From positions 100,316,001 to 100,380,000 of the forward strand of contig JANJGN010000021.1 in the NCBI GenBank assembly GCA_026770705.1: a stretch of DNA of 64,000 nt. Direction: 5' to 3'. The position numbers and the translations under genes are program-made. Under the pieces are notes generated by a model. That model made no database searches and was not told where the DNA came from. It was given only the letters and a program-made list of their open reading frames with translations. Below are positions 1 through 64,000 of the stretch, piece after piece. Within the stretch, counting starts at the first letter, position 1, and each line of letters starts with the position of its first letter. Origin of the DNA: Isurus oxyrinchus (lineage: Eukaryota).

Positions 1-344
1 TCTTAGCAATCAATCTCGAAGATAACCGAGGGAATCGCAAGGGAGAGGATGATGCTTCCGGGGTTACTTCTATTCAATTCAAGCATTTAAGTGACGGGAC
101 AATAGCCCAAGGGACAGACAGCAACAAAATTGGAAATAGTAAAAGCGAAAATAAGGTAAATAAATAAATAACGGTTAAGACCAGAGAGGAGAGTTGAAGA
201 CTGTACCTACCTCAGCACTGTACACACAACAGAAAGAGGGAGAGACAGAGAGAGAGAGACAGAGGGATAGACTTCTAATCGTGCCGATGTGCGTGTGTTA
301 CACTGTATGATGTATTTTACTCCTTGAAGTACAAATTGTGATAT

Positions 345-1075
345 CACCCTGCCTCATAGAGCAGTGGATTCAGATTTAACACCAGCGTGCTCCACAAAAC
401 GATGGATAAAGATTTAACACCAGTCTGCCTCATGGAGCGGAGGAGATAGAGATTTAACACCAGCCTGCCCCACAGAGTGGTGGATACAGATTTAACGCCA
501 GCCTGCCTCACAGAGTGATGGATAGAGATTTAACACTAGCCTGCCCCACAGGGCGGTGGATACAGATTTAACACCAGCCTGCTTCACAGGGCGATGGATA
601 CAGATTTAACACCAGTCTGCTTCACAGGGCAATGGATACAGATTTAACACCAGTCTGCTTCACAGGGTGATGGATACAGATTTAACACCAGTTTGCTTCA
701 CAGGGCGGTGGATACAGATTTAACACCAGTCTGCTTCACAGGGCGATGGATACAGATTTAACACCAGTCTGCTTCACAGGGCAATGGATACAGATTTAAC
801 ATCACTCTGCTTCACAGGGCGGTGGATACAGATTTAACACCAGTCTGCTTCACAGGGCGGTGGATACAGATTTAACACCAGTCTGCTTCACAGGGCGATG
901 GATACAGATTTAACACCAGTCTGCTTCACAGGGCGGTGGATACAGATTTAACACCAGTCTGCTTCACAGGGCGGTAGATACAGATTTAACACCAGTCTGC
1001 TTCACAGGGCGATGGATACAGATTTAACACCAGTCTGCTTCACAGGGCGATGGATCCAGGTTTAAGATCAGCCTT
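345..1075. repeat. 38-bp minisatellite, about 19 tandem copies
   Basis: Unit GATTTAACACCAGTCTGCTTCACAGGGCGATGGATACA; GATTTAAC recurs at 373, 411, 451, 489, then every 38 bp to 1021; outer copies diverged, central copies nearly identical. Confidence 0.95.
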
Positions 1076-1657
1076 CAAAATGGAAATGGATACATACTGT
1101 TATATTTGTAGCTTTGTTCTTTAGTTCTAAAAGGGCGATGTTAGCTCGGCCGCCCGCGGTACGCCTGTCCTGAGTTTCATATAAATTCAAAGCAGCAGAA
1201 GTATACAAAGGCTGTCTGATCCGATACCGCCTATTTGACGCCAGCGGCCTGAGTTAGAATAGTCCCCAATAGAAAGGAACATCAGGAAAGGTTGAAAATT
1301 ATTGATCAATCTCATAACTCCCATTTTAAATCACTTAACGTGTTTCTCAGACCACAACAAGTGCACAAAGCATCTACGTCAAGCTGCTTTTCCTGGTTTT
1401 AGTTAATGCTCATTATTTGGAAATGGGCAGTGGTATTTTGAACCGGACAATTCTGTACTCGACCCAGGAGAACATCTTGGAACTAATTTCAAACTGCAAA
1501 ATCGAAATCAAAGTTTCCAGAAGTAATTGCCCTCTAGTTAAAGCTCATGAAATGCAATAAACAATCATAAGCGCAATGTAAGCCATCATTTCGCAACGTA
1601 CCTTAGAACAAAGAAGTGAACTAAATATTTATGAGTAATCTGTTTATCCATCTGCAG

Positions 1658-2008
1658 CGGTTACTGTTGGAAATATCACGGTAATCCAGAGACCGCAATC
1701 CCTCACCAAAGCCATGGGACAAACGGCGGACCTCGGCTGTACATATAAGGGTCCCGCTAGAGTCGGTGGCTACAAGTGGCACAGAGGCACCAAGCAGGGG
1801 AATGAAGTTTCCAACAGTACAGCGGAGTTCAAAGGTAGGGTGTTCGGGACAACTAAAGAGGATTTCAGTGAGAGGAGAAACGCGTCCATTCGAATAATCG
1901 ATCTGCAACCGGAGGACACCGGGTTCTATTTTTGCAAAGTGGAAATGATGGGAATCGGTGTAGCATATGGAGCCGGGACCACAGTGACCGTGATGCGTGG
2001 CAACGATG
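1658..2008 (+). CDS. NCR3: NKp30-like receptor gene A, VJ-type Ig domain exon
   Basis: tctgcag|...GATG|gtaagt, phase 1/1. VTVGNITVIQRPQSLTKAMGQTADLGCTYKGPARVGGYKWHRGTKQGNEVSNSTAEFKGRV...DTGFYFCKVEMMGIGVAYGAGTTVTV: V-set Cys/Trp/DxGxYxC plus J-like YGAGT. EVxNxTxEFxGR and CxVExxGxGV resemble human NKp30 as recalled. The leader exon was not found in the window. Confidence 0.85.
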
Positions 2009-2099
2009 GTAAGTTCGAGATGGTGGAGTTATTCTTACGAATCATGGGAGATCTTTCCAGTGACAAGCATTGTCCGTATAGGTAAATTATCCATTTGAT

Positions 2100-2365
2100 C
2101 ACATGGAAGTCCCAATCTGCGCCCTCCACCAGTTTGGAGAACACTACCAACTGCAAGTACCCCTCCAATTCACACGCCATCCTGACTTTGAACTATATCC
2201 CTTCATAGCCCCTGGGTCAAAATCCTATAACAACCGCCTAACAGCTCTTGTGCTGCGCATACGACAGATAGACGGCAGCGGTTCAAGAAAGCAGCCACCT
2301 TCACTACCTTCATAATGAGGCATATTGGGCTGGGCGATGAATGCTAGCCTTGTCAGTGGCGACTA
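2100..2365 (+). mobile_element. 3' fragment of a CR1/L2-group LINE (family with GGGCAATAAATGCTGGCC-type tail)
   Basis: Degenerate match to the copies at 48700-49030 and 17590-17995. Confidence 0.7.
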
Positions 2366-3135
2366 TTTTTAAAGGCAGATGTTACATATAATGTTGGTGA
2401 TGCGTCAGTCAAGTAATCAGCACAGTTATTGTGTGTAAGAGAGTGACTGGAGCCCCATCACCAAACCAGTATTGGGGACATGATATTTCAGCATGCCAGT
2501 ATTAAGGTACCCGATTAGAATCAGCCAGTTAACACATTCGTGATCAATTAGACCTCAGTGTCATCGGGTAAATGGAGATAGCGACAGCTGCAGCTCCGCA
2601 CGTGAGTATGAGCTAATGCATTACTCTCCAACAAAATGATTCGTCCCCGGAAGATACACATTAAATTGACCAGTTTAGGCAAGTCAAATATCAATACTTT
2701 ATTTCAGTCGTAAACGTCCCATAAATACGAGGTAAGGTTTTTTCCTTCGTGTGTTTGCGCTGGCGGATCTCCAGGGTGTACTGAATTATGGCGTGGAAGG
2801 GTGGCACCCCTTAACGGAACCCACCGATCCCCAGCCCCAAGCCCCCCTCCCCCTCTTCCCCAAACCGCCATCACAATGAAAGGGGAATTGGCACCAATGG
2901 TGCTCAGCGCCCTAGCTTTAAATTTCCTTAAACTTGAAGAATGGAAATCTCTCCAGCCGGCCGCCGGCGCCATTTTGCGTTGCCATGGGTGACTGAGTTT
3001 GAGAAACGCCAGTGATACATGTCAGTGAAGAGCCGCACGTCCCAGAGCATAGGAACCCGCGCTCCACAGACACACACACACACACACACACACTCGCTCT
3101 GCCCTTGACCGTTCTACCCGCGCATTTTCACACAG

Positions 3136-3264
3136 ATTCTGCAGGCAGCGGCGAAGGTGAGGCCAAGCTGGAGATCCCATCATCTGTCTTTGCAGTGGCC
3201 GCAGTGGTACCTCTCCTGATCATCGTTATAGTCATAACCGCTGTGAGGCGGCGCCGAAAAGCAG
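3136..3264 (+). CDS. NCR3: NKp30-like gene A, stalk plus uncharged transmembrane exon
   Basis: cacag|AT...GCAG|gtaaag, 129 nt, phase 1/1; DSAGSGEGEAKLEIPSSVFAVAAVVPLLIIVIVITAVRRRRKA. Confidence 0.85.
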
Positions 3265-3570
3265 GTAAAGCGGCCTCTTTGTGCATTTCCCTGCGAATGG
3301 CACATTCTTTGCTCGTTGTAAGGCGAGTGACGGGGCGGGAAAGCCGGCTGACAGGTCGGGTTCAATCCCACCTCCCCGGTTGATTGTAATTGAGGATGGG
3401 GCTGGGCAGAGCGCGGTATCAGTATTGCAGCCCACGTCCTCAGCTTCTCGACCCCACTGGGCCAGGATTAAGTTAAAAACTCCACTCGTGATCGATTATA
3501 GCTTTAAGAAGAAATTGGGAAATGAATCCAGCTCTTTAATATTTCTGTTGTCACCTTCCTTTCCTCACAG

Positions 3571-3592
3571 CCGCTCCTGAGCAGCCCACAAG
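3571..3592 (+). CDS. NCR3: NKp30-like gene A, 22-nt cytoplasmic micro-exon
   Basis: Pyrimidine tract ttcctttcctcacag|...AG|gtaact; AAPEQPT; phase 1/2. Confidence 0.75.
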
Positions 3593-3699
3593 GTAACTGT
3601 TCACACAGAACTACTTATTTTATGTCAACGAGGCCATTTTTTGGGTCCTTAGTGGTTTCTTGAATGTCTAAATTTCCCTGATGTCTCTTTTTGCTTCAG

Positions 3700-3734
3700 G
3701 TCAGGTCCACTCTACGCAGAGGTCCAAAATGCAG
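3700..3734 (+). CDS. NCR3: NKp30-like gene A, 35-nt cytoplasmic exon with YAEV
   Basis: ttttgcttcag|G...GCAG|gtgggt; RSGPLYAEVQNA; phase 2/1. Confidence 0.75.
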
Positions 3735-4668
3735 GTGGGTAACAGAAAGAAATGCACATAAGCCGCCACTGTTAATACACCTCAAACACTGGTGCCTTCT
3801 AATTGATAGCCTGGCTAAGTTTATTATTCATCCGTTATAATCTGGCACCCCACCAGTAACTAGAGCATGAAGACGTAAGATCAATTGGAAAAGGCCAGGA
3901 GGGAGATGTGGCGTTTTTTATTTTAAACTTGACAAGACCTGTAACGTGTTGCAAGCAGATTTAGTAGCAACTTTCCAAAGGAAGTTGGAAATGTACTTAA
4001 AAACCAGACAACATGCAGGTTACGTGGAAAGAACAGGTAAATGGGGCTAATTGGGCAGGGCTTTCAGAGACCCAGAACGGGCAGGTTGGACCGAATGGTC
4101 TCCTTCTGCCCTAAAGGATTTCATGCTTCAATAACGCGTCTTTTCTGAATTAGCCATTGAGCACCTCTTGGTCACGAAGACAAGTTGTAGTGCTAAAGTT
4201 TATGGCTAATCAAATACATTTATAAGATTTTTAAAAACTAATTTCTAATGAGAATTGCTGGAGGATATTGTAATGTGCATTTCGATGTTGAGATCGATAT
4301 TAGCCTAGCCGTCTGTCTATTCTGGTACGGGTGCTTGGCGCGCTCATATCACACTGCTTTGTCTGCTAGTTTAAAGCCAGCAGTTAAAATGTGGGCATTT
4401 ACATATGAGCTCTATATTGTATAAGGAAATATGGCGTAGTATTATATTATGTTGTAAAGTATTATGTTTTGCCTCATATTTATTGTATCGTTGCATTGCC
4501 GATTACGGTATGGCCTGTCATATCTATTGTTGCATTGTGTTCTACCTAATTTCAATCATGTTATGTTGCATGCTATAATATTATGCAACAGTGTATTAAG
4601 TTGCATTTTATTCACATATTCTCTATCCAAATAAAGTGTTTACTCCTGTTTACCCTTATATTTTATAG

Positions 4669-4709
4669 AGACCAATTGTTTTAGCTCTGAGAGCAAAAGA
4701 CCAAATCGG
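4669..4709 (+). CDS. NCR3: NKp30-like gene A, 41-nt cytoplasmic exon
   Basis: ttttatag|AG...CGG|gtaagt; ETNCFSSESKRPNR; phase 1/0 bridges the flanking exons in frame. Confidence 0.7.
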
Positions 4710-5359
4710 GTAAGTAGAGCAACTTATATTATTGCTAAACCTTGTGACCCGGTGTTTATTTTTCCAGTTAATTTTTCATGCAGAATTGTACTCTTCATAT
4801 TGGCTGTGCAAATCTAAAAACAAAAGAAACGAGGTTTGAGGGCTTGGACTATCCTCTCTGTGAATGCGAGTTAGAGTCTCAGCTTGTCACGCAGGCGTGA
4901 AACTTGATTGCGTCTCGCCCCAAAGTCAAGTTTAACGCACAGTGGCGGCAGGTTGATAAACAACAGCAACTAAGATATCGGAATTCAAGAGAGAGCCATC
5001 CGGGGGAATGTGTTACACGGAATGTTAGGGTTTTTGAACACTTAAATAAATAAGCAGAACACAACATAGACCTCAAAATTCTCAGCATTATACATTGCTG
5101 TGGCCAGACCAGACAAGGGCGGCAGTCATGTTTGACCAGGGATGGTGATGGTGCCTGGGAGATTAGCTGTAAGGTTTGATTCTGTGAGGAAGACTGTGTC
5201 AGGCCGTTGCTTGACTATCCTGTGAGACAGCTCTCCCAATGTTGGCACTAACCCCCAAATGTTAGTAAGGAGGGCTTGGCATGGCCGACAGTGCCGAGGG
5301 CGTTACAGGGTGGTCCCTCCGGTTTCATCCTTTTTTGTAACTTTATAGCTGTTTGATAC

Positions 5360-5568
5360 AACTGGGTGGCTTGCCAGGCAATTTCAGAGGGGATTAGTGA
5401 ACCAGATGGGTTTTTGTTTGGCAACAATTTCTTGGTCATCATCAGACTTTCTTATTGAATTCAATTTTCACGGTCTGCCGTGGTGGGATTCGAACCCAGC
5501 TCCCCAAAGAATAACCCCTGGGTCGGTGGATTGCTGGTCCAGTGTCAACACCACTATGCCACAGCAAT
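5360..5568 (-). mobile_element. tRNA-derived SINE, 5' part
   Basis: Reverse strand has GTGGCATAGTGG (A-box) and GGGTTCGAATCCC (B-box); same family as 9560-9905 and 47345-47745. Confidence 0.7.
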
Positions 5569-5759
5569 GTAGTGATTGGAGATAATATGAAAGAACGAAA
5601 ATATGGAAATTTGGTGTCAATGCAGGAAATACTGGATATACATATCAGGTCAGTCAGTGCCTGAAAAGGTAGACGCAGAATGACTGGTGAGATGCTCCCT
5701 TTCAACGGAGTGTTCTCCTGAATTCATTCCCAGGTGCTGATCTGAATAAGATTCTGAGA

Positions 5760-6080
5760 GAGGTTATAAAGATAGATGTTGAGTCTGGGCAGCCTAGAAA
5801 TTGGGGTCAAAATCTCCGAATAAGGAATAGCACTGAGACGAGGAAAGATTTCTCTGCGAGGATTGAGAATCATTGGACATCTCTAGCCCCGAATGTTCAG
5901 TCGTTGAGTATGTTGAAGATTGAGATGGAGAGATTATTCGGCTCTCGAGGCATCAAGGGACATGGGGACTGGGCGGGAAAGTGGAGATGACGCTGAGGAT
6001 AAGCTATGATCTCATTAAATAGCAAGGCAGGGGCGAAGGACCATATCCCCTTCTCCTCCTCCTGGATCTAATGTCCTGAC
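5760..6080 (+). mobile_element. Degenerate CR1 3' fragment in the last intron of gene A
   Basis: Similar to the CR1 3' ends at 15604-16040 and 30810-31530. Confidence 0.6.
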
Positions 6081-6472
6081 ACTGGGCCCACTGCTCGGGC
6101 GGATTCGCAAGTGTGGAGTGTGAAGTGTTTTCTAATATATGCATTTTAACATTGTACTTATAATTATTTGTTCTTTACGCCGACTAATTCCCATTCGTGC
6201 TATACGTTTTATTTAATGATAGAATCGTTGGTGCGCTGGAACATATTCAAAATAGCAGCAATATCGAGGGCAGTGTGGTCTATCCTATTTCACTGTACAA
6301 GGTTTGATAGGGAGACTTTTATGTTGTTTATTACGAATATTGAAGGTTTGAGATATGTTTTGTCGAAACTACACAAAACGCTTTAAGCTATGTTTTAGCC
6401 ACTGCACCGCCTCTGATGCCCAATTCGATTTACAATATTTCATTCAATACTCAAACACTTTAATCTCAATAG

Positions 6473-6580
6473 AGAGGGGGCGGAGATGAGATGCAATACG
6501 CCCAGCTGAATCTACAGGAGAGCCAACAAACAGAGCGCCCAGTAAATCAATTTGGGGTAGTGTACTCAACGGTCAAGTAA
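6473..6580 (+). CDS. NCR3: NKp30-like gene A, terminal exon with two ITIM-type motifs
   Basis: ctcaatag|AGA..., phase 0; RGGGDEMQYAQLNLQESQQTERPVNQFGVVYSTVK, stop at 6578-6580. Confidence 0.8.
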   Translation, partial: RGGGDEMQYAQLNLQESQQTERPVNQFGVVYSTVK

Positions 6581-6894
6581 GCAGAGCGGTTACCATTCAT
6601 CCCGAGGAGGGGTCGCCACCGGCTGACGAGGGGCATCATTTCTGCAGCGTTGGCCCGTAATTTCGTCCGGAAAGTCCGGAGTCCCTGGAGTTCCGGCAGA
6701 TCTTCAATGGCGGGTGGAGTGATCGGGAAAACCCTCCATGGAAGTTCCAGAGATATTTCTGGCCGTCCACATCACTGAGTGAGATTGGTCCCACGAGTGT
6801 TTTAACATGAGGCTCTGTGCTATTAGATGTGAATATTTGCCACGCTTGTGTGAAATGTATTTGCCTCCTATCTTAGGCAGTGTTACCCCGTTTA

Positions 6895-6900
6895 AATAAA
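6895..6900 (+). terminator. Candidate polyadenylation signal of gene A
   Basis: AATAAA about 315 nt after the stop codon. Confidence 0.4.
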
Positions 6901-8979
6901 CAGGTGATCATGGATCTTTGAAATATGGTGTCAACATTTTGAACGTTCACTGCCCAAATCAACCTAGTTTCATCGTTTAACTCCGTAAGCGTTCTCATCA
7001 TTCTAAACTGCATAGACATTTTCGCAATAGCAGTTCTCCCCAGTCGACCCATCCGGTTGAGCAGTTAATTTGTCGTTTTACTTTTTCTTTTAAGAGAAGT
7101 AAAATATATGTTCTAAGTTAAGTTTGATAAACGAGTAACTTCTGCTAGGAGTGTCTCCCTATTCCTGTGGTAACGTCGGCGAAACGCAGAAGAGCTTTGT
7201 TATTGCTAAAGCGGAGTTGCATTGAACTTGGATCGAAGTCACGACAGGAGGGTCGGGAGAACTAGCTTCCTAAGGAATGATACCTGCCGCGTGTGTAAAA
7301 CCGATTGATTGCTCTGCAGGGCGTCTCAAAACTCTTCATGCCCAAACACTTCGCCGCAGATAAAGTTAGGTGCTTGTCTCCAACCCCCAAGTGTTCTGCC
7401 TGAAGGGAAGTTCCAACGCTCCAACAGAATTCGCCGCAATTTCCTCGCACTGGCCTTAATGAAAATTAAATCCGCCGCTCAATATTGGTTGCGGTCTGAA
7501 AATCTCAGCTAACTCTTCCTTTGCCCTCCTCCCTGATGTAACGCCCATGCTGTAAACGCCAAGATCTACCCAGTAGTCAGTGTTGCTTTACAGGAACAGG
7601 CAACAAGAAATGTGCCTCAAACGTGGCTTCTGAAACGACAGATTAGATAAGTGAGTAGGCCGTCATTTTTGTAGGGACGGGTGGATTCTTGAGAACGTAA
7701 CTGCTCTCATTCCGTTGTGCTGTTTGCAGCCACCTCAAATGGACCCACGGCGTTTCAGCCGAGAGCCACTGCTCCCATCAGTATTGTGCTCCTTCAGGAT
7801 TGAGCGGTCAGATTAATTTATGTTCCAACTTCCAATCTCAAGAGTGAGGTTTGATCCACAAACCTGTACCTCCCGCGACCCTCACAACTGGTAGAAAAAG
7901 GTGACTTTCATCTCTGACTGAGTTGAGCCATGGGCAAGGAAATGGAAGAAAATTTCAACTTTCTATCTTAATGTAAGCACCTCTCTTGGCGCCTGTCACT
8001 GAAGAGCCCTGTATGACGCCTGGCATAAACTGAGTTGCACCTCCATTATTCTGTTTGTTCGTCCTATTGAGCGATATAGATATAGCCTAATGTGCCAGTG
8101 GTTATCTGAATGTATCAATAACGTGATATAACAGTTAACTTTATCTGCAAATATGTGTATAGATGTAGGTGCACATCACCAATCAGAAGCAAATACATTG
8201 GTATATTGCAGTCCCATCGGTCTGGAAATTGGGATTAGCGCTAGACGTCTGTATTTATAATCGCGTTGCATTAGTCTGCCCACCAATGTCATCCAACATG
8301 CTAACTTCCTCGCAGGGGTGGACTGCCGAGCGCCCGCCCACCCGCAATCCTTAACTAATGAATTTGCAACATTTGAAACATGCCCTTCCTCGAGACTCGA
8401 GTCCTTTGCTGGGTACCACTCCATTTCTGTCACATTCTGTGGAACTCCATGCAAACCTCCAATCAGAGTTTCACTTCCCTCCGCTCTCTCTGGCCCTCCC
8501 TGCCATCTTCCACTTCTCCTGTTGAGCTTTGAGCCTGTCCTTCGGTCTCCTTCACCCACCCTCTTTCAACAGCAGGCCACACCATTCTTAACTCAATAGT
8601 TAAATACTCGTTTAGTTGAGCTATATCTACGAAATGAAGGTGGAACAGAAAGCTGAAAAGCAGAGGGAATTCGACGGGGAAAAATCCCTCCCCCCCCGCC
8701 CCCTCCAGATGAGACTATACAAACCCAAAGGCTGAATAAAGAAAGCGCTGGGAAAAGAAAAAAATAAACGAAAAGTTGATTGAGTTAAATAGATTGGGTT
8801 GAGACGGTGGTGACAACAAGCTTGATGGTTTCATTTGTACAATATCAATATAAGATAACAGGAAACATTTCCCATTCTCCATTATAAGCCCCAAAACATA
8901 TAGTTGTGTGGAGAAGTATTGGAGAATTCATCATTAGCTTAATTAATAGCCTTTGACTGCTGTTAAATGTACAATGTGG

Positions 8980-9095
8980 GATAAAAACCGAAAATGTTAG
9001 AAAAACTCAGGCCTAACAGCATCTGTGGAGAGAAAACAAAACAGAGTTAACGTTTTGAGTCCATTTTCGAGTCCATATGAGTCTTCAGAACTTTT
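8980..9095 (-). mobile_element. Half copy of the palindromic Penelope-related short element
   Basis: AACAGCATCTGTGGAGAGAAAAC...AGAGTTAACGTTT matches the arms of the element at 19775-20000. Confidence 0.7.
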
Positions 9096-9559
9096 ATCTT
9101 AATGTACAATATGGGTTTTGCCACGCTGTTGGTTTTCTATGTCAGCGACATGTCCGTGTGATCACGAAGGTTTCCTCTGGCCCACATTTCCACTCAAATG
9201 ACCACTGACCCCATTTCTTCAGTATTTGAGTCTATCATCTATGGGAAAGTTGCGGTGGGCGGTCCTGTGCGAAATTTCAACCGATGTGTTCAAGGTTTCA
9301 CGTTGAATTTTAGAAAGGAGCAAATTGCCAATACTACCATAAATAGAGGACCGAGAAAATCATATCACCACAGCCCTTCTGAACCAGTCTACCATATTAA
9401 CAGGAATTCTGGCCTGAAAACCTGCCCCTTTACCAATTCAGCATATTTGTTAATAAGCCATCATGGGGATTTCCTGCCTCCCACAAATCTTTCCGGAATA
9501 CAAAATGATCTCAAAGGATTAGGTGGCGGATTAATTTAACAGCCTGCTTGTCAACTGTG

Positions 9560-9905
9560 TTTTTTTTAATTCCTTGGTGAGATATAGGCGTCGCTGGCTC
9601 GGGCAGCAATTATTGCCCACCCCTAATTGCCCTTGTTCAGAGAGCATTTTTATAGAGTCAACCATATCGCTGTGGGTTTGGAGTTACATGGAGGCCGGCT
9701 GGATGGCAGGCTTCTTTCACCAATGGTTTTTTTCTAAAGTATCAATCGGCAATGGTTTCCTGGTCACCATTAGACTTCTAACCCTAGATTTTTTTTTATG
9801 GAATTCAAATTTCACCATCTGCCGTGGGGGGATTCGAAACTGCGTCCCCAGAGCATTACCCTGAGTATCTGGCTTACCAGTCCAGGGACAATGCCACTAC
9901 ACCAC
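9560..9905 (-). mobile_element. tRNA-derived SINE, near full length
   Basis: Reverse strand has a tRNA-like head (GGTGGCGTAGTGGCATTG...TTTCGAATCCC) and an AAGGGCAATTAGGGGTGGGCAATAA tail. Confidence 0.75.
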
Positions 9906-10659
9906 CGGGAATCAATGGGGCGCCCGTTTTTACAATGTGAATGATTATACTCCACTGTTCGACCAAAAACAATGGATTTGGGGTCTGTTGCAGCACTAAT
10001 CCATCTTTACCCAGCGTCTTTAACCGAGTAAAATGTCCGAAGGTGCTTCACAGGTGTGGTTACCAAGACAATCTGATAGTTATCTACATAGCGAGATGTG
10101 AAGACAAGTGGCCAACAGTTCAGTCAATGAGAAGGAGACGATTATTTTATAGAAAATATGTGTACCGAAACCAATGTTCCTCTGATTTCATCAGAGAAAC
10201 CAAAGTCATTAGAACAGATTCAACATCAGCAATATCTGGGTTTCCTTTTAACAGGCATTACACCCCCCGTTCCCCGATTTTCCTCCTTTGTAGTCCTCCA
10301 AGGGCTAGGTCGCCCTATTGTTCCGCTACCAACTACCCTCCTCGCTCTGCCCCACCTTAATCAGTGAGATAGCAGCTCTCTGCTCAGGGCGGAGATCGGA
10401 ACTCGGGGTTGGGGGAAGAGAGTATTCAGTCAATTTGATGCTTCAGCGAGTTGCTGTACCATGCTTGAATGGCGTGATCCAGTTGGACTTGTGTACCTTC
10501 AGAAATACAGCTGTCAAACTTGGTTTGACAAACACTCTTGTGAAACGCTTAGGACGTTTTAATACGTCAAAGGCGCGAGATAATAAACCCAATGTAGCCA
10601 ATGTGTCTTCAACGTGATATTAACAGCCGTTTGGTAGTACATAATTTGCGTATTGCTGA

Positions 10660-11393
10660 AAGAAGAGACATGTCGAATCTTTTCATCTTGCACTCATCAG
10701 AACACTTCACAAGAATACCAACATAAGGGGATACCAACAATTTATACTGTATGTGAAGAGAGTGCTGATAGGTTGGCAATTGAATTCTGAGTGGCAGATG
10801 CATTTCCATGAATAATGCAGCAGTGATGATGACTGAGAGTTAACTGGCAAACATTGTTTGAACTTGAAACTAGGCAGCTTGACCCTGATTGGTCAAGGCA
10901 TTGCCCTGAGGAATGAGTCAGCCAATAGTTGTTTAGCTGAAACAGGCACAATGTGTGCACATGCTTTTTTCCCTGTCTGCAATAACAGGGTCCTGTGTAT
11001 TAATATATGTAGCTTCCAGTACACACAAATATGCCACAGCATGAGCCCAACTGAAAATCTTAAATTGGTTGTCAGTGTAATTCTTAGCACACTGATGGTT
11101 AGTTAGCAAATGTTGTCCAATCACTGAACCACATCTAATGTTGTACACTGTGTTTTGAGTTTTGCGAGCATGGTCTGTACCTTGCCCATTGTGAACAGTG
11201 GCTGGGACATGCTGTTTGATATGATCCACCAGTCTTTGGGACGTGCAGCCTACATACCTAGCATCACACTGGCACAGAAATTCATATACCACGTTACTCA
11301 TTTGTGTGACAGGTGGAATGTCTTTCTGGCTTGACGGCAGCATCCTGTTGATGGCAAATACCACTCATGTTGCGACTGCACAATAGCAGCTTG
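10660..11393 (-). mobile_element. Penelope-like element, GIY-YIG endonuclease end and 3' terminal repeat
   Basis: ORF 10933-11364(-): SNVVYEFLCQCDARYVGCTSQRLVDHIKQH...IGQHL...LEATYI is a GIY-YIG motif with the CxC/H pattern of PLEs. Confidence 0.85.
10670..10705 (-). ncRNA. Minimal type I hammerhead ribozyme motif in the Penelope 3' terminal region
   Basis: Reverse strand GUGUU-CUGAUGA-GU(GCAAG)AU-GAAA-AGA-UUC-GACAU: complete core, helix I GUGUU/GACAU, near-palindromic helix III. Confidence 0.65.
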
Positions 11394-12180
11394 GACATAA
11401 GAACATAAGAACTAGAAGCAGGAGGAGGCAATTCAGCCCCTCGAGCCTGCCCCACCATTCAATACAGTCATAGCTGATCTCATTTCGGCCTCAACTCCAA
11501 TTTCCTGCCCTCTCCCCATAACCTTTCAACCCATTACTAATTAAAAATCTGTGTATTTCCTCCTTAAATTTATTCAGCGTCCCAGCATCCACTGCACTCT
11601 GAGGTAGTGAATTCCACAGATTCATGACCCATTGAGAAAAGTAATTCTTTCTCATCTCTGCTTTAAATCTACCACCCCTTAGCTTAAAACTATGGCCTTT
11701 CATTCTAGAATGCCCCACAAACGGAAACATCTACTCCGTATCTATTTTGTTTATCCCCTTTAGCATCTTCAAACCTCAATTAGATCTCCTCTCATCCTTC
11801 TAAACTCTAGCAAGTATAGGCCTAAACTGCTCAAAGCCTCCTCAAAAGGCAAGCCCCACATCTCTGGAATCAATCTAGTGAACCTCCTCTGAACCACCTC
11901 CAATGCAACTACGTCCTTCCTCAGCTAAGGGAACCAAAACTGTGCACAGTACCCCAGGTGCCATCTCACCAATGCCTTGTACAGTTGCAACAACACTTCC
12001 CTATTTTTACACTTTATTCCTTCAGCAATAAATGCCAAAATTTTATTTGCCTTCCTTATTACCTGCTGTACCTGCATACTAGCTTTCAGTGATTCATGCA
12101 CGAGGACACCCAGATCCCTCTGCACTGAAGCATTCTGAAGTTTCTCTCCATTTAAATAATAAGTCACCTTTTTATTCTTG
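11394..12180 (-). mobile_element. 5'-truncated CR1 LINE inserted in the Penelope element
   Basis: QRDLGVLVHESLK...LLQLYKALVRWHLGYCAQFW; 3' terminal (ACATAAGA)n microsatellite at the left end. Confidence 0.9.
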
Positions 12181-12526
12181 AAACAGCTAGCTTCACCTGT
12201 TGCTGAAGTTTTTGAGCTGCCTTGCCCTTCCAGTGTGATCTGAGGTAGACTGGGCACTTTTCAGGGCCAGAAGTGATGGCCTTTGGCTGGTCCATGAGTT
12301 TGCGTGACATACAGTGGATATGATCCAATCAGGGTGCCATTATCCTGTAGGGTGTCTTTGATGTGCCCTATTTCAGCATCACTTACATGGTGAGCAAATG
12401 GCTCGGGCCCTATTTATGAGGTTGTCAATAAGACGAATCTTAGAGTGTGTGGAACAGTAAGAATCCCAATGCGCATGTTGACCATTGATGGTAGGCTTGC
12501 AATAGACTGTGATAGAGAAAAATGGG
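12181..12526 (-). mobile_element. Penelope-like element, RT C-terminal part (continuation of 10660-11393)
   Basis: FSITVYCKPT...WDSYCSTHSKIRLIDNLINRARAICS resembles the post-RT region of PLEs. Confidence 0.8.
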
Positions 12527-12676
12527 AAGTTTATTGGAACAATGATCACAGTTACAGTAGTAAAACGTACTAGTTTCACAGATTTAGTGAGGAGAAACAG
12601 TTCCCCACAGGCAGCATCCATCGGTTACTGTGCAGCTCACAAGGGTCACTATGCCGAAAAGATAGAGGCTGGAGCG

Positions 12677-15603
12677 TCATCAATGTGGCTGGACGATCCA
12701 ACAGGGCCAACAGCAGATAAGGTGCAGCATACTTACACCTGGTCGCAGCTAGATGGTTCCATCCGTTCCGGGATAGACTTCCTGTTTGTGTCCCGGGCGT
12801 TCGCAGTCAGTACAACCTACGTACAACCTGTTTTTCTCTGACCACTGCCTCCTACTGGCCAACTGTCACTTACAGGAAGAGCAGAGGGTTGATAGAGGGA
12901 CATGGAAGCTGAACATGCAACTGCTTACCCTAGAAAACATTGAGGAGCTCAAGGGAGATTACAAAGGTTAGAGAACAGTGAAACCCCTCTTTGAGTCCCT
13001 GGCACACTGGTGGGAAGTGATCAAGGAGAAAATCAATAAGTTTTTCATCCTCAAAGGTGTCCAGAAAGCTGGAAAGGAACAGAGGGAAATGTCCTGACTC
13101 CAGAAAAACATGCAGAACCAGCTCCAGCTACAGTCAATGGGGGCCAACATCAAGGAGGAACTCCAAGAGGTGAAGAGCCAGCAAGCCTCACTCTTCACTT
13201 TGGAGGCCTCCAAGTTGATCTTCCAGTCCAGAGTCCGCTCCGTGGAGCAGGATGAGATGTGCTCACGTTTCTTCTTCCAAAAGGTATACAGAGAGAGCTC
13301 TGTGATCAGCAGTCTAAAGGAAGAAGATGGCTCAGTAAAGTCACTGCAGCCTGACATTCTGAGAATCAGCAAATCCTTTTATGCCGTATTGTATGATGTG
13401 AAGCTCACAGACAGTGCGGCCTCCCTGTCTTCCCTGTCCTCTATCACGGAGGTCTTAGTTGACAGCACACGGGAGAGTCTGGACAAACTGCTAACTCCTG
13501 ATGAACTGACTAAGGCCCTTGAGTGCTTCAAGAAGAGTAAAACTCCCAGAAGCGACGGCTTATTGATGGAGTTGTATTTGGCTCCGTGGGGCTGGATTGG
13601 CCCAGACCTGTTAGAAGTGTATGAGAGTATGCTTCTGGCCGGAAGCATATCAGAATTCATGTGGAAAGGCATCATCACCCTCATCTATAAGCAGAAGGAG
13701 GAAAAGGGGGAAATTAGAAACTGGCGACCCATCTCAATGTTGGATGTGGACTATAAGATTCTGCCCAAGGTCATCACCAATTGGGTCAGGCCTGCTCTGG
13801 AGTTGGTGATCCATCCTGACCAGACCTGCAATGTGCCCAGCAGGAAGATCTCTGACAGTCTTGCACTCTCAGGGATACAATTGCCTATGTGCAGTACGGG
13901 TGTGGACACCTGGCTCATCAGCCTAGACCAGGAGAAGGCCTGTAACAGAATATCGCACACCTACATGGTGGATATGCTGTCCAAAATGGGGTTTGGGGAC
14001 GGAAGGAATCTGCAACTGGATCCAATTGCTCTACACTAACATCAGTAGCACAGTCTCAATCAATGGGTAGGAATTGGAAAGCTTTCCAATTAAATCTGGA
14101 GTCAGGCAGGGCTGCCCTCTCTCCCCTGTCCTGCTTGTTTGCTGCATAGAACCCTTTTCTGAGTCCATCAGGAAGGATCTGGGCATAAGAGGAGTGATGA
14201 TCCCAGGCAGTGGAGGCATTCAGGACAAAACCTCCCTGTACATGGATGATGTTGCCATCTTCTGCTTGGATCTGCTGTCGGTGCGCAGACTGATCCACAT
14301 CGATGACCAGTTTGAACTGGCCTCGGGAGCCAAAGTAAATTGTGGGAAGAGTGAGGCCATGTTCTTTGGAACTGGGCTGACCAATCCTTTGTCCCCTTCA
14401 GGGCTGAAGGCCTGAAGGTGCTGGGGATATGGTTCAGAGGGATCAGAGCATGCATTAGAATCAGGAAGGAGCAAGTGGCTATATATGAAAAGGAAAACTG
14501 GGCATGTGGCAGTGATGCTCCCTCTCCATTGTAGGTAAGAACCTGGTCATCAGGCATGAGGCACTCTTGCTGTTGCTGTAAGTGGTGCAGGTCTGGCCCA
14601 TTCCACACTCCTGCATGATGACGATCACCCGAGCCTTCTTTCACTTTATCTGGGGGTCGAAAATGGATTGTGTCTGCAGGGACGCAATGTAAAAGCCTCT
14701 AGGTACGTGGGGAAAAAACATACCCAACATCGCCCTCATACTGATGGCCACATTTGTGTGTGCGTGCATCAAGCTGTGCATAGACCTTCAGTATGCAACA
14801 CAAAGTGCCATTACATGCTGAGGTTCTACCTGTCCCTGTTGTTGCGAAGGATGGGTCTGGCCACACTGCCGTGGAACACTCCAAGTAGTTGGACCATGCC
14901 GTACCACCTGTCCCTCGTGGAAACATTTTTGCAGAGAAACACTTTTGACCAAGTCCATCAGGCAGTGGTCTGCATGAAACATCTTAGTGGCGCTGCAGGA
15001 AAAGGAGATGGTGGATCCTGTCAGATGGTTCCCCGAGCAGACTGTCTAAGTTATTTGGCAGAATATCTCGTCGTCAGAACCTTCCAACAAGCACCAAGAT
15101 GTAGCTTGGCTGGTGGTGAGAAAGGCCCTCCCCGTCAGATCCTTCCAACACGCCAGGAGTCTCACCCCCTCTACATGTTGCCCTCGAGGTGGCTGTGGTG
15201 GGGACGAGACCATTGTTCACCTCCTTGTGGAATCTGTCTTTGCAAAGAAGGCCAGAGAGAGATGCAATGGTTTTTGTCGAGGTTCATCTCGAGCAGTTCT
15301 GTGACACAGGACTCTGTGCTCTACGGGCTGTTCCCAGGGACACACACCGAGACAAACATCAACTGCAGCTGGAGGATCATCAGCTCGGTGAAAGACGCTT
15401 TTTGGTCTGCCTGAAACTTGTTGGTTTTCCAGCGCAAAGAGTTGTCCCCAACCAAGTGTTGCAGACTGGCACATTCCAAGGTCCAGGACTACGTGCTGAG
15501 GGACACACTAAAGCTTGGGGCAGCCGCCACAAAGGCGCAATGGGGAAAAGTCGCTGTCTAAGACCTTCCTAAGACAGTGCACCGAGGGGCTGGGAACTGT
15601 AAG
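12677..15603 (+). mobile_element. Tx1-clade non-LTR retrotransposon ORF2, frameshifted and 5'-truncated
   Basis: APE end (YTW...IDFLFVS...FSDHC), RT motifs (NWRPISMLDVDYKI, LDQEKA, SGVRQGCPLSP, YMDD), C-terminal CPRGGCGGDETIVHLL zinc knuckle. Confidence 0.9.
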
Positions 15604-16060
15604 GCTGGATTGTTTTAGGAGGAAAGGTTGGACAAACTGGGCTTGTTTCCACTGGAGTTTAGAAGAGTGAGGGGTAATTTTATTGGAATATCTAAGGTCC
15701 TGAACGGCCTTGACAAGGTGGACGTTGAAAGGATGTTTACTCTTGTGGGTGAGTCAGAACTAGGGGGCACTGTTTTAAAATTAGGGTTCGCCCTTTTAGG
15801 ACAGAGAGGAGGAGAATTTCTTTTCCCTCAGAAGGTTGCGCAAATTTGGAATTTTCTGCCTCAGAAGGCGGTGACGGCAGGGCCATTGAATATTTTTAAG
15901 GTTAGATTCTTGTTAAGCAAGTGAGCCAAAGATTACCGGTGGTCGAAGAGAATGTGAAATTCTAAACACAAGCAGATCAGCCATGATCTTAATTGGTGGC
16001 CGGGCAAGATCGGGAGGCCGAATGACCTACTCCTGCTCGTATTTCACACGTTCGTATGTT
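15604..16060 (+). mobile_element. CR1 3' fragment
   Basis: LDKLGLFPLEFRRVRG...WNFLP followed by a typical CR1 3' UTR. Confidence 0.85.
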
Positions 16061-17094
16061 CATGGAATATAAGCATCTCTGGCGAGGCAAGCATTTAATT
16101 CTCCAACCTAATTGCCCTTGAGAGGCCGCCTCCCTGAGCTGCTTCTGCCTAGGAAGCTGTCTGAGAGTTGAAGAATTTTGATCCAGCGATAGTGAAGGAA
16201 TGCAGATATATTTGCAAGTCAGGATAATATGTGATTTGGAGGGGAAGTTAAAGGAGGCCGCGAGTTTGGAACATGCTGCCCAAGATTAGATCCGCGATTG
16301 TACAGCGCCTGACACACTTTCTGACCCGTCCAAATTCAAGATTTTCCTAATTTCTTGCTCCCATGTCAAAATATTGGAGCTCAAACGTTTGATTTCTACT
16401 CGCTTTAGCATGTCTTCAATTCAGGTTACAGTTCTGCGCGCATGATTTACAAACTGCTTCTTCACTCCGCTTCAGTCAGTTCGATTTTCAGTACTGATCA
16501 ACATGAGGTAGAAACCGTGTGCTATTTTGCACATTAAACACCTGAGTTTCATTCACCTGCCTTTGCACTAACACTGAAGTTTGGACATTATTTCGAATTT
16601 GCCAGGGAGGCGGGGCATAGCGCCGTCGCTGAGTATTTTTGACAGGCTGCATTCAGGGCGCTACAAATAATTTGCGAAGAATTCAAATTATCAGACGGAG
16701 AAAACGCATTCGTATTTGCGGTAGAAGCTAGCATTTCGCAATCGCTTTATCCGAGCTGCCAAAAATAGCCGCCCAAGTTTGCTGTTCGTTGCATCACTTT
16801 CGAATAGCACAAATTCTGCATGGGATGTGGGGGGTCCCAAGTCCGCCTAGAACAAGACCGCTGGAACCACCGGAAAATGGGGTGGACTGGAGTTATTTCG
16901 TTGCGGGCGTCAGCCAGGACACAGCAAGATAATTATCCCAAGGAGCCAGCTAACTTAATGTCAATGCGAGCAGTTCCAAAATGTTTCCAAATCACGACAG
17001 GATTAGACTCACATATCAACCGAGTCGCTGCTAAAATAGCTGTGGGGCCGTTTTATTCAAAGGGCGCTCACACGGCGCAGCAGAAGGATGCTCA

Positions 17095-17180
17095 CACTTC
17101 CCCCTCCTCTCCACCCCCACAACCCCCCCCACCCCCCCCCCCCGCACCCCCCCCCGCACCCCCCCCCGCACCCCCCCCAA
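17095..17180. repeat. C-rich tract (G-quadruplex potential on the - strand) about 240 bp upstream of the gene B ATG
   Basis: Repeated runs of 8 or more C separated by A or GCA. Confidence 0.85.
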
Positions 17181-17422
17181 CAGCCTGAACAAAACATGAA
17201 GCGTCTCAGCTTCTGTGACAAACTCGGTGTGAAACAGTTCTCAGGATGTGACGTGCATTGCAAAGCTTCTTTTCAAATATTTCAGAAACCCGCCGGTACA
17301 GAGGCCCAAGAGAGGAAACCTGGCCATTTGTGAAGCATGTTTTCCGGCCGTTACATTTAGGCTTACGAAAGGTTTCTCAACCACCAACCTCTCGACCTCC
17401 TTCGTTCGCGAAAACGGGGCTG

Positions 17423-17465
17423 ATGGATTCCAGACGCATACTGTGGGCGCTGGCCCTGTTCTCTG
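17423..17465 (+). CDS. NCR3: NKp30-like receptor gene B, leader exon
   Basis: MDSRRILWALALFS then G|gtaagt; signal peptide, phase 1. Confidence 0.85.
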
Positions 17466-17589
17466 GTAAGTGCAGGCAGTCCAAAGGTGCCAGTCAGAGA
17501 ACGTAGCATCTTAAACAGTGCCTCGCAAATGCATCAGTGCACAAGGCAGTGCTGCTTCGGAAGCCAGGGCGGTAAAATCGCGCAGATTT

Positions 17590-17995
17590 TTGTTTTTTTA
17601 TTCATTCACCGGCTTTTCTGGTTGAGCCAAAATGTATTGCCCATTCCTAGTGGCCCTTCAGAAGGTGGTGGTGAGCTGCCTTCTTGAAGGGCTGCACTCC
17701 ATGTGGTGTAGGTACACCCACAGTGCTGTTAGGAAGGGAGTTCCAGGATTTTGACCCAGCCACAGTGAAGGACAGGCAATATATTTCCAAGTCAGGATGG
17801 TGGGTGATTTGGAGGGGAACTACCAGGTGGTGGTGTTTCCATTTATCAGATGCCCTTGTCCTTCTAGATGGTAGTTGCCGTGGGTTTGGGAGGTCCTGCC
17901 GAAGGACCCTCGGTGAATTCCTACAGTGCATCTTGTAGATGATGCACACTTCTACTTCTGTGCATCAGTGGTGGAGGGAGTGAATGTTTGTGGAT
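17590..17995 (-). mobile_element. CR1/L2-group LINE 3' end
   Basis: Reverse complement of the family at 48700-49030 (FKKAAHHHLLKG C-terminus). Confidence 0.8.
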
Positions 17996-18998
17996 TTGGG
18001 AATAAAGTGAATTGATAGTTTTGTCGGAGTTAATTGGGAATGGATGTTGGCTAGGACACCGGAGGCGCCTCCGGTCCTCATAAAATGGAACTAGTGAGAC
18101 CGACTTGAAGCCACTGAGCACACAGAGGTCCATACACGCTCTCGTAGACAGAACCGTATCTCCGCCGCTCACCATTCCTTCAGCGCCGCACTGAGATATG
18201 CGCCTAAATTATATTAAATGATGCTGGAGGGAGGCTCCAATCCATAACCTTGACACAGAGGCGAGGATAGAAAAAACTGAGGTTATAAATATATGATAGC
18301 CGTGAAACTGGCTGACTTTGTTATATCCTCTAAATGCGGCGCCGGGAAATATTCAATCATGCTTGCTGGGTTCAGTTAGTCAACCAGAATGGTGCAAATT
18401 TGAGCCTGGGCGTGAAACATCGCCCGAGGAGAACGTAGAAATGAATCTGGAGTGAAGGGCCTCAGGGTAACAACGATTTTATCCGATGGAAGAAAGTTCG
18501 AGAAGGCCCGGGGGAATCCGCCCCTAGAATTTCCTTTCTGTGTCCGTCCACAGGACGTGTTCGGCCCAGGCGGTGAACTAGAATATCGGCCACAATAGGA
18601 GGAATCGCCAAGGCTCCCCACCCCGCCCCCCCCCCCCCCCCCCCACCCCCAGGGACTCCTGTGGGCCTGTGCGCTGCGATTTTCAGCCGAATAAAGCGAG
18701 TTGATAGAAACGGAAATTGCAACGGAAATTTACCTGTAAGCTCTCCGCTCGCTGCCTCTCCGGCCTTAAGCGGGGACTCGGGTCTGGGAAGAATGCACCC
18801 AAACGAGGTCGAGTTTTCTCTGTTTGGAATCTCTCTTCCTGGCTTTGGGGATTAGCGCAATCTCCCTGAGGTCTTCACTAACGGTTTCCAGGACGTGTTT
18901 ACTTGTGCCTTTTATTCCCCCAATGTTCATTTTTCATCAGATGAAACAAGGTGTGGGGATGTTGTGCTTCAGAAATTCTCCATTTCGTGTATTGACAG

Positions 18999-19337
18999 GA
19001 ATTGCTGCAGAAAACATCAGAGTTACCCAGACCCCGCTCTTCATTAATGCCACCGAGGGGCAGTCGGTGCTGCTGAACTGCACGTACGAAGGGCCCTCGG
19101 GAGTCGGTTTCTTCAAGTGGCACAAAAATACCAAAAACGGGCTTGAAGTCACCGAGCAAGCTGCGGAATTCAGAGGGCGAGTGTCTCGGGCAAGCGCTGA
19201 GGATTTTAAAGAAAAGAGGGACGCCTCCATTAATATAACAAACTTGAGGCATTACGATTCAGGGACATATTACTGCGAAGTGGAACTTATGAGATTTAAC
19301 ATAACATATGGAGCAGGAACAACACTTAACGTAGCGC
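18999..19337 (+). CDS. NCR3: NKp30-like gene B, VJ-type Ig domain exon
   Basis: attgacag|GA...GCGC|gtgagt, phase 1/1; IAAENIRVTQTPLFINATEGQSVLLNCTYEGPSGVGFFKWHKNTKNGLEVTEQAAEFRGRV...DSGTYYCEVELMRFNITYGAGTTLNV; gapless with gene A, 54/113 identities by hand count. Confidence 0.85.
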
Positions 19338-19774
19338 GTGAGTTAACTGTTCATTACAACCACGGCGTCGGCCACTCGCTAAGGGCGTTCTAAGTACAGA
19401 GGGTCTTACATGTAAAGAAAATGCATCAATATAGTGAAAATCAGGATAACATTTTTTTCTCTGTGTCAGGGTACACGTACACCTCAGCCCACTATAAGCA
19501 TGTTCCCGATCTCTGCTTAACAATTACTTCCACGCAATTTATTATTTTGTTTATTCTTTCACGAGATGCGTGCTTCGCTGTCTGGGCCAGCGTTTGTTGC
19601 CCATTCCTAACTGCGCTTGAGAAGGTGATGGTGAGCCGCCTTCTTGAATCACTGCAGGTAAACCGGTGTAGGTAAACCCATAGTGCTATGGGGGTGGTGG
19701 TGGGGGGTGGGGTGGGGAGACTTCCCGGATTTTGACCCAGGGAAAGTGAAGGGGCGGCGGTTTTGTTACGGTAC

Positions 19775-20000
19775 TAAAACAGAAAATGGTAGAAAAACTC
19801 AAGGTCTAACAGCATCTGTGGGGAGGAAAAAAAAAGAGTTAACGTTTCAAGTCTGACTTCTTCAGAGCTCTGAACAAGAGTCATACGGACTCGAAACGTT
19901 AACTCTGTTTTTCTCTCCACAGATGCTGTTAGGCCTGCTGAGTTTTTCCAGCATTTTCTGTTTTTATTTCAGATTTCCAGCATCCGCAGTATTTTGCTTT
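19775..20000. mobile_element. Palindromic Penelope-related short element with back-to-back hammerhead-like motifs
   Basis: Inverted arms around central CAGAGCTCTG; each arm reads CTGAA(G/C)A-stem-GAAACGTT-AACTCT. Confidence 0.75.
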
Positions 20001-20567
20001 CAGTTATAGTTATGGCAGTTTGCGCACTAGTAACAGATAGAGTGGATCAACTGCATGACAAGACAGAGGTAGAACTGAAGAAGGGAATACATTTCTCACA
20101 GAACATGCAAAGAACCAGCACCTTTAACTTATTTACCGCTCCGTCATAAACTTCACCGCTCTGCCATTCTCCACCTCCTTCCATTTAACACACCCATGCC
20201 TACACAGATCCACAGGCTGTGGCACAAACACAGCTAACTCCTCCGCCATAGAATTCTGAAAATAGGCAATCTATCAAGAGTTTATAATTGTTAAATGTTT
20301 TGAGACGATGACATGAATAATTAGTTGCTCCTGACCACTTAAAACAAAAAATAAGCAGCTAAGATCACAATCCTGATTAATAGGTGATATTATTTTAAAA
20401 TAACTAGCACGACTAAACCTGCAGTTCACTTGGTCCATTAGAAATGGATATCATTATATGGAATTGAGGTGCTTGGACTTAGGCACAGTGACTATCCGTC
20501 ATCTATGGAGGTAGGGACAGAGCAAGTGCTGTATTTGGGTAAGAGCCTCTTGTCTTCTTCTGTCTAG

Positions 20568-20696
20568 GCAAGCTCCTGGTAGAACAGACTGCAGAAAAAC
20601 CCAATGAGTCAACGACATGTGATGCAATCACGAACACCAGTGCCAGAGCATTGGGCGCTTTCATTCTGTTTTTCACTTGTTACCACCTGATGAAAG
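20568..20696 (+). CDS. NCR3: NKp30-like gene B, stalk plus Arg-containing transmembrane exon
   Basis: tcttcttctgtctag|GC...AAAG|gtaact, 129 nt (same length as gene A), phase 1/1; RKLLVEQTAEKPNESTTCDAITNTSARALGAFILFFTCYHLMK. Confidence 0.75.
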
Positions 20697-20799
20697 GTAA
20701 CTATTATACAACGTCCTGATAGATTCGTAAATTAGGCACATTCATGCAAATTGGAACTAATGTAGCGACACGTGTTTGTTTTTTAACCTTTTCATGGCC

Positions 20800-21495
20800 A
20801 GTACTTGATGGCCATCACTAATGGGCCTCAAGGAGGTGGCCGAGTGCCACCTTCAAACCCCACTGCAGCACATCTGATGTAGGTTCACCTGCAGTTTTGT
20901 TAGTTACAGGATTTTAGCCCCAGTGACACTGAAGGAACGGCCATATAGTTTGAAGTCAGAAAGGTGTGTGAATTGGAGTGGGAATCTCAGGGAGCGCTCT
21001 TCCCATGCTTTCACTGCCCTTGTCCTTCTCCAACGGTAGTGGCTCTGGGTTTGGAAGATGCTTCAAAATAACCCTTGGTGATTTGTTGTAGTGCACCTAA
21101 AGTGGACAGGCTTTGGGCAGCCAATGGCTGAGTTACTCGCTGCAGATTTCCCAGCCTCTGACCTGCTCTTGTAGCCACAGTATTTATATGGCAGCTCCAG
21201 TTCAGTTTCTGGTTACTGGTAACCCCCAGGATGTTGATAGTGGGGGATTCGGCGATGGTAATGCCCTTGAATGCTTAGGGGAGAAGGTGAAATTCTCTTT
21301 TGTAGGAGATGGTCATTGCTTGACACTAGTGCAGGGTGACTTATCAGTCCAAGCCCAGACGCTGTTTAGTTCTTGCTGCATAGGGACACGGTATCTGAGG
21401 AGACGTGCATGGTACTGAACACTGCAATCATCGGTGAACATCCCCATTTTTGACCTTATGATAGAGGGAATGTCATTGATGAAGGAACTGAAAAA
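20800..21495 (-). mobile_element. CR1/L2-group LINE fragment
   Basis: Reverse complement similar to 41676-42610. Confidence 0.75.
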
Positions 21496-21567
21496 TGATT
21501 ATTCTCTCTAAAGCTTACCATGTGGCCATATACAAACCCTTACTTGACTCTGTCATTTTTTTTATAG

Positions 21568-21589
21568 TTCGTGGCCTCCAATGTTCAAG
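21568..21589 (+). CDS. NCR3: NKp30-like gene B, 22-nt cytoplasmic micro-exon 1
   Basis: ttttttatag|TT...AG|gttggt; VRGLQCS; phase 1/2, same size and phase as gene A 3571-3592. Confidence 0.65.
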
Positions 21590-21674
21590 GTTGGTAAATC
21601 TAAGAAAAAACTTTTTATTTTCAATATTATTTTTTATACTGTTCTGTAAAGTACATTTTCTGGTTGTGTTTCAG

Positions 21675-21712
21675 AAGAAACGACTGGATTTCCGACGATA
21701 CCTCTTTAGCAC
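21675..21712 (+). CDS. NCR3: NKp30-like gene B, 38-nt cytoplasmic exon
   Basis: gtttcag|A...C|gtaagc; RRNDWISDDTSLA; phase 2/1. Confidence 0.65.
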
Positions 21713-22527
21713 GTAAGCTCAAACTGAATTGTTTTAATACGATGAACACGTTTGTGTGATGTGTTGTGAAGTCATCCAGGTGACATGAGTGAATTAATGT
21801 TTTCAAGGGTGAGTGCACTATTGACCTTCCTGCATAATTAATGGAGGAACAAACTTGCTTTGAACCCAGGCAATTCCATAACCAATAATGCGATGTGACA
21901 CTTAAATATAATTAGCAGAAATGTAAGGCTATTGTTGTTTACATTAGTAGCCTGAAATAAGCCGGTTAACATTAAACATTTATTTATTTAATACCAGACA
22001 TTTGCAGATGAGGTTGAGTTGGTTGGTTATATAAACAGAACTGGTAACTTTCGGTTAACACTGTTGGATTGCTGTAAAATCCAACCAAGAAAAGATTATA
22101 ATGTGTATAGCAAAATTGTAAGCCCTTCTCCAACACCTTCATTTCAACAGCACTCCAGCCTGTAGACTCAGTCAATATCGAAGTGCAGGTTATATTTTTT
22201 AATTTAATTGGTGTGTATTTAGTTCTTCAATTCCGTGATATTGTTTTCCCTTTCACTTTTGATTCCAAATCAATATTGCACCTTACAATATCTTGCATTT
22301 TAGTAGCGAATATTAGTGATATTTATCTAAATCGTTGACTGCGAAGATAATCATTTAGACATTATTTTAAAATAGCACACTTTAATAGGAAAGTACATAA
22401 ATATTCTTGTTGATTATCACTGTTGAAAGGACATAAGAGGCGCATTTAATGTTAATCTCATCTCATGGTATCAAATGTATTAGCTTTGTTTGAATCAAAG
22501 GATTATTTTCGATTTTTATATTCGCAG

Positions 22528-22549
22528 AGCCAGACCCACAAGTACAAAG
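22528..22549 (+). CDS. NCR3: NKp30-like gene B, 22-nt cytoplasmic micro-exon 2
   Basis: ttcgcag|AG...AG|gttagt; QPDPQVQ; phase 1/2. Confidence 0.65.
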
Positions 22550-22644
22550 GTTAGTTTGTGGCTAGGGCACTAACAAGTCCTATTTTTAAATTTTAAATTA
22601 TGGTTTAATTTTAATTCATAGCGATGTGGTTTGTTTTTTTCCAG

Positions 22645-22693
22645 AAGTTTAGTGGGTAACAATTTTTCTGCCTCTGATGAAATTAATCCACTG
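22645..22693 (+). CDS. NCR3: NKp30-like gene B, 49-nt cytoplasmic exon
   Basis: ttttttccag|A...CTG|gtgagt; RSLVGNNFSASDEINPL; phase 2/0. Confidence 0.65.
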
Positions 22694-23297
22694 GTGAGTA
22701 ATGCACATCAAAAGCATTGAACCCGATCCTCAGTGATGCAGTTGGTTTAGAGAGTGCATGAACTGCCCGGTATCCTACTGTGTTTCCTGTACTGGTGTTG
22801 TCTGTGTTGAACTAACTGGCCTCACTTTGGGTCTTAATTGTGTGGTGCAATTAGTCTTTATATTACCGAATCGAGGCTAAGAAGGGCGGGGTAGAAGGGT
22901 AAAAAAAAAACAGACTTGATTATACCCCTTCCCCCTCTCTGTACCCCCGCTTACTATCCAATAACCACTGCGGAAAATGTAAGCGTGAGTAGAACTTTGG
23001 GCTAATTTTAACCTAACATTGTTTTTAATGCAGCGAATTATTAGGGCCTGGAGTGCACTTGGGAATGTGTGGTGGAGTTAACCCAGCCAAGGATTTCTAA
23101 AAGGAATGGGTTAAATGCCCGAAAAGAAAGAAATATTGCAATGGGGGAAGAGCGGGCCGTGAGACTTAGTTAAGTGGCTCTGGTAAAGAACCAGCACAAA
23201 CACGATGGCCCGAATGGCCTCCTTAGGTGCTGCATCCATTCCAAGATTCATCGCTTCCGGTCTGCCTGAAAACAGCCCCGGAACACTATTCTAATAA

Positions 23298-23612
23298 AAG
23301 CAAAATACTGCGGATGCTGGAGATCTGAAATAAAATCAGAAAGTGATGGGTGGGTGGGTGGGGGGAGGGACTGGGCGGGGGGAGAGGGACTGGCCGGCGG
23401 AGGTGGGGGGGGGGGGGGGGGGGGGGGGGGTGGTAAATAAAAAAAACTGAGCAGGTCTGATGACATCCGTAGGGTAAAACCAGAGTTGACGTTTTGAGTC
23501 CAGTCTGACTTAATCTGACATAATATTGGACTCGAAAGGTTAACTCTGTTTCTCTCTCCACAGATGCAGACAGGCCTGCTGAGTTTTTCCAGCATTTTCT
23601 GTTTTTATTTTA
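23298..23612. mobile_element. Palindromic Penelope-related short element interrupted by a G-rich tract
   Basis: Same arms as 19775-20000 (AAAGCAAAATACTGCGGATGCTGG ... CCTGCTGAGTTTTTCCAGCATTTTCTG); G runs at 23348-23432. Confidence 0.75.
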
Positions 23613-26466
23613 CTACGACCGTCCGCTTTCTCTTCCCTAGCCAATTTCATGCCCACACCACCAGTGCCCCTTTATTACCATGGGCTTTAACATCGCTAAC
23701 AAGGCTATTATGTGGCACTCTTTTAAACGCCATTTGAAAGTCCGCAAACACAAGATCGTCATCAACCCGCTCTGTTACTTCATCAGAAACTTCAGTCAAG
23801 TAATTCAGGGCCATTCAAGGACGATTTTACTTTAAAATATCAACACTGACTTTCATTTATTAGCCAATACTTTCCCAAATGCCAGTTAATTTTGTCACTG
23901 ATTATTATCTGTAAAATACTCTCCATCTAGAATACTAAAACCAATTGCCCCGAATGCTGGAAATCTGAAATAAAAAAAACGGGACAGTGGTGGGAATGCT
24001 CAACAGGTCGGGCAGAACCTGTGGAGAGAGAAACGGAGTTAGCGTTTCAGTTTGTGGCCATTCCGAAGAACAGGAGAAAGGTGCAGATGCAAGATGTTTT
24101 AAACAAGTGAAAGGGGGAAGAATAGGATAAAAGGAGCTATCTACTGTTCGGCCCGTCAAATTAATACCTTTTTAGTTTAACCGGTCATCCATGAATTCAA
24201 AAAGTCAGAGCCCATCCCAAGTGGTGCGTGGCCTTTTTTCCTGTCGCTCAACCGCAGGGCGCTCCAATTGTCTTTGAGAAGCGGAACACGAAAGCCACAA
24301 AGCTGAGTGATGGGGCCGATGAATTTTGGACATGGCAAGTGAATCAAAACAAGCAATGTTGCACGGGCACCTCCCCCACGCCCCCCCCCCCCCCCCCCCA
24401 CCACCCATACCATTTCTCCCACCACCCCCCAGCACCGCCCCCCCCCCCCCACCCCCCACCACCACTGCAGGCCCGATATTCAACTCCATTAACTTCAATG
24501 GAATCATTCTCTGGCTCCACCCCCATATCTAAGGAGAATTCGAAAATTGTGTTCAAATTTCAACGCTTATTTTCTTCAATAACACAGGATGCATCCCATC
24601 CACACCTGGGGACTTCTGTATGTTGAGCACTGCCACTCCTTTAAGTACCCCATCTTTATTTGTATCCAGCCTAATTGCGCCACTACCTCGATCTTTACTG
24701 TTACATCGGTAGCATCTTCATATCAAGACAGATACTAAGTATTCCTTTAGTGCCTTTAATAAAACTCCATCAGTTCCCTTAAGAATATTGCTTTCATACT
24801 CCCAAGTCAGCCATATTCCTCCATTGCCAGCTTTTCCTCCATATGTATAAGGACTTCTGCGTTCCTGATACGTAAGCCGCGCATCTATTCTCATGATCAC
24901 TTCCCCCCACTTATTCCATTTCTTAGGTTTCGTCTGCACTTTCTATGTCCAGCTTGGAGCTCCACTTTATTATACATCCCGTAATTGACTTTTACCTGCA
25001 TCATTTCTGACTTCATTCGTTTGGGGATGGGATTTGAACATTTGCAGGGTGACAAAACAGGCGGAAGCTCGGCTTCTCACGACCGATATTCTGTTCCAGT
25101 GAAGTCAATGGGACTGAATTTCGGGCTGGGGCTGGGTCTGGGGGAGGTGGGCGGGGAATGGGGGCGGGTGGCTGTTATATCACAGCCGGGGACACATGCA
25201 AAGTAGCTTCTTCTGCATCGCTGCCCACGTCCAAGATTCACCACCCCACCGCCTCATTCTCTACCTTTGTTGCTTCTCTGCTACCTTTCTCAAAAGGCAA
25301 TGAGAGCGCCTCCTGGTGAGTGGCAAGAAAAAGTCACGTACCCCTACTTGGGATTGACTCAATTGTTTTGAGTCAGTAATTCACTGTTCAAAGGTATTCA
25401 TTTGATTTAATAAAGCTCCATTTTACCTGTTTCGAGTTGCAAGGCAATGGGAGAACTTGTTGCTCATTAGGCAGCGTCCCTGCCCTTGGTCCCACTCCTG
25501 GTCACGGAAAGACCTTTCAAGGCGCTGTTCAAACAGCCTGCTAATCGTTCCACCACATCTCCACTATTGCTCAAAGGGAAAAGGTTGTGGGTGATGTGTG
25601 TGAAGATATGAAACAAACAACGAAGTCAAGACGCTAGAAATTTTATGTCATTGTAGAAGTGCCAACATTTAAAAAAAAACATTGGCATGAAATCCCTTTA
25701 GCAGACCTGTCCAGCTCATTCATGTTTAAGTCTTCGGCGTCTCCCTAAAGTAGCAAGCACAGAAGTTGAATAGGATTGTTTTAAAAACTTGCATGACACC
25801 TGGGGACCTCTACCTATGCCAAAATCGAGAACCGTTGCATTTTAAATAGGATTTCAATTTCGTCGAACTTAGTACACGATCGAAATCATGTCTTAAGTTG
25901 ACGCTCAACTTGTGTATTTGTATGAAATGTCTGGTAAATAACTTGCCAGCTGTGTTTCGTCATTCTCTTAATCTTCTTATTTTTAAACGTTTTAAACGTT
26001 TGCCTTCATCGAGTTCTATGGTGAATTTTCTAACACGTTCTGTTGCGTTAACATGAACAGGATGAGAAGATTATTCGAATCACATGCAACAGTGAAGAAG
26101 AGACTGCATAAAAAGATGGACCTTGAGCCGCATACAAGCAGTTCCCGTTTAAAAAGCGTCGCTCGTGTGAAGTGTAAAAACCGTGCTATTCGCGCACGTG
26201 ACTCCTGCAAACTATCCTGCAACACATCTGTTTTGGCGCGATTGGAAGTGCCTCCGGTAAAATGGATCACGATGTTTAACTATAAAATATGTAAATAACG
26301 ATTTGTTAAAATTTCAATGAAGATTCAGTGAAGGTATTAATAAAACCAAATATGCATACGCTTATTCTCGTAAATAGCACCTTGATCACAGACGGCAATG
26401 TTATAATCTACTAAAATTAAAAATATTATTGTTTTGGGCCCTATTCTTTCTTTTGATCCATCCAAG

Positions 26467-26553
26467 GAAATCCCTAGTACGGAATCAAACGCGACAGCAA
26501 ATCCCCCTGAGAGATCAGAAGCAGCATTAACCTCCCAGACTAATAACCGTTGA
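26467..26553 (+). CDS. NCR3: NKp30-like gene B, candidate terminal exon
   Basis: ctattctttcttttgatccatccaag|GAA, phase 0; EIPSTESNATANPPERSEAALTSQTNNR-stop. Best phase-0 candidate found, but with no motif support. Confidence 0.4.
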   Translation, partial: EIPSTESNATANPPERSEAALTSQTNNR

Positions 26554-27967
26554 CTGGCGGAGTGGGTAATCTGATATTTGAATACTCCCAGTCGGAAAAT
26601 CGAGCAAGGATGTTGTGGGGATGTTCCAGGAATCGATACTTAAAGGCAGAGTGACTGAGCATTTAGCCAAATACGGCGTCAAGGTAGATTTGCAATGGTT
26701 CTGTCACGTCTAAGGAACCATTTTGATTTTTTTTGGAGAATGTAACTGAAGTATCTATACATTTAGTTATAAAGGCTTGAATGAGGCAATTCATAATGGT
26801 CCAGGGAATAGACTGTTTGCTAAAATTAAAGGTGACGAAATTGAAAGCAAGTTATTGATTGGTTGCGTGGATGAAGATAGAGAGTAGAGACAGTGGGTAT
26901 GAATTCGAAATAGAATGAAGTGACCTGTGGCAACTCAAATAGGCGGCACTGGGGTATCACCGATTCACTGCGTATGTTAATGATCGGCAGCATAAGGATC
27001 ATCTATCCAATTTGCCAAGGATGTAAGAATAGCAAGTGGTATAGGCAGGAGTTAAAATTGCAGAGGGGCACTGATAGACTGGGTGCTCAAAATGGTTTAT
27101 TACAGTCAAATGTATGATCGCCGCGATGCTTCTGGAGTTGATGAAAACAGCTCCAAAGCACTTGATTGGCTGCGAGGTGCTTCGGGGTGGTTCGTAAATT
27201 TGCTAAGTTGGCCTCGAAGAAGTTACGCATGGGTCTTTTGAGATCAGGGCTGTGAGACGGGGATAAGGCCGGGTCAATTACCTCAATCCTAAACGTTGAC
27301 ATTAAAGTAGAAAATTCTCTCATGTTCGAGCAACGCTATGGCCGATTTTAACTTAACATCTTGGACTTTTGAGACAATCTCCCGGGCTAAAGTTACCAGG
27401 AGTAGGCCCACAGTTCTTTGAGCGTAGAAAAAAAAAGTTGCCCCTCTACCTACAATTATACTTTCAGTGTAACTGTAAAGTAACAATCGACACATGTGTG
27501 GGAATGAACTCAGGCGGATTTGCGGGACCCCAACATGTTGATGTGAGAGGGTCCACATGTGAAGCCTTAGCTCGTTCCATGAATTCCCAAAGTACGTGTT
27601 ACTGTTTTAACTTTAAGGAAATTGCTGCGTTTGTATTAGTGGCGTTCATGCCCGGGATAATAGATGGAATGGCGCTGCTAAGCACTATCACCTGCAAGAC
27701 AATAGAGAGACGGAGAACCAGCTCCTTCGTGGAATTGCAAAGCGATTATTATGTTATATAGCTTTCCGAGATTTTCCTTGCCAGAAATTAATCGATCTGA
27801 CCAAAAAAACAAAACGGTTCTCTTTCTCTGTTGGCGAGTTCGCTTCACAAGGCAATTTATATTCACAGAAAGATTTCTTTTTCAGTGCAGCATGCATCTC
27901 GTCTGCATGTCACTAAACTTAATCTCAGCTATGCTACTCTGCGCCTTGCTCCTTGAAGTTAGCCGGA

Positions 27968-28380
27968 AACAAAGAAATGCTTGCATTTATGTAGCGCGTT
28001 TCATGGCCACCAGACTAATTAACAACCAATGAAGCACCTTTGAAGCTTGTCGCTGTGCTGGGAACACCGCAGCCAGCTTGTGCATAATAACCCGATCAGC
28101 TGTTCCAGTGATGGTGCATCGACAATGAACATTGGCCAGATTAACCGGAATAGCAGCCCGTTTTTCTTTGAAGTATTACAATGGCTTCCATCACATCTGC
28201 CTGAGAGGGTTTGTGCTTAACAACTCGTCCAATAGTTGACACTTCCACGCGTTCAGTACTCCACCAGCACTCTATTGGAGAGTCAGTTGTGATTTTTGAG
28301 CTCAAGCCTTGCATGGGACTTGAAGGCAGAGCCGTGTGATTCAGAGGCAAGAGTGCTACCAACTCGGCAACGAGTAACAC
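27968..28380 (-). mobile_element. Old tRNA-derived SINE, probably DeuSINE type
   Basis: L2-like tail (TTGCATTTATGTAGCGC) at left, central TTCAGTACTCCACCAGCACTCTATTGGAGAGTCAG, tRNA-like head at right; related fragments at about 18040-18290 and 28900-29215. Confidence 0.5.
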
Positions 28381-30599
28381 AGACGCACACTAAGCAAAGA
28401 AACTACAAAATGCTTAAGAGAAATGCCTAATCTATGAAATTCACATAACAATTTTAACCTGTGATTGGAAGCCATTTGGAAAGGTTTTTGATCACATCAA
28501 TGCATGGTGTTGTTTCCAGTTTTCCCCTTACGGTCACATGGTTTAAGCTAGCTTTATTGTCCATCAAAGTTAATTGACTGCACTTTACCAGAAAGCATGA
28601 ATGAACTCCATACCAGTGTGCTGTGTGTCATGGCGTGGCAATCATGCATTGTTCAATCGTTTAGCTACAAAGCGGCACATCAAAATCCACCAAAAAAAAT
28701 GCCTAAAATCCAGATGAGCAAATTGGGAATTAAATTTACCTTACATGGTCAAATACAATGAGAAAACTTTTGGAGTTCACATGAAACAGCTGGAAAGGGC
28801 GTTTTAACAAAAACGCTAACATATGAAATAAGTAATTTCTAGAACTCCAAGTAAAACAAGCAAGGAGGTGGGTAGGCAGGAGGTGGCGAGGTGAGGAGAG
28901 ACTTGCCTTTCTTTCAAGGTCACAGCGCTCTAAATGTCAATGAAGCACTTCCGAGGCGTAATGACTGCTCTCATTAAAAAAAAACATGGCTACCAATTGG
29001 AGCGCAGTGAGCTCCCATAAACAACGATGAGATAATAATCGGATGATCTGTTTTATTGTGATGTTGGTCAAGATATGTATTGCACAGGAGACCGGGAAGA
29101 CTCCCTTATTCATGTGGAAGTGGTGAAATGGGATCTTTCCCGTCCAGCCGAAAGGGAAGATGAGACTTAGCTTCAATATCTCGTCTGAAGGAAAGCACGT
29201 CTGACATTGCAGCGATAATGGAAGGGGAGGGGTTCATTTTGTGTAGTGGCATCGTTAAAAGCGATTCTTTACAAATCACGTCAGAGTGCAACATAATTTG
29301 GAAATAATTGCAATTTCTGTAGTGGCAATTTGGAAATTTCTGTTATGTTCCTTTAGATATTTTATGAATAAAGTATATTTTTTGTAAAAAAGGAAACTTC
29401 ACTGAATACATTAGTTCGTTAAGGCAATGGAGAGATATTGACAATGTCAAAGATATATCACAACGGTCCTCAGACAGCATCCTTAGGGATGGTTACAATA
29501 ACGCATCAGGTTTCAACTTAACACACGTTCATGAAGTTGTGAAATGAAACGTCGATCTCAGTCGCATATTTGCATGAACGTCTCAGTAACTCTCCTTTTG
29601 GTAGTCTCTGCCCTATCACTGGACGTTTCCTTTCATCACTTCTCTGGCCGAAGCCCGCTTTCTCTGTGCTTGTTAAAAAACCGCTAGCCTGACACGTCTT
29701 CCTGCTCCGCTGAAAGATTATGGCCGTGAAGGATCCTCTCTGCACGGTCTGCCCGACCTGCTGAACGTTCGCCATAATTTCTTGTATGTTTGCCGATTTT
29801 CATCGCCCGCTGCCTTTGGTTGTGCTTCTTGTTGCAATGCAGCAGCTGTCTGACATTCCAAAATGGATTTTGTGGTTTAATACATTCTCGTAATGACAGA
29901 ACTAACGTTCAGTCAAACTGCGCTTTGACTTCACGAGATTGCACCCACTAGGACTAAAGAAGGTTTCCACTCCTTCAAAGGGAACTGACTGAGATTCCAG
30001 AAATAGAGCACGTCTCCTGGACGTGCGTTATGTGACTTCTCGAATACTGTAATACCACTTGTTTTCTATAAGAAACAGTTTGGTGAGCGCGGTGCGCTTG
30101 TATAATTGATTTCTTCCAGGTTCCTCAGCATGCTGTAGATTCACGTGTAACTTACCTGAGCCCAAAGACTACAGAAGTTGCAGTAAATTTGTAAGTAGCG
30201 AAATTTCCAACCCACTTATAACTGATCATAAGGACAGATTCGGAACACCTCTGACTTGTCAAGAAATCAACCTGGAATAAGCCGTGCTCCCGAGGCAATA
30301 GAATTCGCTGTATGACCCATGAGTAAACAGCTCCTAACAAACTGCCGCAACACTTGTGAGTTAATCGCACCGCAGTGCCACCTATCCCCCGTTTATGTTA
30401 CACTATTCCTTAGCCATTCGGCTGCTTGTCTCTTCTTTCACGTTAATTTTCAATTATCCCTGGATTAGTTTTCATCCTGTTAATCGCGTTGGATATTACA
30501 CTGCTGAAGAATCATGTATTATAAGTTCAAACGAATCCATTACATCACCCATTTCCATTTTTAACATAAAGTAGGAATAATCATCAACTAGCTTAGCTC

Positions 30600-30745
30600 C
30601 ACTTATTTGCGGCGGCTGCCCCAAGTTTTACTGCGTCCCTCAGCACGTAGTCCTGGACATTGGAATGTGCTAGTCTGCAACACTCGGTCGGGGACATCTC
30701 TTTGCAGTGGAAGACCAACAGGTTTCGGGCAGACCAAAGACCCAG
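30600..30745 (-). mobile_element. Tx1 ORF2 C-terminal fragment
   Basis: LWSARNLLVF...CCRLAHSNVQDYVLRDAVKLG, homologous to 15400-15560. Confidence 0.85.
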
Positions 30746-30807
30746 GGCGATTCTTCCCTTTTCACCAGATGTACTGCCCCATCGCACGCCTCAATATGTG
30801 CAAGACA

Positions 30808-31532
30808 GAGGGATTTGGGGGTCCTCGTGCACGAATCACAAAAAGCTGCATACAAGTTCAAGACGTTATAGGGAAGGCAAATGGAATGTTGGCCTTCATT
30901 TCAAAGGGAATAGAGCATAAAAATAGGGAAGTCTTGCTAAAACTATAAAAGGCACTGGTTAGACCATACCTAGAATACTGTGAACAGTTTGGGTCTCCTT
31001 ATCTAAGGTAAGATATACAGGCATTGGGGGCAGTCCAGAGAAGGTTCGCTAGGTTGATCCCAGATATGGACGCATTTTCTTATGATAAGAGGTTGAGTAG
31101 GTTGGGCCTGTATTGGAGATCAGAGGAATGAGAGGCGGCCTTATTGAAACATATAAGATTCTTAGGGAATTTGCCAGGGTAAATGCTGAGAGGTTGTTTT
31201 CCCTTGTGGAAGAGTTTAGGATCAAGGGCATAATCTCAGAGTAAGGGGGCGCCCATTTCAAACAGAGATGAGGAGAAATTTACCCTCTCAGATGGTTGGT
31301 AATCTGTGGAATTCTTTACAGCAGATGGCTGTAGAGGCTGGGTCGTTAAGTATATTCAAGGCTGAGATAGACAGATTTTTAATCAGTCAGGGAATCAAGG
31401 GTTATGGGAAAAGGCAGGAAACTGGATTTGAGGATTATTAGATCAGCCATGATCTCATTGAATGGTGGGGCAGACTCGATGGGCCGAATGGCCTACTTCT
31501 GCTCCTACGTCTTCAGGTCTTATGGTCTTATG
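30808..31532 (+). mobile_element. CR1 3' fragment
   Basis: KANGMLAFISKGIEHKNREVLLKL; ends GGGCCGAATGGCCTACTTCTGCTCC...(GGTCTTAT)n. Confidence 0.9.
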
Positions 31533-33024
31533 AATTAGCCACCTCTCGACTGCAGTTGAAGTCAATGGGGGTGGGGGTAGGGGGAGGTGTGGGGTGGGGG
31601 GTAGTGGGGAAGCCGCAGGGCATGTACAATAGGCCACAAATTTGACATAGTCCATGTCATAATAAACCCCCTAGTTAAAATTAACCTCGCACTACCCGAA
31701 TAGGCATTCCTCAGACGATTTTTGTTTGTGTCATCTTACCTCCTGGTGTCGATTGGAGAGCTTCCCATTAACCTGCTCTTCTCACAGGGTGTGTAACCAA
31801 ACCCTTATCATTGTCCTTATTTAGTAATGACATTTTTTATGTCTTCTGCACTCCAGACATGGGTCAACAGCAAAGATTGTGAAATTACTCAGCCTCATTT
31901 TTCCAGTGACTCGCATTCATAGAGAAGAAGGAATTGGCTAGAACTGGCAGGATTCCCGAAAGTGAAAACAATCTTTAATTGTCAGAAATAATCAGGCATT
32001 TGGAATTATCTACCATGCAAACAAAAGCTCTAGCCATCCACAAGCATTGGCTTCTCCATCTCTACACAAGAAAGCCAGTGAGTTAAGTGGAATACTTCAT
32101 AATTTTATCCATGACAGCTGAATGCCTTTGATATTCGTCCCAACTAAGTTCATTTGATATAATATTTCTCATTTTAAACCAGAATAGCAGCAGATATATT
32201 AAGTGAGGCGGATACATAATGGGACTGTGGACTTGCTTTTTAAAAAATGTAGGCCGTGATATGTAATTTTACGTTTTGGCATTATTATGCATTATTAAGT
32301 AAATGATCATTCACATTTTGCTATGTGATTCCTGTCTAATCCTTTGTTGACGTCAGCTGTAAGAATTCAGAAGCCTGCCCTCTGCTACTTATTTTCCACT
32401 CACTGGCAGCAATTCATGTTAAATGCCATGTTACTTATTAGCGCCACTCGACCTCGAACTCACAAAAAAAAACTCTTGGTCGCTTCGTACACTGCTCCCT
32501 GTGCATGTGCAATTCACTGCAACCTTCTATGTTTTTTTGCACATGATATTGAACATTGTAACAAAAGCATAACTGAAACTGCATTGCTAGTGACGAACTG
32601 ATCATTTAACCCAAATTAAAATGATTACAATGAAAATATATTATCACCAGTATTGCATTTCAATCAAACTAGCCTTCTAATCAAAGATGTTAAACGCGAA
32701 AGATTAAAGACTAAAGTGGAAACTGTGGTGCAAAGGATATATATTGACATATAGAGACATATTATATATTCATATATATACATATATATATATAGATGAG
32801 TTGGTTTATGGAGCATTAAAGAGAAGTTAATCATTATATAGGACCTTTCATGATTTCAGCACGTCACATAGTGCTTTGCAGTTAATTAAACATTTTTGAA
32901 GTCTGTCCATTGTTAACATGGCAGTTATTTAAATCCAACCAGATCAATCAACAGCAGTCAGATAAAGGAATAAATAATCTGAAATTAAAACAGAAAATGA
33001 TCGAAATAATCTGGTGTGTTACAT

Positions 33025-33963
33025 TGTTATGACATGGATGGTGATGAGTGCCAGGCAGGCCAAATTCACAAGTGAAACATGGCTGCGCTATCACAAAGGT
33101 TTTGCCATTTGAATTTATTATGAAAAGATGTGTGCATGTAATTCAGAAGTAATGAGTCCGCTAAGACCTTTAGAGACTTTAAAAATTAAATTAAAATATT
33201 TATAAACAAAAGAAAAGATTTCAACCACATGCATAGGATTACAGTTACTTAATACTATAACAAATCTTCAAATTCTTAATTAACCTAGCTGCCAACTACA
33301 CCCCTTTAAAGGCAACAGGTCAAAATAGATTTTAAGTTTAAGAAACTTGCCAATAAGTCATCACAGCACCCACTCGACAGTGGAATTCCAATGACTTTTC
33401 TCCAACTTTCCTGGACACAGCAGGCTTTTGCAAAAATGGCTGGAGGTTTCTCCAAGGCTGTTTCACACACTCCTGTTAGATCTTACATGGCCCCCAACGT
33501 GGTCTTTCATTCCCCTTTATATATGTTGTTCTCTCTCTTTAACCTGTAAATTCCATTGTTCCTTATGTCTTTGCAAATTTACTTTTTTTCCCATAATATA
33601 AAGATCTTTCCTGTTACCAATATGACCTATTTCCTTTTGGGAAAAATAAACACACTGCTTGACCTTGCTTACCTTTCCAGTTGTAAACATGCTATCATCC
33701 CCTTGAAATCCAAATAACTCCTTCACCTATCTAAAAATCCAAATTTCCTTCACAGGTTATATGCTAAGACCTCATCCATGTTTACTCATTAGCATTTCAA
33801 TTAGCCTTCTATGCCTAACTCCTTCTGATAATTTCCAGCTTTCATTCTAGCTGACTTCAATTCAGTTAAATCACACACAGGCAGAATTACCCATGCACAC
33901 TCCATAAACCTGCTTTACAATAAACTACAATCATATTATGAAGATTATTATAGTTACATGACA
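33025..33963 (-). mobile_element. Probable solo LTR, about 940 bp
   Basis: Termini TGTTATGA...CATGACA (imperfect inverted repeat), flanks ACAT/AAAT; TATATAAA (33516-33523) and AATAAA (33114-33119) on the - strand in LTR order. Confidence 0.5.
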
Positions 33964-33984
33964 AAATAATATACTTGTCAAGTG

Positions 33985-35125
33985 AATTGAAACCCGTGGA
34001 ATAAAGGGGATAGAAACAGAATGAATACAGAAATTACTCCGTGTCAGGAAACAGGGAATAGTGGTGAACAGTTATGTTTTAATTCAGGACTGGTGGAAGG
34101 GAAAGAGTGGAGTTCCCCAGAGGCCGGTAAGAGAACCATTGCTTTCCTTGATCTCTATTAATAGCCTAGGTTTGGATTTACAGGAGACAATTGCAAAATT
34201 GTCAGGTGTCACCAACTTGAGGGTGTTGTGAACCATGAGGTGGATAGTGATAGGCTTCAAGAAGACGTAGACAAATGAGTAGAATGGGCAGACACGTGGC
34301 AGGAATGTGCAAAAGGAAGGACGAGGAGATACAGCATAAAATAACGGGTGCAATTATAAAGGGATAGGGGAACAGAGAGATCTGGGGATAGATGTGAACA
34401 TTTTTTAGAAGGTGGCAGGGTAATTTGAGAAATTGGTTAAAAGGGCACAGATAATTCTGGGCCTGAGAAGTAGAGGTGTAGAGTAGAAATGCAAGGAGGT
34501 TATGTTGAACTTTATGACACGCTAGCTCAGTCTCAACTGCATTCTCCAGTTCTGGATGCTACAGTTTAGGGAGGGTTTAAAAGCTTTTGAGAGAGTACAT
34601 AAACATTTACAAAAATGCATCAAGGATGAGGGACTTTCTTACATCGATAGATTGGGGAAGCTGGGGTTTTTCTCCTCAGAAAAAGAATCGGTTGGGAAGA
34701 GACTTAATAGAGCCGTTCAAAATCATGAGGGTCTTGAGACATGTAAATAGAGGGAAATTGTTCCCATAAGTAGAAGGCTCCAGGACCAAGGGACACTTAG
34801 GGAAGATAAATTGAAGAACCAGAGGTGACATGAGGAGAAACTTTTCTTTCCTTCATGCAGTCAGTGTTTAGGTCTGGAATGTGCAGCCTGAGAGTATGAT
34901 AGCGGTATATTCATCGGCTTTCAAAATGAAATTGGATATTCACGTAAAGCTAAACCATTTTCAGAGCCACTGGGAAAAGGATGGGGGGGTGGGGGGGGGG
35001 GGGGGGTGGTGGTGGTGGTGGTGGTGGTGGGTGGGACAAGCTCTGTTTCTCTTGGATAGAGCCAGCACAGACACGATGGGTTGAAAGTCCTTCTTCTTTG
35101 GTGAAACTATTCTGTAATTCTATGA
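33985..35125 (+). mobile_element. Degenerate CR1 RT/3' fragment
   Basis: Remnant of SGVPQGSV (AGTGGAGTTCCCCAGAGG), later RLGKLGFFS, CR1-type 3' end. Confidence 0.8.
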
Positions 35126-35394
35126 TGGAGGAGCTGTAACTAGCAGAGCAGAGTAGTGAGTCAGCTGGCGTCCGATGGAAAAGCAAAACACAACAATAAC
35201 AACAAAAAAAAGCAAGGTAATTTGTTGTTGGTTAAGAAATAAATAGCTGCTCAGGGTGGGGGAGGGGGCAGAAACAGATTTATTACAAAGAGAAACGGAA
35301 ATTTAGGAGCGAAATTCCCTAGGATCTTCTATTTGTCCCTATAACTTTGGTGCCAAATCAGGGGCAATCAGAGATCGACGACTAAGCAATGAGG

Positions 35395-35680
35395 GGGTTG
35401 GTGGGCAGTGGCATTGCCACTGGTCTAGTAATGCCAAGGCCTAGTGTATGGCTCGGTAGACCCAGGTTCGAACCCGACCATGGCAGCTGGCGAAATGTGA
35501 ATCTAATAAAACGTCGATTGTGGTAAAGTTGTTCCCGAAAGAGAACGGACAATCAGCCTCCCTTACCTCGTCTGTGCATGACTCTTAAGTGGCCTAGCAA
35601 GCCCCTCGGCTCTCAAGGGCAATTTGGGATGGGCAATAAATGCCTGGGAGGCCCCATTCCCGTAAACGAATAAAAAAAAT
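35395..35680 (+). mobile_element. tRNA-derived SINE just upstream of the C4 promoter
   Basis: GGTTCGAACCC B-box; AAGGGCAATTTGGGATGGGCAATAAATGC tail followed by an A tract. Confidence 0.75.
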
Positions 35681-35719
35681 AGAAGGAATGCAAATGGAAA
35701 GTCAAACTAAAGAAAAACA

Positions 35720-35810
35720 TTAAGTTGACTTTGCTCTCGCGCTGTGGCTGAAACATGCAACAATGTAAATAAGTAACTTGAAATCAATATTATTGCCTAA
35801 ATATATCTAC
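35720..35810 (+). promoter_or_regulatory. Candidate liver-type C4 proximal promoter
   Basis: HNF4-like TTGACTTTG 35725, FOXA-like GTAAATA 35765, HNF6-like AAATCAATA 35781, C/EBP-like TTGCCTAA 35793, then AT-rich TAAATATA, all 100-180 bp before the ATG. Confidence 0.45.
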
Positions 35811-35902
35811 AAAAAATTGCTGCAGCACAGTCAGGTTGACACGGAGAGATCATTTATCCAGCTTTCCCCTTGCCTGCATGGTTTGGGCCAATTTTTACAA
35901 CA

Positions 35903-35967
35903 ATGGGGCTATTGCTCTTTCTCCTGTGGTGCTCTGTGTTTATATCTCCAGCCGAACAATCACCGTC
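35903..35967 (+). CDS. C4: Complement C4 exon 1 (signal peptide)
   Basis: MGLLLFLLWCSVFISPAEQSP then TC|gtaagt, phase 2. Confidence 0.85.
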
Positions 35968-36129
35968 GTAAGTATGCTGTGTAATGTGATCGCTTAAAAC
36001 TGCTTCTAATCACACAATACGAAGAGTAACATCAATTTGGGTTATATTCCTCCTTCTGAAAAGATATAAGGGTGCTCATCTATTCCTCTACAGACGCAAA
36101 CTCTTAGTTACATCTTCCCAAATGAGCAC

Positions 36130-36470
36130 AAGGCATTGCGTTGTTCCAAATCAATTGGATTTCAGGTTAGAGTTTAAACCGAGGTCCAGAGTGCCCAGTT
36201 AGCAGGATGTGAACGTACACCAGGTAGTATTCGAGGAGGACCAGGCGAGATCTGCGCAGGGTCCTGACCGGCAATATTCACCCCTCTTCTGAAAGCACTA
36301 CAATATGTTATATGGTCCGTTATTTCCTGTTTGTGGAATCTTCATCTGTGCACATGACCTGCTGCAATTCTCTGCAATACAGGAGCGACTGCACTGCAGA
36401 AGTACTTTATTGATTGGCTGGGAATTCGGGGGTCCTTATAAGCACCATCTAAATGCAAGACTCCCTTTAA
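36130..36470 (+). mobile_element. Old SINE fragment (DeuSINE-like) in C4 intron 1
   Basis: Diverged reverse-complement similarity to 27968-28380 and 28900-29215; ends CTAAATGCAAG. Confidence 0.45.
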
Positions 36471-37102
36471 TTTCTCTTGCTGATCTGGCAGCTGTTAGCT
36501 CCAATAGAATCTGAACACCACGATTAGCCTAAATGCCTCGTGTTGTCAATCCGAAGAGGTCACTTTCCATTATTAGTGAGAACACAGTCACAAGACTGGA
36601 AAAGTTACATAATCTTCCTAAGGCGGAGTTGTTGTACTTGTTCTGTTGGACTTGTGCAATTGCAATGTGGGTTTATTGCGAATCGATTCCGATTCGAACT
36701 AATTAAAACATAACGTTACCGAAAGCGAAAACATGATTTAAGATAGTGCAACTCAGCTGTTCACTTATACCGTAGTTATATACCAGCTAATCCTGCAGTT
36801 ACCAGTCTGAGATGAAGGTTTGGTGAAGGTACAAGGCAGCCAGCTGAAAATCGAGCTTTACAAAGACTGAACTTAATGGTGGAGAGGTTGGACAATGTAG
36901 GGCTATGCTCCCTCCGGAGTTCTCCATGTTGTAAGTCCTAACCTAAGCGCAAGAATCATGCAAACCCTATAAAAAGGCTGAAAACTTAGGGAGCGCATGG
37001 GGAAATTCGCCGCCATAATTCTCTGTGTATGTGTGTGTTCTTCAGTGAAGAGTTCCACGTTGCAAGTTGGTTGAAGCATACTTAACTTGTCAATTTTCCT
37101 AG

Positions 37103-37295
37103 CTACTTAATTACTGCCCCCAACATTATTCATGCCGGGGTGGAAGAGACTGTCGCCATTCAGCTGGATGGAGCAGCAAAGTCTGTTAAAGTCAAAGTTT
37201 ACTTATTTGACCTCTTGACGTACAGTCCATGTTCAGACGAAGTTGTTTTTGAACTAAATGCTGCGAATAACTACCGTCAAATTAAAAATATAATC
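37103..37295 (+). CDS. C4: Complement C4 exon 2 (MG1)
   Basis: ttttcctag|C; YLITAPNIIHAGVEETVAIQL...SPCSDEVVFEL...NII|gtaagt; phase 2/0; PCS Cys as in C4. Confidence 0.9.
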
Positions 37296-38226
37296 GTAAG
37301 TAGCAATATGTTAACTTATTAAAGTGAAACGTAACCACATGTTCCATTTGGATACTTTTACATATTATTTTAGCAAAGTGTACAATTTCACTGCATTACA
37401 AAGTCCGAGGTCGTTACTATGTTGATGTTACTCTGCCCTCATTCACGATGATGCACTAAATGAGAAAACAAGCAAAGGACATTGGTTACTTATTTGGAAA
37501 GCTTGATGCCATTGGCAGGCACCTCTGCCAACCACTGTGTGAAGGATTCTTGAATTTGCAAACACTAAAGGATATAGTACTGCACTGGAGAAACTATTAT
37601 CTGTGTTCAAGATATTTAATAACACTATTCCATGAATTTAATCGATTTAGTTCCAGCTGCCAAAATAATTTTCTGGCATAATAAAGACGAATTCATACGG
37701 ACAGTATCATGGATGCAGTGACTTGCATTAGCTGTCTAACATTAATATTATAAGCTGCGAAGAGCACAGGGCCCATATTCTAAATGCAGTGGGAGCTCAT
37801 TTCAAATTACTTCACAATTAAGGAAGATGGTGCTCGCACAGGAACCAATGCTTTAGTCATTTTTACCATTATTGAATGAACACTAATCTCCAATGGCTTT
37901 CCCAATTCGGAAGTCAATGTGGGGAGTAAATGTTACCTAATTCAAAAATTAAGGAAGCAGCATTACTTACCATGCCTTAGAAATTGGTTTATTGTACATA
38001 TTAGTGTCATCTGACCTGGAGATGGTGACATACTGGCTAGCCGAGCTAAGCATGTGACAAGCTATTGGCCAGATATGCCACCTGTTGATGATATCTGCTG
38101 CCCTTGCTGTAGTATATTGCCTCTGATAACGTCACACAATGAATAGGCCATGATGTGACTCAGCGAAATATATAAGTGAACTAGCCAGTTGTACCACTAT
38201 TGACCTCCACTGTGTCAAACCCACAG

Positions 38227-38407
38227 GCCATTCCTGATCGTATCGAGAAAGCTAATATTTGGTTACGTAAAGAGAAATACGTTTCTCTTGCTGCTGAATG
38301 CCCAGAACTGTTTTCAGGAAGGAGAATGGTTCCCATCTTGCTGTCATCTAAAAGGGGCTATATATTCATTCAGACTGACAAACCTATATATACCCCCAAT
38401 GAAAATG
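38227..38407 (+). CDS. C4: Complement C4 exon 3
   Basis: AIPDR...ILLSSKRGYIFIQTDKPIYTPNEN G|gtgagt; phase 0/1; QTDKPIYTP thioester-protein motif. Confidence 0.92.
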
Positions 38408-38869
38408 GTGAGTAATATAATGATGCACATGTTTCAATATTTGCATTAATCTAAGAGTATCCAGAAGAAAAGCCAAAAGCTGCTGCTATCCCTATCGGCT
38501 GAGTGGATTAGGCTCTGCTCCCTTTGCCTATCTGATAATGAAAACTTTGCTACCTCTGGGCACCAAGAAGTAACACTTCTTAATATTTCTTAATATCATA
38601 GTCAATTGCAGCATTATCAACTGGCACTTTGTAAAGTTAACACTCTTGTGAATTGCTGACTGAATTCAATGATAAATCTTGCATTTGCTGAGTAAAAATC
38701 TGAACACGTAAACAACGACTGTCATATTTACCTTCATGCGGGTGCGAATGCTGTCTTCAATGTTAGATTTTCACTAGGCATTTTACGCAGTGACTTAACA
38801 GGTAGGATGCTGTAAAACTAATTTACCTCACTGAATTCACTACGAATAAATGTAGAGTATAATCAGTCA

Positions 38870-39650
38870 TACACCTAGCCAGCATAGCAGGAAGCCATTC
38901 GGCCCGTCCTGCCTATTCCAGCTCAATGAAAGTTTTATCCACGCCCCTCTTTCCCGTCTTCCTTAATGCCCCTACTCTCCACATCCGCTTCCCTTTTTTT
39001 GTAAGTGCATATCCAATTCTCTTTTGAAAGTTTCAATTTAATCTATGCCCATCACTTTTTCAAGCAGTGCATTCCGGACCATGAAAACTCGCTGTGCGAA
39101 ACAATCCTTCACATCTGTCCGTAGATTCCTCTGTCAGCGATCTTACCTCCTTACCATCCACCAAACCTGTCCTTACCTTGCTCTACTCCAAGGAGAACAA
39201 TCACAGCTTTTCTCGTCTTTCCGTGTAGCTGAAATCCCTCATCCCTCGTACCATTCTGGAATATCCCTTCTGCTTTCATTCCTAGGCCTTGAAATTGTTC
39301 TTAATACGCGGTGCCCCGGAAGTGTACACAATTCGGCAGCTCAGTTTAATCAGAGGTTTATAATATTCAGCATGACTTTCTCGCACGCGTTCTTGGCTCT
39401 AATCATGAAGCCGAGAATGTTCTAAGCTTTTTAGCGGCCTTATCAAGTTGTCCTGCCACCTTCTAATATCTGTTTATTATGTTAACTCCTCCAAGCCTCT
39501 CTGCTCCTGCGCACCCTTCCAAATTGTACCATTTCGTTCACGTAGCCTGGCCCACTTCTTCCTTCCAAAATGCATCATTTGACATATCTCTGCATTAAAT
39601 TAAATTTGCCACTTGTCAGCCCAATTCACAGGTCTTCCTTAGTCCTCCTC
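38870..39650 (-). mobile_element. Degenerate CR1 3' fragment in C4 intron 3
   Basis: AGCAGGAAGCCATTCGGCCC 3' end and reverse-strand CTTCCTTCCAAAATGCATCA (MHFGR-type remnant). Confidence 0.7.
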
Positions 39651-40397
39651 AGTCCCAACCACCACCCCCCTCCCCCAGCGCACCTCATGATTTTCAGTTC
39701 TATTCTCTTGCATAGAAGGAGAGACGTTTAACCAATCAGATATCACCAGCTTTACATTTTTGACGAAATCCCAAGTTTCCCCCAGTCAGTTCTCAATATT
39801 TCCATTACACTCACCTTATGTGACGCACTAAACGTGTTACAGTTACTCTGTACCGGGTCTCACATGCAGGAATATCAGGCCAGTGACCCGGAGCTTGGTC
39901 AAAGAAACGGCGTTTGAAGGGGCGGCTCATAGGAGGAAAGAACGGCAAAGAGGAGGGCAGGCATTTAGGGAAGCAATTCTCGAGCCTAAGCAGTTGGAGG
40001 CGTGGCCACCACAGAATAAAACCCGGAATGCTCAAGGAACCAGAATTGGTGGAGCGCAGAGATCCAGGAGATGCAGAGCATCTAGTGATCTGAGGCAAGG
40101 GCGATTTTGGACGTAGAAATAAGCGGTCTCAGTCACTGTGCGGATGTGTGGAAGCCGCCCTATCGCTCCTAAAATAGGACAGGCTCCTAAATAAGATAGA
40201 TTCCTTGTTAAAATGACGAAGTGACAGTTCTCCAGCCCAGCGATTACAAACGCTCAGCGTTTCTCACGGTGACATGGAATACTGAAGCTCATTTTTTTCT
40301 AGCTCAGTTAATGCTATGGTTCATTCAAATGCACTTCCTTTAATCTTTAAAGATCAAAGTGTTGAGTGGAGTCCATTCGTTTTATTTTACATTATAG

Positions 40398-40468
40398 TGT
40401 TTTACAGGATCTTTACACTCGATCACTATATGAGACCAGTGAAGGAGATTGTGAAAGTAACTATATAC
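40398..40468 (+). CDS. C4: Complement C4 exon 4
   Basis: attatag|TG; VFYRIFTLDHYMRPVKEIVKVTIY|gtaagt; phase 1/0. Confidence 0.9.
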
Positions 40469-41262
40469 GTAAGTACATTTGGGTTTTCGCTTACATGCTC
40501 TTCAACTATACTTTATTAATCGGAAAAATGGAACAAACACCATTATTTCAATTTCCAACTGATGATCTTTATTAGCTTTGTTGTTCTATTTCATCAGTAG
40601 TCAGTAGCATTCAACATATGTTAAAAATGATAGTGTTAATGATCTTAACTTATGTCTGTGCAGAATGGAACGAGGCCTCTCGGATCACATATGTTCTCCT
40701 CTAGTTTACGGTTACCAATGCATTAAATAACAGAAATAATTACAAATGTGACGTTGTTTCGGATTCCCAGCTATTTTCTGCATGCCGACTAGCTTTTTTA
40801 AGCAGATATTTAACATGTTAATTTATCGAATTTCACTATCAACTTTATTCCTCTAACAATGGCATCTGAACCAATATAGATCTAATATGTAGCTTGGCTT
40901 CCATCGAACAATTGCTGGGGGGGTGGGGGGGGGGGGGTGGGGTGGGGGTGGGGGAGGGTGGGGGGGATGCTGGGGGGTGGGGTGGTGTGTGGGTTGGGGG
41001 TGGGGTGGGGAGCTCTCCTAGTTCCATCACCGTAGCTACGGCAGAGACCGAGGACCACAGTTTTAACGATTGCTGCACTTAGCCGATCGCTGTCCAAGTG
41101 ACAGTGAGGTATGGGAGAATTCCGCGGAGATTCGACCTCTTGGTCGTCAGGTAAGCAAGATCTAATATGGCCTTGCGCGGACTCAATTGTCGAGCAGGAG
41201 CAGCTTTGCGAACGGTGACCGAGGTTAAGCCCAAATCTGAATGCATCGAATTTCCCTGTTAG

Positions 41263-41348
41263 AACTCCAGAAATATGCAGTTCCCCAGCTTTCTCCTGAA
41301 GTCAGGAATCGGGGACGCTTCGAAAATAAAGATTCCGGATATCGCCAG
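41263..41348 (+). CDS. C4: Complement C4 exon 5
   Basis: ctgttag|; NSRNMQFPSFLLKSGIGDASKIKIPDIA AG|gtgagt; phase 0/2. Confidence 0.85.
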
Positions 41349-41675
41349 GTGAGTACTAACAATATTTCAGAGACAAAACTTTTAGCTGGGTAAGAGTGAA
41401 TGTTTATCTTTTGAGCGCTTCCACTTGTTTTATTTTCAAAACGAGAACGCGCCGGTTTCTGTAGGTTTGTTGCTCGGTGAACATCGAGCCTGTTGCTAGA
41501 AATGTAAGGCAGAAGGAACCTTCTAACAAGCTGTTCTCTCCAGGCTGCAAGATTTTTTGCCAAGTTAAACATTAACAGCTGATTCAATCGTTCCTAGTTA
41601 TACGATTTCGTCACCATATTGTGGAGACCGGAAATCTAAACTAAACGATTGAAATTGGCCTAACCACCGTCTGCA

Positions 41676-42610
41676 GCTTCATCAATGACTTTCCCTCCAT
41701 CAGAAGGTCAGAAGTGGGCATGTTATCTGATAACTGTACAACATTCAGTACAATTCAGGACTCAGATCCTGAAGCCAGCCGTGCCTGCCGGTAGCAAGAC
41801 TCGGACAATCTTCAGGTTTGGCCAATAAGTGGCAAGTTACAATTACCCAGGCAATGCCCCTCTCCAACAACAAATAATTTCAGCATTCCACACGTGATGT
41901 TCATCGACTTCACCATCGCTGACTTTCCCCAACATCAACTTCCTGAGGCTTACCATTGACCAGTAACTGAACTAAGTCAGCCGTGTAAATATTGTGGCTA
42001 TAGGAGCAGGTCAGAGGCTGAATATTCTGCAGCGAGTAATTCACCTCCTGACTCCTCAAAGCTTGCCCACCATCTACAAGCCGTAAGTCAGGAAACACTT
42101 TCCACTCATTTGGAGTGCATCTCCAACAGCATTCAAGAAGCTTGCCACCATCCAGGACAAAGTACTTCACTGGCTCAGCACCACATCCGCCATCTTAAAC
42201 ATCCACTCCCTCCACCACCGCCGCATAGTCGCAGCAGTGTGTACCGTTTACAAGATGCACTACAGGAACCCATCCAGCATCATTCACACCCCATGAACGA
42301 GTACATGAAACAGTAAATAAAAAGCAACAACTTCCAAACCCACGGTCTCTGCCATCTAGAAGGACAAGGGAAGCAGGCACACGGGAACACCACCCCTTGC
42401 AAGTTCCCCTCCAAGCCGCTCACCATCCTGACTTTAACCAATATCGCTGTACCTTCGCTGTCTAAATCATGGAACTCCCTTCCCAAAAGCGCTGTACATG
42501 CATCTACACCACATGAACTACAAGGGTTCACGCAGGCGGCTTCCCAACACCTGGTTGAGCGCAATTATGGGTAGGCGACGAAAGCTGGCCTTTCCAGCGG
42601 CCCTTGTATC
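41676..42610 (+). mobile_element. CR1/L2-group LINE, RT end to 3' tail
   Basis: CAGCTTCATCAATGAC..., followed by the 3' region shared with 48700-49030. Confidence 0.8.
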
Positions 42611-43379
42611 CCTTCAGCAATTAGAAAAGTGCGCAATTTGGAAGTTATTACAAAGGTTATACCGCACATAAACAGGCCAATTGGCTCGCTTGCCTGTCAG
42701 AAGGGTTGGCAGAATAAAAAACAGCATTTAACAGCTAAAAAAATTGAGGCAGAAATTAGCATGAGAGAAAGTTAATTTGAAATATAAAAACAGATATCAA
42801 GAGTTTCTACATGTATTTATAAAGGGAATGAATAATTAAAGGGAGAGTTTGCCCTTTAGAAAATGATCCAATGGAGTCTTCTCACATTCCATATTCTTCA
42901 TTTTTGCCTGCAAGCATATATTCATATTCACCTTTCTCTCGTAAGCCTGTCTGTACGCACACAGGTACACACACGCGCACACACATATGTATGTGTATAT
43001 GCACCATCCTTCAACAGTTGCGCCTAATGTGAGTGCATGCGCAATTCTGTGAGTAAGGGCATTTCAGGTTTTGGGTCCAGTGACAATGAAGGAAGAGTGG
43101 CATAGTTCTGTGTCAGTACCGCATGTGACATTGAGGGGAACCCGATGTTCCTATGTATCCGCTACCCCCGCCTTTCTAGTTGGTAGAGGCCGCGGTTGTG
43201 GCATGTGGTGTCGGAATAACCTGGGTGAGCTGCTGCAATGCACCTTGGAGATGGCACACACTGCTGCCATTAGGAGCTGCTGCTGGAGTCAGTGAATATT
43301 TAAGGTAGTGGAAGGGGCGCCCATCAAGCTTTGCCGAGCTTCTGGGCCGTTGTTGTGAAATTAGGTGGAACTGTACGGC

Positions 43380-45557
43380 AATGGAGAACCGTACAGAGTG
43401 GCAGACATTTATGGAGATATTTCATAACATTCAGCAACAATGTATTCCAATAAAAAAGGAAGACTCTAAGAGAAGGTTGCATGGTCGATTTCTAACTAAG
43501 GAAGTTAAAGTTAGTACCAAATTTGAAGAAAAGAATGTACAATCCTGCGAAGATTAGTGATAGGTCAGAAAGTTTGACAGAATTTTAAAAAACAGCAAAC
43601 AACGACTAAAAAAATTAAGGAGGGAGAAATTAGCACATGAGAGAATGATAAATAGAAATATAAAACAGATATCAATAGTTTGTACAAGCATTTATAAAGA
43701 TAATGAGTAATTAAAGGGAGAGGTTGCCCTTTAGAAAATGATAATGGGGAATTAATAATGGGAAATAAGGAAATGTTGAAAATGTTGAACAGATATTTTG
43801 TGTCTGTCTCCACTGTTGAAGACACAGATAACATCCCAGAAATACTTGTACAACAAAAGGTGAAAGGGAGGGAGTAACTCAAAGCAATCACAATCACCAG
43901 GGAAAATGTATTGAGAAAAATATTAGAAATGAAGCCTAAGAAGTGCACAGGACCCGATGGCTTGCATTCTGGGGTCTTTAAAGAAGTGGCTGAAGAGAAA
44001 GTAGGTGCATTGATCGTAATTTTCCAAAGTACTCTAGATTCTGCCAAGGTCCCCTCAGATTAGAAAATAGTGAATCTAACTCTTCAAGAAAGGAGGGAGA
44101 CCGAAAGCAGGGAAGTACAGGCCAGTTATCCAAACATCTGCCATAGGGGAAATGCTCAAATCTATTATTATGGAGGTCATGGCAAGATACTTAAAAGATT
44201 AATGCAACCAGGCAGAGCGAACAGGGATTTGTGAAAGGGAAATCACATTTGACTAATTCATTAGAGCTGTTTGAGGGGGAAAAAAAGCAAGGTGTTTTTG
44301 AGGAATTCATATGTGTGCTCTGGCTGAAGGGGAACCAGTGGATGTACCGTACTTAGATAGCCAGAAGGCATTGATAAAGTGCCACATCAAAGGTTAATGT
44401 GTAAAGTAAAAGCTCATACTATAGAGGGTAACGTATTAGCTTGGATAGAAGTTTGGCTAGCCGACAAGAAAAGGAGAGTAGGCAGAAATAGGTCATTTTC
44501 AAGCTGGCAAGTTGCAGCTAGTGGAGTACCACAGAGGTCAGTGCTGGGGCCTCAACTATTTACAATCTACATCTAATCTATATCAATCTATATCTATATA
44601 TCTTAAACGAATGGGACAGAATGCATGGTTGTTAACTTTGCTCATGACACGCAGGTAGGTAGGGTAGTAGGTCTGAAGGACATATAGGAGTCTGCAGATG
44701 AATATAGATAGGTTAAGTGAGTGGACAAAATCTTTGCAGGTGGAGAATAATGTAGGAAAATGTGAGCATGTCCACTTTGGCAGGAAGAATAGAAAATCAG
44801 CATATTATCTGAATGGAGAGAGATTGCAGAACCCTGCAGTACAAGGGGGATGTAGATGTCCTAGTACATGAATCACAAAAAGTTGGCATGTGGATACAGC
44901 AAGTGATTAACAAGGCAAGTGGAACGTTAGTGTTTATTGCAAGGGGCCTGGAGTATAAAAGTAGGGAAGTTTTGTTATACTTGTACTTGGCTTTGGTGAT
45001 ACTACATCTGGAGTACTGTGTACAGTTTTGGCCTCCTTACTTAAGAAATAATAAAATTGCATTCAAAGCAGTTCAGGCTGATTCCTAGGATGAACCGGTG
45101 ACTTTATGAAGGAAGGCTGTACAGGGTAGGCCTTTATTCATTGGAGTTTAGAAAAATTAGGTGAACTTATTGAGACATATAAAATCCCTAGGCGACTTAA
45201 CAGGGTGAATGTTGAGAAGATGGTTCCCCTTGTACTAGACACTAGAACTAGGGTCATAGTTTAAAATAACGGGTCTCCTACAGAAGATGGAGATGAGGCG
45301 ATTTTTTTTCCCTCTCTCAGAATGTCTAGTATGTAAAATTATCTCCCCCATGGAGCAGTGGAGGCAGCTTCGTTAAATATTTTTAAAGTCTGAGTTAGAT
45401 AGATTTGTGATTAACAAGAGAGTCAAATGTTATAGGGGGTAGACAGGAAAGCAGAGTTGAGGCCACAGTCAGATTCACCCTGATCTTATTAAATGGTGGA
45501 GCAGGCTTGAGGGACCGAAAGGCCTACTCCAGCTCCTAATTCGTACGTTAGTATGTT
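43380..45557 (+). mobile_element. CR1 ORF2 (RT) fragment, about 2.2 kb, in C4 intron 5
   Basis: GPDGLH, PHQRLMCKVK, SGVPQRSVLGPQLFTIYI, HLEYCVQFW motifs; CR1 3' UTR. Confidence 0.9.
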
Positions 45558-45947
45558 TGTTGGAGCTGCAGTCGTCAATCACACTGCTGACCACCTGGAG
45601 AAAATGAAAGATCGATTGTAATGCATAATGTCCCACCAGTTCGTGACCACTTGCTTTTCAGTTGCTGATGAAAGTCAAAGTTGCCCCAAGTGGAAAGCAG
45701 CCAGAAATGTAATGGATAGAAATTCGCTCTGGGCGTTAGCAAGCAATTGATCACATTATGTGTGTCATTCGCTCGCCCTCAATGGAACTAAAGATCAGAT
45801 GGGAGGCCAATGCAATACTTCTGTTGAGCTTTTCTGTCCTATGCATTTATCTTTTCTATATATTTATTTTTATCATCGATGTATAACCATTGTGAAACAA
45901 AGCCGAGATAAACACTGAAGAATGTTCTGTTTACCTTTCCTAAACAG

Positions 45948-46030
45948 GCCTGGCAATTGGCGAATTGAGGTGCAGTTTGAAGGTTCACCAATGTCCATGG
46001 TATCTGCACAATTTGAGGTCAAAGAATTCG
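45948..46030 (+). CDS. C4: Complement C4 exon 6
   Basis: taaacag|G; PGNWRIEVQFEGSPMSMVSAQFEVKEF G|gtaacc; phase 2/1. Confidence 0.9.
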
Positions 46031-47179
46031 GTAACCTTTATTACATTTACACTTGCATTGCAAAGAAAGATTGATGAATCATTTCCAGTTGCCAAGTATC
46101 CGAGTTACGTTTGAAACTTTTAAAATGTGTGTAAACTTTACGTCAGGTTGTAGACTGAGGCGTTTTTTTTTACCGATCATATATACAAACTTCATGAAGG
46201 GAAAGAAGAGTTCAATTAAGCCAAACATTTCTCTGGCTGCCTACAACTATACATAGAGATAGCTTGCACAGTCATTGCTTGGGGTGTTAAGTCCCCAGGG
46301 TCAATTTTCACTTTCACCAACGAGAGAAAGGCAAGAGAAACCGGATCAGGTTCCGGACTTACACGTCGCATGAATTGTGTTTGCCTTGATGAGGTTCAGG
46401 CTCCTAACTTGGCTTGTGACCTGACCCGTCACCACATAATATTAAGGATTAAAAAAAAAACATTTCACATCATAACTGGAGACACGGGATTAATAATCAA
46501 ATATTGGGTGAACAGCAAATGGCATCTGCTTTGAGGTCTGTAAGCAATGCAGTGTGCAATTCAAATTAATAAGGCTTGGTGTTTTTCAGCTTTATATTTT
46601 GTCAATAGTTACCTACTTGTCTTAAAGTCTGCTGAGAAATGATGCCTCTGGCAGATATTCCAAAACAATCATCTTAAAATTGTTGGTTTTGAAATTTGAG
46701 CAGGATTTCGTTGGAAGAAAAAAATAACATATCACTAATGAGTTTAATTGCTTATTTTATGCAGCCAATATGTTAATTTACTAAAAGACTTAACTGGCAG
46801 AAGCATTTTAACCCCAGGAGTGCCATTACCAGTGTGATTCATATTCTGAAAGAGATATGTATCAATCTTTTCTGTATGTTTTGTCAAGGGAAGCACTTTT
46901 CTATTTGAAACGTAGCAGGGTACATCTAATATTGGAATTATATAGAATACGCTACTGACACTAATGGGAAGTAAATGGAGTTGGTGAACAATGGGCTGAC
47001 CATCTGATATCGCATCGTTTTCGAGTATTGTAAAAAGTTGCAACTATCGCTGAGGAATGTAAATTCTCTGCACGTTCTCTTGATTACATTACATTTCTAC
47101 AACTTGAGGATTGTGTTTCCCATTATGTTCACTTGCTATGAATTTGCTCGACTATATTTGAGCCAATCATGTTTCTTAG

Positions 47180-47267
47180 TTCTCCCTAGCTTCAAAGTCG
47201 AGGTGAAGGCGGAAGAAATGTTTTATCTGATAACAAAGGATGGTTTCAAATTTGAAATTTTGGCAGA
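47180..47267 (+). CDS. C4: Complement C4 exon 7
   Basis: tttcttag|TT; VLPSFKVEVKAEEMFYLITKDGFKFEILA GA|gtaagt; phase 1/2. Confidence 0.9.
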
Positions 47268-47344
47268 GTAAGTAAAATACCGTTTTCAAAAAAAACGAAC
47301 AAAACTGCTACTAGCTTATTATATGATTAGAATTGAAATAAAAG

Positions 47345-47745
47345 GTTGGTGGCGCAGTGGCAGTGTCAATGGGATAGCAATTCAGAGGCTCAGGCTAATG
47401 CTCTGGAGGGCACGGATTGAAATCCTACCATGGCAGCTGGTGGAATTTGAATCCTGTTCATAAAGCTGGAATTATACTCTCAGTAATGGTGACCATGAAA
47501 CTATTCATTCGTCATCGTACAAGTCGTCTGTTTCACTAATGACCTTTTGGGAAGGAAATCTGCCTTTCTTACTTGGTCTGGCCTACATGTGACTCCAGAC
47601 CCACAGCAATATGCTTGACTCTTAACTGCCCTCTGAAATCGCCTAGCATGCCACTCAGTGCAAGGGTAATTAGGGAGGGGCAACAAATGCCGGTCTTGCC
47701 AGCGATGCCCACATCTCACCAAAGAACAAAGAAAGAAAAAAAATA
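47345..47745 (+). mobile_element. tRNA-derived SINE, full length
   Basis: GGTGGCGCAGTGG head, LINE-shared tail AAGGGTAATTAGGGAGGGGCAACAAATGCCGGTC, A-rich end; another copy at about 50945-51275. Confidence 0.8.
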
Positions 47746-48699
47746 GTTCCACACCAGAACAGCAAGTTGAAACGGCCTCTGATAGATTTCTTAATTGTTC
47801 TTAGCATGTGAGAAATGGTGAAAAGTTAGCATACAGTGCCTACCCCCAATTGCCTTGACATGGTACACATGTCTTACTTCTTCAACTGTTGCAGCCTTGA
47901 TGTTCACACCTCTCCAACAATGCTGTTAGATCAGGAAACCTGGCCTTTCAATATGGTGTAAATCAAAGAATGGGAACCCATTCCTGAATCAGTTTAAGTG
48001 TGAGCATTAAGCATAATGGAGATCACGGCGCTTCACAACATTACACTTCTTGACCTTCTCAGTGTTAGAGGTCAAAAGTCAGGAAACTCCGTCAATGGAC
48101 GGTTGGTAAGTTGCCACATATCCCCCTGTACAGTGCTTACTGAAACCATAGTGTGTTGGTGGGAGAGGAGGACATTGAGCTGCTTTCACATTATTACAAA
48201 TGTATTCATCCACTTGAATGATGAACATTCCACCACATTACTGATTTGCAATCTTAAAGACTGTAGGGGTACTCCTCAACGTTAGCAGCTCAGCCACATA
48301 ATGCAAGGTACTTAACCCCTGTCCAATTGTTCCATGTTGGTCAGGTTATGCTTCTGGTTAGTGTTAGAGATGATGCTGGTACTGAGGATCAGGAACTGCA
48401 AATGGGCTTTCAGTCTCGGAGCCTGCTAGCCATATGACATGAACGTTTCCTGCCACATGTTATCCAAGCCTGTGTGTTGTCCAGCCCCTGTTCCAGTCCC
48501 ACACAGGCTGCTGCGCTACTAGAACAAAATGTGAATGAAGGTGAAAAACCTGGAGCCAATGGTACGTTGATTCCAATCGCGAAGTTATGACTGTTATCAC
48601 GGTCAGCTTCTTCCCACAAATAATTCGCAATATTAGAATAGGCCTCTTGATAGGAATCATGACTCTATCAGAAATTATACCATCTGCAAAAGGCACTGC

Positions 48700-49030
48700 A
48701 GCAACTCACCTAGGCTACTTCGACAGCACCTTCCAACCCCGTGACCTTTACCATCTATAAAGACAAGGGCAGCAGATAAATGGAAACACAACACCTGGAA
48801 GTTCCCCTCCAAGCCACTCGCCATCCTGACTTCGAAATATACCACCGTTCCTTCACTGTCGCTGGGTCAAATTCCTGGGACTCCCTTCCTAACAGCACTG
48901 TGGGTGTACCTACACCACATAGACTGCAGCGGTTCAAGAAGGAAGCTCATCACCACCTTCTCAAGGGCAAATAGGGATAGGCAATGAATGCTGGCCCAGC
49001 CAGCAGTGCTCACATCCCATGGAACGAAAA
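48700..49030 (+). mobile_element. CR1/L2-group LINE 3' end
   Basis: SFTVAGSNSWDSLPNSTVGVPTPHRLQRFKKEAHHHLLKG, then the tail shared with the SINE. Confidence 0.8.
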
Positions 49031-50126
49031 CATTTTTAAATATCCAATGTAATAATTTGATGAGCTTAAGGTCTCACATGATTATTAATTAAGATGGGCC
49101 ACATCTTCTTTTACGATATTTAGGTGTTATTTTAAACCTTAGAAAAAGCTGAACGGAATTTAATTTGACAATTCCCTGTTGAGTTACATGGGCAATGTAA
49201 ATGATTTTGAAATATTTTAGCTGTTGGATCTGTTTACTTACCCAATGTAGTGCACTCTCGAGACGTTGAACCTTATAATTAGTCCTGACATGCTTATTAT
49301 CTAGAATTAGATGTGTCCCAAGTAATGTCCTCCACTCAGTTTAATTGAATATCTCTGTCCTTTCCCGCGAGCGATGATCGCCAAGTCTCAGACACCAAAA
49401 TATGGAGCAAGAAGCTATAAATACAAAGGCAGGATTTTACATTTAAGACTCTGAGTAATGAATTGTGAAGAACTGCGCGCCCATTTTCTGCGCTTCCATT
49501 TCAGCGGGTCAGATTCCATACGAACATATGTTAAGGACATAGAAATTGGAAGCAGGTCGAGGCCACTCGGCCCCATGAGCCCGCTCTGGCATTCAATAAA
49601 ATCATGGCTGGTCTGGAGGTAACCTCAATCCCACACTCCTGCCGACATCCCGAGAACTGTTCCACCCCCTTGTTAATCAACAGGTTGATTTTGGAGGAGA
49701 TAATTACATCCACTTTAATAACGTCACACCTCTCTGGCTCTGCCTTTCCCCATCTGTTGCCAAAGCTTTCATCCTTGTTCCTTGTTATTCCCAGACTTGA
49801 TTGTTACCATGCTCTCCCGGCTGCCCCCACAGATCTTCCAGCCTCCATAAACTTAAACTCATTTAAAATACTGCTGCTTGTACTCTATGTCCAATTCTCG
49901 TCTTTGTGGTGACTGACATGCATTAGCACCTGGCCAAGCCACACCTCTATTTTAAAAATGTCATCCTGGATTGAAAACCCTGCATGAAATTGACTGTCGC
50001 TCTATCCTTAATCTCCATCAGCCCGAAAACATTCGGAGGACTTTGCATTCCTCCAATTTTGGTCTCTTGTGTTTCCCAGAATTCTACCATTGGCGGCCGT
50101 GCCTTCAGCTGTTTAGCCCCTACTCT

Positions 50127-50306
50127 NNNNNNNNNNNNNNNNNNNNNNNNNNNNNNNNNNNNNNNNNNNNNNNNNNNNNNNNNNNNNNNNNNNNNNNNNN
50201 NNNNNNNNNNNNNNNNNNNNNNNNNNNNNNNNNNNNNNNNNNNNNNNNNNNNNNNNNNNNNNNNNNNNNNNNNNNNNNNNNNNNNNNNNNNNNNNNNNNN
50301 NNNNNN
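50127..50306. other. Assembly gap (180 N)
   Basis: Run of N inside an L2-like fragment (about 49730-50470). Confidence 1.
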
Positions 50307-51541
50307 CAAGCCAGCGATCCCCTTAGGACGTTGCTTAAACATTGTGCCATCAACGAACTTCTGGTCATCTTTCCTAACATCGCCTTTTATAGCTCAGTGT
50401 CAAATTATGTCTGAATACACTATTATAAAGTTTCTGTAGATGGCACTCAATTAATGCAAAGTGTTGTTTTCGTTGAGAACGTTTAGTTTTGTTTCTTTAT
50501 CTCAGCCTTTTTTCCGTTGCTATATGCCCACTTTTAGTGCTCTATCAAGTGGAACATTGTTAGGAGGTTGCTGTAAGTCGAAGTGAAATAGATAGTAGCG
50601 AACACCCGCACAGCAATTTTTCTGCACTGTCTCATATTAAAGTCTAATTATCCTGATATGGAGGCGGTTACCCAGACTACCCTTTAAAAAAAAGTTAGTT
50701 TTTTATTGATTGTGTTCTACTTGCCCTGATCCTCTATTTCAATATGAGAACATGTTTGCCTTTTTGAAATTTCCACTTGATTATATTATCCAAAATTTTG
50801 CACACTAAACTTCTGTAGCAGCTGAATGTTTATGAAGCGAGTTATGGAACATTAATCAATTTTGAGCTCTTTATCTTCAAACTGCAATTGCGTTGCTGTC
50901 AATTGATCTTGGGAGCACTCCAAATTCCATAATGTGAAGGTGAAGCAATGGCATAGTGGTATTGTCACTAGATTGGTAATCCAGAGACCCAGGGCAATGT
51001 TCCGGGGACATTTGAATTCAACACAAAATGTGGAATTAAAAGTGTAATAATAACCATTTAAAAAAAAGCATTGCCGATTGTTGGAAAACCCCATCTGGTT
51101 CACCGATGTCATTCCTTTAGGGAAGGGAACCTGGTCTGACCTACGATTGACCCCAGACACACAGCAATGTGGTTGACTCTTGAATGTCTTCTGAAATGGC
51201 CTAGCAAGCCACTCAGCTCAAGGATAATTAGGGATGGGCAATGAATGCTGGCCCCACGAACGAATAAATAAAAACATCTCAAAGCAATTTTCCTTAATGT
51301 AACAGATATAACCATTTTTGTACAACCACGCAATCAAGTGGTAAACTCTGATTAATTTTATCCTCTCTATAATCTATTGAGATCAATTGCAGTGCACCTA
51401 CCCGGCAGAGATGAGAGAACTAAGCATGGGCGAGGGATCAAAACGAAACTTTCGGGCTGTATCGCTTCATGAGGCACACACTTCATTAAATGACCGTTTT
51501 ACTTCCAGTCAATATGTCTATCTATTGATTATTTGTTAAAG

Positions 51542-51647
51542 GCATACATATGGCAAGGCTGTGGAGGGGATGGCCTATGTGAGATTCGGAATTATTGACG
51601 AAATGAATAATAATACCTACATCCGGGGACTGGAACAACAACTGCGG
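51542..51647 (+). CDS. C4: Complement C4 exon 8
   Basis: tgttaaag|G; HTYGKAVEGMAYVRFGIIDEMNNNTYIRGLEQQLR|gtgaga; phase 2/0; AYVRFG...RGLE is C4-like. Confidence 0.92.
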
Positions 51648-51779
51648 GTGAGAATGTTGCCATTTCGTACCTTCAGCAACAAGTACTTTATAATCAATAA
51701 AAAAAGTCATTATTATCATTGAATAAATGTTCAAATTCATTATATTAATGTTGAACATTATTTAGACTTCATCCCACTG

Positions 51780-52322
51780 TCAGTTTATCCGTTGCTAAAA
51801 CCTCAGTCCTGGCTTTATCGCCTGGAATTTCTATGTTCCGAAGCTCGTCTCCTACATTCTACCCTCCGCAAACTTGCGGTGATACAAAACTCTGCCGCCC
51901 ATACCTTAACTCCACGTATGTCCGCTCTGTGCTCACTGGCCTACATTGGCTCCTGGTGAAACAAGGCCTTGATTTTATAATTCTCATCCTTGTTATCAAA
52001 CCCCCTTCCTATTTCTGTAATCATCTCCGGTTCCACAAGGCTCCGAGATGTCCGTGCTCATCAAATTCTGCCATATCAGCATGCTCAGTTTTAACCATTC
52101 CACCATTGCTGGCCGCTACTGCAGCTGCCCAGCACTTAAGCTCTGAAATACCGCTGCTAAACATCTCCGCTTTTTGGCTTGCTTTCCCCCTTTAAGAGAC
52201 TCGCCAAATCTTATCTTATGGTCATCTGCTTAGATAGCACTGGGTCACATTTGGTTTTATAATGCTCCTGCGAAGATGTTTTATTGAGTTAAAGGTACTG
52301 TCTAAATATGAATTGTTGCTGT
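51780..52322 (+). mobile_element. Degenerate L2-like 3' fragment
   Basis: VLTGLHWLLV-type remnant and TTAAAGGTACTGTCTAAATATGAATTGTTG end. Confidence 0.6.
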
Positions 52323-52334
52323 CAACTTAAAGAG

Positions 52335-53175
52335 AGAACTTGGGCGGAGAAATGGCAGATGGAGTTTAATCCGGACAAATGCCAGGTAATGCATTTTGGA
52401 AGGTCTAATACAGGCAGGAATTATACAGTAAGTGGCAGAACCCTTAAGTGCACTGACGGGCAGAGGGATCTGGATGTACAGGTCCACAGGTCACTGAAAG
52501 TGGCAACGCAGGTGGATAAGGTAGTTAGGAAGGCAAATGGTTTGCTTGCCTTCATCAGCAGGGGTATTGAGTATAAAAGCTGGGAAGTCATGCTGCAGTT
52601 GTATAGAACCTTGGTTTGGCCACACTTGGAATATTGCATGCAATTCTGGTCGCCACATTACTAGAAGGATATGGAGGCGTTGGAGAGGGTGCAGAGGAGG
52701 TTTACCAGGATGCTGCCCAGTCTGGAGGTTATTAGCTATGAGGAGAGGTTGGAGAAACTCGGATTGTTCTCACTAGAGCGATGGAGATTGAGGGGCAACT
52801 TGAAAGAAGTTTACAAAATTATGAGTGGCATGGACAGAATAGATAGTCAGAAGCTTTTTCCCAGGGTGGAAGAGTCAATTACTAGGGGACATAGATTTAA
52901 GGTGAGAGGAGAAAACGATAAAGGTGATGTGTGGGGCAAGTTTTTACGCACAGAGAAGTGAGTGTCTGGAATTCGCTGCTAGAGGAGGTGGTGGAAGCAG
53001 GTACGATAGTGGTGTTTAAGCGGCAGCTTGACAAATACATGAATAGGATGTGAATAGAGGGATACGGACCCCGGAAGTGCAAAATGTTTTAGTTGACGGG
53101 CCATATGATCGTCGCAGGTTTGGAGGGCCGAAGGGCCTGTTCCTGTGCTGTACTTTTCTTTGCTCTTTGTTCTTT
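52335..53175 (+). mobile_element. Well-preserved CR1 3' fragment (HER1-like)
   Basis: WAEKWQMEFNPDKCQVMHFGR...ALERVQRRFTRM; ends GGGCCGAAGGGCCTGTTCCTGTGCTGT. Confidence 0.92.
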
Positions 53176-54041
53176 GTTATTATTATTAAAACATACTGCT
53201 TCAGTGCTTTTCAAACCTTATGATTTCGAAAAGTACACGACATTGATAAATACAATGTGGTGGTGGAGGACGGGGGGTGGCAGGGTAGGGTGCCGTGTAG
53301 AGTCGATAATAATCGTCAGTACTTGATCAAGAAAGAGAGTTCATCGGGCGTAATCCTGAACAAAAAAAAACACTTTTGTTTTTGAAGCTTGCGTCACATG
53401 AAATTTATTTACAGCACCAAACTTTCAGGGCATCAGGTGGATGTTATTAAATGCATCTCTGACGCACAGAAGAGTAATTTTGAAATTTAAGACAAAAACT
53501 TATAAATTGTGGCGTTAGATATAAAGACACACACACGCACTATCGACCACCCGTTATGTTCACCGTCTGATGCTTAATTCCATAGGCTGCAATGGAACAG
53601 CACATCATGTGGCGTATAATGAGCAGCTGATCCAATATCCTACTTCCTTCCCCCTCGTTCCCACCCTCACAACCCAAATTTTAAACTCAATGCCTTTACT
53701 TGAGCATCCTTGTTTGGTTTTTGCAGTAAGAAGGCTAAATATTTATGCACTAGAATCTTATATCTCATGTAATGCGCACAGTACGCTCTCGCTGCTTCAC
53801 AGTATCATCAAAAATCCTTTGTTCACCGATTCTAACAAGGACTTCATTCAAATGGTTTAAATGTAGTTAAGGACCATGCCCATGGTTAAATGCTAAATCG
53901 TACGACCCATGATACTCTGAGGATAAAGAAACAGCATGGAAGAACCGTTGATATTGGGGACAGAACGAGTGGGAAACATTGGAAGCAAAAAAATTCCCTG
54001 AAGTATGTTCGGATAATATGAACATCGATTCTCACTTACAG

Positions 54042-54171
54042 ATCAAGGCCGGAGTAGCGGCGTCTTCCCTAAGGACAGAAATGCTATCGAAAAAAATGAA
54101 AAAATTGGCAAGTATGGCTGATCTTGTGGGACACCATCTGTACATGGCGGTAACAGTTTTTGAAGCATCCA
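54042..54171 (+). CDS. C4: Complement C4 exon 9
   Basis: cacttacag|; IKAGVAASSLRTEMLSKKMKKLASMADLVGHHLYMAVTVFEAS A|gtaagt; phase 0/1. Confidence 0.9.
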
Positions 54172-54409
54172 GTAAGTGAACTAATTGCAGTTCTATCCAA
54201 TTTTAGACGCATTTTAAGAGTTATTCTCAGGACGTGCGCGAAGATATGAGCTCACTTCGATTTCCCATTGCTCGCTCCGCTGATTAGTTGTCGACATTCC
54301 GACCGTGTACCATTGAGCCTCCCATCACTGCGTCTTCCTGATGGACGATAAGCAGGTCGAAATTCGATAGCCAGGAGGGCTGCCAGGAAATTGTATAACC
54401 GCTGGAGTG

Positions 54410-55620
54410 AGTGTCCTTGTGTTGTTGCCTCCCTCGCGCTAGGGTTAAGGGCATCACTGAACAGTTAGAGGAAGTGTTGCGGGGGCAGGGGAGCAAGAGC
54501 AGCTGATCCATGATGGGACCAATGACACAAGTAGGGAAAGGTTTGTCCCCTTGGAGACGGGTATTCGGGGTTTAGGGAGGAAAGTAAAGTGCAGGCGATC
54601 GGAGGTAATAATCTCTGGATGATTACCGCTGCCACTTGGTACTGGGTTTGTAACCCCAAGATCAAGAGTTCAAATCTCACAATGGCAAAACTATGAAACA
54701 ATGTAACTTCATCTGAAACAGATAGAAACGGGTTTGTACTCGAAGGAGATACAGCTTCATGTTGCGCATAATGAGCAGTAAGATGAGACAGGTTGCAGCA
54801 CAATCAAACAAAGTGTACAGAAGGGAGAGTTTCAGATTCCTGCTGTATTCGAGCCAGTTCTGCAGCGGGGTGAATCTGTAGAGTAAAGATGGGTTAGAAT
54901 GTCCACGCAAGTAGGTTAACTAGCTGTGTAAGGGGTCAAACGAATTTAGCAGGAGGAGGTGAATCACGATGAAACATTAGGCAGGGGACACAAGATGAGA
55001 CGAGGGCGGGGCGAGTCAAACAGTGGAAGGGTAAAGAGTAGAGAAGGAAGAGTAGGGACCACACAGAGGAAATACGAGATCAGCTACAATGGGTTTGGGG
55101 AGCATCTGCATAGATGTACAGGGCGTGGTAAAGAAATTTGGTAAGCTATATGCTCGAATAATCACATGGGATTATCATGTGGCAGTGCAAGACTTGGCTC
55201 AAGCAGGAGGTGCAATGTGCATTAATTATCACTTGTTATAATACATCCAGGAAAGATAGGGGCAGAAATCAATGAGGGGCTGTCAGTATTGCTCGAAAGT
55301 AGTATTACAGCACTAGAAAGAAATGTTGAATTAGAAGGTTCGAAGACAAAATCTATTTGGCTCGAATTAATGAATAACATATGATCTGTTCCGTTTTTGG
55401 GTGGAAACAATAGGCCACTAAAGAGTTAGTAGAAGATAGAACAGATTTCCTGGTAAATTGCTGAAAGATGCAAGAACTTTAGAGCAGTGATATTAGTGGA
55501 CTTAAATTATACTAAAATGGACCCTAAAAATAGCAGTGTAGAGGACAAAGCACGGAGAAGCTGCAGAAATATGTACAAGAGAACTTTCTAGGTTAGGCTG
55601 TTTCCAAGCAAGGAAGGCTT
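54410..55620 (+). mobile_element. Highly degenerate CR1 5' region (ORF1 esterase and endonuclease) in C4 intron 9
   Basis: Remnants GGGACCAATGAC (GTND), GTAATAATCTCTGGA (VIISG) and GACTTGGCTC (TWL). Confidence 0.55.
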
Positions 55621-56079
55621 GCAATTGACCTCATCTCTTCTGGGGATCTTCCTGCTACCTTCATCCCCATAGTTCTCCTTTCCAAGGTGCAGAAGCAAGA
55701 CTGTCCTGGTGGACCCATCATTTCGCATATCTGGAAAATTATTTTGAAGGAGCCTTGGCGAGTTTTTGTTGTGGTGTTTGTAGATGGTGCACACTGTGAC
55801 CACGGTGCATCTGTGGACAGAGTAAACGTTTAAGGTGGTGGATGGGCGACCAGTCAAGCAGACTACTTTGCCCTGTATGAGCTCCATGCTCCAATGTTCC
55901 ATTCATATTGTATGCAGAGTTGTATATGTCAAATACTAATATGGGTGAAATTCAAGAGTGCAAACACGTGGTAGAATGCAATATGTTTCATTATGAAGAA
56001 GAAGTAACTGTAAATCCAAGACCTGGGGAATAACGACGGAGTGGTGAAATTGTGTTAGTCCCTCTGTCTTAATGAAGAA

Positions 56080-56212
56080 NNNNNNNNNNNNNNNNNNNNN
56101 NNNNNNNNNNNNNNNNNNNNNNNNNNNNNNNNNNNNNNNNNNNNNNNNNNNNNNNNNNNNNNNNNNNNNNNNNNNNNNNNNNNNNNNNNNNNNNNNNNNN
56201 NNNNNNNNNNNN
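56080..56212. other. Assembly gap (133 N)
   Basis: Run of N in C4 intron 9. Confidence 1.
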
Positions 56213-56381
56213 TTGAAGTTGTCCCCTCAATTATATCAATTATTAACACTACATCAATTACACTCTTCCACGAAAAGTTGCGGTTTTATTTTATCATAAG
56301 TAAAACAAAATATAATAATCAATAAAATAAAATAAAATAAATTCATAAGGTAAGATGAATACATCCATCTATTTCCTCTAG

Positions 56382-56497
56382 GTGGAGAAATGGAGGAAGT
56401 AGAGCTCAGAAACATAAAGTTTGTCTCCTCGCCATATGTGATCGATTTATCAAAGACAAGTGGCTACTTTATGCCCAACTTTCCATTTACTGTGCAG
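56382..56497 (+). CDS. C4: Complement C4 exon 10
   Basis: ttcctctag|GT; SGEMEEVELRNIKFVSSPYVIDLSKTSGYFMPNFPFTVQ|gtatgt; phase 1/0. Confidence 0.92.
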
Positions 56498-57326
56498 GTA
56501 TGTATCGATACAGTGAGTTGCAACACTACGTTAATCCACCCGGGAATGTGTAACTCTTAATCAGCCTCTGCATTTTTAGGCCGTAAGGTGACCGATATTA
56601 ACAGGCAGAAACTAAACGTTTTCAAATCTCCAGCCACTGTTGCCAACATGGAACACTTTGGTCGGCATAAATCATGGATCCCTACAATTGGAATTTTAGC
56701 AGCATTGCACACAAAATGCACATTAGCTTCAATTTCAGAAGATGATTCCGACCTGGTTTAGCTTTGCCACCTAGTGACCATTTAATATTCCTAAGTGGTT
56801 TGTCAGTTCAGTGTCGATTGGTGCTGCATTTCAAACAAGCTTGTGCTGTGGAGCGGTGCCGGCTACAGGCCAGGTTCGCATTAGGTTTGGAATTTCGACA
56901 GGGCTACATGAACCCCCGCCTTAATTCCCGCAGAAGATCAGTGAGAATTTCGGGAGGTAGGTGCCATTTATAATATTTCTCCCGGATGTTTACCCACCTT
57001 CCCTGAAGGTTACAGCGGGAGATCAGGAGAACGCAAGAGTCTTGCAGTTGTGCATCACTTTAAGTATGAATATTACGATCAGGCCAAGAATGACCCCCTA
57101 GCGGACAGGCAATGCATTTTTATATGATATTAGAGAGCAAACACCAACATCTTTTAACAACCCGTTCAAAAAGAATACTCCGCTAGGCTTTTATGTGAGC
57201 AGTATTTTGCATGTTTAGGGTGCAGCTGATGGTTAATTCATGGAATGTTGATGTAAGAACAAAGTCCGATGTAACCGAGGGAAGGAATCAAATCAACCAA
57301 AATAGACAAATGTCCCATGCCAAGGT

Positions 57327-57545
57327 AAAGGCGAAATACTGCGGATGCTGGAGATCTGAAACAAAAAGAGAAAATGCTGGGAAAACTCAGCAAGTCTCAG
57401 AGCATCCGTGGAGAGAGAAACAGAGTTAAGGGTTCGAGTCCGTATGAACTCTGAAGCGGGGTCACGTTGACTCGAAACGTTAACTCTGTTTCTCTCTCCA
57501 CAGATGCTGTCAGACCTGCTGAGTTTTTCCAGCACTTTCTGTTCG
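57327..57545. mobile_element. Palindromic Penelope-related short element in C4 intron 10
   Basis: Inverted arms as at 19775-20000; + strand CTGAAGC-G-GGGTCA(CGT)TGACTC-GAAACGTT. Confidence 0.75.
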
Positions 57546-57998
57546 TATGGCCCATGCCATACGATTCCCTACGGTTGAATACACATTTGCAGCATCTTAC
57601 GCCTGGTCTAAATCATTGGGGTTGCGTCAATTTACAGTTGGATTCGCCGCCCAGGCTTTCAACAGCTTTTTCGCTTCTTTCCAGAAACAGGCAGAGTTAG
57701 AAACATGGGTCTGCTCAAACGTAGCGCCCTGTGATGTCATTCCGGTAGGGCGCACAGTATCTTAGAAATAGTTAGCGCGATTTGGGGGGGGTGGGGGGGG
57801 GGGGGGTGGGGGGGGGGGGGGGGGTGGGGGGGCCTAGCTGCAGAGTGTGACATTAGCATCACCGAAATTCAGAGGAGGAAAAATTGGGCTATTTCGGATA
57901 GTGTATGAGGACAAACTCTTAAATCACCGCAGCCCATCATGCTGAGTAACTGAATGGTGTTTTCTTTTTTCTCTCTCAGCTGTCATTTTGCTTTGCAG

Positions 57999-58142
57999 GT
58001 CCAGGTAACTTATCCTGATGGATCTCCTGCCTCAGATGTTCCTGTGAAGTTAGAAGGAAAATCACCACAATATACGCGGGAAAACGGCCATGTCTTGTTA
58101 ACAATGGCACCCCCCTCCAATACAGATGTTTTTGATATTAAG
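57999..58142 (+). CDS. C4: Complement C4 exon 11
   Basis: ctttgcag|; VQVTYPDGSPASDVPVKL...DVFDIK|gtagga; phase 0/0. Confidence 0.92.
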
Positions 58143-58399
58143 GTAGGAATAAATGTTTCTATATTATGGCCGCTAAACTTTCATTCATTGAGCTAACTGT
58201 GTTACAATGGGCTAGGGAAAATACTTCAAACAGCTCTACATCAATAAAGCTCTCGGTCAGACAATTCCGAAGAGATTATCGAATAAGTAGAGCACATGGT
58301 TCGTGATCAGGAAGGCACAATGTGAATTATTTGGAACTAGAAGAGAGCCTCGAATCATTTATGGTGAAATTAGTATCTTAGTTGCAACGGCACTTCCTA

Positions 58400-59360
58400 G
58401 TCCCCACTCCATGACATTTCATCATTCCAGGGAGATCTCTGGTATGAGAAAACCAACCTATTGCTTTCATCTATCTTACATCATGCCAACAGCACCCCTT
58501 CATCCTCCATCGCACCAATTGCTTGCCTCCTTTGGAATATTCCTTTCCCATGGCACCCCCCAGCCCCATGCTTTCTCCCACCATGCTATCACCCCACTCA
58601 TGCCGCCCCTCCTCCACAAATCCATCCAGCTACTGTAACCTTGTTGTTGGACTCTCCTTGCTGACCAATCTACCAAAGATCTGTGGTGAAATTAATATCG
58701 ATATTGCAACAGTGTTTCTTTAAATCCTAATATCACATCATCCGATTGTTCCAATGCCATCCTTCTCATGCTATTTGCATGCTATTCATTTTATCTCTCT
58801 CAAGACATTTAGATCCAACCCTAACTGTCCCTCCCTCCTATGCCATCTCCATACACAATTCACTCCCTCCCATGCCAACACACCACCAATACCATACCTC
58901 TATCTATTTACACCACTCAAAGCTTGCCGCCAACATGATGCCCCTCCAATGTGCCATCCCTCTCCCACTCTGTCCTTCTCCCATTCTGCCCCACTCCAGG
59001 TTGCACCCCTCCCAGTCTACGTATCCTATGCAGGTGCCCCTCCCATGCAGGACCCCAGGCCCTGCATACCTTCCTCCCACGTTGTTCCCCCTTTGCATTC
59101 CCACACATGGCTTCCCTCTGCCCTCTCCCATATCGCCTTCCGCTCTCCAATGTTGCCCCTCCCCCACTCCCCACCTCCTGCTCTCATGGGGTCATTCCTC
59201 CCCTGCCCACACTGGCACTCTTCTCCAAACTATTTTAGCCAGGATAACCTGGTTGCTAAGCACCTTCCCTTGTTTGCTTTTTCCCACAAAATCCCCATGT
59301 CACCGCTAGCATGACCAATGACCATTGGCATTCAGCCACGCATGCCTCACATACTCCAAT
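58400..59360. repeat. C-rich low-complexity region with CCATGCC-like motifs
   Basis: Strong C skew producing overlapping Pro/His-rich ORFs in several frames. Confidence 0.6.
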
Positions 59361-61159
59361 AGACATCACATCTGAGCTGTTACCCTGCAAAGCAGAAACC
59401 ACTATTTTTTTCCCCCGAAAACCCGTTTTAGTCATAAAATGTATAGTGGTGCATAAAATTTATAGAACTGCACAACAGATGGAAGTGGACATTAGACAAG
59501 GTGCAAAAAATTTTACTTTCAATTCAGCATGTTGCACCTTGAGGTGTCTCACTGCACTTACATGCTACAGTTTATGATTACAACATTCATACCAAATAAA
59601 ACTCACAGAAATGTAACATTCTTTTTGAGGGAGGACAACACATTCTCGACCCCAACTCCTCTCACTTTCTGATCTCCAGAATTACTGTATCAAGTAAGTT
59701 GAAGTAACTCCCATCTTACTGGCAGAATGGTTGGAGGCGGGAATGGGGATGGTGGAAGGGGGAGGAAAGCGGGCAGAGCGAGATGAAAATCAGTTGGGAG
59801 GGCCACAAGAGGCGGGCCCTGGCCTTTCTTGGCATAGGACCGTTGATAATACCTAGGAGCCAAGTCTGAGGTCAGTCCGAATTGTTAGCTGCAGGGTATT
59901 TGGCTGGCCCGAATAAGCAGACAGTTATTCAAAACAAGCAAAAATATATCAACAGGGTTGCTTTGCATGGCTTAATTTAGCGGTTGTAACTCCTGACAAT
60001 GCTCTCGCCAATCCTCCACACACCCCACCTGCCTACTCCACCCACTAAATCAAGCCACTGACCATTCAGGGAAGCACAGGTAGACAGAAATTACCTGTTA
60101 TAGTGTTATATATTACTATGACCACTTCTCAGTTTTCTGATCGAAGGCAGGTCCGATCTGCAACGCCACTATGGATAGGCAAGGAGGGGGGCCCCAACTC
60201 CACCCCGCTGGAACCAGGATTCAACTCCGTTTTATCAGCACCTCACCAGCCATTCAGCTAGCTGAGCCAACAAAGGGGTCGGAGTTAATGTCCACTTTTG
60301 CATGCAGGTTGCAGCCTGGAGATGTGGGCAATGATGGTAGAGGCTCCAATTCATTTCCATCACATGGCTGACTAAGAATCTCTCCCACGTTTTAGCCATC
60401 TGCCATTGGCAGGTGTTGGCAGGATTTGCACATTGAAACCCAAACTGTTTGGCCACGTTATTCCTTCACCATCGGGCCCTGGAATGGGTTTTGAACTCGG
60501 AGGTTCTGGTTCAGACACAAAACTTACTCATTGTAAATGATAAATTGATGATGCGCTGCAGTGCACGCCAGTTGTGGATCAACACCACTTGCGGGGGTGT
60601 GTGGGGGGTGGGGGCTGGGGGGGCGGTAGAAATCAGGAACAAGAGGTTGAGTAAAACTTGGAATGGAGGAAAGTCCGAGAACTCTGTTAGTGACACCAAA
60701 GGTCCATTAAAACAAATAGAACCCCCAGTAATTGGCACATACTAAATGTTGTCTAGTTGTGACATGTGAGAACTGCTCTTGTCCCCCTGCTTAGTTGTCT
60801 AAATTTGCATAGGATAGAGAATGTTTTAATGCTCTTTATTTAAATGTGCAGCAGTTTTTTTTTACTTTTTCCTGGACATATGGCGGTAGTATGCAAAATG
60901 ATGGGACTACCTTCATCCCATAGACTTTAGAGGTTCGGGAAGATGCCACGTCTCCACAAGGGTAGGAAGAGATGGCGAGTAACTAGTGGCCATATTAACT
61001 ATGCCTATGCCCCAAGAATGAAATAGCAGGCTATATTTATCAGAGTTACCCGTTGTTACCATCATTAATAGTTACATTGAACGATAAGAATTGGGCTATT
61101 AGTGCTGCTGATTTCACAGATTCTCGGTTCACCAAAAGGAGCAGCATGGGCTCGGTACA

Positions 61160-61420
61160 TCTCTAACCAGTGGACAGTTTTCCCCCCACTTCCCATTGAC
61201 CCCAGTTTTGCTAACGCTCCTTGATGCCACGCTCGGTCAAATGCTGCCTTGATGTCGAAAGCAGCCACTCTCACCTCATTTCTTGTGTTCAGCTCTTTTG
61301 TCCGTGTTCTCACCAAGGCTGTCATGAGGTCAGGAGCTGACAGGCGCTGCCAGAACCCGAACTGAGCGTCACCGAGCAGAATACTCCTGTGTAAGTTCTT
61401 CTTGATAGCTGAGCTTGATG
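61160..61420 (-). mobile_element. LINE RT fragment
   Basis: DAQFGFWQRLSAPDL...AFDIKAAFDRAWHQG. Confidence 0.85.
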
Positions 61421-61834
61421 AAGCATACTTCAACATTCCTGGGACATTTTAAAGAGCACGTGTAGCACCTCAAACTTGCTGGAAAATGTGTCTCAAAAAA
61501 TGGAAGCAGAGCTCTATGTTGGCATTCTTGCTAATAGGAGTTATTAACGCCTTGATATCACATCACGCTCCATATTATCCAAGTGAAGCTTTTATCCTGC
61601 TTGGCAGAAACCGATAATGGACAGTTAAAATTCACAAAGCTAAATATGGTAGGAACTTACTAAGATCTGTGCATTATTATTGAATAGAACAATGATCACA
61701 CACTGATGCTTCAGTAAATCAGTGAAAAGGTTGATAAGCCAAGCTATTCCTACAGAAATATCTAATTCTCTGAGTGGACAAGAGCAAGCAAATGAGGAAA
61801 GCTTGAATAACCTGTGCATGTCTTGATCTGCCAG

Positions 61835-62032
61835 GTGATAGCTGGGGATGGGGCTCCTGGAAGAGAATTCAATGAAGCAAAAAAAACTGTGCGGATCTAC
61901 TATTCTAAGAGCAAGAGTTACCTCTACGTCAATGTACCGCACAGCATACATGATCCTGATAGCTCTTTTCCAGCAGATATATCAGCTGTCACTCCTGCAG
62001 GCAGTAGCGGTTTCAAGGTCTATTACTATCTG
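61835..62032 (+). CDS. C4: Complement C4 exon 12
   Basis: ctgccag|; VIAGDGAPG...SKSKSYLYV...FKVYYYL|gtgagt; phase 0/0. Confidence 0.9.
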
Positions 62033-62357
62033 GTGAGTAGATCATTATTTCATAATTGCACCAGAACTCAAATTTATATACAAACAGAAACATTGAAATG
62101 ATTAACGATGGAATAATGAACTTGGATCATTTTTGTTGTTCCTTTCTCGACTTGGGAATATACAGGTATGCGCCACACACTCATGCGCGCAAAATGGATG
62201 CACATAAAAATACACACACACACACATTCATGCAAAGTGACACAATGCATGCACACTCATGTATGCACATGTACATATGCAGGCCATCTTGGACTGTATC
62301 TATTCTGCAAGATTGTCAATCATGCATGTCCTGATCTTGGAGCTCCTGTCCCCACAG

Positions 62358-62552
62358 GTTATAAGCAAAGGCAAAGTGCTCCAGATGGGTGAAATTCCAA
62401 AATCGGAAGTAACAAACCTGCCTATCTCATTGAGCATCTCTATGGTTCCAGCGGCCAGGCTAGTTCTCTACTATTACATAAATGTCGGGGGCAAAATTGA
62501 AATGGTGGCAAATTCCGTGTGGATTGATGTTAAGGACGTCTGCGAAGGAAAG
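62358..62552 (+). CDS. C4: Complement C4 exon 13
   Basis: cccacag|; VISKGKVL...MVPAARLVLYYY...EMVANSVWIDVKDVCEGK|gtatga; phase 0/0. Confidence 0.93.
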
Positions 62553-63329
62553 GTATGAATATGATTGCCTTCACATATGCCAAATAAACATATTTACTCT
62601 GGGGCAGCTTACAAACAATGTAGACATGAAGGTCCTCGTGCTTGCTGATGAGGAATATCACTGATATGCCGTGCAGCATGTCCATTCATAACAATAGAAA
62701 TGTTCAACATCTTATCGCTAGGTTCATCTTGTTTTGGTGTAGAATAAAAAGACCCTCTTACTTTCTTCCCAAGTACGGCTCTAGGCTACCTTAGGAGGCC
62801 TTACAAAAAGCAACGATTTCACCCTGCAAAGCTGCGACCTCTATATCAGAGGTGAATGCAGGGATGTGGGGGGTGGGGGTTGTTGGGGGGTGGGGACGGG
62901 GTGGAAGGAGAGAGTGGTGGTCTTCGGGAGCCTGTTCACTTAAACAACCTCTTTCAAAACCAATGTGAATCAGGTGATCAGAAAGTTCCTGGGCACCATG
63001 ATGCCAACAGGATATTTCACTGGGAACACAAGTCGCTTGTGCCCGGGAAAAGCAAGGTAGTGTACTGGGATCTTCTGCCAACTCATATTCCCATGAGAGG
63101 CGTTGTCAGTTTCCCAGCTGCTCAGACGATTCTATCCATTCATACACCCCAGTGCCACTCTTGATTCTTTTCAGGCCATTTCTTGAATTTAGAGGGCGCT
63201 GTTTCTTAATATTAAACCCGCAAAGTTGAGAAGCTGGGCCTTGCCATTCAATGTACCACACACTGTGCTCAGGAAAATTGTCCCATTCTCTACTTGATAG
63301 TCTGCTGGTGATGCTGTTGTTTTTCCCAG

Positions 63330-63479
63330 ATTACGATAAAAGATATGCACAAGGAATATAAACCGGGAGGCAGAGCTGACATAATTATTAAAACTGAAGA
63401 CAGGGGCCATCTGTCTCTTGTCATCGTCGATACAGCGATTTATGTTCTCAACAACAAGAATAAACTGACAGCCAACAAA
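63330..63479 (+). CDS. C4: Complement C4 exon 14 (gene continues beyond the window)
   Basis: ttttcccag|; ITIKDMHKEYKPGGRADIIIKTEDRGHLSLVIVDTAIYVLNNKNKLTANK|gtaagt; phase 0/0. Confidence 0.9.
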
Positions 63480-64000
63480 GTAAGTGACTTACAGTCGGCG
63501 CTTTGACTGGATACAAAATTTTGTTTTAGAAAACATTGTAGTTTAGGGATAGCAACCCCAAAACCTGATTGTGTCAATTTGTAATATCCTATGCTGAGCC
63601 TACAGGAACATTGTATTATTTCTGGGGTGTGTAGCATGATACCTTTCTACCAGCTGTGCTTCATGCTTTGGGAGCTGCTCCCTAACACAGTAGCATACTT
63701 AGAAGGCAGTAACATTGCTGTTGGTTCAGAACGAAAACCTTCTAGGAACATAGAAACAGGGTTTTTAAGGTCATTTGACTATATGCCCTGGCAGGCATCA
63801 CAGATCATTCAGATTTCATGGGTCATCCACACAGATGCCATGCTCACCATGGGGCAGCTTCATAAACCCTGATTGCCTCCATTGCTAGGCCAAGGATCTG
63901 AAAAAAAGGTTACTTTGCACCTGCAATTTTTACGATTGAAATTAACTAATGGAGCATCAATGAGCTGGTGGAGTTAACAAGACCAAAGCCCATCTAGTGT

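Follow-up and report, generated by a model that had tools for sequence, protein, structure and literature searches.

A pair of neighboring receptor genes in the shark Isurus oxyrinchus, each with a single NKp30-type V domain but with opposite predicted signaling ends, raises the question of whether this lineage built an inhibitory/activating paired-receptor system on the NKp30 scaffold, as a first-pass annotation of the DNA had proposed. We analyzed the two genes, here called A and B, within a window of 64,000 nucleotides; both genes lie on the plus strand, and no MHC genes were seen in the 64-kb window.

Gene A spans positions 1658-6580, and annotated orthologues from four sharks, among them a published nurse-shark NCR3 cDNA, back each of its exons. 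Its VJ-type V exon (1658..2008, phase 1 in and out) encodes a Pfam V-set domain (E = 1.4e-14) that is 67–74% identical to its orthologues and finds human NKp30 as its best solved-structure match (E = 1.8e-13, compared to 5e-10 for SIRP). No leader exon was found for gene A within positions 1-1657, and this exon probably lies upstream of the window. A 129-nt stalk and transmembrane (TM) exon follows at 3136..3264 (AG/GT borders, phase 1 in and out; tblastn matches to P0001, P0002 and P0007) and encodes an uncharged TM segment, FAVAAVVPLLIIVIVITAV, with a Kyte–Doolittle 19-residue mean of 3.08, and then RRRRK. The 22-nt micro-exon at 3571..3592 (AAPEQPT, phase 1 to 2) resembles ATLQQPE, AARELPA and ATRQQPA in the Chiloscyllium, Scyliorhinus and Heterodontus models, and the two short exons beyond it, a 35-nt exon at 3700..3734 encoding RSGPLYAEVQNA and a 41-nt exon at 4669..4709 encoding ETNCFSSESKRPNR, have the C. 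plagiosum counterparts SSDPLYAEMHEG and ETNYVRSECRRTNR. The 41-nt exon is required because without it position 6473 is out of frame and an immediate stop results; through it, the chain reaches in frame the terminal coding exon at 6473..6580 that the first-pass annotation had assigned to gene A, which is matched in orthologues (tblastn to P0007, 69% identical, and to P0025, P0002 and P0001) and is followed by a poly(A) signal AATAAA at 6895. Piece by piece, the exon chain corresponds to C. plagiosum XP_043533718, the first half of S. canicula XP_038671257 and H. francisci XP_067865395.

The three tyrosine motifs earlier noted in the gene A tail are present behind its uncharged TM, but they differ in quality. 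PLYAEV, encoded by the 35-nt exon, is not a strict ITIM and its tyrosine is lost in the S. canicula (RLCAEV) and H. francisci (PINAEI) orthologues. MQYAQL in the terminal exon shares the YAQL core of the KIR motif, although its position −2 is Met, and only VVYSTV, which precedes a final Lys and the stop codon, matches the strict ITIM consensus [S/I/V/L]-x-Y-x-x-[I/V/L]. The latter two motifs lie 22 residues apart and the pair is conserved in four other sharks. ITIM-bearing inhibitory receptors usually carry two such motifs separated by 20–30 residues. The neutral TM and conserved QYAQL...VVYSTV tail together mark gene A as an ITIM-type, inhibitory-type receptor, and we infer that the phosphorylated tail would recruit the tandem-SH2 phosphatases SHP-1/2, in the manner of KIR and PD-1 tails.

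The leader, V, TM and four tail exons of gene B match H. francisci XP_067865360-69, with all seven splice-site pairs intact and no stop or frameshift. The leader exon, whose bounds we corrected to 17423..17465, encodes MDSRRILWALALFS plus 1 nt before a GT donor and is identical at 11 of 15 residues to the Heterodontus leader MDSRCIVWVLILFSG. The V exon (VJ type; 18999..19337, with a likewise corrected start) encodes a Pfam V-set domain (E = 7.6e-14) that retains two cysteines, a Trp and a J motif, is 72–75% identical to the H. francisci proteins and 63% identical to S. canicula V2, and has human NKp30 as its best single-domain solved match (E = 1.4e-10), by a marginal gap over an Ig light chain (6e-10). 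The 129-nt stalk and TM exon at 20568..20696 (AG/GT borders, phase 1 in and out) is 51% identical to its H. francisci counterpart and 57% identical to that of S. canicula.

Behind the TM, gene B repeats a unit of 22-nt micro-exon plus short motif exon, all with AG/GT borders. The first micro-exon (21568..21589, VRGLQCS) contains RGLQCS where Heterodontus has RGLQCQ and leads to a 38-nt exon at 21675..21712 encoding RRNDWISDDTSLA (tblastn P0004, P0005 and P0174); the second (22528..22549, QPDPQVQ) resembles Heterodontus PEPVGLQ in position and composition and leads to a 49-nt exon at 22645..22693 encoding RSLVGNNFSASDEINPL (tblastn, 7/9 identical). Each motif exon encodes Ser where Heterodontus has Tyr, within NDWIYDDIPLA and FSNYDEINPA respectively. 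The first-pass model had the V and TM exons of gene B but skipped the exons at 21568-21589 and 21675-21712, so that the 22-nt phase 1/2 micro-exon it placed after the TM exists in both genes but is not the first of gene B; the model stayed in frame by accident because the two skipped exons total 60 nt. Its last exon, at 26467..26553, encodes EIPSTESNATANPPERSEAALTSQTNNR and then a stop, and is unsupported: it offers an open frame and an AG acceptor, and tblastn comparison revealed no homology to any orthologue tail. A speculative candidate for a relic terminal ITIM exon lies at 26061..26111, where the in-frame reading is DEKIIRITCNSEEETA followed by a stop (tblastn E = 27, not significant) and another frame reads FESHATVKKR against Heterodontus LELYSTVKKK; an AATAAA is located downstream at 26339.

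The signaling potential of gene B centers on an arginine in its TM (codon 20645-20647, within TSARALGAFILFFTCYHLMK (TSARALGAFILFF)), and the earlier description of a TM Arg and a tail lacking tyrosine holds in all recognizable tail exons, and the predicted exons contain no Tyr whichever of three possible 3′ ends is chosen. Since Ser replaces Tyr in both retained motif exons, gene B would not signal through ITIM-like tyrosines. The Arg lies about 4–5 residues into the hydrophobic stretch, near its outer end as in human NKp30, and is common to the S. canicula orthologue, with Gly at the same site in Heterodontus. In NKp30, Arg143 pairs with CD3zeta/FcRgamma. The predicted tail and TM Arg together make gene B plausibly activating, although the Arg could snorkel without a partner and the modeled tail of ~55–75 residues is long for a classical activating receptor.

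These features also fit a gene B that is decaying or signaling-dead, with tail exons left over from an inhibitory ancestor and an Arg present at the boundary by chance. Consistent with decay, both retained motif exons encode Ser in place of the orthologue Tyr, gene B yielded no counterparts of the third and fourth tail units or of the Heterodontus terminal exons, TM hydropathy is marginal (Kyte–Doolittle mean 1.23), and no RNA run containing the locus was found. Related DNA contigs (~97% identical) show 5 differences across the 131 nt of the gene B tail exons, 3 of them non-synonymous, including W to R; this divergence is close to the intron rate of ~3% and therefore hints at relaxed constraint on the tail exons. 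However, the TM and tail exons are open and free of indels in the related contigs too, the leader, V and TM exons are intact with their splice sites, the canonical V-domain residues are retained, and the Arg is common to catshark, and we consider decay unlikely.

We next asked how genes A and B relate to each other and to NKp30. Both V domains are encoded in a single open exon with a germline J-like YGAGTT motif, and they are identical at 53 of 112 positions (47.3%) with no internal gap, close to the ~48% first counted by hand. The equal length of the two TM exons, also noted at first pass, is correct at 129 nt, but it is weak evidence of paralogy because the length of this exon varies between orthologues, and the case for paralogy rests on the V domains. 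In a V-domain tree with SIRP as the only outgroup, genes A and B both fall inside a 100/100 clade of NCR3-annotated sequences, identifying them as NCR3/NKp30-family members, in keeping with the NKp30-type assignment made at first pass; the tree singles out neither as a one-to-one orthologue of NKp30. Human NKp30 (PDB 3NOI, 3PV6), the closest solved single-domain match to both V domains, is single-copy with a short tail, in contrast to the neutral TM and ITIM tail of gene A and the long micro-exon tail of gene B. The nurse-shark NCR3 family (Kinlein et al. 2021, Immunogenetics 73:333), in a different species, is multigene with a single germline VJ Ig domain, and is reportedly MHC-linked.

The same tree bears on whether A and B form a true inhibitory/activating pair that recognizes the same or related ligands in a missing-self-like balance. 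The genes are adjacent on the same strand, share a common architecture and have opposite predicted signaling ends, and the fused model XP_038671257 implies that the A-then-B order is kept in catshark too. Classical paired receptors (KIR2DL/DS, Ly49, SIRPalpha/beta and teleost NITR) resemble shark NCR3 in holding both ITIM-tail and charged-TM members. In classical pairs, recent duplication or conversion normally keeps the two ectodomains nearly identical. Unlike KIR, Ly49 and SIRP pairs, genes A and B have V domains that are only 47% identical, and each groups with its own orthologues from other shark orders, in Heterodontus and Scyliorhinus, in clades supported at 100/96 and 100/98. Nurse-shark QTT61898 joins gene A in the 100/96 clade; gene B falls, together with gene A, within a cartilaginous-fish group (89/92) that also includes QTT61898 and QTT61904, and the gene B clade itself includes no published cDNA and no recovered nurse-shark member. 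An exclusive A+B clade was rejected by the AU test (p-AU 1.8e-5), and the Heterodontus orthologue of gene B is itself of the tyrosine/ITIM type. Separate orthologues and rejection of the A+B clade make the two genes old separate lineages, which argues against a classical shared-ligand pair; genes A and B probably bind different ligands, and we regard the proposed lineage-built pair as quite improbable. Least probable of all is a gene B that still signals through tyrosine from a terminal exon missed through divergence or a position farther downstream: the Heterodontus orthologue has such exons (LELYSTV or MFYKG ends) and a weak tblastn match to the PGTEHNIPAQPQQMF end occurs at 39315-39359 (E = 4), but plus-strand motif scans and tblastn gave no ITIM-like exon assignable to gene B. 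Beyond its last exon, ITIM-like matches occur only at 24791, 25809 and 27924, all without homology support, and in the one possible relic, at 26061-26111, the Tyr is replaced by His or the frame is shifted there.

We therefore favor, with moderate confidence, an explanation built on exons, motifs, orthology and lineage age, in which the window contains two adjacent shark NCR3 genes of old lineages, with A inhibitory-type and B either adaptor-coupled through its Arg or signaling-poor. Each would be a separately transcribed member of the MHC-linked, NKp30-like NCR3 multigene family of sharks, with gene B sharing the architecture of A from leader, VJ exon and 129-nt TM exon to the repeated micro-exon and motif-exon unit. 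For gene B, whose 3′ end and expression we also infer, the Arg would couple to an acidic-TM adaptor of the CD3zeta, FcRgamma or DAP12 type to give an activating receptor; alternatively, gene B may be signaling-poor. A further and more tentative possibility, which we hold as doubtful, is that the gene B lineage records an inhibitory-to-activating conversion in the oldest NKp30-bearing vertebrate group, with relic tail exons that are still spliceable. H. francisci XP_067865360-69 share with gene B the leader, a 129-nt-equivalent TM exon and the micro-exon plus motif-exon units, but their tails carry IYDDI, SNYDEI, TIYHDI and alternative LELYSTV or MFYKG ends where gene B has Ser or nothing. Under conversion, the neutral-TM, tyrosine/ITIM type of Heterodontus would contrast with a lineage that has a TM Arg, in catshark too, has Ser in its motifs and has lost the other units.

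Signaling type differs within the B lineage, between the window and Heterodontus, and a third lineage also differs, with an Arg TM in C. plagiosum XP_043533794 and a tyrosine tail in H. francisci XP_067865381. Public shark data already reveal a family with both signaling types: nurse-shark QTT61898 has a neutral TM and a PLYA-type tyrosine tail like gene A (65% V identity), and QTT61904 is a tail-less type with a charged TM (Lys). The general idea is consequently not new, and the locus establishes no new principle by itself because mixing ITIM with charged-TM members is usual for such families and already evident for shark NCR3. Two genes with well-defined limits, including a corrected exon model for gene B, are added to the shark NCR3 family; they are of use in annotating shark MHC-linked receptor clusters and in choosing constructs for testing activating and inhibitory NKp30-type modes in early jawed vertebrates. 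Together, these comparisons indicate that shark NCR3 lineages are old and that signaling type can vary between orthologues.

Genes A and B, two adjacent plus-strand members of the NCR3 (NKp30) family, each contain an open V-set exon (gene A, 1658–2008, Pfam V-set E 1.4e-14; gene B, 18999–19337, E 7.6e-14) that retains the two canonical cysteines, the tryptophan and a germline J-like YGAGTT sequence. Exons were submitted to searches one by one, and a phase-aware joined translation was used for reading only. The two V domains align without an internal gap at 47.3% identity (53/112), in agreement with a hand count of about 48% in the first-pass annotation, and among solved single-domain structures both match human NKp30 best. 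We inferred a phylogeny of 50 V domains by careful maximum-likelihood analysis, with SIRP as the sole outgroup and root, in which all NCR3-annotated sequences from lizard, frogs, lungfish, bichir, sturgeon and sharks fall within one clade (support 100/100) together with A and B, bearing out against this single outgroup the expected NCR3 membership of both genes. Gene A groups with sequences from Heterodontus, catshark, bamboo shark and nurse shark (QTT61898) at 100/96, and gene B with those from Heterodontus and catshark at 100/98. A constrained tree that made A and B exclusive sisters was 89.6 log-likelihood units worse (p-AU 1.8e-5). These clades and the rejected sisterhood indicate that A and B were already separate before several shark orders diverged, and are old lineages instead of recent duplicates. 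The order of the two genes also appears conserved, as suggested by a 469-aa Gnomon model from S. canicula (XP_038671257) that fuses the A and B orthologues through an implausible linker, probably an annotation artefact, in the same A-then-B order as the window; the Heterodontus A and B orthologues share a chromosome and carry neighbouring accessions. Between the two genes, both strands of the interval 11000–15600 contain LINE fragments with reverse-transcriptase-like ORFs, and no other gene was seen there.

Both TM exons (gene A, 3136–3264; gene B, 20568–20696; plus strand) measure 129 nt, as first described, with AG/GT borders and phase 1 at entry and exit; we set this equality aside as weak evidence of paralogy, since the TM exons of orthologues vary in length. 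Gene A encodes an uncharged and strongly hydrophobic TM segment (FAVAAVVPLLIIVIVITAV; Kyte–Doolittle mean 3.08), and its plus-strand exons 1658–2008, 3136–3264, 3571–3592 (22 nt), 3700–3734, 4669–4709 and 6473–6580 form a single frame that closes with ...DEMQYAQLNLQESQQTERPVNQFGVVYSTVK and a stop codon in the phase-aware translation. This chain needs the 41-nt exon 4669–4709, since skipping it would put 6473 out of frame. Counterparts of every gene A piece are present in annotated proteins of other sharks, including C. plagiosum XP_043533718 (ATLQQPE / SSDPLYAEMHEG / ETNYVRSECRRTNR / GDDGVQYAEINV...TMVYAKV), the first half of S. canicula XP_038671257, H. francisci XP_067865395 and the published nurse-shark NCR3 cDNA QTT61898, and the earlier description of an uncharged TM joined to a tyrosine tail through 6473–6580 is upheld. 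The membrane-distal tyrosines (QYAxL/I and V/LYxxV) are conserved in all orthologue models that reach the last exon, and the first tyrosine motif, PLYAEV, is absent from the catshark and Heterodontus orthologues. VVYSTV matches the ITIM consensus, and its spacing of 22 residues from YAQL is similar to that in tandem-ITIM receptors, as in KIR and PD-1 tails. An AATAAA signal follows the last exon at 6895. No leader exon was found in 1–1657, and the gene A leader probably lies upstream of the window; a 38-bp minisatellite just upstream of the V exon (365–1065, 18.4 copies, 90% matches) is, with no leader found in the window, probably within the leader–V intron. Homology supports gene A well as a predicted inhibitory receptor of the NCR3 family, an assignment we consider very probable.

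The gene B V domain is 74–75% identical to H. francisci XP_067865360–69, and homology to these proteins fixed the gene B leader (17423–17465, plus strand; MDSRRILWALALFS), V exon, TM exon and two plus-strand exons missed in the first-pass annotation, a 22-nt micro-exon at 21568–21589 (VRGLQCS versus RGLQCQ in Heterodontus) and a 38-nt exon at 21675–21712 (RRNDWISDDTSLA versus NDWIYDDIPLA). The two skipped exons sum to 60 nt, so the shorter original model was still in frame. A second unit on the same strand comprises micro-exon 22528–22549 and exon 22645–22693 (FSASDEINPL versus FSNYDEINPA). The earlier observation as a whole is largely right, and its gene B model needs correction: the TM exon, 22528–22549 and 22645–22693 stand, the two skipped exons have to be added, and nothing supports the proposed last exon at 26467–26553. 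The annotated H. francisci isoforms of the gene B orthologue (P0004, P0178 and P0005) include forms that lack the TM exon and splice V directly to the RGLQCQ micro-exon, and the same skip would also keep the frame in the window gene. Very high-copy repeats lie within the gene B introns at 20960–21420 and 23160–24160, and also at 19775–20000, with a summed contig depth reaching 10^5–10^6 in DNA runs and numerous joints that are inverted or 'goes back'. Around the gene, long C/G homopolymers and tracts rich in CCN (17090–17190, 18620–18650, 23390–23430 and 24380–24470) give rise to spurious poly-Pro and poly-Gly ORFs. Elsewhere, a run of N at ~50050–50250, either an assembly gap or a masked stretch, appears as X in ORF translations. 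Rfam returned no family at gathering score over 1–30000.

Both motif exons of gene B encode serine in the window versus tyrosine in Heterodontus. Beyond these exons the Heterodontus tail has TIYHDI, next a degenerate VHSDI unit, and finally either a long terminus or, alternatively, LELYSTVKKKTT (P0174); tblastn and a motif scan found no counterparts of these later units and ends in the window, and motif scans and tblastn found no further gene B motif exons downstream of 22693. Further B-type tails, searched for with the Heterodontus B tail, were recovered from Heterodontus only. A weak tblastn match at 26061–26111 (E = 27, not significant), which has one frame with EKI and a second with FESHATVKKR and is followed by AATAAA at 26339, could be a relic of an ITIM exon. 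We attribute another match, at 39315–39359 (E = 4), to chance. Under all three 3′ ends that we read (the relic exon, the originally proposed last exon and reading on past the 22693 donor) the tail is free of tyrosine, and across the recognised exons and these three candidate ends the claim that gene B combines a TM arginine with a tyrosine-less tail holds.

The gene B TM segment (TSARALGAFILFFTCYHLMK) is only marginally hydrophobic (Kyte–Doolittle 1.23), with its arginine ~4–5 residues in from the outer edge of the hydrophobic stretch, where human NKp30 has Arg143. The site reads TSARALGAF in the window and TSARILGVF in the catshark orthologue, and is glycine in Heterodontus (ISAGALGTL). Gene B is plausibly an adaptor-coupled activating receptor, a putative assignment to which we give slightly less than an even chance. 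An arginine at this position could also snorkel without a partner. The B part of the catshark Gnomon model stops shortly past the TM exon through apparent read-through, which would give a short-tailed form, and is not reliable because the orthologues of A and B are merged in it.

A serious rival is that gene B is signalling-poor or decaying, and related DNA bears on this reading. A search of sequencing runs recovered no RNA data set covering the locus. Three sequencing runs aligned to 20560–26559 (X1, X3 and X4, of which X3 and X4 are apparently one data set filed twice) are genomic DNA contigs ~97% identical to the window, and a fourth (X7) contributed repeats only. The contigs run continuously across introns and differ by ~3% in exons and introns alike, with small indels; their source is a different individual, a sister species or a deep haplotype. 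No indel falls within the TM or tail exons of gene B, and the differences listed include one non-synonymous (P to S) and one synonymous change in the TM exon, two synonymous changes in the first micro-exon (21568–21589), W to R in 21675–21712, Q to R in 22528–22549 and S to C in 22645–22693; among those listed, none falls in the arginine codon. The tail exons carry at least 5 differences in 131 nt, about the intron rate, a weak hint that the gene B tail is under little constraint, as a signalling-poor or decaying gene would predict.

The proposal that A and B together form a paired-receptor system is not supported. The ectodomains of classical paired receptors are nearly identical, whereas the V domains of A and B are 47% identical, have separate orthologues in separate clades and are rejected as sisters. 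ITIM-type and charged-TM members are mixed within the NCR3 family in public data, including nurse-shark QTT61898 (neutral TM, tyrosine tail) and QTT61904 (Lys in the TM, no tail), a third lineage that combines an Arg TM with a short tail in C. plagiosum XP_043533794 and has a tyrosine tail in H. francisci XP_067865381, and many NCR3-like proteins of either signalling type in frog, sturgeon and lungfish. A 2021 nurse-shark NCR3 paper reportedly describes eight divergent MHC-linked subtypes, and full-text literature searches for shark NKp30 with an ITIM returned nothing useful. What remains most interesting here is that orthologues within the gene B lineage differ in signalling type.

Follow-up and report, generated by a model that had tools for sequence, protein, structure and literature searches.

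Gene A and its spliced transcript

The DNA analysed here, called the window below, is a stretch of 64,000 nucleotides from Isurus oxyrinchus (GenBank assembly GCA_026770705.1, contig JANJGN010000021.1, positions 100,316,001 to 100,380,000 of the forward strand); coordinates are those of the window unless prefixed C21, which denotes the contig. Near its start lies gene A, a seven-exon gene for a type I membrane protein of the NCR3/NKp30 family. Six of the exons and five junctions are found in RNA, and the leader exon is assigned by homology. The exon lengths add up to a protein of 242 residues, and the parts of the gene are as follows.

C21:100315537-100315579, leader exon, 463 bases upstream of the window; by homology, outside the RNA coverage
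1658-2008, plus strand, V exon; unsplit VJ-type V-set domain with a V-set Pfam match and a PDB match; RNA contig over 1764-2008
3136-3264, plus strand, stalk and transmembrane (TM) exon; uncharged hydrophobic segment, then a basic stop-transfer run; both junctions in the RNA contig
3571-3592, plus strand, micro-exon 1 of the tail, 22 nt; junctions in the RNA contig
3700-3734, plus strand, micro-exon 2, 35 nt; first tail tyrosine, PLYAEV (3707-3724), variably conserved
4669-4709, plus strand, micro-exon 3, 41 nt; junctions in the RNA contig
6473-6580, plus strand, last coding exon, 108 nt; MQYAQL (6491-6508), VVYSTV (6557-6574) and the stop
6581-6901, plus strand, 3' UTR; AATAAA at 6895-6900; contigs of runs X1 (to 6779) and X5 (6636-6901)

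From the TM exon onward the exon phases are 1/1, 1/2, 2/1, 1/0 and 0, with AG/GT ends throughout. By a simple home-made splice score applied to the 319 AG sites of 2009-6700, the acceptors of the micro-exons occupy ranks 1, 2 and 3, and that of the last exon is weak (rank 45). A single contig of run X1 (same species; 779 nt, depth 4.4) spans 1764-6779 and skips five introns, the junctions being 2008/3136, 3264/3571, 3592/3700, 3734/4669 and 4709/6473, each GT..AG. Because it lacks five introns the contig must come from spliced RNA, the run's RNA label being a guess; its V-exon letters show no differences from gene A and five from the paralogue A' described below. The earlier note on this DNA had joined micro-exons of 22, 35 and 41 nt to the 108-nt exon in frame, and its predicted peptide was reproduced exactly, with all five junctions present in the RNA contig. 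The junctions were seen in one of four runs (X1, X2, X4 and X5), that is, in one low-depth contig from one sample. Coverage of gene A in run X5, from a different study, was restricted to 3' UTR positions 6636-6901, ending at the AATAAA, and runs X2 and X4 had no piece over the coding exons among those listed.

Might this chain of exons have arisen by chance or belong to a minor form, with the true transcript ending earlier? The weak last acceptor would fit this, as would the GenBank record for nurse shark NCR3, which stops before the last exon. The five junctions within one contig largely refute an early end, however, and the last exon is common to four other sharks, so that we give this alternative hardly any weight. 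As the earlier note had supposed, the transcript passes 6473 in the frame of the tail, the X1 contig joining 4709 to 6473 and continuing to 6779.

A candidate leader at 1351-1432 was rejected, since orthologues indicate an exon upstream of the window. The first intron contains a 38-bp minisatellite (18.4 copies, 365-1065). At 217-211 on the minus strand, beside a purine repeat, a 7-nt stretch has acceptor-like and donor-like flanks, probably by chance.

Neighbouring genes and linkage to the MHC

Downstream of gene A the window holds three further features.

12600-15560, decayed non-LTR retroelement between genes A and B; RVT_1 match in 13098-14036
17423-17465, 18999-19337, 20568-20696 and 21568-22693, gene B; NCR3-like, with an arginine in the TM exon
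36997-58142, complement C4-like gene about 30 kb downstream of gene A; MG1 and MG4 exons

When exons of the C4-like gene were compared with PDB entries, C4 was the best match for two of the three tested and C3, weakly, for the third. In elasmobranchs the c4 genes lie within the MHC, according to an excerpt of PMC10751288, and the C4-like gene, as one marker, thus argues for MHC linkage of gene A.

V exons related to that of gene A number 21 on the same contig, with one weak match elsewhere in the genome, and for some of the paralogues there are near-identical proteins in great white and basking shark. Gene A belongs to an expanded family in which inhibitory-type and activating-type members occur together. 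Two more clusters of NCR3-like V exons lie at C21:100842001-100982000 and 104920001-105290000. They include candidate ITIM exons (100918647/100919318, 100875665, 104971577 and 105112256), genes with basic TM residues (100897144 and 105241781) and a V exon with two stops (100857248). The paralogue scan was a crude one that missed the last exon of gene A and the TM exon of gene B, and many of its ITIM assignments look like chance matches.

The ectodomain

The V exon carries both cysteines and a G-x-G-T J motif in one unsplit exon and matches the Pfam V-set with an E value of 6.5e-15. In a PDB search, the top four of 793 matches were human NKp30 (E 1.8e-13 and about 2e-13; the next match, 2.5e-10). 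Gene A is 66% identical to nurse shark NCR3. A protein search with the V exon gave no candidate at near length. The description of the ectodomain as NKp30-like therefore stands, with NKp30 as the top solved match of a single unsplit VJ-type V-set domain.

Excerpts of PMC7409301 and PMC6514059 place NKp30 in the CD28 family and give B7-H6 as a ligand. Arg47, Val53, Gly51 and Glu111 are named as B7-H6 contacts in the former. Two of these four, Gly51 and Glu111, are identical in gene A, and in the alignment Val53 is replaced by Tyr and Arg47 by Pro; the numbering was anchored on the full-length numbering, which agrees with other residues named in the same excerpt. The FG (CDR3) loop of the V exon has no proline, so that the CD28/CTLA-4 motif is absent. 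By analogy with NKp30, a B7-H6-like molecule is possibly the ligand of gene A, and we treat it as a lead only.

The transmembrane segment and the tail

The hydrophobic TM segment of gene A has no charged residue and so lacks the arginine of mammalian-type activating NKp30. We defined the ITIM as (S/I/V/L)xYxx(I/V/L) and the ITSM as TxYxxV/I, following an excerpt of PMC12151841. VVYSTV fits the ITIM consensus and MQYAQL deviates at -2, where it has Met; their tyrosines, the last two of the tail, are 22 residues apart, and a third tyrosine, that of PLYAEV, lies 29 residues ahead of MQYAQL. The reading of VVYSTV as an exact ITIM and of MQYAQL as ITIM-like, with the tyrosines 22 apart, was thus recovered in full from the spliced translation. 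The six frames of the window contain 174 exact ITIM matches, and about 0.1 are expected per tail of this length. An exact ITIM by itself is weak evidence, since about one tail in ten would have one by chance, and it is conservation that lifts the motif above chance. In a genome search with the last exon of gene A only that exon itself was matched, and no close copy was found among the scored candidates of A' and the other paralogues.

Gene A has orthologues in five sharks (catshark, horn shark, two bamboo sharks and nurse shark), whose records share with it the leader, the V domain (65-76% identity) and the neutral TM segment. The two-tyrosine last exon is present in horn shark XP_067865393/395, catshark XP_038671257 and bamboo sharks GCC38504 and XP_043533718, records named SIRP-alpha-like, uncharacterized or similar; nurse shark QTT61898.1, unlike gene A, ends ahead of that exon. 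In all four of the five records that reach the last exon the tyrosines are 22 apart, and each has at least one motif that matches the ITIM definition. At -2 of the proximal motif there is Met in gene A and catshark and Val or Leu in horn shark, the bamboo sharks and lungfish; at -2 of the distal motif both bamboo sharks have Met. The upstream tyrosine is kept in two of the four records that cover it and lost in catshark and horn shark. Thr is absent from -2 of both motifs in gene A and the four shark orthologues, so that there is no ITSM. RefSeq isoform X3 of horn shark has another tail from which both motifs are absent, and ITIM-less splice forms may therefore exist. The catshark record is a 469-residue RefSeq model in which the orthologues of gene A and gene B are joined into one protein, probably through annotation read-through; the order, A then B, is that of the window.

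The likeness extends to a lungfish protein annotated as NCR3-like (XP_043938374), in which three tail tyrosines are spaced 29 and 22 apart, as in gene A. Its last segment is identical to the last exon of gene A at 13 of 30 positions, a score reached by one of 2000 motif-preserving shuffles. Gecko and newt relatives have tandem motifs 21-24 apart. In the same test 699 of 2000 shuffles scored as high for gecko, 105 for a second lungfish protein and 14 for newt. The similarity of the gecko and second lungfish tails to that of gene A is not significant, and from these results the likeness of all three may be convergent.

The neutral TM segment and the conserved tyrosines spaced 22 apart make an inhibitory receptor likely, and an NKp30-like ectodomain on a conserved ITIM-type tail is best read in this way. 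Following ITIM receptors in general, gene A would bind its ligand, possibly a B7-H6-like molecule; Src-family kinases would then phosphorylate the last two tyrosines, and a tandem-SH2 phosphatase (SHP-1 or SHP-2) would dock on them and damp NK or T cell activation. SHP-1/SHP-2 binding sites are reported in the excerpt of PMC12151841 to be conserved across jawed vertebrates. The fixed spacing of 22 also bears on a different reading of the tail, as an adaptor or trafficking module that serves YxxL/V endocytosis or a positive SHP-2 signal rather than inhibition. Yxx-hydrophobic motifs also bind AP-2, SHP-2 can act positively, and some species depart from the consensus at -2. Against such a module stands the pair of motifs, hydrophobic at -2, whose spacing is fixed in four sharks and a lungfish; this fits tandem-SH2 docking better than it does a sorting signal, for which no fixed spacing is needed. 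We consider a purely trafficking or adaptor role improbable, and inhibition remains our reading of the tail.

Paralogue A' and the paired-receptor reading

The V exon of gene A has a close counterpart in the paralogue A', 635 kb away.

C21:100952815-100952471, minus strand, V exon of A'

The two V exons are 95.8% identical over 361 bases, and the genes have nothing else in common: in windows of 50, 45-50 positions agree inside the V exon and 8-24 outside it. Of the codon changes in the V exon, 11 are non-synonymous and 2 synonymous. The leader of A' is intact and its V exon open, and the hydrophobic segment of its TM exon opens with an arginine. The leader differs from that of gene A and resembles that of bamboo shark GCC38509, the one non-self A' sequence, matched by this short leader alone. 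The V-exon donor of A' is a weak GT or GC, and its last exon is not fixed, ten candidate acceptors each adding at most 17 residues of predicted tail. Behind the TM exon of A' no ITIM exon was found. At the A' locus, runs X1, X2, X3 and X5 (two samples) gave the gene A contig and repeats only, with no A' contig, which does not amount to evidence of silence.

In the V-domain tree gene A groups with A' (support 96/89 with 49 rows and 81/89 with 14 rows), and the sequences from bamboo and nurse sharks fall together, so that the grouping is by lineage, not by gene; the labels of the mammalian NCR3 rows and of some amphibian rows were guessed from sequence. Had A and A' been old and separate lineages, their V domains would be expected to group by gene. 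AU tests, with groups fixed ahead of tree building, rejected that grouping (p 0.0012 and 0.0005). It is likely gene conversion, or else transfer of the exon, that has preserved the likeness of the two V exons.

A and A' thus show the pattern of paired receptors: a near-identical, lineage-homogenised ectodomain with opposite types of TM segment and tail, the tail of A' being predicted only. The expanded family of mixed types, together with a V exon shared with a paralogue that has an arginine in its TM exon, is more in keeping with a paired-receptor system than with a lone checkpoint gene, and gene A probably forms the inhibitory side of a pair whose predicted activating side is A'. In human NKp30, by the excerpt of PMC6514059, the TM arginine couples to CD3zeta/FcRgamma. 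With an arginine-bearing TM exon and no ITIM exon found, A' would signal through CD3zeta/FcRgamma in the same manner.

Genes B and B' resemble A and A' in reverse. The paralogue B' (C21 minus strand, 100970582) lacks the TM arginine and keeps several YDE/YDD-type motifs, and the micro-exons of gene B appear to have lost their tyrosines. The V regions of B and B' are 95% identical over 1269 bases and the downstream parts 66-71%, and as judged from candidate exons the TM arginine is in B only and the tail tyrosines in B' only. B and B' are possibly a second pair.

The main competitor of the paired reading is that gene A is a stand-alone PD-1-like checkpoint for a B7-family self ligand, with A' dead or an irrelevant by-product of turnover. 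The CD28-family class of NKp30 and its binding of B7-H6 speak for it, as do the retained Gly51 and Glu111, the four runs without RNA support for A' and the doubtful A' donor. Against it, gene A lacks an ITSM and a PPP loop, and Arg47 and Val53 align to Pro and Tyr. A', moreover, has its leader intact, its V exon open, a TM exon in place and a counterpart in bamboo shark, and homogenisation of V exons recurs in the neighbouring B/B'. We regard a stand-alone checkpoint as unlikely. In sum, we think it quite probable that gene A is a spliced receptor of the NCR3/NKp30 family, likely inhibitory through SHP-1/SHP-2 and probably one half of a pair with A'.

What is added and what it suggests

RefSeq and GenBank models already contain the gene A type of tail under other names. 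Our literature search found no description of an ITIM-bearing shark NCR3; Kinlein et al. 2021, reportedly the main paper on shark NCR3 genes, was outside its scope, and a prior description is possible. MHC-linked XMIV genes of Xenopus have reportedly been described with ITIM or charged-TM forms, and a literature search for that name found nothing. Added here are the RNA proof of all junctions from the V exon on, the match in spacing between sharks and lungfish, and the tree test of V-exon homogenisation.

The known role of NKp30 is that of an activating NK receptor. A spliced form of inhibitory type, conserved across shark orders and with a matching tail in a lungfish, suggests that off switches were at one time built into the family and that its activating and inhibitory partners are held in step with each other. 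More broadly, and with rather less than even confidence, we propose that early jawed vertebrates had in the NKp30 family an MHC-linked system of activating and inhibitory pairs, that the inhibitory tail of gene A, whose three-tyrosine spacing recurs in a lungfish, is ancestral, that sharks keep the ligand-binding exons of opposite partners alike by repeated conversion (A/A', B/B'), and that mammals retained the activating form only. A/A' would offer a concrete pair in which to look for common ligands, self or microbial, in the most ancient vertebrates to have adaptive immunity. The design as such, an ITIM receptor or paired receptors with converted exons, is familiar, and with the tail already in database models the surprise to specialists should be moderate.

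Comparison with known receptors

PD-1 and CTLA-4 resemble gene A in having a single IgV domain and a tyrosine-bearing tail. In the excerpt of PMC12151841 the tandem motifs of PD-1 (Y223 and Y248) are 25 residues apart, against 22 in gene A; sharks have their own PD-1, and in fish, too, some PD-1 lack the ITSM Thr. Sharks also have their own CD28/CTLA4-related genes (PMC11599192). The earlier note's proposal of a checkpoint-like inhibitory receptor for a B7 ligand therefore survives in part: the conserved tail and neutral TM segment uphold the inhibitory reading, and the missing ITSM and PPP loop do not favour the analogy to PD-1 or CTLA-4.

Human NKp30 shares with gene A the single unsplit VJ-type V domain, the MHC linkage and the equivalents of Gly51 and Glu111. 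It is the best solved match, and we make no claim of one-to-one orthology. The difference lies in signalling parts: human NKp30 has a TM arginine and uses CD3zeta/FcRgamma, whereas gene A has a neutral TM segment and tyrosine motifs of its own.

The closest parallels to A/A' are known paired receptors, which belong to families different from that of gene A; the pairing of A with A' is a prediction from sequence. In Siglec-11/16, as an excerpt of PMC5701461 describes them, the ligand-binding exon is converted, the other parts have diverged and the trees group by lineage, as in A/A'. CD300A/C and the CEACAMs of Xenopus are likewise paired receptors kept alike by gene conversion, as proposed for A/A'. 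PD-1 and CTLA-4 are thus loose analogues of gene A, and a paired receptor is the better model.
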